This document shows positions 1 through 59,842 of a stretch of 59,842 bases of DNA, in pieces. Positions within the stretch are counted from its first letter, which is position 1, and every line of letters begins with the position of its first letter. The DNA lies in the IMG/VR virus record IMGVR_UViG_3300022924_000019, positions 1 to 59,842 of that record. One strand, written 5' to 3'. The DNA comes from a virus. Its lineage: Duplodnaviria; Caudoviricetes. A model generated the notes under the pieces. The model ran no database searches, was not told the origin of the DNA, and was given only the letters and a program-made list of their open reading frames with translations. The translations under genes were made by a program, and so were the position numbers.

Positions 1-126
1 GGGATCACTGACCAGGGGCTCCCGCCGCCGTCCGTCTGGGCAGACCTGATCGACTATCGGGCGAAGCCGCTGGGCCGCGTCAAGATGCGGTTCATGTCGG
101 TCAGAGACTCGATGATCGACGACCCC
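1..126. repeat. Terminal direct repeat, copy 1 (assembly overlap of a circular contig)
   Basis: 1-126 is identical to 59710-59835 and falls inside an open reading frame. Confidence 0.95.
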
Positions 127-438
127 GACGTCGCTTGCGTCCGTGTTGACTGGGGGTCCGATGATCTCAACGTCGAGCGGGAGACCCTGTTCGGAGGTAA
201 GACCCGCGTTCGTTTCGCTGGTGACCTCTGGCCCGAGCCCGAGACCGCCGAGATCCCGGAGGTCAAGATCAAGAGCTTCCGGGGCCTGACCCTCACCGAG
301 GACATGCGCAAGGCCATGGCGGGCTTCCTCCCGGCCGGCGCCGTGCTGCTGGGGGTCGTCAACCGGGCGGTCATCTACGAACTGGACGGGATCAAGTACG
401 AGGCAACCCTGCATCTCGGTCAAGAGGCTCGCGTCTGA
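1..438 (+). CDS. 3' part of a 556-aa hypothetical protein spanning the contig junction
   Basis: In frame with the ORF starting at 58477 (..RTRGITDQG..KMRFMSVRD..); its TGA overlaps the next ATG. Confidence 0.85.
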   Translation, partial: GITDQGLPPPSVWADLIDYRAKPLGRVKMRFMSVRDSMIDDPDVACVRVDWGSDDLNVERETLFGGKTRVRFAGDLWPEPETAEIPEVKIKSFRGLTLTEDMRKAMAGFLPAGAVLLGVVNRAVIYELDGIKYEATLHLGQEARV

Positions 439-767
439 TGGAACATGAAGACCGCTACGACGCAGATCTGATGCGATCAGTTAACGTCATCGAAAGTGAA
501 GCGAGAAAGCGCCGAGAGCTGGGGTGCGCCCTGGTTCTGATCGCGGCAGTCCTGATGTTCATCATCGGCATGACCGCGACTCTGCTGATCCTGGGCACCG
601 AACCGGCTGGCAGTCGGGCCGTGATCGAGACGGAGACCGACGACAACGGGTGCGTCTACGACGTCATCCGCTATCGGTCTGGTGACGAGATCAGACTGGC
701 CCGCGACAACGAGGCGGCCCAGGCCAACCGCTGTGATCCTCCCCAAGCCGGGCACTTCGACCGATGA
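438..767 (+). CDS. Hypothetical membrane protein
   Basis: TGATG coupling; one hydrophobic segment (LGCALVLIAAVLMFIIGMTATLLIL). Confidence 0.75.
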   Translation: MEHEDRYDADLMRSVNVIESEARKRRELGCALVLIAAVLMFIIGMTATLLILGTEPAGSRAVIETETDDNGCVYDVIRYRSGDEIRLARDNEAAQANRCDPPQAGHFDR

Positions 768-792
768 CCCTCCCTCTCTGAAAGAAATCGAA

Positions 793-1248
793 ATGACTTC
801 CGAACCTCAAGACACCATCCTCGACCGCGAGTTCACCGCCCCGGAATGGGATGAACTGACCGCCGCCGCCATCGCCCACAAGGACCGCTTCGGCATCGAC
901 GCGACCAAGAAGATCATCCGCGACGAGGGCAAGGTGATCATGTTGGTCAACTTCCGGGCGACCCGGAACGAGTCGGCTCGCCTGCGAATGCTGCATCGTT
1001 TCGCCGCCAACATGGCCGCCCCTCAAGGGCTGCCGCCGCTCCCCCGGACTTTCACGGCCGAACAGATCGTCGCAGGCGTTCGGGCAGGCGTCCGGCGGCT
1101 CGCCGAGTACTATCCGGACGATCCCGAGATCGCCGAGATGGCGACCCAGTCGCTCGAAGACCCCGATCTCGAACCCGAAGAAGCCGAGATGTTCGCCAAC
1201 CTCGCCAATCTGGTCTTCGACGAACTGACCAAGATGAAGGGCGCCTAA
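793..1248 (+). CDS. Hypothetical protein
   Basis: Phage-like codon usage from MTSEPQ; the start codon lies within a palindrome copy. Confidence 0.75.
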   Translation: MTSEPQDTILDREFTAPEWDELTAAAIAHKDRFGIDATKKIIRDEGKVIMLVNFRATRNESARLRMLHRFAANMAAPQGLPPLPRTFTAEQIVAGVRAGVRRLAEYYPDDPEIAEMATQSLEDPDLEPEEAEMFANLANLVFDELTKMKGA

Positions 1249-1356
1249 GCCATGAACCGAGAATACGAGCCGGGCAGGGGCGCGATCTTTACCGGTCGAT
1301 AACCATACGCCCTGCATTGTCCTCGGGCGGCGATCCTGCTGCCCGAGGAAACCGAG

Positions 1357-1524
1357 ATGAGTAACTGGAAAAACCCCGCCCGGATCTACGAACACGCGAA
1401 CGCCGCGGCCCGAGAGGCAATCGAGCTGCGGAGAAACGGGCAAGACCTACTCGCGAAGATCCGAAGCCAAGATGCCGCCGCGCTTCGTCAGATGGCCCGT
1501 GAGGCCGTTCAGGAGATGAGATGA
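1357..1524 (+). CDS. Small hypothetical protein (55 aa, not in the ORF track)
   Basis: GAGGA RBS; MSNWKNPARIYEH...; ATGA overlap with the next gene. Confidence 0.65.
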   Translation: MSNWKNPARIYEHANAAAREAIELRRNGQDLLAKIRSQDAAALRQMAREAVQEMR

Positions 1525-1832
1525 GCCTTCGTACCCCCTTCCGCCAAGTCGCCCGTGTGTGGCGTTTCTGGCGCGGTAAGCCCCACATGACGATTTCACG
1601 GTTCGGCAGCCGCACCGACAACCCGAAGATCGTTCTCGGAATCGCAGGCGGTCGCCCCCGATGGGGCTGGGCGACGACGAGTCTTATGACCGAGCCTGAC
1701 ACCGACCAGGGTAACGCCCTGATCGAGATGCACGCCAGAACGCTCAACAAGATCACGGCGATCCCCGTGTTGGACCGGCGCCACCTCCACTCCCTGCAAC
1801 CGGGCGGCACCCGCCTTGAGAGGACGACCTGA
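1521..1832 (+). CDS. Hypothetical protein
   Basis: Translationally coupled at both ends. Confidence 0.6.
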   Translation: MSLRTPFRQVARVWRFWRGKPHMTISRFGSRTDNPKIVLGIAGGRPRWGWATTSLMTEPDTDQGNALIEMHARTLNKITAIPVLDRRHLHSLQPGGTRLERTT

Positions 1833-2023
1833 TGAAGGGCCGCATCGAAGTCGAGCGCGTCCCGGCCGCCCCAGGCGTCAACGTCATGGGGGCCGAACAC
1901 AAGGCTGCCCTGAAGCGCGCTCGCACCGCGCATCCCGAAGAAACGATCACATGGTTCCAAGAGGGCGACGTCGGCGCCTGGGGCGACATTGTGATCCAGC
2001 GCACCGGGGAGTCGGAGAAATGA
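1832..2023 (+). CDS. Hypothetical protein
   Basis: GAGG RBS; coupled start and stop. Confidence 0.65.
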   Translation: MKGRIEVERVPAAPGVNVMGAEHKAALKRARTAHPEETITWFQEGDVGAWGDIVIQRTGESEK

Positions 2024-2484
2024 TTTCCGGCCCCAAGTTCGAGACGATCTACGACGGCCGACCGGACCCCCGGTATCATGATCCCTATCTCACCCGAGGG
2101 ACCTGGGGGAAGTGGTTCATGCACGTCTTCTGGCGGGGCGATAAGGACACGGCTTTCCACGACCACAAGCGCGGCTTCTGGACCTTCCCCCTGATCACCT
2201 ACTACGAACACGTCCTCACCGATCAGGGCGAGATCGCGGAAGTCGTCGTCAAGGCCTTCCGGCTGCACTACCGTCCCGCCCGCTACCGTCACAAGCTCAT
2301 CGGCCGGGTGAAGAGCGGCATCCTCGGGAAATACTGGACCAGGGGCGGTCCGATCTTGACGTTCGGCCGTTGGGACTATCGAGAGCCCGAGCGTGACTGG
2401 GGCTTCTGGGTTCTGGTGCAAGGCAGCATGTATCTTTTCGTTCCGTGGAAAGACTACGTCATTGGTCGCGACAAACCGCTATGA
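2020..2484 (+). CDS. Hypothetical protein, possibly cupin-like
   Basis: GGAG RBS; H-x9-FHDH-x10-YYEH pattern. Confidence 0.65.
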   Translation: MISGPKFETIYDGRPDPRYHDPYLTRGTWGKWFMHVFWRGDKDTAFHDHKRGFWTFPLITYYEHVLTDQGEIAEVVVKAFRLHYRPARYRHKLIGRVKSGILGKYWTRGGPILTFGRWDYREPERDWGFWVLVQGSMYLFVPWKDYVIGRDKPL

Positions 2485-2753
2485 CCAACAAGGCTGAGAA
2501 GGTCGCTTACGTCAAGCGCGAGGGCCAGACCCGGAAGCATCACTGCCACTGGCCGGGTTGCGACCAGCAGGTTCCGCCGGCCAAGTGGGGCTGCACGAAA
2601 CACTGGTTCAAGCTGCCCAAGAACCTCCGGGACAAGATCTGGCTCACCTTCCGTCCAGGGCAGGAGAAGACCTACACCCCGTCACGGGAGTATGTCGCGG
2701 TCGCCCGTGAGGTTCAGACTTGGATCAGCGAGAAATTCTACGGCGGATTGTAG
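2481..2753 (+). CDS. Putative Zn-binding protein
   Basis: HCHWPGC-x10-CTKHW; ATGA coupling. Confidence 0.7.
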   Translation: MTNKAEKVAYVKREGQTRKHHCHWPGCDQQVPPAKWGCTKHWFKLPKNLRDKIWLTFRPGQEKTYTPSREYVAVAREVQTWISEKFYGGL

Positions 2754-2797
2754 TTGACACCGGATTTTCCGGTCACTAGAGTTCGGAAATCACTTCC
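2754..2797 (+). promoter_or_regulatory. Sigma70-type promoter with palindromic operator over the start site
   Basis: TTGACA-17-TAGAGT, then GGAAATCACTTCC at 2785-2797. Confidence 0.8.
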
Positions 2798-2813
2798 TGC
2801 AAGGACGACGGCG

Positions 2814-3245
2814 ATGGGCACTAAAAACAACCCCGGCAAGTTCGACTGCTATCATGCGGCCGAGCCCAACGAACCTCAGTTCACCCTTCTCGCGAGAGAC
2901 CCGACAGCTCCGGGTCTCGTGGCGCTTTGGGCAGCAATCCGCCTGGGGGATAAAGAGGGTGTCGCCCTCGCCATGTCCCGCCTCGCCGAAAGCATCGACG
3001 TCATCGGCAATAAGATCGGCTCCGAGGAGTTGAAAGCCAAGGCTGATGAAGCCCTGGCCTGCGCCAACGCGATGCAGGAGTGGCGGCAGACCCGGACCTA
3101 CCGGCTGTTCCTCACCGGGCCGCTCGGACACGAGTCATACTGGACCACCGTTACGCAATCCTGGGTCGATGAGAACGGCAAGACCGGAATCAAGGACGAC
3201 GGCATGTCCACTTGGCGTGTCGAGCGGATCAAGGAGCCCGGCTGA
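2814..3245 (+). CDS. Hypothetical phage protein
   Basis: AAGGA RBS; MGTKNNPGKFDCY..EPQFTLLARDP N-terminus. Confidence 0.75.
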   Translation: MGTKNNPGKFDCYHAAEPNEPQFTLLARDPTAPGLVALWAAIRLGDKEGVALAMSRLAESIDVIGNKIGSEELKAKADEALACANAMQEWRQTRTYRLFLTGPLGHESYWTTVTQSWVDENGKTGIKDDGMSTWRVERIKEPG

Positions 3246-3568
3246 TGCCCGATTTCGATTTTGAGAAGGTCCGTCAGACTTTGCAGCAGGAGCAACCTCG
3301 GAAGCAACCCAAGCGGGACGATCCCGGTGCCGATGGCGACATGCGGATCGTCAAGCATCCGAAGTACTTCCCTCCGCGATACGAGGTCCAATGGTACGGG
3401 ACCGTGGACAACGCGGCCGGTTGTAGCACGGGCTGGCGGACTGCAAGGGGTTTCGGCGACGAAGGCTTCTTCCCGTCCGAGGAGCTGGCCACCGAAGCGA
3501 TCCTCGGGTCGTTCGTGGTGAAGAAGTACTCGCGCGCCGAGGTCACCGCAATCCAGGCCGCCCGCTAA
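3245..3568 (+). CDS. Hypothetical protein
   Basis: AAGGAG RBS; TGATG coupling. Confidence 0.7.
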   Translation: MPDFDFEKVRQTLQQEQPRKQPKRDDPGADGDMRIVKHPKYFPPRYEVQWYGTVDNAAGCSTGWRTARGFGDEGFFPSEELATEAILGSFVVKKYSRAEVTAIQAAR

Positions 3569-3798
3569 TGCCCTTCAAGCTCACCCCTTCCATCCGCGTC
3601 GAGATCGACCGCAATCCCGGTCTCGTCAGCGCCTTCTTCGATTTCCTGCTGGCCCAGCGCGTCTACAGCATCCGAGGCGGCGGCAGTTCGGGTCCAGGCT
3701 GGTACGTCGGATTCTTCGACGCCGAGGACGCGCCGGCCCTTCAGAAGTTCTTCGAAACCAACGGCAAGAAACGCCATCACCCCAAGAGGAAGCTCTGA
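3568..3798 (+). CDS. Hypothetical protein
   Basis: TAATG coupling. Confidence 0.65.
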   Translation: MPFKLTPSIRVEIDRNPGLVSAFFDFLLAQRVYSIRGGGSSGPGWYVGFFDAEDAPALQKFFETNGKKRHHPKRKL

Positions 3799-3974
3799 TG
3801 GTCACCGCGACGGATGAAGCAATTCTGCGGGCTTTCGCCAAGAGGATCGGCGACCTTTCGACCGCTCTACGCATTCAACACACGATGATGGGTCTCCCTC
3901 ATGAATGTGCTTCCGCTCTCGACGATCTCCGCAAAGCTGAAGCCACTCTTCTAGAGCTGGCCGGGAAAAGCTAA
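3798..3974 (+). CDS. Small hypothetical protein (58 aa, not in the ORF track)
   Basis: GAGGA RBS; TGATG coupling; fills the gap between neighbours. Confidence 0.55.
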   Translation: MVTATDEAILRAFAKRIGDLSTALRIQHTMMGLPHECASALDDLRKAEATLLELAGKS

Positions 3975-3978
3975 GACG

Positions 3979-4284
3979 ATGACCTACCACTTCACTCGCC
4001 GCGCCGTTCTTGCCTCCCGCAAGGGCGACGTTGAACAGTTCCAAGAGCGCTTTGACGCGACCAGTCTCCCGGCCGCCAAGGCGATCTGCCGCAAGACCTG
4101 GGCAGCCGTGGCCTCGACCCTCCCCCTCAACCACGGGCAGGCCGTCAAGGTCGAACTCTACAGCCGCAGCGGGTGGAGTTTCGGAGACGCCGGCCATGGC
4201 CGGCTGATCGCCACTCTGGTCGGTGTTCCCGCCAGTCGTAAGAAACCCCAGTGGAAGAAAGCCGAGCCTGATGCGAACGGTTGA
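3979..4284 (+). CDS. Hypothetical protein
   Basis: Operon position and codon usage. Confidence 0.6.
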   Translation: MTYHFTRRAVLASRKGDVEQFQERFDATSLPAAKAICRKTWAAVASTLPLNHGQAVKVELYSRSGWSFGDAGHGRLIATLVGVPASRKKPQWKKAEPDANG

Positions 4285-4597
4285 CCAAATCATTCTCGGC
4301 CTTCAACGGGCCGTCGCCGCAATGCCCACGATGCCCGGCGCCGTTCGCAAGAGCCTGCCCCGGATCTCGTGGTTCAAGGGCGGTTCGCATGACGTCCTCC
4401 GTTTCGCGGCCAAGGTGGCGAAGCGGGAGGCGATGCTTCGGGAAGAGAAGCGTCAGAAGTTCCTTGCGACCCTGTCTGCCAAGAACCCGCAACTCCCTCT
4501 CGGGAAACGCGGTCTGATCGGACAGCCGGCCAGTACGCTCATCGACACCAACGTCAGCATCGAATCGTTGCTGCCCAAGAAGGATGCTCAGCCGTGA
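4271..4597 (+). CDS. Basic hypothetical protein
   Basis: Operon position; GTGA overlap with the next gene. Confidence 0.6.
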   Translation: MRTVDQIILGLQRAVAAMPTMPGAVRKSLPRISWFKGGSHDVLRFAAKVAKREAMLREEKRQKFLATLSAKNPQLPLGKRGLIGQPASTLIDTNVSIESLLPKKDAQP

Positions 4598-5565
4598 CCG
4601 AATCCCTCGACACCCCCGAAGTCGTCCGCTACCTGATCCGCCCCATCGAGATCGAGCTGCCCCAGAAGGGCAAATGGGAGATTGCGTGGATCGAAGGTGA
4701 CCCCTCCGGCTACGTCCATCGAGTCGACGGCAACTTCGCGCAAGGCTACACGCCCGACAATCCGACTGACGTGACCCTCGCGCTCGCCAGCCTCATCGAG
4801 ACCATGCGGGACCAGATCGAAGAGCTGACGGCGACCCAGCCGCACGGCCAAGCGGCACCCGTGGCGGGGCAGAACGACGAGCCGTGCAAGAAGATCGCCC
4901 TCGACTTGGCGGAAGCGGCAACGAAGGACTGGCTCGAAGCCAATCAAGCTGTCGTCCCGGAGCATCCGACCCCCGTGGTCGTGGACCTCATCGCCCGAAT
5001 CACCGCTGTCATGGCCCGCGCCCTGGCCCAACACGCTGACCGCATTGATCAGGTCGTCCTAGAAGCCGATGGACAGGCGAAGACGGCCTCCCGCTGGTAT
5101 CGTCGCGCCATGTTCGCCGAGGCCGCCCTAGAGCCTCTGGCAGCCCGCGGCGCCGAGGTTCGGGAACAGGACGGCTCGACCCCGTCCAAGCGGTGTTCCG
5201 TGGACACGGGCGACCTGATGGCGGCAGCCGAAGTTTTCGGCCGGCTTGACGACGTCCAGCACGTCAACTTCGAGGACTGGGTTCGGAACCGCCGCCAAGC
5301 CAAGATCGCCGAACGTTTGCCGATGGCTCCGGACGACACCCGGTTCTTCCTTCGGGATCGCTCGCCTCGGATGGAGGTGACAACCGGCATGTCGTGGCTC
5401 TTCGCAGCCGGCGAGCGTCCGACCGACGCCGAGTTCAAGGTTGACCTTGGGCTCGTGCTGATGACCCTGATCTTCCTGGCCCAGCGTCGGGGCCTCTCGC
5501 TCGCCGAGGCAGAACGGGACGCCTACGAGAACCTTCTGAGCAATCCGGCTCCGAAAAAGGATTGA
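4594..5565 (+). CDS. Hypothetical protein (C-terminus weakly MazG-like)
   Basis: 323-aa ORF with AAGGA RBS; DLGLVLMTLIFLAQRRGLSL helix pair. Confidence 0.7.
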   Translation: MTESLDTPEVVRYLIRPIEIELPQKGKWEIAWIEGDPSGYVHRVDGNFAQGYTPDNPTDVTLALASLIETMRDQIEELTATQPHGQAAPVAGQNDEPCKKIALDLAEAATKDWLEANQAVVPEHPTPVVVDLIARITAVMARALAQHADRIDQVVLEADGQAKTASRWYRRAMFAEAALEPLAARGAEVREQDGSTPSKRCSVDTGDLMAAAEVFGRLDDVQHVNFEDWVRNRRQAKIAERLPMAPDDTRFFLRDRSPRMEVTTGMSWLFAAGERPTDAEFKVDLGLVLMTLIFLAQRRGLSLAEAERDAYENLLSNPAPKKD

Positions 5566-5605
5566 CACCATTTTTCGGTTCACCTAGACATTGGAAATCA
5601 ATTCC
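5562..5605 (+). promoter_or_regulatory. Sigma70-type promoter with palindromic operator over the start site
   Basis: TTGACA-17-TAGACA, then GGAAATCAATTCC at 5593-5605; same spacing as the 2754 promoter. Confidence 0.8.
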
Positions 5606-5619
5606 AAGGAACGACGGCG

Positions 5620-5889
5620 ATGAACCCTCTGCAACACTTCTCGCGCTTCATTCGACTCCGGCTGAACGGCTGGCGGATCGACGAAGACCTCTGGTTCACC
5701 CGTAAACTGAAACCGGACGAAGTTCTTCCTGAGATCGACGACGCCTCGGGCTTCTACACCTACGACGGCCTGCGCGTGTACGTCCGCTATGCGGGGCAGG
5801 CCGACGACTTCGACCAGGGTAAGCCGGTGACCCCGTGGACCGACGACAAGCCCCGCGGCTGGGCCGGGCTCCCGATGGAAGATCACTAA
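5620..5889 (+). CDS. Hypothetical protein
   Basis: AAGGA RBS after the promoter. Confidence 0.7.
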   Translation: MNPLQHFSRFIRLRLNGWRIDEDLWFTRKLKPDEVLPEIDDASGFYTYDGLRVYVRYAGQADDFDQGKPVTPWTDDKPRGWAGLPMEDH

Positions 5890-5890
5890 G

Positions 5891-6166
5891 GTGGCCTTCT
5901 ACGCGGTCATCGGAGTTGCCGGGGTCGATGGGATCAAGGCGGGAGATATCCTCGTCATCGACCCTCTCTCGGGCGTCGTCTACCCGATGCACAACATTCC
6001 GCAGGAAGGCCCGCCAGTCGTGAACCAGATCGACCCGGACAAAGAGTATGCGGCGGCCAAGGCCAACAAAGCCGCAGGGATGATCGGCGAAGAAGCCTTC
6101 GGCGCTATCGTTGACAGGATCATGGACGCGAACCCGGCGTGGTTCCCTCCGGAGGACAAGACGTGA
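5891..6166 (+). CDS. Hypothetical protein
   Basis: GTG start; tight gene packing. Confidence 0.6.
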   Translation: MAFYAVIGVAGVDGIKAGDILVIDPLSGVVYPMHNIPQEGPPVVNQIDPDKEYAAAKANKAAGMIGEEAFGAIVDRIMDANPAWFPPEDKT

Positions 6167-7245
6167 GCCAGGAACTCAGCGCCGAACAGATCAACGCGGT
6201 CTCCCTGGTCGAGAAACTACTTCGCACGGCTGGCCGGTCGCCCGAGGAAGCGGCGATCTATCACGCCAAGGCCCAGCAAGTCATGCTGGACTTCAACCTC
6301 GATCTGGCGACGGTCGAACAGAACAGCGGCGAGTCCGGCAAGCGGATGGACGCCATGCTGAAGGGCGGGCACTTCGAGTGGCAGCGCGACCTCTGGCGGG
6401 ACGTGGCCAGCCTGAACTTTTGCATGTACTTCGCGACCACGGTCTACGAGAAGAAGTTCTCCTGGGCGCCTAACAAGACCAACACCGGCATGGTCAAGGT
6501 CTGGCGGGAACAGCGGTCCCGGCGGCATCAGCTCATCGGTCGGATGGTCAACGTGAAGTCGGCCGAGGTCATGGCCCAGTACCTCGAACAGTCCATCGAC
6601 CGCATCCTTCGGCAGCGCCTGGGCGAGAAGCACTACGGCTTGGTGCAAGAGGCCATCGACCAGCGGTTCACCCGCTCGCAGCTTTACGGCAAATGGGCTA
6701 ACTCCTATCGTGAAGGCGCCGCCGAGGCGATCCAGAGGAAGTTGCGAGCCCGGCGGCAGGAACAACTCAACGAGGAGCGAGCCAAGGTCGAGAAGGCAGC
6801 CGAGGAAGCCCGGCAGCGCGGCTTCGAGAACGCTACGACGGCGACGGCAGTCACTATCGCCAGCTTCAGCAAGAGCGAGAAGATCGCCAACTACGACTTC
6901 AAACACGGTGAAGGCGCATGGGCCAGGGCTGAGGCGGCCGACGTCGCGCGACGGGAGCGCAGCGCCCGCTATCTAGCTGAGATGGAGGCCGCCCGCGCCC
7001 GCCGGATCGCCAATGATCCCGAGTACGCTGCCCGGCTCCGTAGGGAGGCCGAGGAAGACGCCAAGCGGGAAGCCCGCAACGCGCGCAAGCGTGAACGCTA
7101 CTACGAACAGAATGGCTATCGGCGAGCCGAGGGGCCGAGCTACAAGGGTGACTGGTCTGCCCGCCGCGCCGGCTACGAAGACGGCCACGCGGTCTCTATT
7201 GACCTTCAGACGGGCGGGACCAAGACGGCGGGAGCAATCGGATGA
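6163..7245 (+). CDS. DUF2786-domain protein
   Basis: N-terminal VEKLLRTA..PEEAAIYHAKAQQVMLDFNL pattern; GGAGG RBS. Confidence 0.75.
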   Translation: MSQELSAEQINAVSLVEKLLRTAGRSPEEAAIYHAKAQQVMLDFNLDLATVEQNSGESGKRMDAMLKGGHFEWQRDLWRDVASLNFCMYFATTVYEKKFSWAPNKTNTGMVKVWREQRSRRHQLIGRMVNVKSAEVMAQYLEQSIDRILRQRLGEKHYGLVQEAIDQRFTRSQLYGKWANSYREGAAEAIQRKLRARRQEQLNEERAKVEKAAEEARQRGFENATTATAVTIASFSKSEKIANYDFKHGEGAWARAEAADVARRERSARYLAEMEAARARRIANDPEYAARLRREAEEDAKREARNARKRERYYEQNGYRRAEGPSYKGDWSARRAGYEDGHAVSIDLQTGGTKTAGAIG

Positions 7246-7604
7246 GCGTTCAGTGGCAGTACATGGGACATGCTATCGAGCATATCCCCATCGGTTCAGG
7301 GGTCGAGTGTGACCCGAGCAAAGGGCAGTATCGCCGCGCGCGGTACGGCGCTGTAGAGCGTCGGGCACGACCCGTCCGACTGGTCCGGAACCACGGGAAC
7401 ATGTATCTTCCGGATCGTTACGAACTGGGACGCAAGTTCTTCTACGACGTCTACGACTGGGGCGATCCGCACGCCCTGTCGATGCACCTGTTCACCGACG
7501 AAAAGTCGCGCGACTACTACCGCCGCAAGGTCGCCAAACGCGCGCCGCTTTGGAGCGGGAAGGTCGGCTTCAAGACGAAGATCTGGGGGAGGAATGCCCG
7601 GTGA
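7242..7604 (+). CDS. Hypothetical protein
   Basis: GGAG RBS; coupled at both ends. Confidence 0.65.
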   Translation: MSVQWQYMGHAIEHIPIGSGVECDPSKGQYRRARYGAVERRARPVRLVRNHGNMYLPDRYELGRKFFYDVYDWGDPHALSMHLFTDEKSRDYYRRKVAKRAPLWSGKVGFKTKIWGRNAR

Positions 7605-8260
7605 CCGTGATCGACTCTTTCTCGGGCCGCTACCGGTTCCTGTCAAACTTCTATCCTGAGCCGGTCGAGTGGGCCGGGCTACGGTGGCCCTCGGTAGAAC
7701 ACGCCTTCCAGGGTGCGAAGCACATGGACCACGGATTTCGCGAACTGATCCGCACCGCACGCACCCCCGCCGAGGCCAAGAGAATCGCCCGGTCCCGTCC
7801 GGCTATCTCCGACTGGGACGATTGGCGGGTTCACGTCATGGACGCGCTCCTGCGGACCAAGTTCTCCGAGTACAAGATGCGGCTGGCTTTGTGCCGCACA
7901 GACCCCGCCGAGCTGATCGAAGGCAACACCTGGGGAGACACCTACTGGGGAGTCTGCAAAGGCGTCGGCGAGAACATGCTCGGCCAGCTCCTCATGAAGA
8001 TCCGGTCGGAACCGTTCCTCTGGAATCGAGCCGCCGGAGACTATCCGCCGGGCGCCGTTTATATCGGCCGGGGCACGCCCTATGGAAATCGTTTCGTGAT
8101 CGGCCAGGACGGCGACCGGGAAGAAGTGGTTCGTCGCTTCGAGTGCGAAGTACTGCCGACGCTCGACGTCTCCGATCTGCGCGGCAAGCATCTTGTCTGC
8201 TCGTGCGTTCCGAAAGCCTGCCATGGCCGGCCGATCATGCGAAAGGCGAACCTCCCGTGA
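7601..8260 (+). CDS. NADAR (YbiA-like) domain fused to a DUF4326 domain
   Basis: FLSNFY..SVEHAFQGAK..LRTKF..LIEGNTWGDTYWG..GENMLGQLLM, then VYIGRGTPYGNRF..LRGKHLVCSC.PKACHG. Confidence 0.85.
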   Translation: MTVIDSFSGRYRFLSNFYPEPVEWAGLRWPSVEHAFQGAKHMDHGFRELIRTARTPAEAKRIARSRPAISDWDDWRVHVMDALLRTKFSEYKMRLALCRTDPAELIEGNTWGDTYWGVCKGVGENMLGQLLMKIRSEPFLWNRAAGDYPPGAVYIGRGTPYGNRFVIGQDGDREEVVRRFECEVLPTLDVSDLRGKHLVCSCVPKACHGRPIMRKANLP

Positions 8261-9186
8261 CTGACGGACCCCAAGAGCTGAAGGGCACGTTCCGCAAGTA
8301 CCGGGATCACAACTTCCGGCCCGAAACGCGACTCCTGATCGGGCAGATCAATAGCCTGATCTCGGAGTACGACGACATGGGTATGAAGATGAGCGTTCGC
8401 CAGATCTTCTATCAGCTCGTCGGCATCGACCAGATCGACAACGACGACCGTGAGTATGAGCGGATCAGCAAGACGATCTCAAACGCCCGCATGGCCGGGC
8501 TGATCTCGTGGGACGCCATTGAGGACCGCAATCGGAACCTCGCCGGCCTGCGGACGTGGCGCCACCCCAAGGACGCCTTGGAAGAAGCCCATACCAACTA
8601 CCGCCTGAACTGGTGGGAGAACCAACACTACTTCCCGGAAGTCTGGGTCGAGAAGGCCGCTCAAGAGGGCACGGTCGGACAAATCTGCGACGAGCTTCAG
8701 GTCAACTTCCTGGCCCTGCGCGGGTACAACAGCCAGTCCGAGCAATGGGCGGCGGCGCAGCGGTTCCGTCGTGCGATCAACCGCGGGCAGACCCCCATCG
8801 TCTTCCACCTGGGCGACCACGACTACTCGGGCATGGACATGACGCGCGACAACCGTGACCGACTCGAGATCTTCTGCGGCACCCCGATCATCGTTCAGCG
8901 GCTCGCCCTGAACATGAACCAGATCGAGGAGTTCAACCCGCCGCCTAATATGGGAAAGTCGAAGGACTCCCGGAAGGAAGACTACTTCAAGAAGTTCAAG
9001 ACCTACTCAACCTGGGAACTGGACGCGCTGAAGCCCACGATCATCAAAGACCTGATCAAGGACGCCATCATGCGCATCCGGGATGAGGACAAGTGGGATG
9101 AAACTCTCGCTCGGGAGGTCTGCGACAAGCGCGAGATCGCCGAGCTTCTGGAACAGTACGGGACCGACGACCATGAAAACGCATGA
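8257..9186 (+). CDS. Topoisomerase VI-A/Spo11-like (Mini-A-like) WHD-TOPRIM protein
   Basis: SVRQIFYQLV (putative catalytic Tyr), EVWVEK, LGDHDYSG (DxD), RLALN, WELDAL. Confidence 0.7.
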   Translation: MTDGPQELKGTFRKYRDHNFRPETRLLIGQINSLISEYDDMGMKMSVRQIFYQLVGIDQIDNDDREYERISKTISNARMAGLISWDAIEDRNRNLAGLRTWRHPKDALEEAHTNYRLNWWENQHYFPEVWVEKAAQEGTVGQICDELQVNFLALRGYNSQSEQWAAAQRFRRAINRGQTPIVFHLGDHDYSGMDMTRDNRDRLEIFCGTPIIVQRLALNMNQIEEFNPPPNMGKSKDSRKEDYFKKFKTYSTWELDALKPTIIKDLIKDAIMRIRDEDKWDETLAREVCDKREIAELLEQYGTDDHENA

Positions 9187-9463
9187 AGACTACATGACGA
9201 CGACCGAGATCTTCGCCAACATGGACCCGGAGGCGGATGATGACCGACGCTATCTCGCGGTCGTCTGCCTGAACCTGACGCAGACGCTCCTCTACCGGGG
9301 TTATGCGGACAGCCCGGAGGCGGCGGTTCGGAAGGCGGAAGCGAGACGCGATGAAGTCTTCGAGAAGTACTCGCGCCAAGACCGGCGGGACAAACCCAAC
9401 CATCCGATGAGCCGACTGGCCGAGGCGCTGGAACGGCTCGAAGCCCTAGTGGGGGTCGCATGA
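9173..9463 (+). CDS. Hypothetical protein with C-terminal amphipathic helix
   Basis: Operon position; ends HPMSRLAEALERLEALVGVA. Confidence 0.65.
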   Translation: MKTHEDYMTTTEIFANMDPEADDDRRYLAVVCLNLTQTLLYRGYADSPEAAVRKAEARRDEVFEKYSRQDRRDKPNHPMSRLAEALERLEALVGVA

Positions 9464-9738
9464 TGGGCCTGAACGTTTACGAGGCGGCAGTTGAGCCGGA
9501 GCGCCCTGCGCTCCGGTTTCTCTGTGTCTACCGGGTCGGCGCGCTAGAGCGGCAGGCCTATGGTGAGACTTCCGAAATCGCGCAAACCCGCGCTATCGAA
9601 GACATGGCGTTCTGGCAGACCGATCCGCTCGGCAGGCTCTTCGGCGCCCTTGACCGACTCGATCTCTACGTTCGAGGCCATCCGCTATCCCGTCTTTCTC
9701 GCGCCCTGGCGAGCCTCGAACAGCATCTAGGAGAATAA
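9460..9738 (+). CDS. Hypothetical protein with two tandem amphipathic helices
   Basis: ATGA coupling; DPLGRLFGALDRL and HPLSRLSRALASL. Confidence 0.6.
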   Translation: MMGLNVYEAAVEPERPALRFLCVYRVGALERQAYGETSEIAQTRAIEDMAFWQTDPLGRLFGALDRLDLYVRGHPLSRLSRALASLEQHLGE

Positions 9739-9740
9739 CC

Positions 9741-9980
9741 GTGGATATCGAAATTCCCGAAGGATCGGCCCGTCTGATCGCAGCGATCATGCGGAAGCTC
9801 GGCGAGACCCGAATCACGATCACGAAAGAGGACATGATCGACCCCGGCCCCTGCAAGATCACGGTCTGGGGCGAGCCGACCGGACAGATCACAGTTCAGC
9901 TCGGAGCCCTCGTAGACCCCGACCAGGGCGATCTCCCCCTGGCCGATTGCGCCTCGCCGCCCTGGCCCAGCGCGAAATAA
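9741..9980 (+). CDS. Hypothetical protein
   Basis: AGGAG RBS; GTG start. Confidence 0.65.
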   Translation: MDIEIPEGSARLIAAIMRKLGETRITITKEDMIDPGPCKITVWGEPTGQITVQLGALVDPDQGDLPLADCASPPWPSAK

Positions 9981-10033
9981 TTTCCGAAAATCGTTCCGCC
10001 TCGGTTGACACCGCAATTCAGTGCGCTCAATGT
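9973..10033 (+). promoter_or_regulatory. Promoter for the gapR/parB-like operon with upstream palindrome
   Basis: CGAAATAATTTCC at 9973-9985; TTGACA(10005)-17-CAATGT. Confidence 0.65.
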
Positions 10034-10061
10034 GCGGACAACGAAAGCGGGAAACCAACAG

Positions 10062-10376
10062 ATGCCCTACCCGGACAACGTCCCCGACGACACCTTCAAG
10101 GTCGACGAAGACGCCATGGCCCAGGCGGCCCTCAAGCTGGCGTCCACCGACGCCCAGGGCCAGCTTAAGAGCTTCTTCGAGCGCATCGAAAACCTCGAAG
10201 AAGCCAAAGCGGCGATCATGGCGGACCTCAAGGAAGTCTACGCCGAAGCCAAGGGCGCCGGGTTCCTCCCCAAGATCATCCGCAAGGTCGTCCGTCTGCG
10301 CAAGATGGACAAGGCCAAGCGCGAGGAAGAAGAAAGCCTCGTCGATATCTACGCTCACGCGCTCGGCGATCTCTAG
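10062..10376 (+). CDS. gapR: GapR-family (DUF2312) nucleoid-associated protein
   Basis: AQGQLKSFFERIENLE..KEVYAEAKGAGF..KIIRKVVRLRKMD..REEEE..DIY closely matches Caulobacter GapR as I recall it. Confidence 0.92.
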   Translation: MPYPDNVPDDTFKVDEDAMAQAALKLASTDAQGQLKSFFERIENLEEAKAAIMADLKEVYAEAKGAGFLPKIIRKVVRLRKMDKAKREEEESLVDIYAHALGDL

Positions 10377-10378
10377 CC

Positions 10379-10618
10379 GTGCGGGGAGACGAGGACTACG
10401 AAGCCGGAATCCCTGACGACGACTTCGACGCGGACGACTTTGTCGATGATCTGGATATCTCGGCTCGCCGCCGCAACTCCGCCAAATGGCTCGCCGAACA
10501 AGAAGCCAAACAGGCGAAATACTCGAACTATCGTGCCGCTTGGCGCAAAGAAGTTACTTTGAGACAGTTCCCCTACCTCCGAGGCGACTCGGACCAACCC
10601 AAAAGGACGAAAGACTGA
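10379..10618 (+). CDS. Hypothetical protein, acidic N-half and basic C-half
   Basis: Fills the gap between gapR and the parB-like gene. Confidence 0.55.
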   Translation: MRGDEDYEAGIPDDDFDADDFVDDLDISARRRNSAKWLAEQEAKQAKYSNYRAAWRKEVTLRQFPYLRGDSDQPKRTKD

Positions 10619-10619
10619 C

Positions 10620-11789
10620 ATGAGCAAGACCAACATTCCCGCCGACACCTTCGATACCGAGCTGCTGACCGCCGGCAACGTGCGCAACGCCCTGAAGGGC
10701 GCCGAGGCGACGAAGACCGACTCCTACATGGTCGCCCCCTCCAAGCTGCGCGAGATCCCCGGCTTCAACGTCCGTGTCGAGACCCCGGACTACCTGACCC
10801 ACGTCGCCGGCACCAAGGAGTCGATCAAGGCCAACGGCTTCGACCCGACCAAGCCGATCTCGGGCTTCGTCGGCAAGGACGGCGACGAAGACGTCATCTA
10901 CGTCACGGACGGCTACACCCGCCGCCGGGCCGTGCTGGAAGCGATTTCCGAAGGCTTCGAGATCGCCGCCGTCCCCGTGACCCTGCAACCGGCCGGCACG
11001 TCCGTCGAAGACCTGATGGTCGGCCTCGTGACCGCCAACTCCGGCCGCCCGCTGTCGGTCTACGAGAAGGCCATCGTCGCTAAGCGTCTGCAAGGCTATG
11101 GCTGGGAACCCCAGAAGATCGCCGACAAGCTGACGATCACCACCCGCTACCTCGACGACCTGATGGTTCTGATCGCCGCGCCGTCCAAGGTCCGCAACGC
11201 CGTGATCAAGGGCCAGATCAGCCCGGCCGAAGCCGTCAAGGCGCTCCGCAAGGACGGCGCCAAGGCCGCCGACGTGGTCGAAGGCGCGGTGAAGGAAGCC
11301 GCCGCCCGCGGCAAGACGAAGGCCACGCCCAAGGACGTGAAGGCCGCCAAGAAGAAGGGCGCCGGCAAGGACGTCCCGGCCGGTGAAACGAAGGCCGAAG
11401 GCTTCGGCAAGCGCAAGTCCGGCGTGGCGTGGTCGGCGACGACCAGGGGCGGCATGGTCCATCAGACCGGGACCTACTTCTTCAAGCAGGGCGACGTCCT
11501 GCCCATCGACGATATCCGGCCCGTCCGCCTGTTCCACGACGGCGACTGGTGGAACTTCGTCGATCCGGCGACCAAGGAACACGTCCTGATCGAAGACTCC
11601 ATCGAGATCGAAGTCACGATCCGCATGGTCGCCCCGGCCGAAGAAGCCGCGAAGGACCCGGCGAAGACCGAGGGCGAGGACGACACCTTCGCCCTGCCGG
11701 GCTCCCAGAAGCCCCAGGACGGGCAGGAAGGGCAGGAAGGGACCGATGAAGCCCCCGCCCCCGAAACGCCCGCCGACGACGAACTGTAG
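10620..11789 (+). CDS. ParB-like protein (ParB N-terminal domain plus HTH)
   Basis: FNVR..ESIKANG..YVTDGYTRRRA arginine patch; N..RPLS..EKA; QKIADKLTITTRYL HTH. Confidence 0.82.
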   Translation: MSKTNIPADTFDTELLTAGNVRNALKGAEATKTDSYMVAPSKLREIPGFNVRVETPDYLTHVAGTKESIKANGFDPTKPISGFVGKDGDEDVIYVTDGYTRRRAVLEAISEGFEIAAVPVTLQPAGTSVEDLMVGLVTANSGRPLSVYEKAIVAKRLQGYGWEPQKIADKLTITTRYLDDLMVLIAAPSKVRNAVIKGQISPAEAVKALRKDGAKAADVVEGAVKEAAARGKTKATPKDVKAAKKKGAGKDVPAGETKAEGFGKRKSGVAWSATTRGGMVHQTGTYFFKQGDVLPIDDIRPVRLFHDGDWWNFVDPATKEHVLIEDSIEIEVTIRMVAPAEEAAKDPAKTEGEDDTFALPGSQKPQDGQEGQEGTDEAPAPETPADDEL

Positions 11790-11797
11790 CGGTCCTA

Positions 11798-11823
11798 GAG
11801 GCCCCTGGGCAACCGGGGGCCTC
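11798..11823 (+). terminator. Stem-loop after the parB-like gene
   Basis: GAGGCCCCTGG-GCAA-CCGGGGGCCTC; no clear U-tract. Confidence 0.5.
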
Positions 11824-11850
11824 AACCGTTCGTGCTAGGAAGTGATTTCC

Positions 11851-12093
11851 ATGGCCCATCCCAGTCTCAAGGAAGCTCTCGAAGACTTCGGCGCTCTCGT
11901 AGATGACTATGAGGGCAGACAGGCGGAGAGGAGAGCCAGGGCGATCCGGGCGGGCGACAACTCCTGCCAGTCCTACCAAGCGTCCTCCGAGATGGTCTGT
12001 ATCCCCTGCGGCCTCCGGTACGACGTGAACGACCCGGACCCACCGGTCTGCCGACGAACAGGACTGCCGGCCCGCTCCTCGGGTCGTCGATAG
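11851..12093 (+). CDS. Small Cys-rich protein
   Basis: C-x10-CIPC-x13-C; its RBS overlaps the palindrome at 11838-11850. Confidence 0.65.
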   Translation: MAHPSLKEALEDFGALVDDYEGRQAERRARAIRAGDNSCQSYQASSEMVCIPCGLRYDVNDPDPPVCRRTGLPARSSGRR

Positions 12094-12094
12094 C

Positions 12095-12132
12095 AGAAGG
12101 CCCGCCGGAGCGATCCAGCGGGCCTTCTCTTT
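12095..12132. terminator. Terminator between convergent arms
   Basis: AGAAGGCCCGCCGG...CCAGCGGGCCTTCT followed by CTTT. Confidence 0.75.
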
Positions 12133-12157
12133 GGTCTGTTAAGATCCGGGCGACCGG

Positions 12158-12418
12158 TCAGGTGGTGAAGCGGATCAGCTCGACGACGAGCGTGGCATTG
12201 CCGCCCGGCCCTTGGGTCTGCCCGTGAACGTAGCTGTCGAAGTGGCCGGAGGACTTGACCGAGACGATGCTGTTCTCGTTGTCGGGGAGCGCGTCGATCA
12301 GGGCGTGCAGCGAGGCCAGGACGCCATCCGGGAAGGTCTTGTACTTCGTCTGGGTCTCGCCCAGGTGTTCCTTGGCCGCCGCTTTCGACCGGGCCTTGAA
12401 TTCGTAGTTCCAGCTCAT
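12158..12418 (-). CDS. Hypothetical protein downstream of the endolysin
   Basis: AAGGA RBS; strong codon bias. Confidence 0.7.
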   Translation of the reverse strand: MSWNYEFKARSKAAAKEHLGETQTKYKTFPDGVLASLHALIDALPDNENSIVSVKSSGHFDSYVHGQTQGPGGNATLVVELIRFTT

Positions 12419-12471
12419 CGTCTTTTCCTTTCGGGTTGAGGTCGGAGGAAGCGCCCCGACCGGAGAAATCG

Positions 12472-13173
12472 TCAGCCGTAGTAGCCGGCGCCCAGGCCCT
12501 TCGTCAGCTTGGCTTGCACCTTGCCGTAGGCTTCGCGCTTGGTCACCTTGCCGTTGGCGTCGGTGTCGAGCCCCTTGTTTTGAAGGTAACGCTTCGGGTA
12601 GCGCGCGTCATTCTTGTCGAACAGAACGAAGTCGTCCGACTTGCCGACGCCCAGGGGCCAGAGGATCGCCATGTAGATATCGCCCAGGGTCTTCAGCTTG
12701 CCCTTGTAGGGGCGGAAGTACTTGTAGACGAAGTTGAGCTGGTCTTCCGCCGTCATGCGGGCCAGGGCTTCGGTCGTGGTCCCCAGAGACCGGGCCGTGG
12801 ACGGCATGAACTGGATCAGGCCCGTGGCGCCCGAGCCCGCGGCGTTCTTGATATCCGGCTTGAAGGTCTCGCCCGACTCCCAGGCGATGCAGCTCATCAG
12901 GTCGTCCGGGTCGAGATCGAGATCCTGGCCGATCCAGAGAACCCGTTCCTTGAACAGCGGGGAGACCTTGGCCCCCCAAGCCATCTGCGGCTTGACCGAG
13001 GTCGAGCCTGGGGCTGGCGGAACGAAGCTGACCTCCGAATAGACCTTCGCCGCCGACAGCAGCTTGTCAAAGGCGTCGTCGCTGAGCGGCCCCCAGACGC
13101 CGTCGATATCGCCGTCGTAGAAGCCCGCCTGGGCGAGCTTCCCCTGAATGTACTTCTCGACCTCTTGGGCCAT
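12472..13173 (-). CDS. Endolysin (peptidoglycan-binding domain plus lytic transglycosylase-like domain)
   Basis: IQGKLAQAGFYDGDIDGVWG; WESG; ATGLIQFMP. Confidence 0.88.
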   Translation of the reverse strand: MAQEVEKYIQGKLAQAGFYDGDIDGVWGPLSDDAFDKLLSAAKVYSEVSFVPPAPGSTSVKPQMAWGAKVSPLFKERVLWIGQDLDLDPDDLMSCIAWESGETFKPDIKNAAGSGATGLIQFMPSTARSLGTTTEALARMTAEDQLNFVYKYFRPYKGKLKTLGDIYMAILWPLGVGKSDDFVLFDKNDARYPKRYLQNKGLDTDANGKVTKREAYGKVQAKLTKGLGAGYYG

Positions 13174-13646
13174 CAGATCAGTCCTTCTTCACGGGCACGT
13201 CGTTCAAACGCGCTCAGGTAGTCGCCGCTGAACTTGGCGGCCTCGACTTGGTAGGTGGAAAGCTGGTCCTTGATCCGAGCGATCGCGCTCTCGACTTCGT
13301 TCATCGCAATGGCTCGGGCGACGGCCGGATCTTCGGCGGCCGGCGGCTGTCCTCCGCTTGCCACGGCTGCCGCGTTGCGGACCTGTTCGGACTTCGAGCC
13401 GTCGAAGTAGAACTTGATCACGACGCCGACGCCGCTGGTGAACAGCGACCCGATCATGACGTTGAAGAAGTCTCGGTTCGCATCGGGAACCTTGACGAAG
13501 AACAGCAGGATCATCACGGCGCCGACCACGGCCACGAGCATGAGGGCGAGGACGGAATGCGTTTCCGTGAACAGGTCCCAGAAATTGCGTCGCGCCGGGC
13601 CGCTATCTGGCCGGGGTCCACCTTCAACGATATTCTTCTCGGCCAT
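13173..13646 (-). CDS. Putative holin
   Basis: Two TM segments; directly upstream of the endolysin. Confidence 0.6.
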   Translation of the reverse strand: MAEKNIVEGGPRPDSGPARRNFWDLFTETHSVLALMLVAVVGAVMILLFFVKVPDANRDFFNVMIGSLFTSGVGVVIKFYFDGSKSEQVRNAAAVASGGQPPAAEDPAVARAIAMNEVESAIARIKDQLSTYQVEAAKFSGDYLSAFERRAREEGLI

Positions 13647-14188
13647 CAGCCTTGTCCTTCTGCCGCCCACTCGACGACTTTGCCGGGGCCGCTGACGGCC
13701 AGGGTGGCAAGCTGCCGTTGAATGGACGTAATGTCCCGTTTGATCGCGGCCATGTCTTGGTTCTGGCCTTCATGGTGTGCGTCGAACCGGGCGCCCAGGC
13801 GGGCCAGCTCTTCGCGCAGATCTTGTAGGCCCGCCGTGTTGCGGTCGATATGCTCGACCTTGGCCTTCAGTGCTTCGTACTCACCGCGCGCCCTGGTGAA
13901 GAACTGGTCGCTGTCCTCCATCCGGCGCAGCAGGGAGTCGATGATGGTCTGAAGCGTTGTGCGGTGCAGCTCCATCAGCTTGTCTTGGGCCGCCGCGTCG
14001 CGTTCTGACTGTGTCTTCAGCGAGTCGACCTGGGTCTTCATCTTGCCCATGAAGAAAGCGAACATCATCCCTTGAGCGGCGAGCCCTACAAGGAAGATTG
14101 TCACGGTAACGATGACTGGAATCCACGGTGACACGGGCAAACTCCGAGGAACGAAAGCCGATCCATCGTCCGATTCTAAGCTGAACAC
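13646..14188 (-). CDS. Lysis-cassette membrane protein (TM plus coiled coil)
   Basis: N-terminal TM; long heptad-rich C-terminus. Confidence 0.6.
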   Translation of the reverse strand: MFSLESDDGSAFVPRSLPVSPWIPVIVTVTIFLVGLAAQGMMFAFFMGKMKTQVDSLKTQSERDAAAQDKLMELHRTTLQTIIDSLLRRMEDSDQFFTRARGEYEALKAKVEHIDRNTAGLQDLREELARLGARFDAHHEGQNQDMAAIKRDITSIQRQLATLAVSGPGKVVEWAAEGQG

Positions 14189-14220
14189 AAGTTTAGCGAG
14201 TGGAAACTACTTCCGGGTTG

Positions 14221-16617
14221 CTAGAATGATTCATTCCACTGGCCGTGTCCACCGGGGTTCGTAGGGCCGGGACCGCCGCCTCCGCCGCTTCCGGGGAACT
14301 CGGGTTCGGGGTCGGGCTCAGGCTCCGGAGGATCACCAGGGCCGCCGTCTGTCGGCGTTGGCGGCGTAACCGGAGTACCGGTCGGAACGTTCTCGACCCA
14401 GACGCCGTAAGCCTGAAGCGCCACCAACCCGTTTCGCACGGCCCCGACCTCAACGAAAACCTTGTCCAGTCCGTAGAGCCAGTCCATCGGGATCGTGAAC
14501 GTGGTTTCAGTGTAGAGGAATGCATTGCGGTAGAAGAGCGTCCCGTCTTCCTTGTAGATCGAGAGGACAGAAGCCTGTCCGAACTCCGGGTCAATCGTCC
14601 CATCAGTCCACTTCAGGACTTGAGTGTCTTCCATCAGACGATTGCGGGTCGCCCAGGTGACCTCCAAATCAGTCAGGGCGGTCGCATCGACCGCGCCGAA
14701 GCCCACACCCTCCACCTTCACGTTAGCCGGCCGCTGGGGCATATGGGGCCGCGCAGTGACCGTCCCAGTCAAGATAGGGGCGTCAGCTTCGTCCAGCAGG
14801 CCGCGGGAGGTGCGAGCCAGCAGCTTATAGTCGATCTCTTGTCCGGCGGCCCTGGTGTTCAAATCATCGGAGATCAGCGTTCCCGCATTGACGAACCAGA
14901 CGGGAGTGTCCAGCGGCCAATAGCGCGGAACCGTATCGAGAACGCCGCGATCCAAAGTCCAGATTTCGCCGTCCGACGACGCAATCAGCGCGATCTCGCT
15001 TCCCGCATCCGTACCGTCTCCGATGATGACGAAGTTCCCGACTTGCGGACCCAGGCCGACCGACGCCAAGGGGTTGCCCTCGACCGTGGTGATCGCTTCT
15101 TCGTAGAAGGGGGAACCGAGAACTGCCCGGCCGGTCGTGTTCCGCGTGCCGACGTTGACATAGGAGATATCGCCGTTGGCGGCGACGCGCTCTGTCAGCA
15201 GCTCGAACGTCAGGGTATCACGACCGGGTTGGTTCGCCAGGATGCCGGAAATCACTTCCGGGTAAGTCAGGGTGTCAGGATCGACGCTGGACCCGGCAGA
15301 CAAGAAGTACCGAGGCATGGTGAACACTTGCGAGTACAGGAAGGCTTCAGGGTCTTGGGCGTAGTCTTCCCAGTCCGAGGTCGGCGGAGTGATCGCCGCC
15401 GGACGGGCAAGAGAAAACACGTCCTCCAAGAAGCTGATCTCGATGTTCGCAGCACCCGGTTTGCCGTACTTCACACTCGTGACGCGAACAGCCACGTCGT
15501 AGACGCTGTACTCCGGCCAGTTCATCCTCAGAACGCTGCCCGGCCGCACGTTGTAGAGCTTTCGGTTAACCGAAGCATCGCCGATGATCAGCGGAGCGGC
15601 TGACGCCCGAAGCTCCCGGACGGCGAGGCGAGAGGCGAGTTCAGCGTCCCGCACTCCGTAGTAGTTCCGGTTGTCATTGATCGGCGCGCCTTGAATCGTG
15701 ATGTTGGCGATATCCTGGGCGCCGACCGTCTCTTCTTGTTCGTTCGCCGGATTGGTCCACGTCACCGAGATATCGTTGACCGTCTCGCCCCAGAGCTTGC
15801 GAGCGAAGTTGTTCAGCGACGCATTCGAAGGGTTGATCTCCTGAAGCGTCTCAAAGTCGTAGTCATCTCGGATCAGCTTTAGCGCCAAGAGACCCGTGGC
15901 CGGGTCCACAAACAAGGCCGCTTGAATGTGGTCTAGGATTTCCTTGACGAAGTCTTCGATCTTGAGCTGTTGGACCCAGATCATCGCCAGACCAAACGCC
16001 TCATCGACCAGCGTGTCAGAGGCGCTGATGAACGAGTCCATATCCAGTAGGGTATCGGGAGCCCCCATGCCGAAGCTCGCATTGGTCAAGCACTCGTAGA
16101 CCATGTGCGCCGGGTTGGCATTCTTGCCGATCATGGCCGTAGCGGGGTCAAGACCCTTGGGGCTGCGGCGGCAACGAACCCAGGTAGCTTGAATGAACGG
16201 GGAGTTGGTGGACCAGAGGAAGCCGGGATAGTTCAGCTCGACATTGAGCAACCCGCTCCAAACCGGAATCGATTGCGCAGCGCCGACGAAGAACAGACTG
16301 AACAGCCCTCGAAAGCCAGGGCACGTTGCTGAAGTCCGGCCAAGGCGCGCGGCCAGGGCCTCGGGCATGACTTGATCCGGGCCGCCGGGGAGAATCCAAC
16401 AGGTGCCGACCGGGCCGCCCTCTCGCTTCTTGCCGCCGAACAGCTCGGGCTTGTTGATCGCGACAGCGTAGGGGTCATCGGAAATGATTTCGCCCTCCCA
16501 TGCAACCTTTTCCCAAATGTAGATTCCGGTAACCGCGTCGATGGGGCCAAGGCAGACCCCCATGTGAATCGACATGCGGTACTCGGCAACCTGCATCTCC
16601 CCCTTTGACTTACCCAT
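14221..16617 (-). CDS. Tail tip / central tail protein
   Basis: About 798 aa from MGKSKGE; ANPAHMVYECLT, LIRDDY, RGVLDT motifs; last tail gene. Confidence 0.8.
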   Translation of the reverse strand: MGKSKGEMQVAEYRMSIHMGVCLGPIDAVTGIYIWEKVAWEGEIISDDPYAVAINKPELFGGKKREGGPVGTCWILPGGPDQVMPEALAARLGRTSATCPGFRGLFSLFFVGAAQSIPVWSGLLNVELNYPGFLWSTNSPFIQATWVRCRRSPKGLDPATAMIGKNANPAHMVYECLTNASFGMGAPDTLLDMDSFISASDTLVDEAFGLAMIWVQQLKIEDFVKEILDHIQAALFVDPATGLLALKLIRDDYDFETLQEINPSNASLNNFARKLWGETVNDISVTWTNPANEQEETVGAQDIANITIQGAPINDNRNYYGVRDAELASRLAVRELRASAAPLIIGDASVNRKLYNVRPGSVLRMNWPEYSVYDVAVRVTSVKYGKPGAANIEISFLEDVFSLARPAAITPPTSDWEDYAQDPEAFLYSQVFTMPRYFLSAGSSVDPDTLTYPEVISGILANQPGRDTLTFELLTERVAANGDISYVNVGTRNTTGRAVLGSPFYEEAITTVEGNPLASVGLGPQVGNFVIIGDGTDAGSEIALIASSDGEIWTLDRGVLDTVPRYWPLDTPVWFVNAGTLISDDLNTRAAGQEIDYKLLARTSRGLLDEADAPILTGTVTARPHMPQRPANVKVEGVGFGAVDATALTDLEVTWATRNRLMEDTQVLKWTDGTIDPEFGQASVLSIYKEDGTLFYRNAFLYTETTFTIPMDWLYGLDKVFVEVGAVRNGLVALQAYGVWVENVPTGTPVTPPTPTDGGPGDPPEPEPDPEPEFPGSGGGGGPGPTNPGGHGQWNESF

Positions 16618-16843
16618 TGGTGTCGGCCTTGCGCTTGATCGTGCGGGCAACGACCTGTTCGGCCAGCCCATCCTTGGTATCAAGCAGCACGCGGGCCGAG
16701 ACACCGTTTCGGAGGAAGTCGTTGAAGTTCAGCTCGGGCTTGCCATGGAACCACCGACGCGCGCCGCTGGGGCAGTGGCCGGCCAGTTGGATATCCCGGA
16801 TCGTGATAATCATCGAGTCGAGGTCTGGATCGTCCGCCATCAC
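16610..16843 (-). CDS. Small tail assembly protein
   Basis: HCPSGARRWF..FLRNGV motif; synteny. Confidence 0.7.
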   Translation of the reverse strand: MMADDPDLDSMIITIRDIQLAGHCPSGARRWFHGKPELNFNDFLRNGVSARVLLDTKDGLAEQVVARTIKRKADTNG

Positions 16844-17061
16844 GCATCAACCTTGTACTTGCGGAGATGCTTGTCTCCGAACCAGAGTACGTTGATCCCC
16901 TTCACCGTCACTTCGCCCCAGATGACCGGGATAGGCCGGCCGGCTTCAGCGGTCGGGTCCTCAAGGTCTCGGACCTCGGGCGGCTTGGGGGCCTTTGGCT
17001 TGGGCGTAATGACGTAGGCGATCACCTGAATGATTACCGCGATAGCGAGTTCTAGCCACAT
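16840..17061 (-). CDS. Small tail assembly protein
   Basis: PTAEAGRPIPVIWG..NVLWFGD. Confidence 0.75.
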   Translation of the reverse strand: MWLELAIAVIIQVIAYVITPKPKAPKPPEVRDLEDPTAEAGRPIPVIWGEVTVKGINVLWFGDKHLRKYKVDA

Positions 17062-17069
17062 GACCGGCC

Positions 17070-17918
17070 TCAGTAGTAGTTGTTGAACAGGCCGAACGGA
17101 TTGCTGAGCGGAATCCAGTTCTGCCCGCCGAAGTTCAGAATGTTGTTGTGGATTGCGTGGCAGTCATCAGTGAGCGCACCCTTGTGGTTGCACCCGAAGA
17201 TCACGTTGGCGTTGTCCCCTGGTCCAAGGCCGTTCGTGTCTCCCGACAACAGCAGGGTCACGCCGCTATCGATACGCAGGATCGTGCGCAGCTCCGCTCG
17301 GCCGTCGTCCCGGACCCAGGTGAACATGCCGCCCAGGTACTTCGGCTTGTCCCCTGACGGGACCCACGTCGGCCCGAGGGTGACGAAGGATCGATTGGCA
17401 GAGACCACGACCACGGCGCTCGTCGCGGCATCCCGGTCGGCACGGCAGTCTGGTCCATAGAGGACATGTGGACAACTGAGCTGATAGTTCCGGCGGAGAC
17501 CCGACCGGCGGAGCATGGTCGAGATAGGCTCGCACGAGAAGAAGGCCTCACTGCCCTTCAGAGAGCGCCCCAGAACCCGACCGGTCCAGATGGTGAGGTA
17601 CTGGTTATCCGGATCTTCCGGGTGCCCCTCGAAGATCTGAAGCGTCACGACATGCGAGGGCGGGTAGACTCCGAACAGGTTCGAGATCTCGCTGTTGATC
17701 GGGGTGGTGACCTGAAGCGTAGCCTTGTCCAGAGTCCCAGACGAAGTCACCGCCCCCCGATCAATGGGGAGCGGTGTGAAGGGCACGTCCTCTACGACGA
17801 TCTCACGTTCGCCGCTGGTGTAGGCGTAATAGTCTTCGTCCGCCGGGCCGTACTTGAAGAGATAGAGGTTGATCGACTGACCGCGCGCCCGGCTGACCTC
17901 ACGGGCTGCGAACGTCAC
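17070..17918 (-). CDS. BR0599/DUF2163-family tail tip protein
   Basis: CPHVLYGPDC, GCNH..C..NNILNFGG Cys pattern. Confidence 0.82.
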   Translation of the reverse strand: MTFAAREVSRARGQSINLYLFKYGPADEDYYAYTSGEREIVVEDVPFTPLPIDRGAVTSSGTLDKATLQVTTPINSEISNLFGVYPPSHVVTLQIFEGHPEDPDNQYLTIWTGRVLGRSLKGSEAFFSCEPISTMLRRSGLRRNYQLSCPHVLYGPDCRADRDAATSAVVVVSANRSFVTLGPTWVPSGDKPKYLGGMFTWVRDDGRAELRTILRIDSGVTLLLSGDTNGLGPGDNANVIFGCNHKGALTDDCHAIHNNILNFGGQNWIPLSNPFGLFNNYY

Positions 17919-18142
17919 ACCCCTTTCCTCCGAGCCGGCATCTTAACTTCCGGCTGCGGCTCCATATGCGTCGTGGTGACGCCGCCGGCCGATACGACAA
18001 CCGCGCCCTCGGTGACGACGAATGAGTCGAGACCGTTCGCGTCGAGGTCGTAGCCGCGGCCCTCGACGTGCGACCGAAGCGCCGACATGGCGCCTTCGAC
18101 GCTGAGCATGGTGAGAGGGTTGGATTTCGGAGTCTTTGCCAT
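17915..18142 (-). CDS. Small hypothetical protein (possible fibre chaperone)
   Basis: Starts 5 nt after the fibre gene stop. Confidence 0.5.
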   Translation of the reverse strand: MAKTPKSNPLTMLSVEGAMSALRSHVEGRGYDLDANGLDSFVVTEGAVVVSAGGVTTTHMEPQPEVKMPARRKGV

Positions 18143-18147
18143 GTCGA

Positions 18148-20991
18148 TCACCAGAAGGGGTTGAGAGTGCGAATGTTGAGACGCGGCGGCGCCGCGCAAA
18201 GGAAGGGAGCATAGGTCAGCAGACAGAGAAGCGCAACGTCATGCCCAGCTTGGACCCGGTGAGCATCACCGACCGACGCCTGATAGAGCCCTGGCTGCCG
18301 ATCTCCGATGGTTCCCGGTTTGCTCATCCAGTCGCGAAGCGGAACGCCGTAGAAGTTGAACGCCGAGTTGGCCAAGACCATGCTCCGGATGAAGTCGGTC
18401 GGGTCATCGGTGCCCGTAGTCGTATCGAGGTCCGGTTCCGTGTCCATCCAGACTTGCCGCTTGATGCCGGACAGGCGCGACAGGTTGGCGATCTGGCTGA
18501 TGCCGCCGTTGATGCTGGCGATTTGATCGGCCGGGATTGCCCCGCCGTCGTAATCCTGCATCCCGTTGCCCCAGACAGTGTTCTCGATTCCGGCCCACTG
18601 AAGGTGCGGCAGCATGGACGCGAAGACCCGGCGCTGGCTGTTGTAGTCGGACCCGTCCACGGACATGTTGAACATCTCGTCGCCTTCGAGCGCGAGGATC
18701 GCCCGGAGCTTGCCGATCAGGTTGACCGAGCTGTTGACACGAGAGACGTTCATGCTGTCCCCACCGAAGAGCGTCTTGCCCTTCCGGATCAGCGATTGGT
18801 GCGTGGCGTGGTAGTTCCGCATCCCGGTTCCGGTAATGCAGCCGAAGGCGACGGCCCCCGTCATCTGTCCGACTTTGCCCAGGTCGTTTGCCGTGACCCA
18901 GGTATTCAGAGGAACCGTAAGCGTGGTCCCCGCGGCTGCCGTCTGGGCGTAGTACTCGTGCGCTGCCGAAACCTGGGCGAGCCGAGCGGGTTGCAGACTC
19001 AGGTCCCAGACCCAGATATGCATGTCGCGGACGTCACGCAGCATGATCACGCGATAGCGGTGGCCGCTATCCACGTCGATCCCGGCGCCGAACGGATTGG
19101 TGATCGTGACGTAGGCGTTCGGGAAGGTCGAGCCGACCTGTTTCCACGCCTCGTGAATGACCAGGGTGTTGGGGACGGAGGGATCGTCGTGCGCGCCCAG
19201 GGTCACCAGGGTCCCGTAGTCATCGACCCCGGCTCGAAGTCCGGCGAACATGCGCGTACAAGTCCCGCTGCCGAACTCGATATCCTGGCTCATCAACGTC
19301 TTGTCGAGGTGAACCAGCAGCTCTCGGGTCACCCCCATGTTGATCCCGGCCGAGTCAACTTGGCAGTAGCCGGCGGCGTTGGTGACCGTTCCGGTCATGC
19401 CCCAGTTCAGACCGAGCGTCCCTGCCGCCCAGTCCTCGTCGAAAAAGATACCGTCCCAGAGCTTGTTGACCCGATTGCCGTGGGTCGCTACGTCGATTTC
19501 GAGTTGGTACTCGTAACGACGGTTTTGGGTGTTCCGTGTGAAGGTGTTCGGGCCGAGAAGGTCGCCGCCGAAGACAGTCAGAACACCGAAACCGGTCGGC
19601 TGCCCGATGTTCGCCGAACCGTTGCTGTAGGAAACATGCGCGTCGTTGGTGCCGCAGCGGAATCCGAGGAGCGTGTTGAAGCCGTAGGACGGAATCCCCC
19701 GCGGCAGGGTGCCGTCGAGAACGCTGAAGGTGTTCAGGCCGGCCACGGTGCACTGCACGGTGAAACTGTAGTAGACGTTGATCGCCGTGCCGCCCAGGCG
19801 CAGGGCGCACATGACGGTGAGGGGGCCGGTGTTCTCGGTCGCCACGCGCAGCGTCCGGAGCTTGCCCGCATACTGGGCGGTCTCCCGCATCCATGTCGTA
19901 GTCGCCGCACCAGACGAAGACAGACCGAAACCAGTCGAGGCCGGGGTTTCGGTGCGCCCGACCGTGATGGTGCGGCCTTCGCTGTAGAGGCCCGTGTCGA
20001 GGACCGTTGCGAAAGAGCCGTCGTCGAACTGGACCTTGATATAGAACTGGGTCGAGGTGTTGGTCGTGTACGTGCCGACCGCGAAGGTCCCAGTCGCGTT
20101 GCCCGCCGTATGGTAGAACGGAACGGCCCCCGCACCGTTGGTGACGGTGGCGATCTTGCTCGTCGTCGAGAAGGCCCGGAGGCCCGGATACCACCCGGCC
20201 TCGAACCGGTGCATCGTCTTCAACTGCCCGTTATCGACGTTCTGGGCGAAGGACCCGACTCCGACGTCGAACAGGTCTTCTCGCTGACTTACGAAATTAC
20301 TTCCGACCTTGGTGGCCCACTTGAGCTGCCCCAGACCGGCGCCGCCGCTGTTATTCCCGTACCCGCCGATTTCGATCACCCGGCCGCCCTGGGGCATCGG
20401 CGTGGCGAACATGCGGGTACTGTCTTGCGTAGCCCAGTTGCCGCCCGTGACCGGAACCGGAATGCCGAAGAGAGACTGACTGACGAGATCTTCTTCGTAC
20501 TTGGCCAGCCGGCCGCCGACACTGACGAGGTTGGAGCCCAGGCTTTGCAGCAGCAGCGCGGACGGATCGCTCGCGATGAAGGTGGCCGACCCAGCGTCGT
20601 TGCGGTAGAGCCGAGTGAACGTATTGGTGTTGTCACCGGGGATCAGGAAGAAGCGATTGGTCGTCCCGGTGCCTGAAGAATTCGCGAGGCCCGCAGTCGT
20701 ATCAGCGAACACAGCGGCGCCCAGGGTCGAGGCGATAAGAGCGATCTGCGCTGCCGCAGCCAGATTGATCTCGGCAATCTTCAGGTCGCCGGTTTCTTCG
20801 ATCTGGCCGACTTCTTCATCAACGGCGACTTCGAGTTCCGCCATAACCCGCGACAAGGTCTTGACCGATCCGACGTCGATGGCGACTTCCGAATCCGGCC
20901 CTGTTGCCGGGCCGTTTACAACCCCGTCCAGGCGCTCGCCGTTGACGACGAGCTTTTCCATGATCGCTTGGGCTTCTTCTTGCGTAGGCAT
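18148..20991 (-). CDS. Tail fibre/spike with C-terminal SGNH-like domain
   Basis: 947 aa, Gly/Thr-rich beta content; FGGDSM, NMSVDG, GNGMQD, GDAHR..GH. Confidence 0.7.
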   Translation of the reverse strand: MPTQEEAQAIMEKLVVNGERLDGVVNGPATGPDSEVAIDVGSVKTLSRVMAELEVAVDEEVGQIEETGDLKIAEINLAAAAQIALIASTLGAAVFADTTAGLANSSGTGTTNRFFLIPGDNTNTFTRLYRNDAGSATFIASDPSALLLQSLGSNLVSVGGRLAKYEEDLVSQSLFGIPVPVTGGNWATQDSTRMFATPMPQGGRVIEIGGYGNNSGGAGLGQLKWATKVGSNFVSQREDLFDVGVGSFAQNVDNGQLKTMHRFEAGWYPGLRAFSTTSKIATVTNGAGAVPFYHTAGNATGTFAVGTYTTNTSTQFYIKVQFDDGSFATVLDTGLYSEGRTITVGRTETPASTGFGLSSSGAATTTWMRETAQYAGKLRTLRVATENTGPLTVMCALRLGGTAINVYYSFTVQCTVAGLNTFSVLDGTLPRGIPSYGFNTLLGFRCGTNDAHVSYSNGSANIGQPTGFGVLTVFGGDLLGPNTFTRNTQNRRYEYQLEIDVATHGNRVNKLWDGIFFDEDWAAGTLGLNWGMTGTVTNAAGYCQVDSAGINMGVTRELLVHLDKTLMSQDIEFGSGTCTRMFAGLRAGVDDYGTLVTLGAHDDPSVPNTLVIHEAWKQVGSTFPNAYVTITNPFGAGIDVDSGHRYRVIMLRDVRDMHIWVWDLSLQPARLAQVSAAHEYYAQTAAAGTTLTVPLNTWVTANDLGKVGQMTGAVAFGCITGTGMRNYHATHQSLIRKGKTLFGGDSMNVSRVNSSVNLIGKLRAILALEGDEMFNMSVDGSDYNSQRRVFASMLPHLQWAGIENTVWGNGMQDYDGGAIPADQIASINGGISQIANLSRLSGIKRQVWMDTEPDLDTTTGTDDPTDFIRSMVLANSAFNFYGVPLRDWMSKPGTIGDRQPGLYQASVGDAHRVQAGHDVALLCLLTYAPFLCAAPPRLNIRTLNPFW

Positions 20992-20997
20992 GTGTCG

Positions 20998-22347
20998 CTA
21001 TTCCACTTCGGCAGAAAGGGGGTAGATCTCGTTGACGAATTCGTCGAGCGGATCATAGATGGCGGAAATAAAAGCCCACCCGAAGGTGTCCAGAATCCAT
21101 TGTTGTCCTTCGTCGAACACTTCGTCGATTCCTTCAGGGGCGAGGTCAGGCAGGCTGGAAACCGATAGTTGTGTCCGGCTCACCGATTCGGTCAAGAACT
21201 CAATAGTCATGGTGTCGCTAGCGAACCGGTAAACACTCAGCCAGGACAGGCATCGTAGGTCCGCCGCAGCAATCGGCCAGGGGGTCGGCGGCTCGAATTC
21301 AATGACGCTGTTGCCTCCATCTTCAGTGATCTCGACAATCTTCCGGAAGACCATGTCTCCCGTCTTGTAGACGAACGCGAAAGCTCTACGGATCGGGTCG
21401 TCACTGAAATACGCGACGATATCCGTTCCCGCGACCGTCACGCTCGTGTCCCAACTGTCGAGGTCGGAGAGCGGGGTCATGTCAGGCTGCCATGTCGGCA
21501 TGTAAAACTCGCCGCGTTGCCCTTTCATCCGGCAGAAAAACGTCCGCAGCTCTTCGCCCTGGGCGAGCGTATCGCTCAAATACGATGCCTGAAGAACTCG
21601 AGTGGCGAAGACGATAGGTCGGAAGGTCGCGGTTACGCCCTGGCCGTAGTCTACGGTTTCCCGAGGCGCCCTGTAATTCGCAGACGGCGGAGTGCCCCAG
21701 TTGCCTTTCCAGCGAAAGACTTCTCGGCCTCCCCAAGTGTTGAGCCAGTCTGTTTCCGGCGCGTCGTTGTCCTCGCTCGCCGGGGTCACGTCGAAGTCAA
21801 GCGACGCTGTCGCTACCGTACTCGTGCGGAAGGTGACCGCCGTATCGTCATTCAGGTATCCTGCCCGCAGAGGGCACACCCTGGTCCCGATAGGCCAGGA
21901 AGTGATTTCCGATTCTAGGAAATCGACATGATAAGTCGTCACGTCTCCGACCGTTTCGACGACAACGGAATCTATGGTCCGCAGGCCGACGCGAATATCG
22001 TCGATCAGGCCAACAACTGCGCCCTCAACGACCCACGCCGCCGGGTGGTCGGCCTCAGTTACGAAGGTCGTCGTCACCCCACTCGCCGCGAGACCGTATG
22101 TGGTGAAGCCTCGCGGCTCTTCAGCGAAGTAGAGTTCTTGGTTTTGCGAGGTGAACATCACCCGGTCGAACAACGTCAGTCTAGGCCCATCGACCAAGAG
22201 GCTCGTCTGAAAGCCCTTGCGGGCGGTCTCTCTCCTTGCCCGTCGCTGTTCTGTGCCGTTCCGGCTAGTGAGAATGTCTGTCGAGAACTCGTAGGTCGTC
22301 GTATAGGGCGACGACCAGTTGTGCGAGAAAGGGAAGAGCGTCGGCAT
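20998..22347 (-). CDS. Distal tail / minor tail protein
   Basis: TDILTSRNGTEQRRARR, MKGQRGEFYMPTW; follows the tape measure gene. Confidence 0.75.
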   Translation of the reverse strand: MPTLFPFSHNWSSPYTTTYEFSTDILTSRNGTEQRRARRETARKGFQTSLLVDGPRLTLFDRVMFTSQNQELYFAEEPRGFTTYGLAASGVTTTFVTEADHPAAWVVEGAVVGLIDDIRVGLRTIDSVVVETVGDVTTYHVDFLESEITSWPIGTRVCPLRAGYLNDDTAVTFRTSTVATASLDFDVTPASEDNDAPETDWLNTWGGREVFRWKGNWGTPPSANYRAPRETVDYGQGVTATFRPIVFATRVLQASYLSDTLAQGEELRTFFCRMKGQRGEFYMPTWQPDMTPLSDLDSWDTSVTVAGTDIVAYFSDDPIRRAFAFVYKTGDMVFRKIVEITEDGGNSVIEFEPPTPWPIAAADLRCLSWLSVYRFASDTMTIEFLTESVSRTQLSVSSLPDLAPEGIDEVFDEGQQWILDTFGWAFISAIYDPLDEFVNEIYPLSAEVE

Positions 22348-25300
22348 CAGCTCACCGTCCCCTTGAAGACATTCGAGTTCTCCTGAACCCAGTTGAGGAA
22401 CACCTTCTCGCCCTCGCTGTCGGCCAGGGCCAGGCGAAGCATCTCGACCGGATCGAACAGGTTGATCGTCTTGGTCTTGAAGATCGGCCGAGCGGCCGCC
22501 GCGCCCTGGTTCTTCCCGCCGTTCAGGACGTGGCGAGGATCGTCCCTGGTGAGGACTTCTTCGCCGATCTCAAGAACAGCAGCACGCTCTCTCGGACCCA
22601 AACCGACTGCCGGGGTCCCGGAATGGTATCGCGGGGCGTTAGCGAACAACGACGGGCTCAGCGACCGGCTACGTCCGCCGCCGGCCGAACCGATGACCGC
22701 GCCGTCATGCGCAATGGCTGCCGTAAAGTTCGCTGCCGTCTGCACCGCAGCCGCCGCCGCAAGCTCTTGCGCCGCTTCCTTGAGTTGCTTGGCGACAAGG
22801 AACCAGGGTAGTGCGGACCCGGCGAGAACGTTGCTGGCAGTCCCGAGTTGCTTGGACGCGATACTGAGCGTAGCCGATCCTGCGATCAGGCCCGAGAAGT
22901 CTCCGACGCCCTTTGACAGACCGTCGAGGAACGGCAGGCTCTTGATCGCCTTCAGCACGAGCATCTGAATGATCAGATCGGCGATCCCCTTCAGGAACGA
23001 CGCGATGAAATTCAGCGCCGCCGCACCGAGGGCGTCGAGTACGTCTTCCCACTCTCCGGTCCCGTCCACGGCCTTGCCGATGGCCTCGACGACGGTGTTG
23101 ATCCCTTCGACGATCCCTTGACTGAAGAGCTGGACAATCGTGTCCTTGATCTTGGTGAAGTTCGCATCGACGTAGACCGCCTGAGTAGACAGCAGTTGCA
23201 TCTTCGCAATCCAGGCATCGTATGCCTGTTGCGTGATTTGGCCGGTGGCGAGCTGAAGGTCTTTCAGTTCCTTCATCTGGGCGATCTGGGCAGCAATCAA
23301 AGGCTGCGCCTGCATATAGGCGTCACGGGTCTTCTCGGCGGCCTGGGCCTCCGTCAGAACGCCGACCGTAACGAGCTGGTTGTAGGTCTCGACAAGATCA
23401 TTCCGTTGCGAAATGATTTCGTTCAGCTCGCGCTCTTCCGCCGCGCCGACAGACTGTCCGAGTTGAGCCGATGGCGTGTTGTTGGCCTTGGTGTTGTTCG
23501 CCGCCGCCCGAAGCTGTTTCATCTGTTCGATGAACGCTTTCAGCTCGGGCGTCGGGTTGGCGCCGGCCAGGGCTTCGGCGAATAGAACCGCATCGTCCGC
23601 CATCTTGGCGATCTCGGGCGAAATCCGGGTTTGGATCTCTTGCGCCCGACGCAGAGCTTCAGCGCCCGAGATTTCGCCGCGGGCGTACTCATCGGCGATC
23701 TTCTTAAGCTCCGCCGCCCGCTGTTGTTCGAGCGACTTGATCGAGTCGGCGTAGTAGTCCTGTTGTTCCTGTTGTTTGAGGATCGTCTTGTTGGCGTTGA
23801 TCTGCGCCTCGAAGTCGGCGAGCGACATGCCATTGATCGACGTGCCGCCAGACGCCTTGAACTTCGCCAGGGTATCAAACAGCTTTTCATATGCCGTATC
23901 GACCGCCGCGAGGCGCGAGGTCAGATCGGTTTGCTGCTGCTTGGCAATCTTGCCTTCCATGGCCCGCATGTCGTTGGCGAGCTGTTGTTCGAGCGCGTTG
24001 CGCCGGTTCTCGTCGGCGCGGGCCTTCGAATCCTCCCGTCGTGCAGCAGCCGAATCCTTACGGCCCTGCGCCGCAGCGAGGTTCGTGCGCGCGATCTGTT
24101 CGGCCAGTGCCTTCGCTTCCGCGACTTGGGCCTTAGTCGCTCCGGCGCTTTGGGCCTCCCGTTGCGCCTTCAGGCCGGCGAGCCGGATCTTCTCGGCCGC
24201 GCTGACCTCCTTCGTCGCCGCAGCCTGTTCACGAAGGTTCGACATGTAGTCTTCGCCGGCCTTAGTCGACTGGGCTGAGGCCGCACTGACGACGTCGGTC
24301 ACGGCTTTCTCAGTTGCCGTAATCGTGCCCTGCATCTTCTTGATATCAGCTTGCACTTCACTCAGGCTGCGAGCCCGGCGCGTGATGTTGGCGCCCGTCT
24401 GGGCTCGCGGTTCCGTCCCCGCGAACGGCACTCGATCCCCGCTAAACCCTCGCCGAGCGATAGCCGTGCTTTCTTCCTCTCGGAGATCGGCCAGTCGTGC
24501 GCGCTGACGTTCGAGGAGTGGGTTGAAGCCGGGCTTTCCCTTCGCTCCCGGAATGTTCGCGGCGGCGTCCTTGGCCGCGTTCGCCAGGAGCCCGAGCCAG
24601 CGGATCATCTCCTTGACGGGACCCAGGTTGCCCAGGAGCGTCAAGAAACTGTCCCAGACCGTCGTCAGCGACCGTCCGGCCTGCGCCCAGGGCCCAAGAG
24701 CCTGCGCCGCCCCTTCGTCCATCACGCGAGCATAGATCCGGAAAGCCTCGGTGCGGGCCTCCGCCGCCTTCCCCTGGTCGAACAGGTCTTTGATATGCTG
24801 CCGCTCGGTGACCGAGAGGAAGTTCAGAGACTCGTCGAGCTTGCGGACTTCCTCGTATCCACCCGTGAACGCGGTAGCCATGGATTTCGCGGCATCGACC
24901 ATCTCGACGCCCAGGGCAATCGAAGTGTTCTCGGCGGCAATCCCGAACGCTTCGAGTTGTTCGGCAGCGATCCCTTGAGCGAGGAACGACTTGATCGCGA
25001 CCTTGGCGTTTTCGAGACTGCCCCCGTAGACGTCAAGATTGTGTGCGGTCTCGGCCAGGGCTTTCGCGTTGTAGGCGGCGCCGTCCGCGCTGACTGTCAG
25101 CGCCGCGTTGAACTCGCGCGCCGACGCTGCAAGATCGAACAGGTTCTTGAACGTCGCGATCACCGGGATCAGCAGCGCGGCGGCGGCAGCGATGATCGGA
25201 ATCTTGGTGGCGATCTGGCCGAACAGACGCGGGAAGAGCTGGAAGATCTGACCGCCCTGCTGGGCGAAGGTTTGGGTAACACTCGTGCCGCTCGAAATCT

Positions 25301-26513
25301 GAGTGAAGACGTCGTTGAGCTGATAGCCGAGGTTCTGAAGCTCATAAGGCTTCAGGCCAAGGAACCGGCCCGTTCGCGTGTTCTGCCCCGCCTGGGCTTT
25401 GTCCAGCTTTCCGACCGCGACCGCCGTCTGTTCCGCCGCCGTCTTCAGGCGCATCTCGGCTTGCGCCAGTTGATCGGTCGAAATCTTGGCGGCGTCGAGC
25501 GGACGCTTCAGGGCGACAAGTTTTCCCCGCTCCTGATCCAGCGCCCGGCCGGCCAGGGTCATGTTGCCCTCGACTTGCGCCAGGGCACGGGCCAGCTCTT
25601 CGTTCGGTTCATCCGACGTGGCGACTGCTTCGGCTGCGCGCAGCACGTCAAGACGGTACGCCTCGAACGCAGCGGAGGCTCGATTAACGGCCGCTTCTTG
25701 ATTGCGGTAGTTGTCGATCATGGCGCCTTGGCGAACCAGTTCGCCTTGCGCCCGGCCGAGGTCGTTGATCGCGTCCTGATAGTCCCGGATCGGCCGGTCG
25801 GCGTTGCCGATGAAAGTGCTGAGCTGCTTAACTTCTTCTTCCAGTCCGTCAAGCGTACTGCGCGCATTTCGGGCCGGGTCGATGATCGCCATCAGACCCG
25901 AAGCGAACTTGGAGCTATTCGAAGCGGCTTCTGCCGACTCGGCGGACCACCGCTCTACGCTCGACGCGCTGGCGGCAGCCTGGGCGCCGACCAATCGGAA
26001 GGCGCTGAGCTGGGCGATCTTCTCCTGATCGGCCAGGGCCTTTTCGATGGCGTCAGCGAGTTGGAGCGATCCGCGCTCTGAGGCCGAGCGAGAGGCCCGG
26101 TCGCCCGTGGCCTTCTCGAACGCCCCGAAAGTGGCGTTGAACTTGGTCTCGGCCTTGCCAAGTCGGGCCGTCAGGCGGTCAACGTCCTTGTCCGCCCGCT
26201 CCGCCGCTTTGCCTAGGCTCTCGAACTCGCGGGTCTGCTTGCGCGTCGGCTCGACGCCCTTGCCGAGCGAGTTGGCGTAATCATCGTAAGCCTTGCGGGC
26301 GGAGACCGCCTTGTCCTGCGCATCCTTGAGCTGCTTGCTCGTCGCGCTGTAGAGTTCGGCGCTGGCTTCGGCTGCCGCCAGCGCCGCTTTCTCTTGGTCC
26401 GTGAGGGCCTTGGTGACCTTCCGAACATTCGCCGCCGCGCTGTTCGAAGCGGCGCCGGTCTGATCGACGCCCCTGATGCGAAGTTCTACGTCGCGGCGAT
26501 TGTCGTTGGACAT
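22347..26513 (-). CDS. Tape measure protein
   Basis: 1388 aa, Ala-rich helical; NLGYQLNDVFTQ..QQGGQI; APRYHSG. Confidence 0.93.
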   Translation of the reverse strand: MSNDNRRDVELRIRGVDQTGAASNSAAANVRKVTKALTDQEKAALAAAEASAELYSATSKQLKDAQDKAVSARKAYDDYANSLGKGVEPTRKQTREFESLGKAAERADKDVDRLTARLGKAETKFNATFGAFEKATGDRASRSASERGSLQLADAIEKALADQEKIAQLSAFRLVGAQAAASASSVERWSAESAEAASNSSKFASGLMAIIDPARNARSTLDGLEEEVKQLSTFIGNADRPIRDYQDAINDLGRAQGELVRQGAMIDNYRNQEAAVNRASAAFEAYRLDVLRAAEAVATSDEPNEELARALAQVEGNMTLAGRALDQERGKLVALKRPLDAAKISTDQLAQAEMRLKTAAEQTAVAVGKLDKAQAGQNTRTGRFLGLKPYELQNLGYQLNDVFTQISSGTSVTQTFAQQGGQIFQLFPRLFGQIATKIPIIAAAAALLIPVIATFKNLFDLAASAREFNAALTVSADGAAYNAKALAETAHNLDVYGGSLENAKVAIKSFLAQGIAAEQLEAFGIAAENTSIALGVEMVDAAKSMATAFTGGYEEVRKLDESLNFLSVTERQHIKDLFDQGKAAEARTEAFRIYARVMDEGAAQALGPWAQAGRSLTTVWDSFLTLLGNLGPVKEMIRWLGLLANAAKDAAANIPGAKGKPGFNPLLERQRARLADLREEESTAIARRGFSGDRVPFAGTEPRAQTGANITRRARSLSEVQADIKKMQGTITATEKAVTDVVSAASAQSTKAGEDYMSNLREQAAATKEVSAAEKIRLAGLKAQREAQSAGATKAQVAEAKALAEQIARTNLAAAQGRKDSAAARREDSKARADENRRNALEQQLANDMRAMEGKIAKQQQTDLTSRLAAVDTAYEKLFDTLAKFKASGGTSINGMSLADFEAQINANKTILKQQEQQDYYADSIKSLEQQRAAELKKIADEYARGEISGAEALRRAQEIQTRISPEIAKMADDAVLFAEALAGANPTPELKAFIEQMKQLRAAANNTKANNTPSAQLGQSVGAAEERELNEIISQRNDLVETYNQLVTVGVLTEAQAAEKTRDAYMQAQPLIAAQIAQMKELKDLQLATGQITQQAYDAWIAKMQLLSTQAVYVDANFTKIKDTIVQLFSQGIVEGINTVVEAIGKAVDGTGEWEDVLDALGAAALNFIASFLKGIADLIIQMLVLKAIKSLPFLDGLSKGVGDFSGLIAGSATLSIASKQLGTASNVLAGSALPWFLVAKQLKEAAQELAAAAAVQTAANFTAAIAHDGAVIGSAGGGRSRSLSPSLFANAPRYHSGTPAVGLGPRERAAVLEIGEEVLTRDDPRHVLNGGKNQGAAAARPIFKTKTINLFDPVEMLRLALADSEGEKVFLNWVQENSNVFKGTVS

Positions 26514-26842
26514 TAAACCCGAAGCTCCTTCAGAGCCTTTTCCAGCAACTTCGACTTCTTGCTATCGAGAATCGAGATGATGGCAGTTTGGAGCAAGACA
26601 GTCTCGGTCGCAATTTTGGCATTGATCCTGCGTCTGACGACGCTGACTTCTGCCCAGACCATGCCAACCGGATAACGGCGAGCGTGTCGATGACCTTCGG
26701 AGAGGAGAAGGCTTACGTCTTCTCGGACTCCCCAGTAGAATCTTTCGAGATCAGTTCCACGATCTGCGACCTTAGCGTTTCCCGCTTTTCGGCGGTCAAC
26801 ACGCCCTTGACCAGACTGACCAAGGTCGCCGAGAGGTTTTTT
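26513..26842 (-). CDS. -1 frameshift extension of the tail chaperone (gpGT-like)
   Basis: A AAA AAC at 26842-26836; the -1 frame is open to a TAA overlapping the tape measure ATG. Confidence 0.8.
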   Translation of the reverse strand, partial: KKPLGDLGQSGQGRVDRRKAGNAKVADRGTDLERFYWGVREDVSLLLSEGHRHARRYPVGMVWAEVSVVRRRINAKIATETVLLQTAIISILDSKKSKLLEKALKELRV

Positions 26843-27234
26843 AGGTTTCCACCCTCATCTTCAAAGGTGAGGGCCAGGATGCGGTTCAGGGCCTTGATCT
26901 GAACCGAGAACGGGAGTTTGGCGTATTTCTGGACCAGGGGCCTCTGATCGGCGGCGGCGGAAATGATTTCGGCCGCGAGCAAGGGCGCCTCACGAATGAC
27001 GGTCATGACGAAGGCGTCAAGGTAGCTGCCCCGTCCAACCGCCGAAAGCTGAATGCGCTGCCAGAGAACCCAGAGCTGTTCGATATCGGTGACGTAGTCG
27101 GCCAGGATCGCCGACATGTCCGTCAAGCCGAGTCCCCGCACCGGGAACTTGTGTGTCTTCGGCTCGCCGTCCTTGGGCGTCTGGACAAAGCTGATCTCTT
27201 CGACCAGTGGTTCAAAATCTTCTAGGCCCGCCAT
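26713..27234 (-). CDS. Tail assembly chaperone (gpG-like)
   Basis: Between the major tail and tape measure genes; contains the slippery site. Confidence 0.82.
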   Translation of the reverse strand: MAGLEDFEPLVEEISFVQTPKDGEPKTHKFPVRGLGLTDMSAILADYVTDIEQLWVLWQRIQLSAVGRGSYLDAFVMTVIREAPLLAAEIISAAADQRPLVQKYAKLPFSVQIKALNRILALTFEDEGGNLKNLSATLVSLVKGVLTAEKRETLRSQIVELISKDSTGESEKT

Positions 27235-27312
27235 GGGATTTCCTTTGCAAGAGATGGGCGACGGCCTGAGTAGACCGCCGCCCTAGACTTCCGTTTGCTG
27301 CGACGACGCCGA

Positions 27313-28413
27313 CTAGGCCGGGCCGCGGTTGGTCCAGTAGACCCGTTCCTTGCCGGTGGCCTTCAGGACTTCGATGTTGAAGCTCATCGTCTGCCAGTCG
27401 TCGCCCTTCAGGTTGTAGTCGCCGTCCGGGGTGACCTTGACCTTCGGGAAGAAGCCGTCACGACGGTCGCCCTCGACGGCATTCGACTGGAAGAACATCT
27501 CGCCGTAGATCGAGTTCTTCGACGAGATGACCGTCTCGACCGACTGGGCCTCGACGTCGTAGGTCACCGTCAGGTCATCTCCTTCGGCGATGTTGACCGC
27601 CGTGTCGAAGATGTAGAGGCGACCGCGTTCGAGATCGACCTCCCAGTTGCCATCGGCCGCAATGGGGCCGGTGGCCCCGCCGGTCAGGGTGGCCGCGCCG
27701 AACGCCGTCGCCGTGCCCACTTCCGTCGTGGTGATGGCGTTACCGGCCACGCCCCCGACCAGGGCGGTCAGGGTGAGAACGGCGGCGGACCCGGTCGCAA
27801 CAACGCCCGTCGCCGGGTGCGCGTTGATGTAGGTCTTGAGGTTCTGGGCCGTCGCCGTCGCCGAGGCGCCGACGTTGATCTGCTGGCCGGCCGCCCCGGA
27901 GGCGACCATGGTGATCAGGTGGCCGTTGATGGTCACCGTATCCGCCGCAGTGCCGGTCCCGCTGAGGGTCAGGGTCCCGGTGGCCTTCACGCCGGTCGGG
28001 CTGTTGATCGAGAAGTTGTCGATCCCGCCGTGGCCCTGCGGCATACTGGTACTGGCGCCGAGCTGGTAGTAGCGGCCCAGCTCGACGTCAGTCAGGACTT
28101 CGGAGACGCCGGCCGCCGAGGCGATGACGATCTGCGAGGCGCTGCCCAGGAACCAGAGAGCGAGGTTTTCCTTGCTGATATCGTCACAGGTGAAGGCGCC
28201 GGACGTATCCTGCGAAAGCGTGACGCTCCGGTTCTTCTCGTTGACGCCGTCGTCCGAGTTGTAGTGGTCCAGGTTCTCTTCGGCCTGGGCCAGATTGAAC
28301 TCGGTCGTGTTGCCGAGATAGCGTTGGCCGCCCGGCGTGCTGCTGCCTTGCTTGTACTTGCCGAAGTGCAGCCGGCCACGCCCGAGGACGATGTTCTGTT
28401 CATGGTCCGCCAT
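27313..28413 (-). CDS. Major tail tube protein with inserted domain
   Basis: VLGRGRLHF..RYLGNT.EF..DDISKENLALWFLG..PDGDYNLKGDDWQ. Confidence 0.88.
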   Translation of the reverse strand: MADHEQNIVLGRGRLHFGKYKQGSSTPGGQRYLGNTTEFNLAQAEENLDHYNSDDGVNEKNRSVTLSQDTSGAFTCDDISKENLALWFLGSASQIVIASAAGVSEVLTDVELGRYYQLGASTSMPQGHGGIDNFSINSPTGVKATGTLTLSGTGTAADTVTINGHLITMVASGAAGQQINVGASATATAQNLKTYINAHPATGVVATGSAAVLTLTALVGGVAGNAITTTEVGTATAFGAATLTGGATGPIAADGNWEVDLERGRLYIFDTAVNIAEGDDLTVTYDVEAQSVETVISSKNSIYGEMFFQSNAVEGDRRDGFFPKVKVTPDGDYNLKGDDWQTMSFNIEVLKATGKERVYWTNRGPA

Positions 28414-28446
28414 AGTCTTAAGTTCCTTCCAGTGCAGGCCGTTGGG

Positions 28447-28977
28447 TTATCCGTTGGGCCGAGAGGCGTTCGTCGTCAGCCCGACCACGAGCGGAATGTA
28501 GAAGAACGCGGTGGCCGAGATCTTCTCTTCCGGTGGCCTGACGACCCCTTGGAGAATCTTTAAATCGGTGAGGAGCTTACCCAACAAGTAATGCTCAGGG
28601 AAGAGCCCTTCCCCATTGTGCTGTTTGGTCTCGATTACTCGCGAAAGGCGCCGCTCTACAAGGGCTTTCAGGTCGTAGGCCGGATCTGTCGGGTTAATCT
28701 GGTCGTCAGCGGCGAAACCTTGAAGAAGGAGCCGCCAGCCTTCGAGCTTGGTCAGGCTGTCCTTGCCAGCGTGAAGGCTCTCGACCGGCGTAGGGGCTTC
28801 CAGCAGCGCGAGGGCAGGCATCGTGACGTTGGCGCCCAGGGTCGTGCGCCCACGGAAGACCTTGTTCCGAAGATCGACCGTGTAGGGGGCCAGGGTTTCG
28901 GGGTCTTCATTGGTCGGGTTGATCCCTTCAAGAAGTTCCGTGAGGGCTCTCAGAACCTTGAGTTGCTTACTGGGCAT
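28447..28977 (-). CDS. Tail terminator-like protein
   Basis: VFRGRT..NPTDPAY; directly upstream of the major tail gene. Confidence 0.65.
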   Translation of the reverse strand: MPSKQLKVLRALTELLEGINPTNEDPETLAPYTVDLRNKVFRGRTTLGANVTMPALALLEAPTPVESLHAGKDSLTKLEGWRLLLQGFAADDQINPTDPAYDLKALVERRLSRVIETKQHNGEGLFPEHYLLGKLLTDLKILQGVVRPPEEKISATAFFYIPLVVGLTTNASRPNG

Positions 28978-28985
28978 GTCGATCT

Positions 28986-29615
28986 CTATTCGCTGCTGAG
29001 CCGGGTGAACTGACGGAAGAACTCGTCGCGTGTCATGTCGGCAATGATTTCGCTGTCGTCCACGGCCACGGACCTGAAGACCTGATCGACCGAAGGGCCG
29101 TAGAGAAGGTAGAGATTGTGCCCGAGCTGGACTGGCGACTGCTTCCGCTTGTTCAAGATCCGGTCGCCCGGCTTCAGGCGCACGGCGAGACCGACGTTGT
29201 AGTTGTCCGCCGTAAGGCTCGCCCCGGCTCTCAGACGCATCAGGAAGGCCTTCGGCATCTGCCGGGAGGTCCCAGGCTTCACCATGACCGAAACGCCGCC
29301 CTTGCGGTCGCCTGTCGCCGATACGGCGCCCTGGGCGAAGCGGGCCAGACTGGTCGGCCGTTGCCGGGCCGAAATGACGGCTTCAGGCTTACTGTTCGTG
29401 GCCTTGTCGCTGACGTAGAGCCTGTTGTTGCTCTTCAGGTAGCCGGCCGGGAAAGCGACCTCCGCCTGAACATCATCTCGAAGCAGTTTCAGGCCACCTC
29501 GGGTCGCGATCTGATTGATGGCGATGGTCTGAGCTTTGACCGAGATCTTCGGCATCCGCTCGAAATAGGAAGCCGCGTCTTCAAGGACGTCCACGCCGAA
29601 GGTCTGAAGGTCCAT
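28986..29615 (-). CDS. Neck / tail completion protein (lambda Z-like position)
   Basis: RPTSLARF, LLYGPSVDQVF. Confidence 0.65.
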   Translation of the reverse strand: MDLQTFGVDVLEDAASYFERMPKISVKAQTIAINQIATRGGLKLLRDDVQAEVAFPAGYLKSNNRLYVSDKATNSKPEAVISARQRPTSLARFAQGAVSATGDRKGGVSVMVKPGTSRQMPKAFLMRLRAGASLTADNYNVGLAVRLKPGDRILNKRKQSPVQLGHNLYLLYGPSVDQVFRSVAVDDSEIIADMTRDEFFRQFTRLSSE

Positions 29616-29971
29616 CAGACGACCCTCACAACCTGCCAGTAGACGTTGTGGGGGCCGTCCGTTGGCTCTAGGTCTTGGAGGCTGAAGACTGCGCCGCCGA
29701 GTGAAGGGATCGACACCCTTCCGCGCTCTTCCAGTTCAAGCCCGTACTCGGCCAGTTGCTCATCGCTGAAGACCAAGCGGTTGACGCCTTCGATGATCTG
29801 AACATCGAACCCCCCTTCCAGTTCGCCCAGGCGCGCGAGCTTGTTATGCCAGCGCACAGTGATGCGATCCTCGACAGCTTCGCCGTCAGGGGACGTATAG
29901 ACAGCCGAAACCGCCGCCGCCCGGTGTAGGCGACGACGGCTCGACAGTTTGATTTCGGCCGTGTTCGGCAC
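29615..29971 (-). CDS. Head-tail joining protein
   Basis: ITVRWH motif; synteny. Confidence 0.65.
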   Translation of the reverse strand: MPNTAEIKLSSRRRLHRAAAVSAVYTSPDGEAVEDRITVRWHNKLARLGELEGGFDVQIIEGVNRLVFSDEQLAEYGLELEERGRVSIPSLGGAVFSLQDLEPTDGPHNVYWQVVRVV

Positions 29972-29985
29972 AAAAGTCCCCGATC

Positions 29986-30282
29986 CTAGAGGTCGTCGTC
30001 GTCCTTGGGGTCGGGCTTCTTGGCGTCCGCGCCCTTCTTCTTCGGCGCGACGGGCTCCGGGGCATCGCCGATTTCTTCTTCGTCGATCTCGTGGCCCGCG
30101 GCGGCGGCTTCGTCCTGGGTCGGCATCCGGAGCGCCCGGTTCGGCCGGACCTCTTCGATATCGGCGACCTCGGACTTGGTGAAGTTGAACACCTTGCCGA
30201 TGGGCGGCGTGACGCGCTTGAACACGCCCTCATCGTCCTTGCGGCTCAGGTGGATGGTTTCGAGAACAACCCGCTTCGGCAT
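29986..30282 (-). CDS. Small head-associated protein (lambda FI position)
   Basis: AAGGA RBS; follows the capsid gene; ends DDDDL. Confidence 0.7.
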   Translation of the reverse strand: MPKRVVLETIHLSRKDDEGVFKRVTPPIGKVFNFTKSEVADIEEVRPNRALRMPTQDEAAAAGHEIDEEEIGDAPEPVAPKKKGADAKKPDPKDDDDL

Positions 30283-30374
30283 CTCAGAATTCCTTTAGTT
30301 CGGACTTCCATTCCCGGAAGTGATTTCGCGATTTGGCGGCCCCGCCGCTAGGACGGGACCGCCGGTTCGTAGAC

Positions 30375-31457
30375 CTAGACCACCCGCATCCGGAAGGAGT
30401 TGTTCGGGTTGGTCGGGACCATCAGCGGGGCCGACTGGGTCATGGTGAAGGTGCCGCCGGGGTCTTCCGAGTCCCATTGCTTCGGGAACATCGGAAGCGC
30501 CTTGAGCTGCGCCTTCTTGTCCATGATGGCGCCGAACGCACGGACGCCGCCGATGGCCTTGCCGACGCCGATGACGTCGCCTTCGTTGATGTAGTCGTAG
30601 GCGACGAGGTTGCCCTGTTCGTCGTACTCCTCGTAGTAGTTGGAGTACTTCCAGAGGTTCAGGCGGCCGGCGCCGTTCGGACCCGAGATCTGGCCGACGT
30701 ACTCGACCGGCGAGCCGTCCGTCAGGCCCGTGGTGTTGAAGTTCGACTCGGAGCCGCGGCGCATGTTGTCGAGCAACTTGCGCGTATCCTCGTGAGCTTC
30801 GAAGGCGTTCCAGGCGGCGTTGCCGTAGATCAGGTCGGTGATCGGCGCGCGACCCAGCGGGAAGGCCAGGGAGCGTTGAATGCCGATATCGACCAGGGGA
30901 CTCGACGTGGTCTCATCCCACTGGGCCGCGCCGACCAGGGTACTGGTCAGGGACGGATCGCGGCCGAAGGTGACGGTCACCTCCGGATAGTCCTCGCCCT
31001 TGATCACGACTTCGCCGTCCATGATGGCTTTGCAGGCCATGTGGTCCCAGCGCCGTTCGATGACCTCGCGTTCGGTCGTCAGGTTGTCGGCGACGGCGGC
31101 GTCGTAGCGTTCGTCGAGCGACAGCGGACGACCACCCGCACCGACCCCGTTCAGGGGCTCACCCGGACGCCGGGTGATCACCTTCGCCGGATTGACCTCG
31201 TGCTTGGGCTTGAGGTAGGCCGGCTTGAACTTGGCGATGGGGGTACTCAGGGTCCGCATCATGCGGCCCTGAACGTTGGGCGCGACGAACGGCGCCAGAC
31301 GGCGATCCCGCGCCGGCAGTTGATCGAAGTAGATCTCCTGCGCTTCGGAGCGATACTCACGGGTGAAGAACCGGTCCAACCACCAGCCGTCAGGCGGGGC
31401 GGCTTGATCGGAATACGTCACCTCCATGAGATCGGTGACTTCCCAAATCTCGGGCAT
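30375..31457 (-). CDS. Major capsid protein (lambda E family)
   Basis: LAPFVAP, FKPAYLKPK, MTQSAPLMVP. Confidence 0.92.
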   Translation of the reverse strand: MPEIWEVTDLMEVTYSDQAAPPDGWWLDRFFTREYRSEAQEIYFDQLPARDRRLAPFVAPNVQGRMMRTLSTPIAKFKPAYLKPKHEVNPAKVITRRPGEPLNGVGAGGRPLSLDERYDAAVADNLTTEREVIERRWDHMACKAIMDGEVVIKGEDYPEVTVTFGRDPSLTSTLVGAAQWDETTSSPLVDIGIQRSLAFPLGRAPITDLIYGNAAWNAFEAHEDTRKLLDNMRRGSESNFNTTGLTDGSPVEYVGQISGPNGAGRLNLWKYSNYYEEYDEQGNLVAYDYINEGDVIGVGKAIGGVRAFGAIMDKKAQLKALPMFPKQWDSEDPGGTFTMTQSAPLMVPTNPNNSFRMRVV

Positions 31458-31499
31458 CTCGTTGGTATCCTTTCAGTAGAGGTCCGGCCGGGTGCCCGA

Positions 31500-32195
31500 C
31501 TAGAACAGGGTGGCGACGCTGAGCGCGCCGAGGGGCGGGAAGACGTGCTTGCGCTGGGCGAACGTGGTGACGCCCGCGGGCCAGACCAGGGCGGCGTGAT
31601 TGAACACTCCACCGCGATAGTACGGACCCCACTTCCCGGCCTTCACCGGCTGGGCCAGGATGCCCGCCGGTTCGCTCTCGGCTTCCTCGCTGCCGCCGAC
31701 CAGGGTGGCGGCGCCGAACGCCGTGTTGGTGCCGGCCTCGGTCGTGGTGATCGAGTTGCCGACCACGCCCGGTTCGATGGCCGTCAGGGTGATCGCGGCG
31801 GCAGCGCCGGAGGCCTTGACGCCCGTCTCGTCGGGGTGCGCGTTGACGTAGGCCTTGAGGTTCTGGGCGGTCAGCGTGGCCGAGGCGCCGATGTTGATCT
31901 GGGGTCCGACAGCGCCGCTCGCCTTAAGCGTGATGACGTGGCCGTTGATCGTGATCGTGTCGTCGGCGGTGCCGACACCGCTGAAGGTCAGAACACCCTG
32001 GGCGGCGCCCGCGTCCGGGTTCCAGGGAACCATCAGGCCGCTCTCGTCGAAGGCGAAGACCCGGAACTGTTCGAGATCGACAGCGCCAGCTTGGGCGCGG
32101 TCGGTGACGACCGGAGCTTCACCCGCGAAGAGATCGGTCGGGATCGGTTGATCCTGACTGGTGACGCCCCCGGCGAGCAAGTTGGGATAGGACAT
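31500..32195 (-). CDS. Head decoration protein (lambda D-like) with inserted domain
   Basis: LFAGEAP..; GILAQ..YYRGGVFNHAALVWP. Confidence 0.82.
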   Translation of the reverse strand: MSYPNLLAGGVTSQDQPIPTDLFAGEAPVVTDRAQAGAVDLEQFRVFAFDESGLMVPWNPDAGAAQGVLTFSGVGTADDTITINGHVITLKASGAVGPQINIGASATLTAQNLKAYVNAHPDETGVKASGAAAAITLTAIEPGVVGNSITTTEAGTNTAFGAATLVGGSEEAESEPAGILAQPVKAGKWGPYYRGGVFNHAALVWPAGVTTFAQRKHVFPPLGALSVATLF

Positions 32196-32239
32196 AGCGA
32201 AGAAAACCTTTCAGGTTCGAGTTGATCCGAGCGCGCGGC

Positions 32240-32695
32240 CTAGTGGAAGTGCTTGACGCGCGTGTCCGCCGCCTTGGCCGTGCCCAGACCGGCGTTCGCC
32301 ATGGCGACTTGCGCACGGCTGAGCTTCTGGCCGTTGGCGTCGAGACCGGCGCCCAGTTGCGGGTTGTCGCTGTTGTCCATCGCGGCGGAGAACGCGCCCT
32401 CACCGACAGCGGCGGGGGCGGCGGCAGCAGCCGGGGTGGTCGGCGCGGCAGCGGCGGGGGCCGGAGTGGTGGCCTTCCCGGCGGCGTCGGCCTTGAGGGC
32501 GCCGATGGCGGCTTCAGCAGTCATATCGGTCTTGGTCGCGAAGTAGTTGGCGAGGGGCACGTTGGCCTTGCCTTCTTCGGAGTCCATGATCGCGGACATG
32601 CGGTCGCGCTCGGCTTTCTGAACAGCCCCCACGTCCACGGCGGGCGCGGCGGCGGCGGCTTCCGGGGTTCCCGGCTTGGTGGCGGCAGTCGTCAT
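32240..32695 (-). CDS. Nested in-frame scaffold (Nu3-like)
   Basis: Internal GGAG/GAGG RBS before MTTAATKPG; Ala-rich C-terminal region. Confidence 0.6.
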   Translation of the reverse strand: MTTAATKPGTPEAAAAAPAVDVGAVQKAERDRMSAIMDSEEGKANVPLANYFATKTDMTAEAAIGALKADAAGKATTPAPAAAAPTTPAAAAAPAAVGEGAFSAAMDNSDNPQLGAGLDANGQKLSRAQVAMANAGLGTAKAADTRVKHFH

Positions 32696-33628
32696 TTCTT
32701 CGTCCTCATCTCCGTTAGGCTGGTCATCGCCCAGCTCAGCCAGGAAGCTCGCCACCGCATCGGTTGGCGTCTCGACTGCGTCGATCAGCTTGAGTTCCAG
32801 AGCTTCATCAGCCCGGTAGCATCTCGACTCAGTATCTCGAACCGACTCAGTAGTAAGATCGGCCCGATTCTTAACCACAAGTCCGATGAATTCACCATAC
32901 CGCTTCTTCACAGAGGCGCGAATATCGGCAAGCACCTCATCGGAGAGGGCTTCGTAGGGGTTTCCGTCAGTCTTGTGCGGGCCTTCACCGATGAGGGTGA
33001 TCTTCAGGCCCCAGTCTTTGTAGAACTTGCTCATATCGACGTGCATGGCGACTACGCCAATACTTCCCGCCTGCCCGGAGGGCGTGACGACGAGCTTCGT
33101 GCAGGCCGACGCGATGGCATAGGCCGCCGAACAGCAGTTGGAGTCGACCACGGCCAGAAGTGATTTCCGATCTCGGGCCGTCCGGATCTCGTCGGCCAGT
33201 TCGAAGCATCCGGCCGCTTCGCCGCCGAAGCTGTTGACGTCGAAGACGATCAGCTCGACGTCGTCGTCTTCGAGCGCGGCATTGAGCATGGCCCGGATGA
33301 AGTTGTATCCCGTCACGAAACCCCAGCAGCCGAAGAACCGGTTGATGAGCGCGCCGTGAACCGGGATGATCGCCACCCCGTTCGAGAACGCGAAGGGCTT
33401 GTCGTTCACGCGGGAGCCGTAGCCGTAGTGCATGGCGAGCTGATCGAGGCGCCGGCTGAGATGCGCTTCTTCCAGCGTCTCGTCGGTGACCCCGGCCAGT
33501 TGGCGAAGGCTGTTGGCGAACGCATTCTGCTGGCCGCGCATGATCAGCGCGTCCGTCATGTGCATCCGCGACAACGCGGCTACGGCGACTTCCATGCCGA
33601 GACTGTTGGTGACAATGGCGCGGCTCAT
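32240..33628 (-). CDS. Prohead protease, S49 family
   Basis: IIPVHGAL, DVNSFGGE, SAAYAIAS, GSIGVV. Confidence 0.92.
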   Translation of the reverse strand: MSRAIVTNSLGMEVAVAALSRMHMTDALIMRGQQNAFANSLRQLAGVTDETLEEAHLSRRLDQLAMHYGYGSRVNDKPFAFSNGVAIIPVHGALINRFFGCWGFVTGYNFIRAMLNAALEDDDVELIVFDVNSFGGEAAGCFELADEIRTARDRKSLLAVVDSNCCSAAYAIASACTKLVVTPSGQAGSIGVVAMHVDMSKFYKDWGLKITLIGEGPHKTDGNPYEALSDEVLADIRASVKKRYGEFIGLVVKNRADLTTESVRDTESRCYRADEALELKLIDAVETPTDAVASFLAELGDDQPNGDEDEEMTTAATKPGTPEAAAAAPAVDVGAVQKAERDRMSAIMDSEEGKANVPLANYFATKTDMTAEAAIGALKADAAGKATTPAPAAAAPTTPAAAAAPAAVGEGAFSAAMDNSDNPQLGAGLDANGQKLSRAQVAMANAGLGTAKAADTRVKHFH

Positions 33629-35295
33629 AGCTCGTCGTCCTCTTGGTTGTTCTGTCCGTTGTCGTTGTTGGCCTTGGGATCTTCAGCCGCGCCGCCCGAG
33701 CTGGGCTTGTTCGAGCTGAGATCGAAGACCAGTTGCCCGACTTCGCGCGCCTTCCGTTCCCGGACTTGCTGCGCGTAGATATCCCGGAAGTCGTAGCCCA
33801 GGCGCGAGACCTCGATCTCGTAGGTCGAAAGACCCGAGGCGATCCGGAGAATGGCCGCCTGGGTTTCCTTCAGCTCATCGATCTGGCCCTTGCCCGCGCC
33901 GACCCAGGTGGCCTTGCAGAAGGCTTCCTTGGCGAGCGGCAGATAGAAGGCCTGACGGCTCACACCTCGCGGCAGCGGCACGTTGCCGTTGGCAATCTCT
34001 TCCTCAAGCACGAGGCTATAGATGCCGTTGGCGAGCCGGTCGGCCGTGCCCTTCTTCTTCGCCTTCATCGTCTTGTCCGTGCTGGCGAACGCGCCCTTGA
34101 GCCCGGAATAGCTGATGCCCGAGAAGTCCCGCGAAAACTCCTCGAAGGAGATGCCGAGGGCGGCACAGGTGTGCCTCAGAAGTGATTTCCCATAATCGCC
34201 GCCCATGCCGCCGGGCGTGCCGAGGGCTTGGGTCTTCATTGACGTGCCCGGCGGCAGGACGGGGATCTTCACGCCGTCAATGGTGACGTTGTTGGCGGCC
34301 CCGAAGTAGGCCGACAGCATCCCCATGTAGCTGCCCATAGCAGCCGTGAAGTTCTCCGAGCCGGAATTCCCGCCCATGGCCGAATAGACGGCATCGGGCG
34401 GCATCTCGGTTTCGATGGCGGCGGCGTAGCTGGCGTTGATGACCGCTTGCTGAAGGGTCAGCTCATCGAAATGCTTGGTCATCCGCATGTTCTTGAGGAC
34501 CGACACGATATCGGCGATCCCCCGCGACTGACCGGGTTCTTGTTGCTCGTAGATATGAATGATCTGACGACGGCCCCACGGCTTGCGGGCCGGGATATAG
34601 CGCCACTGCCAGCTCTTCACCGAGGCATAGTAGTCCCCCGGATGCGCCTCACGGAACCAGTAGCCTTGCGGCTTGCCCCGTGCATTGATCGCCACGCCGC
34701 GACGAAGAAACTCATCGTCCGCCTGCCCATTCGGGTTGCTCATCCGGGCAGCGGAGACCATCTGAACGGCGGTCTTGAGCGGCCGGCGCGGATCGTCCTT
34801 CAGCCACTCGGCCGCCGCAATGATTTCGCCGCCCAGGACCGCGCCCCCGACGCCCAGGCGGATCAGCTCCGTGAACGTGTTGGTGCCCGAGGCGTCCAGC
34901 CAGCAGTCGTCGGACTCGGCGATCAGGTCAAAGCGGGCCTCGACCATCTCCTGAAACTCGGTCGCCCAGGTTTCGTCGAACGACTTCCCGGTGATGCTCG
35001 CCAGCACCTTCCAGACGGGCTTTGCGTTCAGGCGATAGTGCGCCCCGACGATGCTGTCTTTGTTGATCGTGACGGCGCCGCGGGTGTAGCCGTCGTTGTT
35101 GTTCATATCCCGGCCGCGGGCGTCGGCCATGGACTTGACGCTGTTGACGATGCGGTCGGGTGAACCCATGTGCGGGTTCCACAAAGCCGTCTCGCGGCTC
35201 GTGCGCTCGGCCCCTTCGAGCCCTCCGCCCATGGCTGATTCGGTTACGCCCGGCGTCTCGGCGACCATGATGGGCAGTTGGGGTGCAGCGCGCAT
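33625..35295 (-). CDS. Portal protein, lambda family
   Basis: PWGRRQIIHIYE..GQSRG; SYSG; IDELKE. Confidence 0.92.
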   Translation of the reverse strand: MRAAPQLPIMVAETPGVTESAMGGGLEGAERTSRETALWNPHMGSPDRIVNSVKSMADARGRDMNNNDGYTRGAVTINKDSIVGAHYRLNAKPVWKVLASITGKSFDETWATEFQEMVEARFDLIAESDDCWLDASGTNTFTELIRLGVGGAVLGGEIIAAAEWLKDDPRRPLKTAVQMVSAARMSNPNGQADDEFLRRGVAINARGKPQGYWFREAHPGDYYASVKSWQWRYIPARKPWGRRQIIHIYEQQEPGQSRGIADIVSVLKNMRMTKHFDELTLQQAVINASYAAAIETEMPPDAVYSAMGGNSGSENFTAAMGSYMGMLSAYFGAANNVTIDGVKIPVLPPGTSMKTQALGTPGGMGGDYGKSLLRHTCAALGISFEEFSRDFSGISYSGLKGAFASTDKTMKAKKKGTADRLANGIYSLVLEEEIANGNVPLPRGVSRQAFYLPLAKEAFCKATWVGAGKGQIDELKETQAAILRIASGLSTYEIEVSRLGYDFRDIYAQQVRERKAREVGQLVFDLSSNKPSSGGAAEDPKANNDNGQNNQEDDEL

Positions 35296-35531
35296 CAGAA
35301 CACGAACCCTAGAGGCTTGGAGCCGTATCCGCCGGTCGGCGCGTCCGGAAGTTGGGCCTTCAACGACAAGATGTAGGCGTACAGGGCCGACCTATTGGCT
35401 TGACTATAAACGGTTTTTTCCCCGTTCTGGTCCGTGAACTCCCGAAGAGAGGCCGCCGTCATCAGATCGTGGTAGGCGGTTTCGGCCTCCAAGATTTTCT
35501 TCTTGAGAGCCAGAATTTCGGCGTCGGTCAT
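35295..35531 (-). CDS. Head-to-tail joining protein (gpW-like)
   Basis: AYHDLMT..DQNGEKTVYS.AN..LYAYI. Confidence 0.82.
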   Translation of the reverse strand: MTDAEILALKKKILEAETAYHDLMTAASLREFTDQNGEKTVYSQANRSALYAYILSLKAQLPDAPTGGYGSKPLGFVF

Positions 35532-35544
35532 TGTCAAAGCTCGT

Positions 35545-37671
35545 TCAAGCAAGTGCTTTGCCGAAAGCGGCGAAATCAGCTTCAGTCACCTTGGGTAGAG
35601 CAAACCGGACGTCTTGACTAGCCTCAAAGACAAGTGAGTTCTTGTCCCACGGCGCGCACCAGTTCGGAGCCTTGTTCCAGTCAAGTCCTTCGACCCCGAT
35701 TAGTTGCGAGATGCAGACGCCAATGCAGTAATACATGAGGTCCCACGCTTCGTTGCGTGTATGCGGCGGTCGCTCCCAGCCCTTATCCGTCCGTAGCTCT
35801 ACGCAAAGCTCGGCGTAGAACCAGTCAGGCAGCCATTCGGGGAAACGCACGAGCCCCGCGCCCGGCACCATGCAATCGAGCCTGTTGGACAGCATGTCCT
35901 TGACGGTGTTCGAGTGGATCATCAGAACGGGGACGTCGCCCTGCGCAGCCGCCTTGGTCTTGGTGTTGTTCGAGTCGGGGTGCGTAATCCGGGTGCGGGG
36001 CGCAGTCGGTGTCGAGTCACCTTTTACCAGGGTGAAGCGGCCGGCGAGCCCTTCCTTGCGAAGTTTCCGGTAGTACTCATAGGCGTTCGCCGTCACACCC
36101 GCCTTACCGCCAGAGTCGCAAGCCGTGATCTTGACCATCATCCGTTTCGACGGGTCGCCCTCTAACGGGTAGGTCCGCTTGATCACCTGTTCGGTGATGA
36201 GGTCCCAGTCTTCAAGGTACGTCCCTGGCTTGACCCACTGGATTTGCCCGTCGTCGTCCAGGCGGTCGGCGGACAACCTGATCTGGAACCTATCGACGAT
36301 AGTGATATCGAACGGAGAGCCTGGGCAGATGCCGTGGACCTGAACGATGAAGAGGTTCTGGCCGACGTCCACGGTCGCGGTCAGGAACCGAACTCCTTCA
36401 GGAACACAAGGCTCATCCTTCGTCCCGCCGATAGCCTCGGCCCTGGCTTGCAGAACTTCCGGAAGCCGGAGCGACTCGAGAGCCTTCGGCAGATAAGGCT
36501 CGCCCAGGTCGGTGTTGTAGAACTTGATCAGCGACAGTTCGCTGCCCGTGCGCTCGAAATCCTTCTCTGCTTCGATGTAGATGACGACGAGGTCGATCCA
36601 CGTCACGAACGCCGCGGCAACCCCATTCAGCCAGAAAGAGGCGATCTTCGACCTGATCTCCGGGCCGTAGATGTTGCCTTCTTCGTCGATCTCCTGGCCG
36701 TCCTTGACCCAGCGAGCTTTGCGCAACATCTCCTTGCGGGCCTCGGGCCAGATCTCTTCGTTACACTTGGGGCAAATCATGCGGACAGTCTCGGCCGCCA
36801 GCAGCGGATTGGACTTCTTGTCCCACGTCAGCATCTTGAAGTTGCCTTCGAAATAATTTCCGCAATGCGGACAAGGCCACTTCAGCCGACGCCGGTCCCC
36901 CCGATTGTAGAGGCTCAGAATGCCTTTGCACGGCGGTGCCTCATGAGGGGTCTTCCTGACCCACTTCGGGTCCTTGATCGGCCGTGACGGCGAAGACTCG
37001 GCCACGCACATGCCGAAACTTCGGAACGTGGTGGTGCGCTTAAGGCCCAGATCGAAAGGCTCGCCCTCCCCCTCAATGTCATCGTCCATCCGGTCTCGGT
37101 CGGTCAGTACGACCCGGCCAATGGGGCGACCGGCGAACTCGGCTCGGGACGGCCAGGAGATCGTGAGGATCATGCCGCTCTTGTAGTGCTTGTCGAATTT
37201 GTTGTCGGCTTCCTTCTCCGAGCGCATCATGTCGCCGAGATCGGCGCTGTTGTGGTGCATCCGGTCGATACGGCGAACTGAGAAGTCGCGAGCCGCCGCC
37301 TGAGTCGGCGAATAGACGATCATGTCCATCGGATCGACCTTGATCGAATATGCGATGGTGTTGAGGATGAGGCCCTGGGTCTTGCCCGATTGCGCTGGCC
37401 CAACGAAGATCAGGCCGCTGAAGACCCGCGAATTGAATTCGTTCATCGGCTCGACCATGTAGGGAGCCTGATCGTTCTCGTAGTAGCCGACATGGGCGCC
37501 GGGCTGGTTGATGTAGACGTACTTCTCCGCCGCCTCGGACACCAGCATCCGTTCAGGCGGTTTCAGCAGTTCAGAGAGTCCAACGACGAGCTGGCCGAGC
37601 GACTTAAAGGTCGTCGTCCAAGTCGTCTGATCCGTCGAACTCTGTTGCGATTCCAACTTTCGGAGGGACAT
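35545..37671 (-). CDS. terL: Terminase large subunit (GpA family)
   Basis: GPAQSGKT Walker A; ESSP; CPHC/CPKC; TVDV; RNEAWD; start site uncertain. Confidence 0.93.
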   Translation of the reverse strand: MSLRKLESQQSSTDQTTWTTTFKSLGQLVVGLSELLKPPERMLVSEAAEKYVYINQPGAHVGYYENDQAPYMVEPMNEFNSRVFSGLIFVGPAQSGKTQGLILNTIAYSIKVDPMDMIVYSPTQAAARDFSVRRIDRMHHNSADLGDMMRSEKEADNKFDKHYKSGMILTISWPSRAEFAGRPIGRVVLTDRDRMDDDIEGEGEPFDLGLKRTTTFRSFGMCVAESSPSRPIKDPKWVRKTPHEAPPCKGILSLYNRGDRRRLKWPCPHCGNYFEGNFKMLTWDKKSNPLLAAETVRMICPKCNEEIWPEARKEMLRKARWVKDGQEIDEEGNIYGPEIRSKIASFWLNGVAAAFVTWIDLVVIYIEAEKDFERTGSELSLIKFYNTDLGEPYLPKALESLRLPEVLQARAEAIGGTKDEPCVPEGVRFLTATVDVGQNLFIVQVHGICPGSPFDITIVDRFQIRLSADRLDDDGQIQWVKPGTYLEDWDLITEQVIKRTYPLEGDPSKRMMVKITACDSGGKAGVTANAYEYYRKLRKEGLAGRFTLVKGDSTPTAPRTRITHPDSNNTKTKAAAQGDVPVLMIHSNTVKDMLSNRLDCMVPGAGLVRFPEWLPDWFYAELCVELRTDKGWERPPHTRNEAWDLMYYCIGVCISQLIGVEGLDWNKAPNWCAPWDKNSLVFEASQDVRFALPKVTEADFAAFGKALA

Positions 37672-38308
37672 AGAATGTGTCGTCTTCGTCTGGGGTTTCG
37701 TCGTCGCCCGAACCGGGGGCGACCGACAGGTCATTGCCGAAGGTCTCGACGATCCGCTTGCGCATCGTCTCTAGGGCTTGGTCGATCAGCTTTTGCAGCG
37801 CGTCTCGCTGCGCCACGGACAACGGGGATTCCCGGTCGATGGAATCCGGCATGAGCAACAGGCCCATGCGGACGATCTTGATCACCTCGGACATGGCCTC
37901 GGCGACTTTGTCAGTGCGCCAGAGGTCTCCGTTAGATTCGAGGAACGCCAGCTTGGCACGCCGGCCGTTCCAGTACTCTTTCGAGACCAGGGCGGGCAAG
38001 TCCTGGGGCCGCATCCGTTTGATGTACTCTTCAATGTCGCCCGCGGGCTTCACCAGATACGGCGCGAGGTCTCGAATGTGGAACAGATCTCGGCCGTTCC
38101 TCTGGCCTGAAGGCTTCAGATCAGTCCAGGGGACTTTCGCCAGAATAGTCCGGCGGTCCATCTTGAAGATGATCTCGGCGTCCGCGACCGTAATGCCCCG
38201 GTATAGGGCGTGTTTGGCCTCGGCTTCGGTCATCGCCTCCATCTTGGCGACACCGAACGACCCCGCGGGTCGCCCTGCCTTGTCTTTCTTGACTGATTGA
38301 TTCGTCAT
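37604..38308 (-). CDS. terS: Terminase small subunit
   Basis: N-terminal HTH; LP..SKEYW..GDLWRT; overlaps the terL start. Confidence 0.8.
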   Translation of the reverse strand: MTNQSVKKDKAGRPAGSFGVAKMEAMTEAEAKHALYRGITVADAEIIFKMDRRTILAKVPWTDLKPSGQRNGRDLFHIRDLAPYLVKPAGDIEEYIKRMRPQDLPALVSKEYWNGRRAKLAFLESNGDLWRTDKVAEAMSEVIKIVRMGLLLMPDSIDRESPLSVAQRDALQKLIDQALETMRKRIVETFGNDLSVAPGSGDDETPDEDDTFYVPPKVGIATEFDGSDDLDDDL

Positions 38309-39993
38309 GCCGCTAACCTAAGCTCTTGGAGGCGTCTACGCATAGCCCGGATACGTTTGAACAATGCTTCCTGCGCGTCTTCCTTTACCTTCAGCCGCTC
38401 GACGACGAGACTGTCGTTGGTCCCGCGCATCTGCGGAAGATGGACCCGAACGCGAAGTTTCTGCCCTTGCCGGGCTAGCCGCCGGTAGAGCTGATAGAAC
38501 AGCTCGTAGGACCAACACTGATCGAACATGTAGAGATCGTGTCCTGGCCCGTACTGCATGTTCAGCCCATGGCCGATGCTCGCCGGATGGACCAACAACA
38601 TCGGGATTTTGCCGGTGTTCCACGGGCCGCGCCGGCCAGCCACCTTCCCGGCAGCGTCCATGACCCAGGCATCCGGAAATGCTTTCCGAAGTCGGGCGAG
38701 CGACGACTTGTACCAGTAGGCCACCATCAGCGGCTCACCTTGCAGCTCTTCCCGGAGCTGCCGGAGGTCTTCGATCTTATGCTCGTGGACAACGCGGACT
38801 TGCTTGTCCTTGGTGTAGACAGCGCCGCTTGAGAGCTGAAGGAGCTTACCTGACAGGGCTGCGGCGGTCTCCGCTTCGATCTTCTCGCCATCGTCCAGGG
38901 TCAGGATGAAGTCCCGCTCGAACTTCTGATACTGTTCCAGCTCATGCGGAGCCATATTGATCATGCGGTCGAGGAACAGAGGCGGCGTGTCGTCGAGGTA
39001 GTCTTCCGCCTTCATCACGAGACACAGATCAGCGATGATATCGCCAATCTCTTTGTCCGCGCCGTGCTTCAGTTTGTAGGTGTGTGCATAGGCGTTGTGG
39101 TTGAAGAACTTCTCACGGAAGTGCGTGATGTAGACGCCCAGGCGCTTTCCAAGATCGAGCAAGTAGATCTGCGCGAACAGTCCCATGTAGCCTTCCGCCG
39201 CAGGTGTAGCGGTGAGCTGGTGCAGTCTGTTGATCCCCGCCTGAACCCGGATCGCGGCCATGGCCTTGAAGCGGTCTGTTGAGGCGTCCTTGTAGCTGGA
39301 CGACTCGTCGAGGATCACAACGTTGTAGGGCCAGTCCACGACAACCCGCTTGCGCTTCCTCTTGCCGTTGATCTTGACTTCGCGCATCTCGCTATGCTGA
39401 TCGACGAGCCATTCCAGATGCTCTCGATTGATCAAATGGATCGTAGCCGTACTTCGGCGCCGCTTCTGGCGAAGCTCTTCCTTCATCGCCGTGCGGGCCA
39501 GCCCCGCCGCCTGAGCCGCCCATTTGCTGAGCTGTCGCCTCGCATAAGACCTAGACGCCTGTTCTTCGCCCCCCAGATCGACCAGGGCGGCGATTAGCCC
39601 CTCTACCCTTGCCAGAGCCCCCGGATCGACCTTAAGGGCCTGAGAGGCGTTCCTTCCGGCCGAAATCACTTCTTCATCGTCGTCCTCGGCCCGAATGACC
39701 GAGAAATTGAAGAACGCGGTGTGCTGCCACGCCATGATTTCGTTGGGCCACGTCTGGGCCGCCACGCGAACCGGCGCCACGATGAGCGCCTTCCGCAGCT
39801 TCCCTTTGAGCCAGAGCCGGACCAACAGCGTGAGGATGATGATCGTCTTCCCCAGGCCTGTATCAATGAACAGGGCCGAGAAAGGATTTTTCCAGAGAAA
39901 ATCGACGGCGAAGTTCTGATAGTCGTGCATGTCCTCGGGACCGCGCTCGACAAACTCGAACTTCGCCTTCAGCCGGTCACTTAAGGATGACAC
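38305..39993 (-). CDS. SNF2-family helicase
   Basis: DTGLGKT, DESS, LTATP, GHGLNMQ, RLARQGQ. Confidence 0.92.
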   Translation of the reverse strand: MSSLSDRLKAKFEFVERGPEDMHDYQNFAVDFLWKNPFSALFIDTGLGKTIIILTLLVRLWLKGKLRKALIVAPVRVAAQTWPNEIMAWQHTAFFNFSVIRAEDDDEEVISAGRNASQALKVDPGALARVEGLIAALVDLGGEEQASRSYARRQLSKWAAQAAGLARTAMKEELRQKRRRSTATIHLINREHLEWLVDQHSEMREVKINGKRKRKRVVVDWPYNVVILDESSSYKDASTDRFKAMAAIRVQAGINRLHQLTATPAAEGYMGLFAQIYLLDLGKRLGVYITHFREKFFNHNAYAHTYKLKHGADKEIGDIIADLCLVMKAEDYLDDTPPLFLDRMINMAPHELEQYQKFERDFILTLDDGEKIEAETAAALSGKLLQLSSGAVYTKDKQVRVVHEHKIEDLRQLREELQGEPLMVAYWYKSSLARLRKAFPDAWVMDAAGKVAGRRGPWNTGKIPMLLVHPASIGHGLNMQYGPGHDLYMFDQCWSYELFYQLYRRLARQGQKLRVRVHLPQMRGTNDSLVVERLKVKEDAQEALFKRIRAMRRRLQELRLAA

Positions 39994-40243
39994 GGAACGA
40001 CTCCACGTTGTCTACCCAGTGGACCTCTTGCCCCGCCGCCCGAAGCTCCTCGTGTCGCAAGAGCTGCTGTTCAGTCGGCTCTTCGCCGTCATCTTTCATC
40101 TCGCACCAGAAGGAGTGCCCCGGCTTCATGAACAGACGATCCGGGAAACCCCGGCGACTGGCCTTCATGACCTTGACTTCAGTGTATCCGGCCGCCTTCG
40201 CCAGCTTGACGCAAGGCCTCTCGACGTCCCTGACCTCACCCAT
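39977..40243 (-). CDS. VRR-NUC nuclease
   Basis: GFPDRLF..CEMK..PTEQQ. Confidence 0.88.
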   Translation of the reverse strand: MGEVRDVERPCVKLAKAAGYTEVKVMKASRRGFPDRLFMKPGHSFWCEMKDDGEEPTEQQLLRHEELRAAGQEVHWVDNVESFRVILK

Positions 40244-40916
40244 GGTACGCATCCGCCAATCGGTCGATGGCATCCGTTAGTTTGGCGACCCGAACCATCA
40301 ACGGGACCTGAGAGAGATCCGGGACCAAATCTTCCGGAGGCCGCTCAAGCAAGATATCAGGGAGCGGCGGATCGCCTCGCCGCCAGACCCACCACGAGCA
40401 ATCCATTAGCGGGCTGTCCCCGCGCTCTTCCTTGAGGAACGCGAGGCGCCAAGTCACCGGGTAGACGGCAGTCGGTGTGAACTGCCGCCAGAGCTTCCGG
40501 CGGCTCTTCGTATGCCAGTAGTTCGACTTCAGCAGCAGCGCGGTCAGCGGCGAGAACGCGACGCACCTCTTGATGAAGTCTTCGGCCAGGGCGAAGGGCG
40601 GGTTGGTGATGATAGGGACGCTAGGGAAAGACCGCGTTTGCAGAAAGTCCACATGCGGCGTCCCGTAGCCAGTCCGGCGAATGTCACTGGCGATGACGGG
40701 ATGCCCGAGGGCACGGAAAACCCGTGCAATCTCCCCCGTTCCGCAAGCGGGGTCGCTGACCTCGCACCCCGGCTCTAGTCGAAGGTGAGGATAGAGCGCG
40801 ACCGTCGCTTCCGGCGGCGTCGGATAGAAATCGGACGGCTTGCGTTTGTGCCGCCTCATGCTTTCGACGACGGCGGATGCAACGTTGTGCGCCGGCCAGT
40901 CAGGGTTCCCGCTCAT
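40236..40916 (-). CDS. DNA amino-methyltransferase (N6-adenine/N4-cytosine type)
   Basis: DFYPTP, DPACGTG, ITNPPF. Confidence 0.82.
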   Translation of the reverse strand: MSGNPDWPAHNVASAVVESMRRHKRKPSDFYPTPPEATVALYPHLRLEPGCEVSDPACGTGEIARVFRALGHPVIASDIRRTGYGTPHVDFLQTRSFPSVPIITNPPFALAEDFIKRCVAFSPLTALLLKSNYWHTKSRRKLWRQFTPTAVYPVTWRLAFLKEERGDSPLMDCSWWVWRRGDPPLPDILLERPPEDLVPDLSQVPLMVRVAKLTDAIDRLADAYHG

Positions 40917-41206
40917 TCGCCTTGCTCCGGAAATGATTTCTCGAACGCCGCCGCCAGACGATCAATCGCCTCGCCCAGTTTACAGGGCAGCTCGACGAGG
41001 CCGCAGTTGACCGCGACCTTCATCAGCGCCTCATCGGCCGTCGCTCCAACCTCGCAGTTGAAGTACTTCGGGTCTTGGTCCGACCGGATGGCCGCAAGCC
41101 AACGCCGATCCCCTACATACCAGCGACCTTGAACCTGTCGGTGAAGCCCGGTCAGGCACAAGAGGTCTTCGGCCAGTTTCTCGTTGATCTCGTCGATGCT
41201 AACCAC
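40913..41206 (-). CDS. Hypothetical protein
   Basis: Coupled ORF; C-terminal KLGEAIDRL helix. Confidence 0.6.
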   Translation of the reverse strand: MVSIDEINEKLAEDLLCLTGLHRQVQGRWYVGDRRWLAAIRSDQDPKYFNCEVGATADEALMKVAVNCGLVELPCKLGEAIDRLAAAFEKSFPEQGE

Positions 41207-41684
41207 GGGGCGTTTCCAGTGCGATGCAGAGGCGGTCGATCTGTCGGCCGATGGCCTCTAGGCGGCCCTCAAACGTCTTGGTACGGTCAATACGGTGTCC
41301 CGGAGGCCCTGGGGGCGGCGTCTCGCGGAAAATGCGGTAGAGGCCGCCGTAGAGCTTGCCCTTATCGACCTCGCCGTAAAACGTTCGAGGGAAGGTGGTC
41401 TCCGAATGGTTGCTCAGCCGCGCCATCGCGAACACCTCGCGCACCGTCTGGGCATCGTACCCGTTCCACTTCTGCGAGGTCACCAGATCGAAGAGTTCCT
41501 GGCCGGCCTCCGTCAACCGCAGCGCCCCAGGCCACGTTCGGCCGTCCGTATCGACATTCGGATCGAGCCAGAGCATCCCGTTGTCCGCGAAACGGCCGGC
41601 GCACGGGCGCAAGACCTCGGGCACGACTGGAAACGCCTCAAGGAACTCTCGGGCTCGCGGGTCGATGTAGAGAAGATCGGTCAT
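41199..41684 (-). CDS. Hypothetical protein
   Basis: GGAG RBS; ATGA coupling; C-terminal QIDRL helix. Confidence 0.65.
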   Translation of the reverse strand: MTDLLYIDPRAREFLEAFPVVPEVLRPCAGRFADNGMLWLDPNVDTDGRTWPGALRLTEAGQELFDLVTSQKWNGYDAQTVREVFAMARLSNHSETTFPRTFYGEVDKGKLYGGLYRIFRETPPPGPPGHRIDRTKTFEGRLEAIGRQIDRLCIALETPRG

Positions 41685-41977
41685 TTCTTTTTCCTCCGGA
41701 CAGCCTTGCGCGTCGGGATAGTTGGGTCGTTCACGGACCCGGACAAGGCGCCGCTTTCGATCTTCGCCCAGGTCTCTAGCCGGTCGGTGGCTCGCGCCAG
41801 GGCCTCAAGCGATCCTCTGATCCCGGCCCGCGGGGAAATCCGGTCGCAAGCCGCGACAGCCTTTCCCTCCCAGGTACACCGCGCATGGCAGTACGCGACG
41901 CCGGGGTTGATCTCGCGCCGATCAAGGTGACTGCACTCCCCGCACGTCCTGCCGTCGTCTAGCCGGTATCCCATCAT
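41681..41977 (-). CDS. Cys-rich hypothetical protein
   Basis: TCGECSH..YC..C..ACDR; TGATG coupling to the polymerase gene. Confidence 0.55.
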   Translation of the reverse strand: MMGYRLDDGRTCGECSHLDRREINPGVAYCHARCTWEGKAVAACDRISPRAGIRGSLEALARATDRLETWAKIESGALSGSVNDPTIPTRKAVRRKKK

Positions 41978-44157
41978 CAGTCCTTCCGATAGAAGGCAGC
42001 CTGCCACCCGGCGGCGCCCAAGGGCATTCCTTCAGCCCAGTCAATCTTCCGCGTCATGATCTCGCGAAGACCCTCGACCGTAAACAGGTTCGAGCCCTTG
42101 CGGATGAGCGCGATGATTTCGTCGTGGACGTGACCGACGATAGGCCAACCCGCCTCCCAGGCTCGCATCAGACCAATCGCCAGGATATCGCGGGCGATGG
42201 CCTGAACGATGTTCTCGGTCATCTTGCCGCCGTGAGAGAGGACCCGGACCCACCCGTTGCCGTTCTGCTGCTTCCCCATGTAGGAGAAGTTCCACTTGTA
42301 GATTGGTTCGCCGTCCGGATGCTCGGGCGTAGGGTCGCCCCTGTAGTTCATCAGGACCCGCTCCATGCGGGGCTTGTAGTAGTAGATCCGGCGACCCGAG
42401 GGCAGCTTGATCGTCATATACGGCCCCATCATCTCGTAGACGACAGGGACAGGGATCTTCCGGCCGCCGATGAAGATAATGGGCGCGACCGCCCGCTTGG
42501 TCTTCATGGCCGTCTCAAGAGCCTTCTCAAGCGCGTACCAGAGCTTCGGAATCTCTGGATAGACCGTGCGGAACAGCTTCACGGCCTTGTGGCTGTCGGC
42601 TTGGGACAGATTGATGCCCATGTTCTCGGCGTAGCCCCAAAGGCCCGTTCTCTTGCCGCCCTGAAGGTCGCCGCCGCCTAGGCGGAAGCCCGCACCGAGA
42701 ACGGCTGGCTTCGAGTTCGTCCGCTCTTCCTTGGTGACGTCGTCGTACTCCTTCGAGTACAGCTCTTGGCCGAAGTCCTTGTACGGGTCTTTACCGCTGC
42801 TGATGACTTCGAGAAGACGTTGACAACCGGATACCCAGGCAATCGTGCAGGTCTCAATCGAGGCCAAGTCGGACGCCAGAAGCTCGTAGCCCTCGGGAGC
42901 CCGGATCGCGGATCGCACGGTGCCGGCCAGGGCGTTCATCGGCTCCTTGACCGATAGCGCCAGCCCCTCGTAGTCGTTATTCCTGATCAGATTGGTGACC
43001 ATCTCAAGTACGAGGTCTTCGGGCAGACCGAAGTCAATCGCCGCCTTGCACATTTCAAGGATTTTCGGCGTTCGGGGCAAGTTGTGCTGCTGGAACCCCC
43101 GACCGGCCCAACGCTGCGTTCGGGATGCCCCGGCGAACTGATAGGCGAACCGAAGCCGGTCGTCTTCGCCTACGAGCCGGACCAGGGCGTCATATTTCCG
43201 CGTGGACGTCCGGGCAGTCTGCTGACGGAAGAGAAGTGCCTGAACCGCCTCTCCGGCCAGGGGGCCGCCTTCGAAATCGGCCGGCTCGGCATACTCGTCG
43301 TCGTAAATCTCGACCTCAACTCCTGCTTCGTCCGCATTCTCGTTGAGGACCTTCTTGACGGTCTCTTTTTGAAGGTCGTCGAACCAGTAGCCCCGCTCCT
43401 TGAGCCACCCGAGAAGCTGGGGGACGCTGTTGGGGTTATCGAGGCCCGTCAGATCGACCAGGGCCTCTGTCAGCTCGGCCTTGCGTCGGGCCGCCATGGT
43501 GATCGCGTTGCGGGCGAAGCCCATGTCAATCGGCAGGCCGATATCGTTGATCTGCTGATCGAGATGATAGAGGTCCCATTCGAACTCAGGGACCGGGAAC
43601 TTGATCAGGCGCCGCTTGATGCCCTTTTCGGTGACCACGTCGCCGCAGTTGTAGTCCTTGAACAGCTCCCAGTCCTCGGGATCGGTCAGCGAGTTGCGCC
43701 AGACCAGGGAGTTCTTCTTGGTGATCTTCTGGGGCTTGCAGAACAGGTTGATCAGGCGCTTGCCGTCCTTGATCTTCTGCTGATCCTCGGGCAGCCCGAC
43801 TTGCTCGCCGACCTGGGCGAGCGTTCCGGTGAACGACTGCATGTAGGCGAGAACCTGAGTGCAGCGCCAGCTCTTGTAGTCCGTCTTGATCCCCAGTCGT
43901 CGGATCGCCATGACCCGCTCGAACTGAGCGTTGAAAGCCCATTTGGTGACGTGGGGGTCTTCGAGAGCTTCGATCAGCTCCTTGGGGGGCGGCCCGTCGT
44001 CCGCATCCCAGTGCTTGATCGGGTCCTTGTCGAAGCTGTACGCCCCCATGATGATCTTGGTGGACGGATGCGCAGAATAGCGGTCGAGACCGACTGACTT
44101 CGGTCCCCCGAAGTCCAGTTCAGACTTAGATTCCCAGTCAAGATTTAGCGTGGTCAT
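41977..44157 (-). CDS. DNA polymerase, family A
   Basis: LDWE and AFNAQFE (exonuclease), SDLASIE (motif A), K..VLGAGF (motif B), HVHDE (motif C). Confidence 0.95.
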   Translation of the reverse strand: MTTLNLDWESKSELDFGGPKSVGLDRYSAHPSTKIIMGAYSFDKDPIKHWDADDGPPPKELIEALEDPHVTKWAFNAQFERVMAIRRLGIKTDYKSWRCTQVLAYMQSFTGTLAQVGEQVGLPEDQQKIKDGKRLINLFCKPQKITKKNSLVWRNSLTDPEDWELFKDYNCGDVVTEKGIKRRLIKFPVPEFEWDLYHLDQQINDIGLPIDMGFARNAITMAARRKAELTEALVDLTGLDNPNSVPQLLGWLKERGYWFDDLQKETVKKVLNENADEAGVEVEIYDDEYAEPADFEGGPLAGEAVQALLFRQQTARTSTRKYDALVRLVGEDDRLRFAYQFAGASRTQRWAGRGFQQHNLPRTPKILEMCKAAIDFGLPEDLVLEMVTNLIRNNDYEGLALSVKEPMNALAGTVRSAIRAPEGYELLASDLASIETCTIAWVSGCQRLLEVISSGKDPYKDFGQELYSKEYDDVTKEERTNSKPAVLGAGFRLGGGDLQGGKRTGLWGYAENMGINLSQADSHKAVKLFRTVYPEIPKLWYALEKALETAMKTKRAVAPIIFIGGRKIPVPVVYEMMGPYMTIKLPSGRRIYYYKPRMERVLMNYRGDPTPEHPDGEPIYKWNFSYMGKQQNGNGWVRVLSHGGKMTENIVQAIARDILAIGLMRAWEAGWPIVGHVHDEIIALIRKGSNLFTVEGLREIMTRKIDWAEGMPLGAAGWQAAFYRKD

Positions 44158-44179
44158 GAACTTGGCCCCAGACACAATA

Positions 44180-44210
44180 CGAGCCCCGACCCCACCGGAA
44201 TCGGGGCTCG
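44180..44210 (-). terminator. Stem-loop between the SSB and polymerase genes
   Basis: CGAGCCCCGA / TCGGGGCTCG 10-bp stem. Confidence 0.55.
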
Positions 44211-44240
44211 CAAGTCGGAAATGACTTCCGAGACTACGGC

Positions 44241-44855
44241 CTACAGGTCGTCGTCATCGTCCTCGTCGAAGCCCGAGCTGTCGTCATCGACCGCCTCGAA
44301 GGTCTCGTCGATGGCGTCCTCGCCGATCCGACCTTCGCCGAACTCTTCGTCTTCCCGCTTGACCTGAACGGCCACGAGCCCGGCGTTGATCTTCTTGCCG
44401 TGTTCGTTGTCCTGCCACCAGGGCTTGATCAGGATATCGCCCCAGTAGCCAGGACGAACCAGCGTCTTGATCTTGTTCTGGGGGATCGGGCGGGTGTCCT
44501 TGCCGCGAACCGAGGGCGGATCGTCCTCGGCCGACGAGGCATTCAGCGTGTAGTGGCCGAACGCTTCTTCCTTGGAGCCCTGGTCGCCGTCGCGCAGGAA
44601 CTTGTCCTTGGAAGCCATGGCCGGGACCTTGTTGTCCGCGAGCATCTTGTCCATGTACTTCTTCAGCAGGTTCTTGGCCGGCTTGTGGGTGCCCTTGGGC
44701 ATCAGGCCGACGATGGTATGCTTCTTCCGTTCCTTCTCGCTCTTCGACCAGGGGGCATCGACGTGCGGGTACGAGAAACGCACGTTCTGAACGAGGATCG
44801 AGCCGTCGCTGTAAACTTTGCAGTTGGCGACTTCTTCAACAATAGTCCGGGCCAT
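44241..44855 (-). CDS. ssDNA-binding protein (DUF2815-like)
   Basis: NVRFSYPH, LRDGD, GLVAVQ; acidic tail. Confidence 0.82.
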   Translation of the reverse strand: MARTIVEEVANCKVYSDGSILVQNVRFSYPHVDAPWSKSEKERKKHTIVGLMPKGTHKPAKNLLKKYMDKMLADNKVPAMASKDKFLRDGDQGSKEEAFGHYTLNASSAEDDPPSVRGKDTRPIPQNKIKTLVRPGYWGDILIKPWWQDNEHGKKINAGLVAVQVKREDEEFGEGRIGEDAIDETFEAVDDDSSGFDEDDDDDL

Positions 44856-44898
44856 CTTGTGTTCCTTCTGGCTTTTTCGGCTTTACGGTTTTTCGGCT

Positions 44899-46347
44899 TT
44901 AGAGGTCATCATCCGAGACAGGCTCGAATACTGACCCGACGTCTTCCAGTTCTTCTCGGGTATCCTTGAGAAGAACCAGAGTTGGTCGTCCCGGAGCGCG
45001 ATTCACTAACGGGGCGAGCAAGGATGCCGCTCGACTCTTGGTAAGTCCAGCAGCTTTTAGTTTCTCTTCCGCCTTCGCGGGCGAAATGACTTCGGTGATC
45101 TCGATCTCGTCTTCCGGAACGCCCAGGAACTCAAGCTCCTCGGCCACGGTCGTCGGATCGACCCATTTGCGGTCGCCGTCCCGGCCGTCTACGACCTTCC
45201 AGGGGGTGACGTCGTCACCGTTCTTGTTGCCCCGGTACAGCAGCTCGGCCGCCACGTCCTTGAACCACGCCTCCATCACCTTGCGATAGGTCAGAACCTT
45301 CGCCATCTGGGCCGTAGTCATAGTGCTGGCTGAAGGCGGCGTCAGAGCGAAGCCCCGGTCGTCCAAGAGCTTCTTGGTCGACTCCATGTCGGCCGTGGTG
45401 AGGACGCGGAATTCGCCTTCGATCACCCCGTTGTCGTCGCGCATGACGGTCGCTTCCTCTACGGCGTCGAACACGCCTTCCGTGAGATCGTGGGCCAGCG
45501 CCACCTTGGCAACGCACGTCGCCTTCACCTTGCACCAGCGGCAGCCCTTTGGCGAGGCGGCCCGTGGGGCGTCCGGCTGCCACGCCAGGGCAGCACGAAC
45601 CTTCACGTACTCGGCGAACGCCAGCAGCTCTTCTCGCGTGGTTTCCCAGACGTCGAAATGCGAGAGCCGGGGCTGCGCGATACGAATGACGATCCGCTCG
45701 AAGTGGAAACGGGCGTCGAACTTCAAGAAGAACCCGATTGCGTAGAGCATCGCTTGCGGATTGCCGTTGAACTTCCCATCGACCAGGGCTCGCGGATCGT
45801 TCGCGTCCTCGGCGGCGAAGACGATGTTGTCCGGCGAACGGCCCATCTTCAAGTCGGTGATCGTCAGGACACCCGGCTCGCAGGCAGCGTGGTCCGCCGT
45901 GCCGCCCTGGTTCGGAAGCGGGGTCAGTTCGGAGAAGTAGACCTTGGTCTCGACGAACTGGGTTCCGGGGAGCGTGACGCACCACTTCACGTACTGCCGA
46001 ACGTAGGCCACCATCTCCGAGTCGATCAGGATATCGAACGACTCCCGCCGCTCCTTGATCGTCTTGGTGGTCCCGATCAGAGCGGTCGGGCAGCATTCGT
46101 CGATCCACTCTTCTAGACCCAGCTCGCCCATCTCGCTTTCGGCGAGTTCGTTGAGCCAGATTTCGCCGACCTCATGGCCCACCGTTCCGTAGGCCGCGTC
46201 CTCGCCTGCATCATCTTCGGCAAGAAGGTTCGGGATCAGGGAGCCCGAACAGAAGAGCCACATGTAAGACCCGGACGGAGCGAAGATCGAGTGATCTCCG
46301 AGCGCCTTTTGAATGGCGTCAAGGTCTAGGCCGTGATGCTCGGACAT
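44899..46347 (-). CDS. DUF2800 / Cas4-like exonuclease
   Basis: HSIFAPS..W..C.GS, GTVGH, GTAD, DLKMG, Q..LYA, CRWC..C. Confidence 0.85.
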   Translation of the reverse strand: MSEHHGLDLDAIQKALGDHSIFAPSGSYMWLFCSGSLIPNLLAEDDAGEDAAYGTVGHEVGEIWLNELAESEMGELGLEEWIDECCPTALIGTTKTIKERRESFDILIDSEMVAYVRQYVKWCVTLPGTQFVETKVYFSELTPLPNQGGTADHAACEPGVLTITDLKMGRSPDNIVFAAEDANDPRALVDGKFNGNPQAMLYAIGFFLKFDARFHFERIVIRIAQPRLSHFDVWETTREELLAFAEYVKVRAALAWQPDAPRAASPKGCRWCKVKATCVAKVALAHDLTEGVFDAVEEATVMRDDNGVIEGEFRVLTTADMESTKKLLDDRGFALTPPSASTMTTAQMAKVLTYRKVMEAWFKDVAAELLYRGNKNGDDVTPWKVVDGRDGDRKWVDPTTVAEELEFLGVPEDEIEITEVISPAKAEEKLKAAGLTKSRAASLLAPLVNRAPGRPTLVLLKDTREELEDVGSVFEPVSDDDL

Positions 46348-46436
46348 ACGGAAGTGATTTCCACTTTTGGGGCTTTCGGGTGAGGCTGCCGACCGGTTAT
46401 CCGGGTCGAATTACGGGACTGTGCCCCAGCCTCGCC

Positions 46437-46475
46437 AGAAAGCCCCGGCCCTTCGGGGGGAGTAGGGCCGGGGCT
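46437..46475 (-). terminator. Terminator-like hairpin
   Basis: AGCCCCGGCCCT / AGGGCCGGGGCT stem with a short T run on the minus strand. Confidence 0.6.
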
Positions 46476-46490
46476 CCGAGGACGCGAAGA

Positions 46491-46847
46491 CTAGATATCG
46501 TCTTCGTCGTCTTCGTCGGGCTCGTCGGTCGCCGCCAGGGCTTCCGAGCAGGCCGAGACGGCCTTGTCGAACTTCTCGGGCATGTTCAGCAGATCGGCGA
46601 GCTTGGCGCCGGTCTTGCCCACGACGGCTTCGATCAGCTCCTTGGCGACCGGGGCGCCCTTCTTCTCCTTCACTTCGAGGATCGCGGCTTGCACCTGATC
46701 CGCGTTGTTCTTCGGAGCGTCGGCGGCGGCCTTCTTGGTGCCGGCCTTCTTCTCGCTGGTCGCCGCGGCGGTCGGGGCCTTGCCGCCTTGCACGGCGATC
46801 AGTTGTTCGATGACGCCGATCAGGCGGTCGATTTTCTCTTCGAGCAT
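46491..46847 (-). CDS. Hypothetical protein (N-terminal helix, Ala/Lys linker, acidic tail)
   Basis: Strong codon bias; first gene of the replication operon. Confidence 0.78.
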   Translation of the reverse strand: MLEEKIDRLIGVIEQLIAVQGGKAPTAAATSEKKAGTKKAAADAPKNNADQVQAAILEVKEKKGAPVAKELIEAVVGKTGAKLADLLNMPEKFDKAVSACSEALAATDEPDEDDEDDI

Positions 46848-46859
46848 GGTGTCTCTTTC

Positions 46860-47000
46860 TCAAAATGGAGGATGGCCCGCTAAGGGACGATCTGCACTAA
46901 AACCGATTCGGTTGTTTAGATCAAGTGTTACCGAAGCGAATAATGTTCTTGTTGTTTCGCTCGACTCTGACTAGCGATATCGTGAAACCGTGCAAGGAGA
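46860..47000. promoter_or_regulatory. Divergent control region
   Basis: AT-richer gap between divergent genes; imperfect inverted repeats such as CTAAAACCGA-T-TCGGTTGTTTAG. Confidence 0.6.
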
Positions 47001-47005
47001 TTCGG

Positions 47006-47278
47006 ATGAACGTGCCTATGCCGCAATGGCTTGACACTATCGCCGACGAAGATCAGGACGCCGCCCGTTCTCGCTTTCTGCTGAGATTGGCGGCGCTTTA
47101 CCATTCGCCCGAAGGTAAGCTGAACACACTTTCTGAAGCTGTCGGGTTCTCGCCCAACAGTCTTGCTCAGCTTTATCGGGTGTCCGCCCCCCTGGCCGTC
47201 TCTCTCGAAGAGCTGCTGGGCCGCGACAACTTCCCCCGCGAGCTGTTCCGCCCAGATCTGTTCCGCACCGAGGCGTGA
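47006..47278 (+). CDS. Putative Cro-like HTH regulator
   Basis: AAGGAG RBS; LSEAVGFSPNSLAQ; ELFRPDLF C-terminal signature. Confidence 0.7.
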   Translation: MNVPMPQWLDTIADEDQDAARSRFLLRLAALYHSPEGKLNTLSEAVGFSPNSLAQLYRVSAPLAVSLEELLGRDNFPRELFRPDLFRTEA

Positions 47279-47280
47279 CC

Positions 47281-49821
47281 ATGGCCGACGAGGACAAGCC
47301 TCGCGGCTATCTCGCCCGGTATGGGGGGAGACTGATCGACGCCGGCTACCAGATTATTCCGATCCGCCGGGGATCGAAGGCGCCACCGTTCGACGACTGG
47401 CAGAAGACCCGCGCGACCAAGAAGCAGCTCAACGACTGGCTCGACGGCCAGTACAAGCGATCCGGCGTGGGCCTCCTCACCCGCAACACGCCTGCGGTCG
47501 ATCTCGACATTCTCGACGAACCCACTGCCTTGCACATGGAACGGTTCGTCCAGGCTCACTTCGGGATCGCACCGCTGCGGATCGGGATGGCCCCGAAACG
47601 ACTTCTGCTGTTCCGGTCGGACGCTCCGTTCCCCAAGATCAACAGCAGCGTCTATGAGGACGAATGGGGCAACCCCCAGGCGTCGTTTTCCCAGAGCGGG
47701 AAGCCGACCGGGCACCTCCGCAAGATCGAAATCCTGGGCGACGGGCAGCAGTTCGTGGCCTTCGCGATCCACCCGGACACCGGCAAGCCCTATGAGTGGA
47801 TCGGCGATACCCCGATCACCGTCCCGGCCGCCAAGCTGCCGCTCCTCTCCTACGAGGACGGACAGGCCATCGTCGCCGAGTTCGACCGGGTCGCCCTTGA
47901 GAACGGCTGGACCGTCAGCAAGCAGGGCAAGGCGCTCACCCGTCTGAAGCCGCAAACCCAGGTCGGCCGGATTGATCATGACGACGTGTTCGCCGCCGAC
48001 GCCAAGAAGGTCGATGACCTCTCGGACGAACAGCTCCGGACCCGGCTGCTGCTGGTTCCGGGCGCTGAAGACTACGAGACGTGGCTTCAGATCGGCATGG
48101 CGCTCTTCCACCAGTACGACGGGGAGGAGCGAGGCCTAGAACTCTGGCATGAGTGGTCCGAGACCGCGACGAACTACGACAGCTCGGCTCTCGACGCCAA
48201 ATGGGACACCTTCGATATCACGTCGAAGGGCCGGGCGCCGGTCACGGCTCGCCTGATCATCAAACTGGCCGCCGAAGCCCAGAAAGAGATCGCGACCGAG
48301 GTCTTCGAGACGACGGTAGCCGAGCTGAAGGCAGCCGGCACGCTTGAACTCCTCCGGGCGGCCTGCGAGAAGGTCAAGCATATCGAATTCGACGTGCTAG
48401 CCCGGTCTCAGATCGTCGGCATCGTCCAAAAACGGTTCAAGGACATTGCCGGAACGCCCCTGACGATCACCACGGCCCGCGACATGGTCCGGTTCGAGCA
48501 ACCGGAGCCCAAAGACCTCCCCCGGTGGCTGCAAGGCTGGGTCCACGTCGGCCACTCGGACAGCTTCTACAACATCAACCGCCGCTACGGGCTCAGCACG
48601 TCGGCTTTCAACGCCGTCCACAACCGATTCATGCTGACCAAGACCGAAGTCCTAGAGGGCAAGTCAGTCCCGGAGGCCCAGGCGGCGCCGTTTGCCCTGA
48701 ACAACAAGCAGATCTCGCTCGTGCAGAACGTCATGTACCTGCCGGGCGAGGACGATCTGTTCCACTACAACGGGGTTCCCTACGTCAACTCCTACGACGG
48801 CCGGAACGTCCCCTCCATTCCGCACGGAAAGCTGTCGAAGGATGAGCGGGCCGCAGTCGAAACGGTGAAGTTCCATTTCGAGCATCTGTTCGAGAACGCC
48901 CGCGACCGCCGTATCTTCATCGACGCCCTGGCCTACGTCGTCCAGAACCCCGGCAAGCGCCTCAACTGGGCGATCCTGTTGCAAGGCACGGAAGGAGACG
49001 GCAAGACCTTCTTCGCCGGCCTGCTGGCGGCGGTCCTCGGACCCGAGAACGTCAACAACGTGGTCGCCGCGGCGCTCGAAGAGAAGTACTCCCCCTGGGC
49101 TGAAGGCGCCCAGGTAATCTTCTGCGAAGAGATCCGGTTGCACGGCCACAACCGCTTCGACGTGCTGAACAAGATCAAGCCGAACATCACCAACATGACG
49201 GTCTCCGTCCGGAAGATGAACACCGACCTCTATTCGGCGATCAACACGGCGACCTATATCCTGACGACGAACTTCCGGGACGCCCTCCCGCTCGACGGCA
49301 ACGACAGCCGCTACTTCATCCTGTTCTCGCGGTTCCAGACCAGGGCGGCGCTCGCGGCGTTCGAGGAGCTGGACCCGACCTACTATACCCGCCTGTTCGA
49401 CTCCCTTGAGTACGCGGGAGCCCTCCGCAAGTGGCTCCTGGGCTGGGAGATCGGACCTGACTTTGACCCCAAGCGCCGCGCTCCTTCGAGCGAGGCCAAA
49501 GACGAAATGGTGTCCTACGCGATGAGCGAAGAATCCGACGCACTCGAAGAGATCATCAGCAGCGGCGGCAACGTCCTGACCTGCAAGATCTTGTGTTCCT
49601 CGACCGAACTGAGCGAGGCCCTGATGACCGCAATCGGGGAGGCGCCGTATGGCCGGGCGATGAACTCCCTTCTCCTGAAGGCGGGCTTCACCAAGCTCAA
49701 GAAGGTGCGGATCGGCTCGAAAACGCACGTATTCTGGTCCCAAGAGCCCTATCGCTTCCGCGATCCGAATGGTGGCTGGGATGAGAAAAAGATCCAAGAC
49801 TGGGCCAAGGACGACCTCTAG
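47281..49821 (+). CDS. Primase-polymerase / PriCT-2 / SF3-type helicase fusion
   Basis: IIPI..GSKAP, AVDLD, HPDTG.PY, DYETWLQIGMAL, GTEGDGKT, CEEI. Confidence 0.92.
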   Translation: MADEDKPRGYLARYGGRLIDAGYQIIPIRRGSKAPPFDDWQKTRATKKQLNDWLDGQYKRSGVGLLTRNTPAVDLDILDEPTALHMERFVQAHFGIAPLRIGMAPKRLLLFRSDAPFPKINSSVYEDEWGNPQASFSQSGKPTGHLRKIEILGDGQQFVAFAIHPDTGKPYEWIGDTPITVPAAKLPLLSYEDGQAIVAEFDRVALENGWTVSKQGKALTRLKPQTQVGRIDHDDVFAADAKKVDDLSDEQLRTRLLLVPGAEDYETWLQIGMALFHQYDGEERGLELWHEWSETATNYDSSALDAKWDTFDITSKGRAPVTARLIIKLAAEAQKEIATEVFETTVAELKAAGTLELLRAACEKVKHIEFDVLARSQIVGIVQKRFKDIAGTPLTITTARDMVRFEQPEPKDLPRWLQGWVHVGHSDSFYNINRRYGLSTSAFNAVHNRFMLTKTEVLEGKSVPEAQAAPFALNNKQISLVQNVMYLPGEDDLFHYNGVPYVNSYDGRNVPSIPHGKLSKDERAAVETVKFHFEHLFENARDRRIFIDALAYVVQNPGKRLNWAILLQGTEGDGKTFFAGLLAAVLGPENVNNVVAAALEEKYSPWAEGAQVIFCEEIRLHGHNRFDVLNKIKPNITNMTVSVRKMNTDLYSAINTATYILTTNFRDALPLDGNDSRYFILFSRFQTRAALAAFEELDPTYYTRLFDSLEYAGALRKWLLGWEIGPDFDPKRRAPSSEAKDEMVSYAMSEESDALEEIISSGGNVLTCKILCSSTELSEALMTAIGEAPYGRAMNSLLLKAGFTKLKKVRIGSKTHVFWSQEPYRFRDPNGGWDEKKIQDWAKDDL

Positions 49822-49866
49822 CCCAACACCTCTGCCGTATGGCTATTTTGCCATAGAATTGACCTA

Positions 49867-49897
49867 GCCCTCGGGAAGTGATTTCCGGGGGCTTTTT
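49867..49897 (+). terminator. Intrinsic terminator built around the palindrome
   Basis: GCCCTCGGGAA-GTGA-TTTCCGGGGGC-TTTTT. Confidence 0.75.
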
Positions 49898-49959
49898 CAC
49901 GTCTGTTCTCATACCGGGTTGTCGGCGTTCTCATTACAGTTCCGATTGCCGTGCCGATT

Positions 49960-50660
49960 CGCAACTGGGAACAATGGGCACAGATTCAGCCCATTTCAGC
50001 CGTTTTCGAGGTCGGAATCCCGACTGCGGGGAACAATCGAACGGTTCTGGCTCTGGAATCCAGCCAGGGCCAGCGTATGCCGGTGTGCCGATTGGATTTC
50101 TGTTCCGATTAAATCGGGTGAAAGCCGAATGGGCACAAAATCGGAACAAATCGAATTCCTTGCCGCATAAGGCTTTGTGAGGAGCTGTTCTGATTGTTCT
50201 GATTGTTCTTATTTATAGGTGGTCCGTGACGCGAGAAAAGTTTTCAGTTTTTCCCCCAGGATGGAGAAAACCGGATTCAAACGGAACAATGAGAACAGTA
50301 CCGAAACGTGGTGTCAAAGCGCCCCGCCGGCTAAAGGGCTCCCAGATCGCTCAGGAGACCCCTAAACGGGCCTAGAAGCCCCTGCATCCCGAAATCACTT
50401 CCAAGGGGCTCCTGAGCCACCGAAAAGCCGCCTTTGATGGAGTCCAGAAGATCTGAGCTTCCGGGGCTCAGCGCCCTCGCCGGCCTCGGCTACCCCTCGG
50501 AAGGGACCCAAAGGCGCCTCATGACCCGCTGAATCGGAACAGCCCATCGCCCGCAACAGCTCGGCGCCTGCTGATGTTTGATGTTGATCAATGGGAACAG
50601 CTCAACGCATGGGGCTACCCGACCAGGGGGCAGGCCCGGCGCCTCACCTGTTCCGATACG
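49960..50660. repeat. Cluster of GGAACA/GAACAAT repeats in non-coding DNA
   Basis: About 10 copies in both orientations, including tandem TGTTCTGAT units at 50186-50209. Confidence 0.65.
50466..50509 (-). other. Putative cos site (cosN plus cosQ-like element)
   Basis: Minus strand reads GGGTCCCTTCCG-20 nt-AGGGCGCTGAGC; GpA-type terminase; position beyond the primase. Confidence 0.7.
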
Positions 50661-50871
50661 TGCAGCAGCCCATGACCAGGGGGCCACGCCTGCCCCTATC
50701 CCCGCCCTGCTATCGAGGCGCCCTGTAGCCCAGCACCCGCCCTGCGTATGACCAGGGCGCCCCCTCACCTAGCCGACCGATTCACGGCATACGCCTGCCC
50801 CGCCCCTGCCCAGGTCACCACGCACGGCAAAGGGCCGCCGGTAGATCCGGGCGGCCCTGAACAGCAGGCAC

Positions 50872-50905
50872 AAAGAAGCCCCCTAGCAGGGGAGCTAGGG
50901 GGCTT
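50872..50905 (-). terminator. Terminator of the leftward early arm
   Basis: AAGCCCCCTAGC / GCTAGGGGGCTT stem followed by CTTT on the minus strand. Confidence 0.75.
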
Positions 50906-50956
50906 GAGGTAGAGCGGGGGCGCTAGCCCTTGGCCGGGCTCTTAGGGGGCGGCTCC

Positions 50957-51139
50957 CTAGTAGTGCGAGAGGATGAGACGCAGGGCGAACCAAGAGGCGG
51001 CGCTAACGCCGCATCCGAGGCCCAGGTAGTAGCGCAACCCGTCGCCATGGGTGCGGCGATCCGGGTTGTAGAGGAAGACAGACGCCACGCCCAGCAGGGC
51101 GGCTAGAATGTCCAGAGGCGTAACGACAAGGTCAGGCAT
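50957..51139 (-). CDS. Small two-TM membrane protein
   Basis: 60 aa from MPDLVV; two hydrophobic segments. Confidence 0.5.
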   Translation of the reverse strand: MPDLVVTPLDILAALLGVASVFLYNPDRRTHGDGLRYYLGLGCGVSAASWFALRLILSHY

Positions 51140-51197
51140 GAGAAGATTCCAGTCATGAGAAACCCGCCTCACGGGATCAGCCGCGGGCGGGTTGGGG

Positions 51198-51419
51198 TTA
51201 GTCCTCTTGTTCGTCTTCGAAGATGACGGTCGCGGCGGGGTGAAGCGCGAGAACTTGAGCTTTCGCGCCCTCGTCATCATCAGCGCGCAGGCAATCGTCC
51301 AGTACCCGTTCATCGCTTGCCCAGTAGAGGGGCGAGCCGGACCCCCAGTAGGCGCCCGCTGTATCGTATCCGTCCGAGTCCAGCTTGCGACGGACTAGCG
51401 TGATGACGTGTTCCGCCAT
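51198..51419 (-). CDS. GYDxxGAYWG-motif protein, copy 1
   Basis: GAGG RBS; paralogue at 54539. Confidence 0.7.
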   Translation of the reverse strand: MAEHVITLVRRKLDSDGYDTAGAYWGSGSPLYWASDERVLDDCLRADDDEGAKAQVLALHPAATVIFEDEQED

Positions 51420-51423
51420 GGCC

Positions 51424-51576
51424 CTAGCCCTCGACCAGGGCGGGCCTACGCACGGGGGCGCAAGCATGGGTTTTCGCGGCGTAGGCGGAGACGTGGTGCG
51501 TTCCGCACTTGCTGCACGACGACACGACAGGCGGGGCGCCGGTCTTGCGGGGTTTCGGAAGTGATTTCCGTTTCAT
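51424..51576 (-). CDS. Small Zn-finger-like protein (50 aa, not in the ORF track)
   Basis: GAGGAG RBS; CSKCGTHH..HAC. Confidence 0.55.
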   Translation of the reverse strand: MKRKSLPKPRKTGAPPVVSSCSKCGTHHVSAYAAKTHACAPVRRPALVEG

Positions 51577-51581
51577 GGGTC

Positions 51582-51734
51582 TTACTCCTCGTCGGGGGTT
51601 TCGGCGACGCGCTGTTGCGCCTCGTCAATGGCGTCAATCTGACGTTGGGTGAGGGGGCGGCGGCGGCTCGCGTTGTTCCACGCTTGCGCCAGAACGTGAG
51701 CGAGCATCTTGTTTGTCGTGCTAGGGCCAATCAT
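51582..51734 (-). CDS. Small hypothetical protein
   Basis: Fills the gap; starts MIGPSTT. Confidence 0.5.
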   Translation of the reverse strand: MIGPSTTNKMLAHVLAQAWNNASRRRPLTQRQIDAIDEAQQRVAETPDEE

Positions 51735-51738
51735 GGCG

Positions 51739-51975
51739 TCACTTCCCGTGATAGCCGCGTTCTTCGCGAACGCGCTGCATGTAGTCTTCCGATTGCCGTT
51801 CGATCTCGGCATAAGCATCCGCGTCCGTGCGGATATGCGTATAGCCGGGATTTTGGATTACGCGGCGCCAGTCGCTAGGCGTGAGCCCGGCGCCGTCGCC
51901 TTCCGCAACCTGTTGCACCTTCCCGCCCTTGGCGAGAAACGCGGCCTTCGCTGCTTCGATTTCTTCGCGGGTCAT
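51739..51975 (-). CDS. Hypothetical protein
   Basis: GGAGCTGAC RBS; AFLAKGGKVQQV. Confidence 0.7.
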   Translation of the reverse strand: MTREEIEAAKAAFLAKGGKVQQVAEGDGAGLTPSDWRRVIQNPGYTHIRTDADAYAEIERQSEDYMQRVREERGYHGK

Positions 51976-51992
51976 GGCGTCAGCTCCCCAGA

Positions 51993-52739
51993 TTAAGACG
52001 TGTAGCCGGTGAAGTCGGCGGGCGCGAGGTTGCCCCGGTAGCCGCGCGGCGAAGTCGTGTAAACCTCGACCGTCCAGCCGTCACCCGAGGGCGCGATCTC
52101 ATAGGCGCATTCGTCCAAAGTAGACGCCTCAAAGGCTGACGTGGCGTCGATGCAGTCGCGAGCATCCGCGAACCGATACCGCATGTCAGTGATCACGAAA
52201 GCCGGGCTTTCCTGTTCGCGGATCGCGGCGCTGTTGATTTTTTCCAGCTCGGCCCAAAGCGAGGCGCAATCGCCGCCCAGGTGGTAGCGGCAGGCCGCAC
52301 GTTCTTCAATTTCGGCGGCGGCTTCTTGGCGGGCCTTCTCGCTATCGAAGAACCGGGCTTCTCCCGCATAGAGCGCCGGGATAGCGGCGACCAGGGCGAG
52401 GAACCCGGCGCGGTATCCTTGAAGTTCAAGAACGCGAGCCCGGCGCGCCGCCCGGTCTTCTTTACGCAGTTCTTCATAAGCCTCGATCACGGCGACCCGA
52501 ACGCCCGGAAGCGATTTCTCCGGAACAAGGGCGCCGCGCTTCTCAGAGGTCAGGTAACGCAGCGTGCACTCAATCGAGCCGTTCCGAAGTTCAAAGACCT
52601 CGCAACGATATTCCGCCGCCCTGGTCGCCGTGCCCAGGGCGCGGAAACGAACGTCTGAGCCGTCTCGCACTTCCCGGCGCGCCGAATGACCGGCGGGCGA
52701 GAGGTCCCAAGAGACAGAGGTTTGAGTTTCGGCGGGCAT
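51993..52739 (-). CDS. Hypothetical protein
   Basis: GGAGCTGAC RBS downstream of a promoter. Confidence 0.7.
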   Translation of the reverse strand: MPAETQTSVSWDLSPAGHSARREVRDGSDVRFRALGTATRAAEYRCEVFELRNGSIECTLRYLTSEKRGALVPEKSLPGVRVAVIEAYEELRKEDRAARRARVLELQGYRAGFLALVAAIPALYAGEARFFDSEKARQEAAAEIEERAACRYHLGGDCASLWAELEKINSAAIREQESPAFVITDMRYRFADARDCIDATSAFEASTLDECAYEIAPSGDGWTVEVYTTSPRGYRGNLAPADFTGYTS

Positions 52740-52790
52740 GTTGTCAGCTCCAATGGGTAGCGGGGCGCCCCCGTCTCTGGGGACACCCTG

Positions 52791-52820
52791 CTTATAGAAC
52801 GAACGGAAAAAGGGTGTCAA
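52791..52820 (-). promoter_or_regulatory. Early promoter
   Basis: TTGACACCCTTTTTCCGTTCG..TATAAG. Confidence 0.75.
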
Positions 52821-52824
52821 CACC

Positions 52825-52953
52825 CTAGAGGGGCGGCGGATCGCCTGAACAGCAGATTGCGACCAAGCACCAAAAGACCAGCACTCCGAAGACGTAGAGG
52901 ACCGACCGTCCGAAGATCGCCCCTACGGCTTTCTTGACGTCTCGGGACTTCAT
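52825..52953 (-). CDS. 42-aa membrane peptide (not in the ORF track)
   Basis: ATGA coupling; AAGGT RBS; one TM segment. Confidence 0.45.
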   Translation of the reverse strand: MKSRDVKKAVGAIFGRSVLYVFGVLVFWCLVAICCSGDPPPL

Positions 52954-53576
52954 CCCGTCACCTTGGCGCGGAAGGCTTCCGCAGCCTCTACAGCGGCTTT
53001 GACGCGTCCCCAGGTATCGAGCGTTCCGCCTCCATCAACGTAGAGGCGGGCCGCCGCGATGAGGTCGCCGTAAGGGTCTTCCTCCGCCCAGGTGAACCGG
53101 AAGAAGTGGAACAGCTCGGGCGCTTCGTCGCCGTCTTCGATCACGTTGCCGTCTTCGTCGATATCGGCAACGTCGTCGTATCCGATACCGCCCTCCCCGC
53201 AGGCCGGGCAATCGTCGTCCGTCATAGCGGGCGAGTCGTCTTCCCACTCATGGTCACAATGGGGGCATTTGTAATAGAGGCGGAACCGGTTCGAGTCGTC
53301 GTCGCCATGCGTGGTGAACAGCTCGCCCCGCTTGTCCGGTTCATAGGCCGCAAGGGCGGCGGCCCAGGCGTCTAGGCAGTAGGGGAGCGAGGCGAACAGG
53401 TCTTCCGTGTCGTCCGCGTAAAAGACGACGAAGGCCGCATCTAGGGCGCGCACCACGTCGGCGGTTGTGTCCGACTCCAGAGCGGGGATTTTCAGGATGA
53501 CGGATTGCGGGGAAGGCTGACCTTCGAACCCCTGTTCCGTGAAAGTCCCGTCATACTCGATTTTAGAAACGATCAT
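52950..53576 (-). CDS. Acidic Zn-ribbon protein
   Basis: AAGGA RBS; CPHC..CPAC; possible upstream in-frame start at 53732. Confidence 0.7.
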   Translation of the reverse strand: MIVSKIEYDGTFTEQGFEGQPSPQSVILKIPALESDTTADVVRALDAAFVVFYADDTEDLFASLPYCLDAWAAALAAYEPDKRGELFTTHGDDDSNRFRLYYKCPHCDHEWEDDSPAMTDDDCPACGEGGIGYDDVADIDEDGNVIEDGDEAPELFHFFRFTWAEEDPYGDLIAAARLYVDGGGTLDTWGRVKAAVEAAEAFRAKVTG

Positions 53577-53867
53577 ATCTCGATTTCCTTCGATAGATCC
53601 GGACTGCGATTGTTGCGTTTCCCAGGCTTCGATTTCTTGGCGAATGGCTGCACGCTTGGCGGATGATGTTCGCGACCCCGGACGCAAGCGGGCGCGCAAC
53701 TTAGCGATGCTAAGGGGTTCAATATTCGTCATTTGAAGCACTCTAGATCTAGCGGAACGGGCGGCGGTTGCCGGAGGCGCGATCCGACCAGAGGGCGCGC
53801 ATAGCGGCGATACGGGAGGCCTCTTGGCGCCGACTTAGGCCACTGCCGGCAGTGGGGGGTTTCCTCG

Positions 53868-54527
53868 TCATGCGCCGCACTCGGCGGCCGGAACGTAGCC
53901 CGACAGGGGCGGGAAGCCGAACGAACAGGCGAGCGATCGAGTCTCCCGAGCTTGAGCCCGGATAGCCTTGCGGGCCTGATATAGCGCCTCGCTCATGACC
54001 TGTTGCATGGGGCCATAGGTCATTTCGTCCGTTGAGGCCTCATTGCCCCAAATGGAGTCCGCCGCGACCTTGACGCCGCGCCAGTAGACGCGGACCAACA
54101 GGCCGCAAGTCGGGTTGCCGTCCTGCTGCTGTTCCCGGTACGTCTTCTCTTGAGCCGCCCGGACTTCCCGCGCCGCGTCCAGGGCTTGAGCCTTGCCCAG
54201 CTTCGACTCCCGGAAGTGCGCGAACAGATTGACCAGGGACTCGGGCGAGAGGTCGAATTCGGACGGCTCGGGCGTTTCGGAATCGTTGACCCACTCCAAT
54301 TCGATCCGAAGGGCGCCGCCCTGGTCGATCTGATACCGGGCATAGCTCCCGTGATCTTCGCGGAATTCCGCGTGGAAGTTTTCGTCCGGGTCGACCAGGG
54401 CGGCCCAGAACCGGAAGTCGGCGGCTTGGCTTTTGGCGACCCGGAAGGCCTGTTGCGCCGCCATGGGGGCGGCCCGGAATTCCGAACGGGCCTTGCGGTA
54501 GCGTTCGGCGAGAGGGAAAGCGCGCAT
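53868..54527 (-). CDS. Hypothetical protein
   Basis: AGGAGCTGAC RBS. Confidence 0.7.
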   Translation of the reverse strand: MRAFPLAERYRKARSEFRAAPMAAQQAFRVAKSQAADFRFWAALVDPDENFHAEFREDHGSYARYQIDQGGALRIELEWVNDSETPEPSEFDLSPESLVNLFAHFRESKLGKAQALDAAREVRAAQEKTYREQQQDGNPTCGLLVRVYWRGVKVAADSIWGNEASTDEMTYGPMQQVMSEALYQARKAIRAQARETRSLACSFGFPPLSGYVPAAECGA

Positions 54528-54538
54528 TGTGTCAGCTC

Positions 54539-54877
54539 CTACCGGAAGAAACGGGCTTTAGGGTGAATGGCGCGAACGGCTTCTTTCGCCGCTTCACGGT
54601 CGGCGGCCCAAACGAAGCCGCGAATATCCGTGATGGGTCCGACGAACCCGAACAGGCGTTGGCGGGAGAGTCCCCAGTAGGCGCCGCCGGGATCGTACCC
54701 CTGACCGCTAATGGGGATAGTCGTCAGTTGGAACGGGGCGCCGTCCGCCGTCACGGTAAGGCGCATGACCTCCCCGCGTTTCGTCGTGTAGCTGTCGTGA
54801 TTCGGCCTACCCATCGGGGCGCCCCGGCTCCCGTCTACTTCCGGGCACAACAGGGCAATGAGGTCGCGGCGGTTCAT
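54539..54877 (-). CDS. GYDxxGAYWG-motif protein, copy 2
   Basis: RGAPMGR..GYDPGGAYWG; ATGA coupling. Confidence 0.72.
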   Translation of the reverse strand: MNRRDLIALLCPEVDGSRGAPMGRPNHDSYTTKRGEVMRLTVTADGAPFQLTTIPISGQGYDPGGAYWGLSRQRLFGFVGPITDIRGFVWAADREAAKEAVRAIHPKARFFR

Positions 54878-55263
54878 TCGGAGTCCCCTTCCGTGGCGCG
54901 GGCGATGACGTGAGCGCGGATATCTTCCGGCAAGTCTGCCCAGCGGATTCGATTGTGCTTGCAGCGGTAGCGATACGCAGCAGCCTGATAGGCCTCTAGC
55001 TCGCTCCATTGGCTGACGCCTTGCGGGTGCGTCGGGTAGGCGCTCATTCCGAGACACGGAATCCACGTATTGCGGAATTCCCCGCGCTGACCTTCCGGCA
55101 AGCCGTTGCCGTGGCGGTCCAGGGCGAAGGCGAGGGGGAAGGTAAACAGGACCGTGTAACGGTCGGCGGTTTTGCCCTTGTTATCGAGGACGTCGAGAAC
55201 GTAGGCGGGGGCGCCGTCAAGCCAACGCTTCGAAGCGCGGCGAGGCGTGTAGAGGCGACCCAT
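54874..55263 (-). CDS. Hypothetical phage protein
   Basis: GGAGG RBS; DNKGKTADRYTV..LGMS..PTHPQG. Confidence 0.72.
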   Translation of the reverse strand: MGRLYTPRRASKRWLDGAPAYVLDVLDNKGKTADRYTVLFTFPLAFALDRHGNGLPEGQRGEFRNTWIPCLGMSAYPTHPQGVSQWSELEAYQAAAYRYRCKHNRIRWADLPEDIRAHVIARATEGDSE

Positions 55264-55649
55264 TAGAGGCCCCTCCGGCGGACGGTCGAGTCAGGAACGA
55301 AGCGCCAGCAGCGGCGGGCCTTCGTCCTGTTGCCTTCGTTGAGGGTGGCCACGCCAGCGGGTGGGAGCGAGTCGAAGTCGGGCGGGCCTTGAAGCCGAAT
55401 CCCGTAGTCGGGGCGCCAGCGGGGGCGATGAATCGAGTAGTCGCCGAAATAGCCGACATAACAACCGACCTGTTGCGCCTTCACTTCGACGTCATGCGCT
55501 CGAAGGTCACGGTTGACGGATTGACGGAGCCAAATGACTCCGGCGCCGACTGACCAGGAGTCGACCATGTAGAGGGCGCCGCGATAGAGGAGAATATCCC
55601 CCGCGCCTATGCCCTTCCCGGTGAACCCGTCTCGTATCGTCTCAGACAT
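55263..55649 (-). CDS. Hypothetical protein
   Basis: GAGGT RBS downstream of a promoter. Confidence 0.65.
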   Translation of the reverse strand: MSETIRDGFTGKGIGAGDILLYRGALYMVDSWSVGAGVIWLRQSVNRDLRAHDVEVKAQQVGCYVGYFGDYSIHRPRWRPDYGIRLQGPPDFDSLPPAGVATLNEGNRTKARRCWRFVPDSTVRRRGL

Positions 55650-55677
55650 TTTCGTTACCTCGTTAGTTGGGACCTGA

Positions 55678-55728
55678 CGTCTACCGCGAACGGAAAACAG
55701 GTGTCAACACGTGACGGAAATTATTTCC
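55678..55728 (-). promoter_or_regulatory. Early promoter with upstream palindrome
   Basis: TTGACACCTGTTTTCCGTTCG..TAGACG; GGAAATTATTTCC at 55716-55728. Confidence 0.78.
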
Positions 55729-55999
55729 CGATGAATGCGAAAACGCGCCACACTTGAACGTCTTTTCGGCGACCGTTGCGAACCTCTGTCGCCTGCCCCT
55801 GGTCGAAGCCGACACCGACTCGAATGTCGCGCGTGAAGGGCTCGACCAGGGCCGCAACCTCTCTCGCGTGTGCCTCGCCGAACAGCGTAACGTTGATGGT
55901 CGCCGCGCCGACGAACAGCTTTTTAACCGGGATGGAATGGGCGGCGAACAGTTGTTCCAACTTGGCCCGGAACAGCGCCTTGCGTTCGTCGTCGCTCAT
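55721..55999 (-). CDS. Hypothetical protein
   Basis: TAATG coupling. Confidence 0.65.
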   Translation of the reverse strand: MSDDERKALFRAKLEQLFAAHSIPVKKLFVGAATINVTLFGEAHAREVAALVEPFTRDIRVGVGFDQGQATEVRNGRRKDVQVWRVFAFIGK

Positions 56000-56628
56000 T
56001 AACCGGCGCCGCCGATCATGGCGCGCAGGACGTTCTCCGACGTCGCCGCGTCGAAACTCCCCGCCCGCTCGATATAGAGGCGGCCCGCGTTCATACGCGC
56101 CAGAATGTAAGCGCCGGAGGTCCCGCCGCTGATGCGAACGGTGTCGCCGTCAAGGCTGACGTGCAGACTGGGGAACAGCATACGCAGCCGTTCCGCGTCC
56201 GCCGCTGCTTCCGCCTTCACTCGCAAGGCTTCGCCCCTTTGCGTGGCGAGCTGCGTTTCGCAGTCCTCGGCAGGCGTGACGATCCGGCGCCGAATGTCGT
56301 TGACCAGGGCTTGCATGTCGCGCCCCGAATCGACTTCCGCGTTTGGCCAGTCAATCGGCTTGCCGGGCGAGTCGCCGCTGATGGGGCAGGCGTTGAGCCA
56401 AGCGCGTCCGACCTTCCCCTTATAGGCGAGGTCTGTAATCCGCATTTGCCAACCGTCGAAGTGAAGGGAAACAGCCCAGTATCGCGGCATGTTGGGGCTG
56501 TCGTCCTGATTAACGACAAGCGTGGCGCCGAGCTTTTCGGCGAGCGCCTTACCAAAGGCGACCCGGTCTAGGAACGTCTCCGTTCCGCCGAACGTCGCGG
56601 GGGCGGTAGTGACAAAGGGACTGGTCAT
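55999..56628 (-). CDS. Hypothetical protein, first gene of the leftward early arm
   Basis: GAGG RBS before MTSPFV. Confidence 0.7.
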   Translation of the reverse strand: MTSPFVTTAPATFGGTETFLDRVAFGKALAEKLGATLVVNQDDSPNMPRYWAVSLHFDGWQMRITDLAYKGKVGRAWLNACPISGDSPGKPIDWPNAEVDSGRDMQALVNDIRRRIVTPAEDCETQLATQRGEALRVKAEAAADAERLRMLFPSLHVSLDGDTVRISGGTSGAYILARMNAGRLYIERAGSFDAATSENVLRAMIGGAG

Positions 56629-56662
56629 GGCGTTTCGCCTCAAGATTGACAGTGAAGCCCGA

Positions 56663-56713
56663 CACCTAAGCGAACGGAAAACAGGTGTCAACCGGCTACC
56701 GGAAATCATTTCC
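56663..56713 (-). promoter_or_regulatory. Early promoter with upstream palindrome
   Basis: Same 21-mer as 55687-55707; GGAAATCATTTCC at 56701-56713. Confidence 0.78.
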
Positions 56714-56743
56714 GACAGCGGCAAAGCGCGCCGACCAGGGCGG

Positions 56744-56816
56744 GCCGCTAATCCCTACCGCACCCATCGGGTTGACCGGGTCTTCAATTCCTACCGGGCT
56801 AAGCGGGATTAGCGGC
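56744..56816. repeat. Perfect 12-bp inverted repeat
   Basis: GCCGCTAATCCC ... GGGATTAGCGGC. Confidence 0.75.
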
Positions 56817-56851
56817 GGCCGGCTGGCTTGGGCAGGCCTTGCGCACCCCCG

Positions 56852-56942
56852 CTCGGAGAAATACTCGTGGCGCCCCGCCTCGGGGAAATACAGGCTTGCC
56901 CCCACTCGGGGAAATTGACACCCCATCCGAGGAAATACAGGC
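56852..56942 (+). repeat. Four direct repeats, CTCGGRGAAATAC-like
   Basis: Copies at about 56852, 56879, 56905 and 56926. Confidence 0.75.
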
Positions 56943-56945
56943 CTC

Positions 56946-56973
56946 TTGACAGGCGAGTCGATCTGGTTATTCT
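56946..56973 (+). promoter_or_regulatory. Rightward promoter
   Basis: TTGACA-16-TATTCT. Confidence 0.6.
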
Positions 56974-56978
56974 GGCCG

Positions 56979-57170
56979 CTCTTCGACGCAGCCGGGTCGG
57001 CGTTTCGCAGCAACGTCCCGCCAAGAAGACCGAAGTCTGAATCGATGGGGTGCGGTCCCCGGAGAAGAGTAGTCAGGGTAGCAGGCCCGCCGTCGTCTGC
57101 CCTGCCGGCCTAAGTCATCGGCATAACACGGCCCGTCCCGGCGAAAGCTAGGGCGGGCCGTTCTGCTTTC
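56979..57170 (+). ncRNA. Candidate structured ncRNA
   Basis: Lies between a promoter and a GAAA-capped hairpin (57128-57161); several stems; no credible ORF. Confidence 0.5.
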
Positions 57171-57235
57171 CGGCCCCTTGCTGATACCTTCTTTCCGTGT
57201 CAAGGTCCCCGCCTTCATTCCGAAGGGAGACCACC

Positions 57236-57634
57236 ATGAGACTCAAGAACTTCATGCTCGCCGCGGCGCTCGCACTCTTCGCGTTCGCGCCTCTCGCGGC
57301 CTGCACCACCACGGCGGGCGGCGTCTTCGTCGGCCAGACCGCCGATGAGAAGGCCCTGATCACCGGCAACCGCCTCTACAACGTCGCGACGACCGCCTAC
57401 CTCGCCGCCTACAAGGTCGGCTGGCGCGGTCCGGAACAGGAGCGGGCCAAGCACGCCCTGACCGACACCCTGATCGCGCTCGCGAAGGCGGGTGAGTTCC
57501 ATCGACAGGCCCAGCTCGCCGATACGCCGGAGAAGAAGGCCGCGCTCCTGGCCGCCATGACCGCGCAGCTCGCCATCGCCCGCACCTCGACCAGTGAGGC
57601 GACCGCGCTCCTCCCGCCGCCCGGCCCGTCCTGA
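57236..57634 (+). CDS. Lipoprotein
   Basis: GGAG RBS; signal peptide with LAAC lipobox. Confidence 0.82.
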   Translation: MRLKNFMLAAALALFAFAPLAACTTTAGGVFVGQTADEKALITGNRLYNVATTAYLAAYKVGWRGPEQERAKHALTDTLIALAKAGEFHRQAQLADTPEKKAALLAAMTAQLAIARTSTSEATALLPPPGPS

Positions 57635-57704
57635 TCATCTAGGGCCACGCTCTGAGGCATGAGCGCATCGTGTCTCGCCCCTCCCACTCTACAGGACAGG
57701 TCCC

Positions 57705-58004
57705 ATGACCGAGAAAGTACTGAACACCGACCAGGGCGCCGAGATCGCCACCGCGATCCAGGGCGGGCTTGCCATCGTGCAACAGCTCAGCCCCCTGGTC
57801 GGCCTGCTGGGCGGCCCGTCCGCCGCTCTGATCGCCAACCTTGCCGGTGCGTTCGGCGAGGTCGCCTCGAACGTCCTGACCAACGTCTCCGAAGGCCGGG
57901 CGGATCTGGCCTCGACCGACGAGGCGGCCCTGCAAGCCACCCTGGCCGAGCTTCAGGCCAAGAACAAGCTCCTCGGCGACGAGGTTGCCAAGACGGCCGG
58001 CTGA
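57705..58004 (+). CDS. Amphipathic helical protein
   Basis: AGGA RBS; strong codon bias. Confidence 0.75.
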   Translation: MTEKVLNTDQGAEIATAIQGGLAIVQQLSPLVGLLGGPSAALIANLAGAFGEVASNVLTNVSEGRADLASTDEAALQATLAELQAKNKLLGDEVAKTAG

Positions 58005-58030
58005 TCTGACGCAGCCGACTGCATGGCGAG

Positions 58031-58061
58031 ACGGCCCCCGGAGAAATTCGGGGGCCGTTTT
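58031..58061 (+). terminator. Intrinsic terminator
   Basis: ACGGCCCCCGGA-GAAA-TTCGGGGGCCGT-TTTC. Confidence 0.8.
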
Positions 58062-58070
58062 CGTTGGGGC

Positions 58071-58144
58071 CTCGGAGAAATAGGCGCCTCGGAGAAATGT
58101 CAACCGACCCAGCTTGACACCGGTTTTAGGTTGTGGCCTATTCC
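58071..58144 (+). promoter_or_regulatory. Promoter preceded by two CTCGGAGAAAT repeats
   Basis: Repeats at 58071 and 58088; TTGACACCGGTTTT at 58114. Confidence 0.6.
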
Positions 58145-58182
58145 CCATTAACACCGCTTTTCCCTATCAGTGAGGACCGCCA

Positions 58183-58473
58183 GTGCCCGAGACCGAGACC
58201 GCAGCGACCAAGACCCCCAAGCCGAGCCTGAGATCGCTGATCGAATGGCTCGACGTCGGGGAGAGCCATGCCGTCGTGAAGAAGTTCACGCTCGACACCG
58301 TCACCAGCGAGGATATCGTTCGCACCCGCGAACAGATGCACGACACCGTTACGGCTGCTGTGTCTCGGGCGCGGCGGGGGTCCACTCGTGTCTACGAATG
58401 CGAGCTTGGCGACTTCCGCACCACGCGCGGCCACAACCCCATTCTCTGCATCGTCGTTACGAGGAAGACCTGA
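58183..58473 (+). CDS. Hypothetical protein
   Basis: GAGGA RBS; GTG start. Confidence 0.7.
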   Translation: MPETETAATKTPKPSLRSLIEWLDVGESHAVVKKFTLDTVTSEDIVRTREQMHDTVTAAVSRARRGSTRVYECELGDFRTTRGHNPILCIVVTRKT

Positions 58474-58476
58474 ACC

Positions 58477-59709
58477 ATGTCACAGTTTGCGGCGGGCCAA
58501 GCTATCATCTGCATTCGACAGGCCAAGAAGGTTCAGTCGATCCTCGCGGGCGCACCCACGCCGGGTCGGGCCTACGTCGTCGACTCCGCGAGGAAGCGGA
58601 CAGACTCTCAAGGCTACGAGAACTATCCGCCTGTCGTCACCTTACGGGGTGATGCGTCCTGGCCTAACGGATGGAGCGAAGAGCTGTTCCGGGCGGCCAC
58701 GGAAGACGAGATCTGGAAAATCGTCGGCCAGGGGCAGACAGACGGCTTCCCGATCACGCCGGACGCCCCCGACGAAGACGGGTTCACGGTGACCGCGCCC
58801 GAGATGAGCGTCGGCTACACCCTGGCCGACCGACTCGAACAGCTCTGCAAAGAGGCGGGGATCGTCATCGTCTGCGAGGAAGGCACGTTCAAGGCGCGGC
58901 CGAACCGCGAACGCGAGAAGCCCGCCCTGGCCCGCTTCCTGCATGATCCGGCCCGCGGCTACCCGACCGCCGGGCCGGTCAGCCGGGGACTTCGCGTGGT
59001 GATGATCTGGCCCCTGCTGAGCCGTTCGATGCCCGGCAACCAAGCCTACACCGTCGCCGACAGCCGCCGGCGCCAACGCGAGAACAAGAAGGGGCGTGAC
59101 TTCATCGACGAGATCATGCTGAAGGAGCATCCGGGGAAATGGTTTCCGTTCGCCGCTTTCCGCGCCGCCAAGTCCTTCGAGATCACCTTCACGGATGAGA
59201 CTCTGAGGGGCCGCGCGAAGCGCGACCTCGATAAGAGCCTCCACGGGTGGCGAGAAGGACCCGATCTGTTTCGCAGCGGACTCGAATCCGCCTCGCTTGT
59301 CGAAAACCTCTCTTACGCCGACAGCCGCGAGCTTCTGAAGGCGTGGGGCGATATCATGCTCACCCCTCCGTCTTGGACCGATCCCAGTTGGGATTTCTAC
59401 GCCGAGCGATACCGAAAGGCCGGAGACCAGCTTCGCCATGGCGGCGTCAGAATCCCGGTCCTCCCTCCCGGCATCAAGATCAACCGCAACACGCCGTTCC
59501 TCGATCCGAACTGGCTGATCGGCCCGGCCCGTCTGACCATGGCGGATATGAGCAAAGCCGCGTCCTGGCTCGCCGGTCTCACTGCCCGCGCCGACAACCC
59601 GGCGGGCGTGGTCTACGCTGACGAGATTCAGGAATCCCTCTGGGACGCCATGTCGGACCTCGCCCGAGCGGGCGTCCAATGGCTCAGCTACAAGGACGAC
59701 AGGACGCGC
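58477..59709 (+). CDS. 5' part of the 556-aa hypothetical protein (continues at 1-438)
   Basis: GAGGA RBS; stop-free frame for 411 codons up to the repeat. Confidence 0.85.
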
Positions 59710-59835
59710 GGGATCACTGACCAGGGGCTCCCGCCGCCGTCCGTCTGGGCAGACCTGATCGACTATCGGGCGAAGCCGCTGGGCCGCGTCAAGATGCGGT
59801 TCATGTCGGTCAGAGACTCGATGATCGACGACCCC
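59710..59835. repeat. Terminal direct repeat, copy 2
   Basis: Identical to 1-126. Confidence 0.95.
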
Positions 59836-59842
59836 CAGTCAA

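What the first reader, a model, noticed from the sequence alone, without database searches (positions are those of the whole stretch)
789..59147. Genome-wide lattice of at least 25 copies of the palindrome GAARTNAYTTC
Seen: 13-mers with an exact GAARTNAYTTC core start at 789, 2016, 2785, 9973, 11838, 15247, 16480, 20292, 21898, 23409, 26959, 30316, 33156, 34178, 36849, 39661, 40929, 44217, 45082, 46350, 49874, 50390, 51557, 55716 and 56701. Near-matches start at 5593, 6212, 8084, 10937, 14202, 38675, 52507 and 59135. A rough estimate, assuming about 63% GC, is under 0.1 exact copy by chance. About half the sites lie inside coding sequence, including structural genes, and sites recur every 1-4 kb in both orientations. 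Inference: this is a site for a dimeric DNA-binding protein that covers the whole chromosome rather than one switch. It could be a parS/NBS-like loading array for the phage ParB-like protein, or a stoperator-like silencing network, although mycobacteriophage stoperators are asymmetric and polar and these are not.
Basis: partly seen in the sequence, partly recalled or inferred. Interest (0 to 1): 0.92.

Follow-up and report, generated by a model that had tools for sequence, protein, structure and literature searches.

The report
Phage-wide palindrome array, likely ParB-like sites

Summary
All 25 exact GAARTNAYTTC sites are present against 0.19 expected. ORFs hold 16 copies against 1.07 under a synonymous-codon shuffle.

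The window is a whole Nazgul-like (Casjensviridae) siphophage. The same motif family forms arrays of 15-71 copies in relatives:
- Erythrobacter phage R16L has 28 and Sphingomonas phage Carli 16-30.
- Burkholderia phage BcepNazgul has 19.
- Uncultured records carry 15-71.
- Phage AH2 has 0.

Five alphaproteobacterial genomes hold only 1-2 copies each, so this is not a host regulon box.

Every array-bearing genome whose relevant region is available encodes a ParB-like HTH protein; its best fold match is KorB. Relatives with the same structural and replication genes but no ParB-like gene have no array. GapR-like genes are dispensable. Residues of the ParB-like recognition helix co-vary with the motif variant. 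A site sits about 10 nt upstream of the -35 of the ParB operon promoter in nearly all relatives.

Best reading, at about 0.6: a KorB/Noc-like operator or loading array for the phage ParB-like protein. Binding, spreading and biological purpose are inferred, not shown. I rate it a new variant of a known kind.

The parts
790..800 (.). Exact site GAAATGACTTC. It contains the ATG at 793, in frame with ORF 682-1248, and lies 28 nt after the stop of ORF 438-767.
2017..2027 (.). Exact site GAAATGATTTC. It contains the ATG at 2020 of the cupin-like ORF 2020-2484 and overlaps the stop of ORF 1832-2023.
2786..2796 (.). Exact site GAAATCACTTC, starting 2-3 nt after the -10-like TAGAGT of the early promoter-like element at 2754. 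It covers roughly +1 to +13.
5594..5604 (.). One-mismatch site (GGAAATCAATTCC) in the same register behind the promoter-like element at 5562. This is a duplicate promoter-site-leader cassette of the one at 2754.
6213..6223 (.).
8085..8095 (.).
9974..9984 (.). Exact site GAAATAATTTC, ending about 20 nt upstream of the TTGACA at 10005 of the gapR-like/parB-like operon promoter. A site at this place is conserved in relatives.
10005..10032 (+). Promoter-like element (TTGACA, about 16-17 nt, TCAATG) in front of the gapR-like gene.
   Evidence: read from sequence
10062..10376 (+). GapR-like gene (Pfam GapR_DNA-bd, E 8.5e-29), first gene of the cassette. It travels with the array in alphaproteobacterial-type relatives but is absent from BcepNazgul and G015, which still have arrays.
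10620..11789 (+). ParB-like HTH protein and proposed reader of the motif. N-terminal ParB/Srx fold about 1-125, HTH about 129-250, beta-rich C-terminal domain 268-335, disordered acidic tail ending DDEL.
10938..10948 (.). One-mismatch site inside the parB-like gene.
11839..11849 (.). Exact site GAAGTGATTTC, 50 nt after the parB-like stop codon.
14203..14213 (.). One-mismatch site between ORF 13646-14188 and the tail J-like gene.
15248..15258 (.). Exact site inside the tail J-like gene 14221-16704 (-).
16481..16491 (.). Exact site inside the tail J-like gene 14221-16704 (-).
20293..20303 (.). Exact site inside ORF 18148-20991 (-).
21899..21909 (.). Exact site inside ORF 20998-22347 (-).
23410..23420 (.). 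Exact site inside the tape measure gene 22347-26513 (-).
26960..26970 (.). Exact site at the middle of ORF 26713-27234 (-). The same relative place is occupied in R16L and G001.
30317..30327 (.). Exact site in the gap just downstream of the major capsid gene. The same place is occupied in R16L and Carli.
33157..33167 (.). Exact site inside the S49 protease/scaffold gene 32240-33628 (-).
34179..34189 (.). Exact site inside the portal gene 33625-35295 (-).
36850..36860 (.). Exact site inside TerL. It is written in the codons GGA AAT TAT TTC of the conserved peptide C-G-N-Y-F. R16L and G015 have GGA AGT TAC TTC (G-S-Y-F) at the same place, and AH2 has GGC GAG TAT TTC (no site).
38676..38686 (.). 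One-mismatch site in the SNF2 helicase gene at relative position 0.78. The same relative place is occupied in Carli and G004.
39662..39672 (.). Exact site inside the SNF2 helicase gene 38305-39993 (-).
40930..40940 (.). Exact site at the 3' end of ORF 40913-41206 (-), about 14-24 nt upstream of the methyltransferase start (40916).
44218..44228 (.). Exact site between the Gp2.5-like SSB gene and the PolA gene, next to the 16-pair hairpin at 44178-44212. R16L has a site in the same gap.
45083..45093 (.). Exact site inside the DUF2800-type exonuclease gene 44899-46347 (-).
46351..46361 (.). Exact site 4 nt upstream of the exonuclease ATG, in the divergent control region.
49875..49885 (.). Exact site 54 nt after the primase stop. 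It is flanked by a short inverted repeat followed by a T-run.
   Evidence: read from sequence
50391..50401 (.). Exact site, intergenic, about 74 nt upstream of the promoter-like TTGACA at 50317 (-).
51558..51568 (.). Exact site, intergenic in the early region.
52508..52518 (.).
55717..55727 (.). Exact site. Its 13-mer ends 8 nt upstream of the -35 TTGACA (55707-55702, minus strand), so the centre lies near -50.
56702..56712 (.). Exact site in the same register upstream of the -35 TTGACA (56691-56686, minus strand).
59136..59146 (.).

Best explanation
The palindromes are the binding sites of a phage-encoded dimeric protein, most likely the ParB-like HTH protein encoded at 10620-11789. Each half-site is GAAR(T), and two half-sites flank one central base, as expected for a symmetric dimer.

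Some sites sit in fixed register with host-type promoters. One lies with its centre about 50-60 nt upstream of the start point at the protein's own operon promoter, and two more lie in that register at other early promoters. Two sites lie over the start point of early promoters. The protein therefore probably autoregulates and tunes early transcription.

The remaining sites, about one per 2 kb, are mostly inside genes. They are kept there by codon choice and even by amino-acid choice. They would load or hold the protein all along the phage chromosome, which the host chromosome (1-2 sites per genome) cannot do.

By analogy with KorB, Noc and ParB, the N-terminal ParB fold may let the protein close as a clamp and spread from each site, so that 2-kb spacing would cover the whole genome.

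Shown here: the enrichment; DNA-level selection; conservation and turnover of sites; co-occurrence with the ParB-like gene; the fold; and the helix-motif covariation.

Inferred: binding, spreading, any nucleotide dependence, and the purpose (regulation, organisation or protection of phage DNA).
For: 1. Enrichment and DNA-level selection.
- 25 sites against 0.19 expected.
- 16 in ORFs against 1.07 under the synonymous shuffle. The same holds in four relatives: R16L 17 v 0.54, Carli 13 v 0.55, G001 15 v 0.88, G002 11 v 0.72.
- At one conserved TerL peptide the site changes symmetrically with the lineage's motif variant: window GGA AAT TAT TTC, R16L and G015 GGA AGT TAC TTC.

2. The motif family is lineage-wide.
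- R16L 28, Carli 16 (30 as GGAAA-N3-TTTCC), AH2 0.
- G001 22, G002 19, G003 15, G004 7, G005 9.
- BcepNazgul 19.
- G015 71, G018 33, G017 17, G016 14.
- All are Nazgul-like by shared genes.

3. Link to the ParB-like gene.
- Of 65 ParB-anchored IMG/VR loci, 14 carry arrays of at least 6 copies.
- BcepNazgul, G015, G017 and G018 have ParB-like genes.
- Three relatives with window-type PolA, helicase, exonuclease and capsid genes but no ParB-like gene have 0-1 sites in 22 kb.
- None of the 50 TerL-anchored bacterial loci of 5 kb or more (of 64 found) has more than 2 sites or a ParB-like hit.

4. Own-promoter site. In the window the site lies 20 nt upstream of the -35 of the gapR-like/parB-like operon. 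12 of 13 array loci have a site 41-105 nt upstream of the gapR-like start, and in 11 of those 12 it lies 16-35 nt upstream of a TTGACW. Across 17 array sequences, 13 sites lie 19-26 nt upstream of a TTGACW, against about 0.4 by my rough estimate.

5. Recognition helix. All 16 array-linked ParB-likes in the alignment have T/S-x-R-[Y/H/F]. BcepNazgul has S-D-R-Y-L-Y-D, and the second paralogue of G015/G018 has T-R-W-V-G/A-D. GAAAT-type arrays go with R-H-x-x-N in two separate lineages, the G001 group and Carli. GAAGT-type arrays go with R-[Y/F/W]-x-x-D. These positions align with S174-N178 of Caulobacter ParB, and N178 contacts parS (PMC7383237, passages read).

6. Fold. The AF2 model has pLDDT 84.6. 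The best Foldseek hits are KorB 8QA9 (E 7e-9, TM 0.71 on the target), then ParB, Noc and Spo0J.

7. The sites are phage-specific. Five alphaproteobacterial genomes of 2.9-8.8 Mb hold 1-2 GGAARTNAYTTCC each, against 10 in the window (counted).
Against: - No binding was tested.
- Phylogenetic non-independence. On the ParB tree the 14 array-less close relatives form one clade (SH-aLRT 90), so presence or absence of the array may be a single event. The covariation rests on only two independent GAAAT lineages.
- ParB-like is not sufficient. AH2 and 13 IMG/VR loci with 40-50% identical ParB-likes have no array. Two of them (L217, L227) even carry the Arg. Thirty-seven more distant ParB loci and three other ParB-bearing phages (Delftia RG-2014, ST79, Curvibacter PCA1) have none.
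- The window itself has the R-Y-L-D-D helix, yet 34 of its 50 half-sites are GAAAT, so the simple N/D code is imperfect.
- In G015, G017 and G018 the closer ParB paralogue has K-H-V-R-D.
- The nucleotide-binding GERRxRA motif is degenerate. Only G, one R and A are invariant, so a CTP clamp cycle is doubtful.
- Pfam HTH_ParB scores below its cut-off (16.7 v 22.6 bits).
- Other core genes shared by all these phages cannot be excluded as readers by co-occurrence alone.
Confidence: 0.6

Rival explanations
1. Another phage protein reads the sites, for example the small terminase-like DUF1441 protein, the Cro-like protein upstream of the primase, the primase, or an unrecognised small protein. The ParB-like gene merely travels with the lineage.
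For: Co-occurrence is confounded by phylogeny. Many core genes are shared by all array phages. ParB-like is not sufficient for an array.
Against: - AH2 shares TerS-like (41%), Cro-like (32%) and primase (51%) genes at identities like those of array phages, yet has 0 sites.
- The Cro-like recognition helix varies freely among array phages while the motif is conserved.
- Within 10 kb of parB, no family other than ParB and GapR is present in all array loci.
- Relatives with the same replication and head genes but no ParB-like gene lack arrays.
Confidence: 0.12
2. The sites mark places of a DNA transaction rather than of stable binding. Examples are sequence-specific methylation or other base modification, strand nicking as in T5- or M6-type phages, or cleavage by a phage nuclease.
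For: - Every complete array phage checked has an adenine methyltransferase next to PolA: phrog_799 in the window, with homologues in R16L and G001-G003, and MT-A70 in Carli.
- A Topo VI-A-like protein (phrog_6247) is present in the window and several relatives.
- ParB-like activators of phage thymine dioxygenases exist (PMC13229309; abstract and section 8 read).
- I recall from memory, and did not check, that phages with this replication module can carry sequence-specific nicks.
Against: - The methyltransferases at that locus are non-homologous, so they are unlikely to share an 11-bp target.
- The Topo-like gene is missing from R16L, Carli and BcepNazgul by tblastn.
- The dioxygenase-associated ParBs lack a DNA-binding domain (abstract of PMC13229309), whereas this protein has an HTH. 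No TET/JBP-type dioxygenase was found; the only hit was a cupin-like 'cysteine dioxygenase'.
- Target sites of modification or cleavage have no obvious reason to be enriched 100-fold, evenly spaced, and fixed in register with promoters.
- Nicks on both strands of a palindrome would break the DNA.
Confidence: 0.08
3. A host protein binds the sites (host-factor hijacking).
For: The motif is conserved across phages whose proteins are only 40-50% identical. Some sites lie next to host-type promoters.
Against: - Five alphaproteobacterial genomes carry only 1-2 copies each.
- Arrays occur in phages of Burkholderia (Betaproteobacteria), Erythrobacter and Sphingomonas (Alphaproteobacteria).
- The motif variant differs between phages of related hosts: R16L has GAAGT-W, Carli has GAAAT-S.
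- 50 related loci in bacterial genomes and MAGs, several of them titled as Alphaproteobacteria, have no arrays.
- The true host of the window is unknown, so its genome was not tested.
Confidence: 0.06
4. The GapR-like protein encoded directly upstream of parB reads the sites.
For: Among ParB-anchored loci the GapR-like gene was in 14 of 15 array loci by blastp and in 0 of 14 array-less close relatives. In two loci, L223 and L224, tblastn found no GapR-like gene. Their upstream ORFs look alike by eye, and only L223's was tested (hhalign probability 76%). The conserved site lies at the promoter of the operon it heads.
Against: - BcepNazgul (19 sites), G015 (71) and G018 (33) have no GapR domain, in a search whose positive controls G001 and G002 scored E 1e-35.
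- R16L-type (GAAGT) and G003-type (GAAAT) GapR-likes are nearly identical in the DNA-binding part.
- Ten loci with a GapR-like gene and a distant ParB have no array.
- Host GapR has no discrete consensus (PMC13408042, passages read).
Confidence: 0.03
5. The motif acts without a protein, as an RNA or DNA hairpin, or is a by-product of codon or peptide repeats.
For: The 13-mer could pair as a 5-6 bp stem with a 3-nt loop. One copy (49875) sits between further inverted repeats before a T-run.
Against: - Half-sites GAAGT/ATTTC would give G-U in one orientation and A-C in the other. The transcribed strand shows both about equally in minus-strand genes (read).
- Sites occur in all three codon phases.
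- The synonymous shuffle removes them.
- The flanks are not conserved.
Confidence: 0.02

Closest known systems
KorB and its OB operators on IncP plasmid RK2
   Same: - A ParB-family protein with an N-terminal ParB fold plus HTH. KorB chains are the best Foldseek matches of the model (8QA9, E 7e-9).
- An odd-length palindromic site with one central base.
- About a dozen sites dispersed over a replicon of about 60 kb, some next to promoters and some far from any (recalled; PMC11790492 seen as search listing and abstract only).
- Control of its own operon.
   Different: - The replicon here is a phage that looks virulent: no integrase, ParA or repressor was found.
- There are 25-71 sites, most of them inside genes and evenly spaced.
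- No KorA-, TrbA- or IncC-like partner was recognised.
- The GERRxRA motif is degenerate.
- Sequence identity to KorB is only 16-17%.
Noc and its binding sites on the Bacillus subtilis chromosome
   Same: A ParB paralogue that binds many dispersed palindromic sites rather than one centromere. Noc structures are among the fold matches and among the profile matches.
   Different: - Noc is a host protein that acts in cell-division control and needs a membrane-targeting N-terminus (recalled; not tested here).
- Its site is an even-length palindrome.
- There is no link to promoters.
Chromosomal and plasmid ParB-parS partition systems, including the dispersed centromere sites of phage-plasmid N15 (recalled)
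   Same: The same protein family by profile (Caulobacter ParB 6T1F, E 3.4e-7). Palindromic sites. A phage precedent for several dispersed sites (N15, recalled and not checked).
   Different: - No ParA partner was found in the window.
- There are tens of sites over the whole genome instead of a cluster.
- The CTP motif is not conserved.
Stoperators of cluster A mycobacteriophages
   Same: Roughly 25-35 copies of a 13-bp site spread through a phage genome, including within or between late genes, read by one phage protein (recalled).
   Different: Stoperators are asymmetric, oriented with transcription, bound by the immunity repressor, and found in temperate phages. Here the sites are symmetric, and the centre base is not linked to gene strand. 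No integrase or repressor was found.
ParB-like transcription regulators VirB (Shigella) and BisD (ICEclc)
   Same: ParB-fold proteins that load at specific sites and act on promoters at a distance (search listing and abstracts only).
   Different: They use few sites per element, sit on a plasmid or ICE rather than a phage, and CTP dependence has been shown for them.

Membership tests
ParB/KorB/Noc family (ParB-CTPase fold plus HTH) | N-terminal ParB/Srx fold | tested here: met
   - PHROG phrog_1033 'ParB-like partition protein', E 5e-49.
- The profile matches ParB, Spo0J and Noc chains over positions 59-230.
- AF2 model with Foldseek hits to KorB, ParB and Noc.
- F49, N50, R52, G98, R101 and A104 are invariant in 24 relatives.
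ParB/KorB/Noc family (ParB-CTPase fold plus HTH) | Central helix-turn-helix DNA-binding domain | tested here: met
   - Pfam HTH_ParB is only sub-threshold (16.7 v 22.6 bits).
- The profile aligns through the ParB recognition helix.
- The fold matches the KorB and ParB DNA-binding domains 1R71 and 6S6H.
ParB/KorB/Noc family (ParB-CTPase fold plus HTH) | Conserved nucleotide-binding motifs (GERRxRA, ENxxR) and CTP binding or hydrolysis | tested here: inconclusive
   - The window has G-Y-T-R-R-R-A and A-N-S-G-R.
- Across relatives only G, one R, A and the N are invariant.
- Nucleotide binding cannot be tested here. ParB folds that bind other NTPs or none are known (PMC12704722 passages read; PMC12260392 search listing only).
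ParB/KorB/Noc family (ParB-CTPase fold plus HTH) | Specific binding of a dimer to a palindromic site | not testable with these tools
   Indirect evidence only: co-occurrence, a site at its own promoter, and helix-motif covariation.
ParB/KorB/Noc family (ParB-CTPase fold plus HTH) | C-terminal dimerisation domain | tested here: inconclusive
   The model shows a beta-rich domain at 268-335, then a disordered tail. There is no Pfam hit for the C-terminal part scanned, about residues 261-389. The C-terminal parts differ greatly among relatives.
ParABS partition system | ParA ATPase partner | tested here: not met
   No ParA-like family was found among the 59 different window proteins scanned with Pfam or PHROGs. 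Not every small ORF was scanned.
KorB-type global operator network | Many dispersed palindromic operators, promoter-proximal and distal, including at its own operon | tested here: met
   25 exact and about 8 near sites. Fixed register at five promoter-like elements, including that of the parB operon.
KorB-type global operator network | Clamp-locking co-repressor (KorA or TrbA type) | not tested
   No candidate was recognised. The GapR-like neighbour gave no verdict in a complex prediction; see Tried and rejected.
Stoperator network (cluster A mycobacteriophages) | Asymmetric sites oriented with transcription | tested here: not met
   The core is palindromic. The centre base against gene strand gave Fisher p 0.07-1.0 in 8 of 9 genomes and 0.029 in R16L, uncorrected.
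Stoperator network (cluster A mycobacteriophages) | Temperate phage with an immunity repressor | tested here: not met
   No integrase or CI-type repressor was found in the window proteins scanned. BcepNazgul's annotation lists none.
Host regulator box | Box present many times in host-type genomes | tested here: not met
   1-2 copies in each of 5 alphaproteobacterial genomes or MAGs. The actual host of the window is unknown.

The most novel reading that the evidence does not exclude
In a whole clade of apparently virulent Nazgul-like phages, a ParB-fold protein has been turned into a 'self-marking' phage chromatin system. Between 18 and 71 evenly spaced, phage-only loading sites are written into coding sequence by codon and even amino-acid choice. 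These sites let the protein load and spread over the entire phage chromosome. In alphaproteobacterial phages it would work together with a co-encoded GapR-like ring. The result would be to organise, regulate at long range, or shield phage DNA during lytic growth. This would be the first genome-wide ParB-type array in a non-plasmid, non-chromosomal replicon, and a case of protein-DNA specificity co-evolving at dozens of sites at once (GAAAT-S against GAAGT-W, with matching helix changes).
Probability: 0.25. Interest if true: 0.85.

Novelty: new variant of a known kind. Interest (0 to 1): 0.72.

Why it matters
Orphan ParB-like proteins are very common in phages, and their roles are mostly unknown (PMC12704722, passages read). 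This finding gives one large group of them a concrete, testable DNA target. That group includes cultured phages with harmless hosts, Sphingomonas phage Carli and Erythrobacter phage R16L, as well as the long-known BcepNazgul.

If the link holds, it extends KorB/Noc-type multi-site systems to lytic phage chromosomes. It shows selection writing dozens of protein-binding sites into coding sequence. It also offers a natural series for studying how a ParB-type helix and its sites co-evolve: GAAAT-S and GAAGT-W variants, at 15 to 71 copies per genome.

Practically, the motif is a strong sequence signature for recognising this phage lineage in metagenomes.

My searches of the held library found no description of these arrays: the exact motif, ParB-like plus phage plus palindromic, ParB plus phage plus CTP plus KorB, and BcepNazgul plus repeat plus ParB. 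The paper on related Erythrobacter phages does not contain 'palindrom'. Subscription-only papers and supplementary files were not searchable.

Tried and rejected
Searches that led nowhere:
- Megablast of window 1-25000 against cultured phages: no match.
- A single-protein search for ParB relatives in IMG/VR: none confirmed. An alignment query later worked.
- The generic promoter/terminator scan added little: 4 promoter-like hits against 2.4 expected.

Ideas considered and dropped:
- RNA hairpin: the orientation of G-U against A-C is mixed.
- Methyltransferase target: the enzymes at that locus are non-homologous.
- PolA-type replication module as the correlate: three loci have it without an array.
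- Topo VI-A-like protein, the Zn-binding protein at 2445-2753, and the protein at 2754-3245 as readers: each is missing from several array phages.
- Strand polarity of the centre base: none consistent.

Other ParB-bearing phages. Delftia RG-2014, Burkholderia ST79 and Curvibacter PCA1 show no dispersed palindrome. Agrobacterium 7-7-1 shows a different, local one.

Complex prediction. ParB-like residues 1-252 with the GapR-like protein gave no verdict (score 0.00, controls not run). This says nothing either way.

Sequencing runs. One DNA run, a leaf litter metagenome and possibly the source, holds the stretch as contigs only. No RNA holder is listed. Read laying was not used, because contigs cannot show ends or nicks.

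Limits on the evidence:
Arrays in unrelated phages cannot be excluded from them. Among the stretches returned, every multi-copy one that I followed up belonged to this lineage, and I did not follow up all of them.
- Rows dropped before counts: 14 of 64 TerL-anchored loci shorter than 5 kb, and ParB loci under 38% identity from the helix alignment and tree.
- Gene calls are my own GC3-based longest-ORF calls. Starts are approximate.

Full report
**What the window is.** The 59,842-base window is a whole IMG/VR virus record, estimated 98% complete. Its first 133 bases recur at its end, because the head 60-mer is found again at 59710. It therefore reads as a circular or permuted assembly of about 59.7 kb.

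Gene content and order are those of Nazgul/AH2-like siphophages (Casjensviridae):
- a lambda-like head module and a long minus-strand late operon;
- a replication module of PolA, DUF2800-type exonuclease, Gp2.5-like SSB, VRR-NUC, SNF2 helicase and primase;
- two early regions.

The major capsid protein is 42-46% identical to those of Burkholderia phages AH2 and BcepNazgul, Erythrobacter phage vB_EliS-R16L and Sphingomonas phage Carli. No integrase, ParA or CI-type repressor turned up among the 59 different proteins scanned.

All 25 exact GAARTNAYTTC cores are present. Dinucleotide-preserving shuffles give 0.19, the reversed control pattern gives 0, and Markov simulations give 0.14. The same holds in four relatives.

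The eight near-matches are genuine one-mismatch sites. That class, 12 sites, also exceeds its expectation of 4.06. The flanks add only a weak cG...Cg, so this is a free-standing 11-15 bp palindrome and not part of a longer repeat.

Sites are spaced more evenly than chance in the window, R16L, Carli and G015, but not in G002 or BcepNazgul.

**The array is a lineage trait under selection at the DNA level.** De novo word counts found the same motif family in several relatives:

| Genome or record | Copies |
|---|---|
| R16L | 28 |
| Carli | 16, or 30 as GGAAA-N3-TTTCC |
| AH2 | 0 |
| G001, G002, G003, G004, G005 | 22, 19, 15, 7, 9 |
| BcepNazgul | 19 |
| G015, G018, G017, G016 | 71, 33, 17, 14 |

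Two collection-wide pattern scans supplied the uncultured records. Two stretches of record G014 are exact substrings of NC_005091.2, so G014 is BcepNazgul. All records for which I compared genes belong to the same phage lineage.

Two variants exist. GAAAT-S-ATTTC occurs in the G001 group and Carli. GAAGT-W-ACTTC occurs in R16L, BcepNazgul, G015 and others. The window mixes GAAAT and GAAGT half-sites.

Some places are conserved: just downstream of the capsid gene, the middle of ORF 26713-27234, the SSB-PolA gap, and a TerL peptide. Others turn over.

The TerL site is the clearest case. The conserved peptide C-G-x-Y-F is written GGA AAT TAT TTC in the window, and GGA AGT TAC TTC in R16L and G015. 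Both half-sites change together, and the residue changes from Asn to Ser. AH2 has GGC GAG TAT TTC and no site.

**It is not a host box.** Five alphaproteobacterial genomes or MAGs of 2.9-8.8 Mb hold 1-2 copies of GGAARTNAYTTCC each, against 10 in the window. Arrays occur in phages of both Beta- and Alphaproteobacteria. Fifty related loci in bacterial genomes and MAGs have at most 2 sites. The window's own host is unknown; its only holding run is a leaf litter metagenome.

**Who reads it.** Within 10 kb of the ParB-like gene, only two families were present in all or nearly all array loci: the ParB-like protein (15 of 15) and a GapR-like protein just upstream (14 of 15 by blastp; the L223 ORF is a probable divergent homologue, hhalign 76%). 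The GapR-like family was in 0 of 14 array-less close relatives.

GapR is nevertheless dispensable. BcepNazgul, G015 and G018 have arrays but no GapR domain, in a search whose positive controls scored E 1e-35. GapR-likes of phages with different motif variants are nearly identical in their DNA-binding part. Host GapR has no discrete consensus (PMC13408042, passages read).

The ParB-like gene is present in every array genome where the region is available. Three relatives with window-type PolA, helicase, exonuclease and capsid genes but no ParB-like gene have 0-1 sites in 22 kb.

The protein has the ParB/Srx N-domain and an HTH. The profile hits ParB, Spo0J and Noc chains. The AF2 model has pLDDT 84.6, and its best Foldseek hit is KorB 8QA9.

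Its recognition helix carries an invariant Arg in all 16 array-linked sequences aligned, whereas 13 of 15 array-less relatives have another residue there. The next residue and the fourth after the Arg go with the motif variant. H...N goes with GAAAT in two separate lineages. Y/F/W...D goes with GAAGT, including BcepNazgul and a second paralogue in G015/G018. These positions align with S174-N178 of Caulobacter ParB, and N178 contacts parS (PMC7383237).

**Promoter register.** The window has nine copies of an early promoter-like word, TTGACAcc-N3-TTTTC.
- At two of them (2754, 5562) the site begins right after the -10 and covers the start point.
- At two others (55707, 56691) the 13-mer ends 8 nt upstream of the -35.
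- At the promoter of the gapR-like/parB-like operon it ends about 20 nt upstream.

Twelve of 13 array loci have a site upstream of that operon, and in 11 of those 12 it lies 16-35 nt before a TTGACW. Over 17 array sequences, 13 sites lie 19-26 nt before a TTGACW, against about 0.4 by my rough estimate. A regulator's site at its own promoter is the usual signature of autoregulation, and it points to a protein of this operon.

**Caveats.**
- Nothing was bound to anything.
- Array-less ParB relatives form one clade, so presence or absence may be one evolutionary event. The covariation has only two independent GAAAT origins.
- ParB-like is not sufficient: AH2, 13 close and 37 distant IMG/VR loci, and three other ParB-bearing phages have no array. 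Two array-less proteins keep the Arg.
- The window has the 'GAAGT-type' helix but mostly GAAAT half-sites.
- The GERRxRA motif is degenerate. A CTP-driven clamp cycle, and with it 'spreading from every site', is analogy and not a result.
- The purpose of the roughly 20 intragenic sites is open.

**Verdict.** The feature is real, strongly selected and lineage-wide. It is most likely the operator or loading array of the phage's ParB-like protein (about 0.6). It works like KorB-OB or Noc-NBS, but it cannot be filed as a ParABS partition system (no ParA) or as a stoperator network (symmetric, non-polar, no repressor). I rate it a new variant of a known kind, with interest 0.72.

Noticed in passing
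window, whole length (for example 10, 1704, 2337 ... 59719): A second over-represented word is GACCAGGG/CCCTGGTC, with 42 copies. ORFs hold 37 against 11.8 (max 21 of 200) under the synonymous shuffle. It is strongly strand-polar: 33 GACCAGGG against 9 CCCTGGTC on the + strand, whatever the gene direction. R16L, Carli, G001 and AH2 have 0 copies. This looks like a Chi- or KOPS-like polar octamer, perhaps host-specific.
   Followed up: partly
window ORF ends: 11789, 29986, 33625, 37604, 44241, 44899, 46491: Seven of 85 ORFs end in an acidic tail of the type D-D-[D/E]-L/I: the ParB-like protein, ORF 29986-30282, portal, TerS-like protein, Gp2.5-like SSB, exonuclease and ORF 46491-46847. The primase ends in KDDL. 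ParB-likes of relatives, with or without arrays, end similarly. This suggests a shared docking peptide for one hub protein.
   Followed up: partly
window 1-133 and 59710-59842: The ends of the record overlap by 133 bases, which indicates a circular or permuted assembly. IMG/VR lists the record as linear.
   Followed up: partly
window 2754, 5562, 50266, 50303, 52806, 55693, 56677, 58114, 58148: There are nine copies of an early promoter-like word, TTGACAcc-N3-TTTTC (0.71 expected). The elements at 2754 and 5562 are duplicates of a promoter-site-leader cassette that runs up to the start codon.
   Followed up: partly
window 8272-9186 (+): A Topo VI-A/Spo11-like 'DNA topoisomerase' (phrog_6247, E 3e-93) lies in the early region. 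It is shared with G001-G003, G005 and several IMG/VR loci, but not with R16L, Carli or BcepNazgul.
   Followed up: partly
window 40236-40916 (-); L009 12363-13097: Non-homologous adenine methyltransferases occupy the same slot beside PolA: a phrog_799 enzyme with an NPPF motif in the window, R16L and G001-G003, and MT-A70 in Carli.
   Followed up: partly
window 10062-10376; alignment A4: Phage GapR-likes carry a conserved acidic N-terminal motif (D-D-T-F-x-V-S/D-x-E) ahead of the GapR DNA-binding domain.
   Followed up: no
G015 (L394-L397), whole record: This 64.5-kb relative has 71 GAAGTNACTTC sites, one per 0.9 kb and denser at 50-61 kb. It has two ParB-like paralogues with different recognition helices.
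   Followed up: partly
L205 (Agrobacterium phage 7-7-1) 24248-36083: A different palindrome, TACAAAT-N-ATTTGTA, occurs 5-7 times in the early region. At least two copies lie at annotated promoters. This phage also has separate GapR-like and ParB-like genes.
   Followed up: no
L005/L006 (AH2) record 57547-58012 and 198-215: Twelve copies of AGGTCCGAA are clustered after the primase gene and at the genome ends. They are iteron-like and are not a dispersed array.
   Followed up: no

Follow-up and report, generated by a model that had tools for sequence, protein, structure and literature searches.

Why should a phage DNA methyltransferase and several small proteins encoded beside it, or at a distance in the same genome, end in nearly the same helix? 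The window, that is, the whole stretch of 59,842 nucleotides analysed here, is a complete siphophage genome of the Casjensviridae kind (59.8 kb, 62% GC). An initial annotation had reported an L-x-x-A-I/L-D-R-L helix at the ends of otherwise unrelated proteins and had read it as a portable coiled-coil docking tag. All seven peptides quoted there were recovered from the translated ORFs to which they had been assigned. Gene positions confirmed that the helix is present on all four genes flanked by the polymerase (41977-44175) and VRR-NUC (39977-40273) genes, and on both genes (9173 and 9460) that follow the topoisomerase-like (Top6A-like) gene at 8287-9183 (phrog_6247). The latter pair (9173-9738) lies 30 kb from the methyltransferase gene. 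In total, six window proteins carry seven helices.

Proteins of the window that carry the helix

The gene at 40236-40916 (minus strand) encodes an N6-adenine DNA methyltransferase of 226 amino acids with an NPPF motif. Its catalytic core (residues 15-186, matched by phrog_799 with E 6e-44) is not accompanied by a target-recognition domain; the AF2 model adopts a Rossmann fold (pLDDT 88), and its best matches among PDB profiles are to M subunits of type I enzymes and to M.TaqI. The tail falls outside the phrog_799 match: a Pro-rich linker (residues 181-204) leads into residues 205-226 (40239-40304; PLMVRVAKLTDAIDRLADAYHG), modelled by AF2 as a helix over residues 206-225 with pLDDT 93-97. Whether homologues lack the tail had been raised with the initial annotation. 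It is kept in 52 of 118 methyltransferase homologues; among the 120 related proteins listed, 54 extend at least 22 residues beyond the core, and 66, the distant ones, stop directly after it. Tailed methyltransferases also possess an N-terminal helix (HN.A.A.V.SMK) that is missing from the tail-less ones.

Upstream on the same strand, gene 40913-41206 encodes a 97-residue ORFan for which the homologue search returned nothing. Its helix (40937-40987, residues 74-90) is identical to the methyltransferase tail at 9 of 16 positions, and 6 of those 9 residues differ in codon. The methyltransferase tail is nearer to this neighbour than to any of its 52 orthologous tails (maximum 8 identities, median 5). 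The next protein, encoded at 41199-41684 (minus strand; 161 amino acids), comprises a conserved N-domain (residues 3-92), a low-confidence linker and a tail at residues 138-157 (41214-41273), predicted by AF2 to be helical with pLDDT of about 90. Its 23 homologues (E down to 1e-22) terminate in G-L-x3-h-x2-L-x2-A-h-x2-L, with the tail column spanning the alignment, and in 12 of the 23 the methyltransferase-tail profile peaks on the tail with at least 3.6 bits (maximum of the reversed control, 2.7). In the fold comparison the weak rows for this protein were winged-helix regulators, none of them significant.

Gene 41681-41974 (minus strand) encodes a Zn-ribbon-like protein (CxxC...C...C) of 97 amino acids, the form of the database entry, or of 108 if read from a GTG at 42007. 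Its helix (41759-41821) is followed by a further 36 residues that end in a basic stretch, RRKKK. We found no homologues with which to compare its tail, and the ribbon itself aligns with the N-terminus of another protein, P0144 (BLASTP 4e-7), in which it is fused to a 41199-type domain. Gene 9173-9463 (plus strand) encodes a small protein of 96 amino acids that matched no Pfam or PHROG family and bears its tail at residues 78-96 (9404-9460). The 92-residue product of gene 9460-9738 (plus strand) has two tail-like helices in tandem (9625-9672 and 9682-9735), the first of which fits the strict pattern; together they likely form a helical hairpin. No relatives of this protein were found in viral_contigs.

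The N-terminal parts of these proteins had been called unrelated. At least four kinds do differ there, namely the methyltransferase, the Zn ribbon, the 41199 domain and the small proteins. Proteins 9173, 9460 and 40913, however, share a G-x-[ST]-x-x-E-A motif immediately upstream of the tail and may be distant kin as judged by profile alignment (hhalign probability 19-38%). The window tails stop 0-36 residues short of the C-terminus, and the description of the helix as terminal is loose for protein 41681.

Conservation of the tail in the window and in related phages

In the window, L-x-x-A-[IL]-D-R-L occurs three times against 0.003 expected from 300 residue shuffles, and a looser form occurs five times against 0.10, both patterns having been picked post hoc from data already inspected. 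This excess over shuffled sequence extends to natural proteins: 836 coding-like ORFs of related phage loci (206,726 residues) contain two loose matches and one strict match, itself a genuine tail, compared with five loose and three strict matches in the 18,051 residues of the window. The strict motif is about 30-fold commoner in the window than in this background. Between window tails, nucleotide identity amounts to only 15-28 of 48 positions, and 77 of 113 identical residue pairs are encoded by differing codons; the tail helix is therefore under selection at the protein level.

To assign membership, we ranked the 74 window proteins with three profiles built without window sequence; these drew on (a) 52 tails of homologous methyltransferases, (b) 30 tails collected from loci in IMG/VR and (c) the tails of the 41199 family. 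Four proteins ranked between 1 and 5 in every profile, with an empirical p no higher than 0.006: the methyltransferase (ranks 1/2/3 for profiles a/b/c), 40913 (2/1/1), 41681 (5/3/2) and 9173 (3/4/4; p at most 0.003 throughout). Protein 9460 (13/6/5), whose second helix reached p of about 0.01 in two profiles, is a borderline member, and 41199 (21/15/7) is by its own sequence a weak one, the tail being carried by its homologues. A further helix, at the N-terminus of the protein encoded at 46491-46847 (minus strand; helix at 46800-46847), had been put forward as similar. We rejected it as a module member: it is N-terminal, ranks 11/22/44, and in homologues of this phrog_7721 protein the corresponding site reads L-E-x-K-[IL]-[DE]-T-L, indicating a different element.

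Judged from the alignments, the window helix is the local version of a conserved C-terminal module of about 20 residues, with the consensus [PG]-G-L-x3-[ML]-x2-L-x2-A-h-[DE]-x-L-T-x2-h. In related phages, Pro/Gly-rich linkers connect it to at least eight unrelated N-terminal families, among them the methyltransferase, paired small proteins A and B, a stand-alone Nlig-Ia (PF22745), the 41199 family and several singletons. Across 54 related loci (7128 ORFs), the methyltransferase-tail profile gave 34 matches of at least 8.5 bits, every one of them no more than 45 residues from a C-terminus, compared with one match in the reversed control. Whole-genome scans of four genomes at least 98% complete revealed 3, 4, 3 and 4 tails, all within the replication module. 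The tail is restricted to the module for replication and DNA modification. Loci that encode a tailed methyltransferase had other tailed ORFs more often than loci that do not (9 of 15 versus 6 of 39; Fisher p 0.002), as also with an iterated profile (12 of 18 versus 4 of 36; p 5e-5); these counts come from loci of common ancestry and are thus non-independent.

Gene order in relatives echoes that of the window. Locus L004 encodes, in order, polymerase, Zn ribbon, a 41199-like protein, a 65-residue protein, the methyltransferase and VRR-NUC; among the four inserted proteins, all but the first are recognised by the tail profile despite diverged bodies, and the end of the first, the Zn-ribbon protein, is tail-like by eye only. 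In locus L058, a 41199-type gene lies directly upstream of the methyltransferase gene. P0144 combines Zn ribbon and 41199 domain with a single tail, whereas the window has two genes with one tail each. In L018, L020 and L024 the tails resemble those of orthologues rather than of genome-mates, which argues against general within-genome co-evolution. An Arg follows the D/E position in 6 of 7 window helices, compared with 17 of 50 and 2 of 30 elsewhere.

Some tailed proteins of relatives continue beyond the helix into an SSB-like D-D-D-I-P-F tip; no such or similar end was seen on the six tailed window proteins. Separately, eight of the 74 window proteins, all of them other than these six, end in an acidic [DE][DE][LIF] (D-D-[DE]-L type).

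The conserved hydrophobic columns of the module are spaced 4-3-4-3-4, a spacing suggestive of heptads, and the best solved matches of the tail profile are coiled coils (E 0.03-2): the N-domain of H-NS/VicH, designed coiled-coil peptides and GCN4. The top match, to the N-terminal oligomerisation coiled coil of H-NS/VicH (1ov9; QLEEALDKLTTVVQ versus r-L-g-e-A-l-d-e-L-T-e-a-l-r, E 0.03), is borderline and covers 14 residues; the H-NS helix is N-terminal and belongs to a nucleoid protein, and we found no evidence of common descent between the two. The initial proposal of a portable coiled-coil tag on diverse cargo is partly sustained, namely a real portable C-terminal helix at the protein level, with an apparent heptad pattern, on differing N-domains including the methyltransferase, and its co-occurrence within genomes; the 46491 helix falls away.

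Candidate roles of the tail

We propose, with about even confidence, that the tail is a portable coiled-coil assembly helix, by which a methyltransferase devoid of a DNA-recognition domain would be joined to its small DNA-binding neighbours. As a short assembly element, the methyltransferase tail would bundle with the tails of the Zn-ribbon protein, the 41199-type domain (possibly a winged helix) and the small alpha/beta proteins, which would supply the enzyme with DNA binding, targeting or regulation. Such a bundle would resemble the four-helix anchoring of type I M-subunit tails on the S-subunit coiled coil. In relatives, the D-D-D-I-P-F tip could link the assembly with the replisome or with SSB-binding proteins. 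Points that weigh against this proposal are the 30 kb between the 9173-9738 pair and the methyltransferase gene, the low score of the 41199 tail (and, less so, of the 9460 tail), the orthologue-like tails of L018, L020 and L024 and the high confidence of the tails in single-chain models.

Alternatively, each tail might dock on its own in the same groove of one further protein, encoded by phage or host (a replisome component, for example), which would recruit the carriers one by one while they do not bind each other. The polar positions A-h-D-x-L-T kept across unrelated families, the restriction of tails to the replication module, the uniform Arg in the window genome and the general frequency of terminal tags in these phages (D-D-[DE]-L on 8 of 74 window proteins, D-D-D-I-P-F in relatives) would all suit a common partner. 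We nevertheless consider it unlikely: no candidate hub emerged, the only one suggested earlier, 46491, also occurs in loci with a tail-less methyltransferase, and pairing between tails accounts better for the fusion and splitting of Zn ribbon and 41199 domain and for the two helices in tandem on 9460.

Distinctly unlikely, in our estimate, is separate homo-oligomerisation, in which each tail would mediate dimers or tetramers of its own carrier and the likeness would reflect common descent of a shuffled helix module and no shared partner. The nearest solved matches are indeed homo-oligomeric coiled coils, and the winged-helix regulators of the weak, non-significant 41199 fold rows dimerise via terminal helices. 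However, self-association alone explains neither the co-occurrence of tails in the same genomes, nor sequence features constant over at least eight families, nor why the methyltransferase tail is most like that of its neighbour.

That the helix serves the domain to which it is attached, whether by capping it, by autoinhibition or as part of the DNA-binding surface, with no contact between proteins, seems highly unlikely. The single-chain models give the methyltransferase tail and linker (pLDDT 93-97) and the 41199 tail (about 90) higher confidence than a free tag predicts, so the tail may pack on its own domain, and the N-terminal helix shared by tailed methyltransferases fits this as well; yet packing on each protein's own surface does not readily account for one pattern shared by a Rossmann methyltransferase, a Zn ribbon and Nlig-Ia. 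Finally, that the likeness stems from ordinary amphipathic helices, of the kind expected in a proteome rich in Ala, Leu, Arg and Asp, or from a DNA-level repeat read as protein, has almost no probability left: despite the GC content, a pattern selected after inspection of the data and the weak profile scores of 41199, 9460 and 46491, it is opposed by the shuffle and natural-background tests, the window-free profiles, the uniform C-terminal placement in related loci, the retention of the tail in homologues, the synonymous codon differences and the low nucleotide identity. Five or six of the seven instances thus speak against it, and only 46491 is left to it.

Relation to known assembly elements

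The proposed assembly helix has its closest counterpart in type I enzymes. The available text of the PacII M1M2S study (7VRU) describes M-subunit C-terminal tails that form a four-helix bundle with the S-subunit coiled coil, and tail deletion that abolishes assembly (PMC9613975). As in HsdM, a linker and then a C-terminal helix come after a gamma-class N6-adenine methyltransferase core; the best PDB profile matches of the phage enzyme are 7vru_A (E 4e-4) and 2okc_A (E 1.5e-3), and its tail is weakly collinear with residues 457-492 of 499 in 7vru_A. In contrast to HsdM, the phage enzyme has 226 rather than about 500 amino acids, and its helix is also found on many proteins other than methyltransferases. 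PF02384 (N6_Mtase) had no match in the genome, the methyltransferase matched nothing in Pfam at E up to 1, and we saw no S-subunit gene in the window. The tail profiles gave at most 2.7 bits on 23 alphaproteobacterial M subunits, no better than reversed controls; the best match lay among the final 70 residues in 4 of 18, 3 of 10 and 5 of 11 M subunits (13% expected), and for EcoKI HsdM it lay on the C-terminal helix with only 0-1 bit. As HsdM tails are not matched by the tail profiles, the likeness to type I enzymes is an analogy only.

Other terminal elements offer looser comparisons. Phage T7 gp2.5 and gp4 have acidic C-terminal tails. The C-terminal tip of SSB is given as D-D-D-I-P-F in the available text of PMC5872125. 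Like the phage tail, these are short portable C-terminal elements that occur on different replication proteins; they dock on partners, as the phage tail may do. The phage tail is a 20-residue amphipathic helix, whereas they are disordered acidic peptides. Docking domains of modular polyketide and non-ribosomal peptide synthases, and dockerin-cohesin pairs, join subunits through short terminal helices of proteins from consecutive genes. In those systems, unrelated in proteins and biology, a C-terminal element pairs with an N-terminal one, whereas the phage elements are all C-terminal and alike.

The assembly-helix proposal also has a more ambitious version, to which we attach little probability. 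The phage would encode a modular methyltransferase holoenzyme of a new kind, in which a minimal M subunit is combined, through a bundle of near-identical C-terminal helices, with interchangeable small DNA- or ligand-binding subunits (Zn ribbon, winged-helix-like, dsRBD-like and NAD-binding Nlig-Ia), some with an SSB-like tip. If so, the tips would tether the assembly to the fork, and new phage DNA would be methylated during synthesis. In a bolder form of the same idea, the tail would plug the phage enzyme, or decoy partners, into the coiled coil of a host type I S subunit, and the phage would thereby either borrow host specificity or poison the host restriction complex.

C-terminal helix in the window proteins

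The initial annotation had proposed that unrelated proteins of the window share a terminal helix reading L-x-x-A-I/L-D-R-L, and all seven peptides it quoted are present at the positions it gave. The enrichment over shuffled proteins that it put forward as a check was recovered: the strict pattern L-x-x-A-[IL]-D-R-L was observed 3 times against 0.003 expected from residue shuffles, and a looser pattern 5 times against 0.10. Because the pattern had been chosen post hoc, we added two controls, a natural background and profiles free of window sequence. In the natural background, made up of 836 coding-like ORFs of 54 related phage loci (206,726 residues in all), we found two occurrences of the loose pattern and one of the strict, and this sole strict match is itself a true tail.

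Three window-free profiles were built, one on tails taken from 52 methyltransferase homologues, one on 30 tails of IMG/VR loci (alignment A5) and one on 41199-family tails. By these in turn, the 74 window proteins placed 40913 at 2/1/1, the methyltransferase at 1/2/3, 41681 at 5/3/2 and 9173 at 3/4/4, with weaker ranks for 9460 (13/6/5), 41199 (21/15/7) and 46491 (11/22/44). A six-frame search of the window with A5 matched the methyltransferase tail alone (E 0.013); the other window tails were ranked by running hmmsearch with A5 against the 74 proteins. Judged by profile, 40913, the methyltransferase, 41681 and 9173 are firm members and 9460 a borderline one, and 41199 scores weakly on its own sequence. 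Five or six of the seven instances of the shared terminal helix hold up as real; the exception is 46491, whose supposedly similar N-terminal helix is that of phrog_7721, with homologues reading L-E-x-K-[IL]-[DE]-T-L, and which we rejected as a tail member on this motif and its ranks. The protein list came from a crude GC3-based caller with hand correction, in which four genes were added and 41295-41930 (+) was removed; this 211-aa ORF, antisense across 41199 and 41681 and similar in GC3, was rejected since the minus-strand product has homologues.

Where residues are identical between two of the seven window helices (113 pairs), the codons differ in 77, and only 15-28 of 48 nucleotides are identical, which rules out a DNA-level repeat or recent duplication. 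Read from the codons, selection on the tails acts at the protein level. The methyltransferase tail matches that of its neighbour 40913 at 9 of 16 residues, compared with a maximum of 8 and a median of 5 for 52 orthologous tails, and in 6 of 7 window helices the residue after D/E is Arg, versus 17 of 50 and 2 of 30 elsewhere. This likeness inside one genome hints at a genome-specific constraint; contrary to the window pattern, tails in three related loci (L018, L020 and L024) resemble those of their orthologues.

A different ending, [DE][DE][LIF] and mostly D-D-D-L, closes 8 of the 74 window proteins against 0.21 expected from shuffles: a ParB-like protein (10620-11789), phrog_7559 (29986-30282), the portal (33625-35295), a DUF1441 protein (37604-38308), an Enc34-type SSB (44241-44855), a DUF2800 nuclease (44899-46347), phrog_7721 (46491-46847) and a primase-like protein (47275-49821). 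Since the codons of these ends differ, they make up a second terminal tag at the protein level. Such endings recur in related loci.

Tailed protein families in related phages

The proposed check on whether methyltransferase homologues lack the tail split the family: among the 120 listed, 66 have no more than a few residues past the core, while 54 extend by at least 22 residues, nearly all fitting P-L-x-V-x-L-x2-L-x2-A-h-[DE]-x-L. An N-terminal helix is common to the tailed methyltransferases and absent from the tail-less ones. For 41199, 23 homologues with a conserved N-domain were found, nearly all finishing in G-L-x3-h-x2-L-x2-A-h-x2-L, behind which comes either a basic end or a tip of the SSB-like form [DE]-x-I-P-F; for 12 of these homologues the tail is the best match of the methyltransferase-tail profile at 3.6 bits or more, compared with at most 2.7 for reversed sequences. 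The same profile matched 34 of 7128 ORFs at 8.5 bits or more (1 in the reversed control), drawn from 54 IMG/VR loci anchored on methyltransferase relatives, and all 34 matches lie within 45 residues of the C-terminus.

Grouped with their tails cut off, the carriers comprise methyltransferases, adjacent paralogous small proteins A (~105 aa) and B (~125 aa: tail, linker, D-L-D-D-D-I-P-F), a stand-alone Nlig-Ia NAD-binding domain (PF22745, E 1e-10) and several singletons. The proposed portability onto differing N-terminal parts is borne out: besides the methyltransferase, seven or more families of small phage proteins carry the tail. By hhalign, window small proteins match the A/B family with 19-38% probability when the tail is included, compared with 1-5% without it. 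The window helix is the local form of a C-terminal helix module that is both conserved and portable within a group of alphaproteobacterial siphophages. Homologue searches returned no relative of 40913 or 9460 in viral_contigs, only self-matches of 40913 and 41681 in a 5.8-billion protein set, and no match of the 41199-family alignments A3 in viral_contigs and A4 in metagenome_contigs.

Second, different methyltransferase-like genes just after the tailed one also have tail-like helical ends, namely SLRSSMRYLEFQMEALAAEM in L018 (9727-10440; below the score thresholds) and GLKAALIRADYEVTSL in L104 (8707-9435; 8.0 bits with the A5 profile). In many tailed proteins of relatives the helix and a linker are followed by an SSB-like tip, D-D-D-[IV]-P-F or [DE]-x-I-P-F, as in ORFs of L018 (12707-13078), L020 (13785-14183), L024 (12967-13374), L045 (2884-3201), L048 (3688-4053) and L104 (11399-11812) and in the proteins P0124, P0132, P0133, P0138, P0141, P0143 and P0145. 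These are small non-SSB phage proteins bearing the docking peptide of host SSB.

Genomic setting of the tailed genes

The window is an entire virus genome of 59,842 bp with 62% GC, and its family A DNA polymerase shares ~50% identity with its counterparts in Pseudomonas phage SS2019XI, BcepNazgul, and Erythrobacter and Sphingomonas phages (Casjensviridae). GapR is a nucleoid protein of alphaproteobacteria. The window encodes a GapR-like DNA-binding protein (10005-10376; PF10073, E 9e-29), which fits the inferred host. Together with methyltransferase relatives from a Mesorhizobium chromosome and from an Acetobacteraceae MAG, this gene argues for an alphaproteobacterium as host.

In SS2019XI and BcepNazgul, VRR-NUC and helicase genes come immediately after the polymerase gene. 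Comparison with L001 and L002 placed the four tailed genes of the window (40236-41974) exactly between polymerase and VRR-NUC, and the adjacency in the two reference phages therefore marks them as an accessory insertion. L004, syntenic with the window, shares this four-gene cassette, the protein bodies being strongly diverged, in the order polymerase, Zn-ribbon protein (tail-like end), 228-aa protein (41199-like stretch plus tail), 65-aa tailed protein, tailed methyltransferase and VRR-NUC.

Other tailed ORFs were found in 9 of 15 loci with a tailed methyltransferase versus 6 of 39 others (Fisher p 0.002), and in 12 of 18 versus 4 of 36 with an iterated profile (p 5e-5), the loci being partly close relatives and the counts therefore non-independent. 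Four genomes at least 98% complete carry 3, 4, 3 and 4 tails, each of them within the replication module, under a model that included their sequences. In L058, a gene combining DUF4326, the 41199 domain and the tail (9235-10008) lies directly upstream of the methyltransferase. The protein P0144 has a 41681-like Zn ribbon (BLASTP 4e-7) and the 41199 domain in one chain with a single tail, versus two genes with one tail each in the window.

A DUF4326-like segment is joined to a 41199-type domain in both P0137 and L058. These fusions, together with the tailed Nlig-Ia of L018, suggest a link between tailed proteins and NAD/ADP-ribose biology. The window itself encodes a NADAR (E 1e-20) and DUF4326 (E 4e-17) fusion at 7550-8257. 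Solo Nlig-Ia domains in phages have been described (PMC9503650), and the passages of that article on them mention no tail.

Putative role of the tail in assembly

The hydrophobic conserved columns of the tail are spaced 4-3-4-3-4, and the closest solved matches of its profile are coiled coils: H-NS/VicH (E 0.03), designed coiled-coil peptides and GCN4. The methyltransferase (40236-40916) has an NPPF motif and a Rossmann core, with no DNA-recognition domain; its fold search returned generic class I methyltransferases. Its best PDB profile matches are type I M subunits (PacII 7vru_A, E 4e-4; StySJI M, E 1.5e-3), and a weak collinear stretch aligns the phage tail to residues 457-492 of the 499 of PacII M. 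In type I enzymes, according to the relevant passages of PMC9613975, two M-subunit C-terminal tails and the S coiled coil form a four-helix bundle, and assembly is lost when the M tails are deleted. From these matches and this role we take the phage tail to be a probable assembly helix. Homology to HsdM C-terminal tails was rejected at the sequence level: in 23 genuine M subunits of alphaproteobacteria the tail profiles miss the tail, and as PF02384 is also unmatched in the window, the likeness to type I enzymes is analogy only.

The explanation that we favour, with roughly even confidence, is a coiled-coil assembly helix that would join the methyltransferase to small neighbours able to bind DNA. 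Candidates for the latter are 41681, a Zn ribbon whose end is basic, the 41199 domain, whose fold search gave no significant match and weak ones all to winged-helix regulators, and small alpha/beta proteins. For an A-type protein, the ESM Atlas gave weak dsRBD-like structural matches (TM 0.44-0.51), a lead only; nothing there matched 40913.

One third-party hub common to all tails, one of the two arrangements initially proposed for docking diverse cargo, appears unlikely, and 46491, which also occurs in loci with a tail-less methyltransferase, was rejected as that hub. That each tailed protein self-associates separately we consider rather improbable, set beside the co-occurrence of tailed genes. 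Complex prediction of the methyltransferase (A1) with 40913 scored 0.00 with an uncertain 40913 fold and is evidence neither way on binding, and tail charge (methyltransferase mostly acidic, B +2, A mixed) is too weak for a complementarity argument. Packing of the helix inside its own protein is doubtful. AlphaFold2 models confirm, as predictions, that the tails of the methyltransferase and 41199 are helices: the former (27-row alignment; pLDDT 88) has an ordered Pro-rich linker and a helix at 206-225 with pLDDT 93-97, and in the latter the N-domain is confident, the linker poorly defined and the helix, at 138-157, of pLDDT ~90. This high tail confidence may reflect packing on their own domains. 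Chance is hardly credible beside the shuffled and reversed controls.

Portable short docking elements are familiar from SSB tails, clamp-binding motifs and type I M-subunit tails. Topical literature searches gave no description of a tail helix that an orphan methyltransferase has in common with seven or more other small-protein families. If the assembly helix acts as proposed, it would offer a route to target a methyltransferase that has no DNA-recognition domain, and a multi-subunit complex is predicted. As an assembly tag, it would also give a handle on database-unannotated ORFans, including 40913, 9173, 9460 and the A/B pairs, and its profile could be used to find accessory DNA-modification cassettes in alphaproteobacterial phages.
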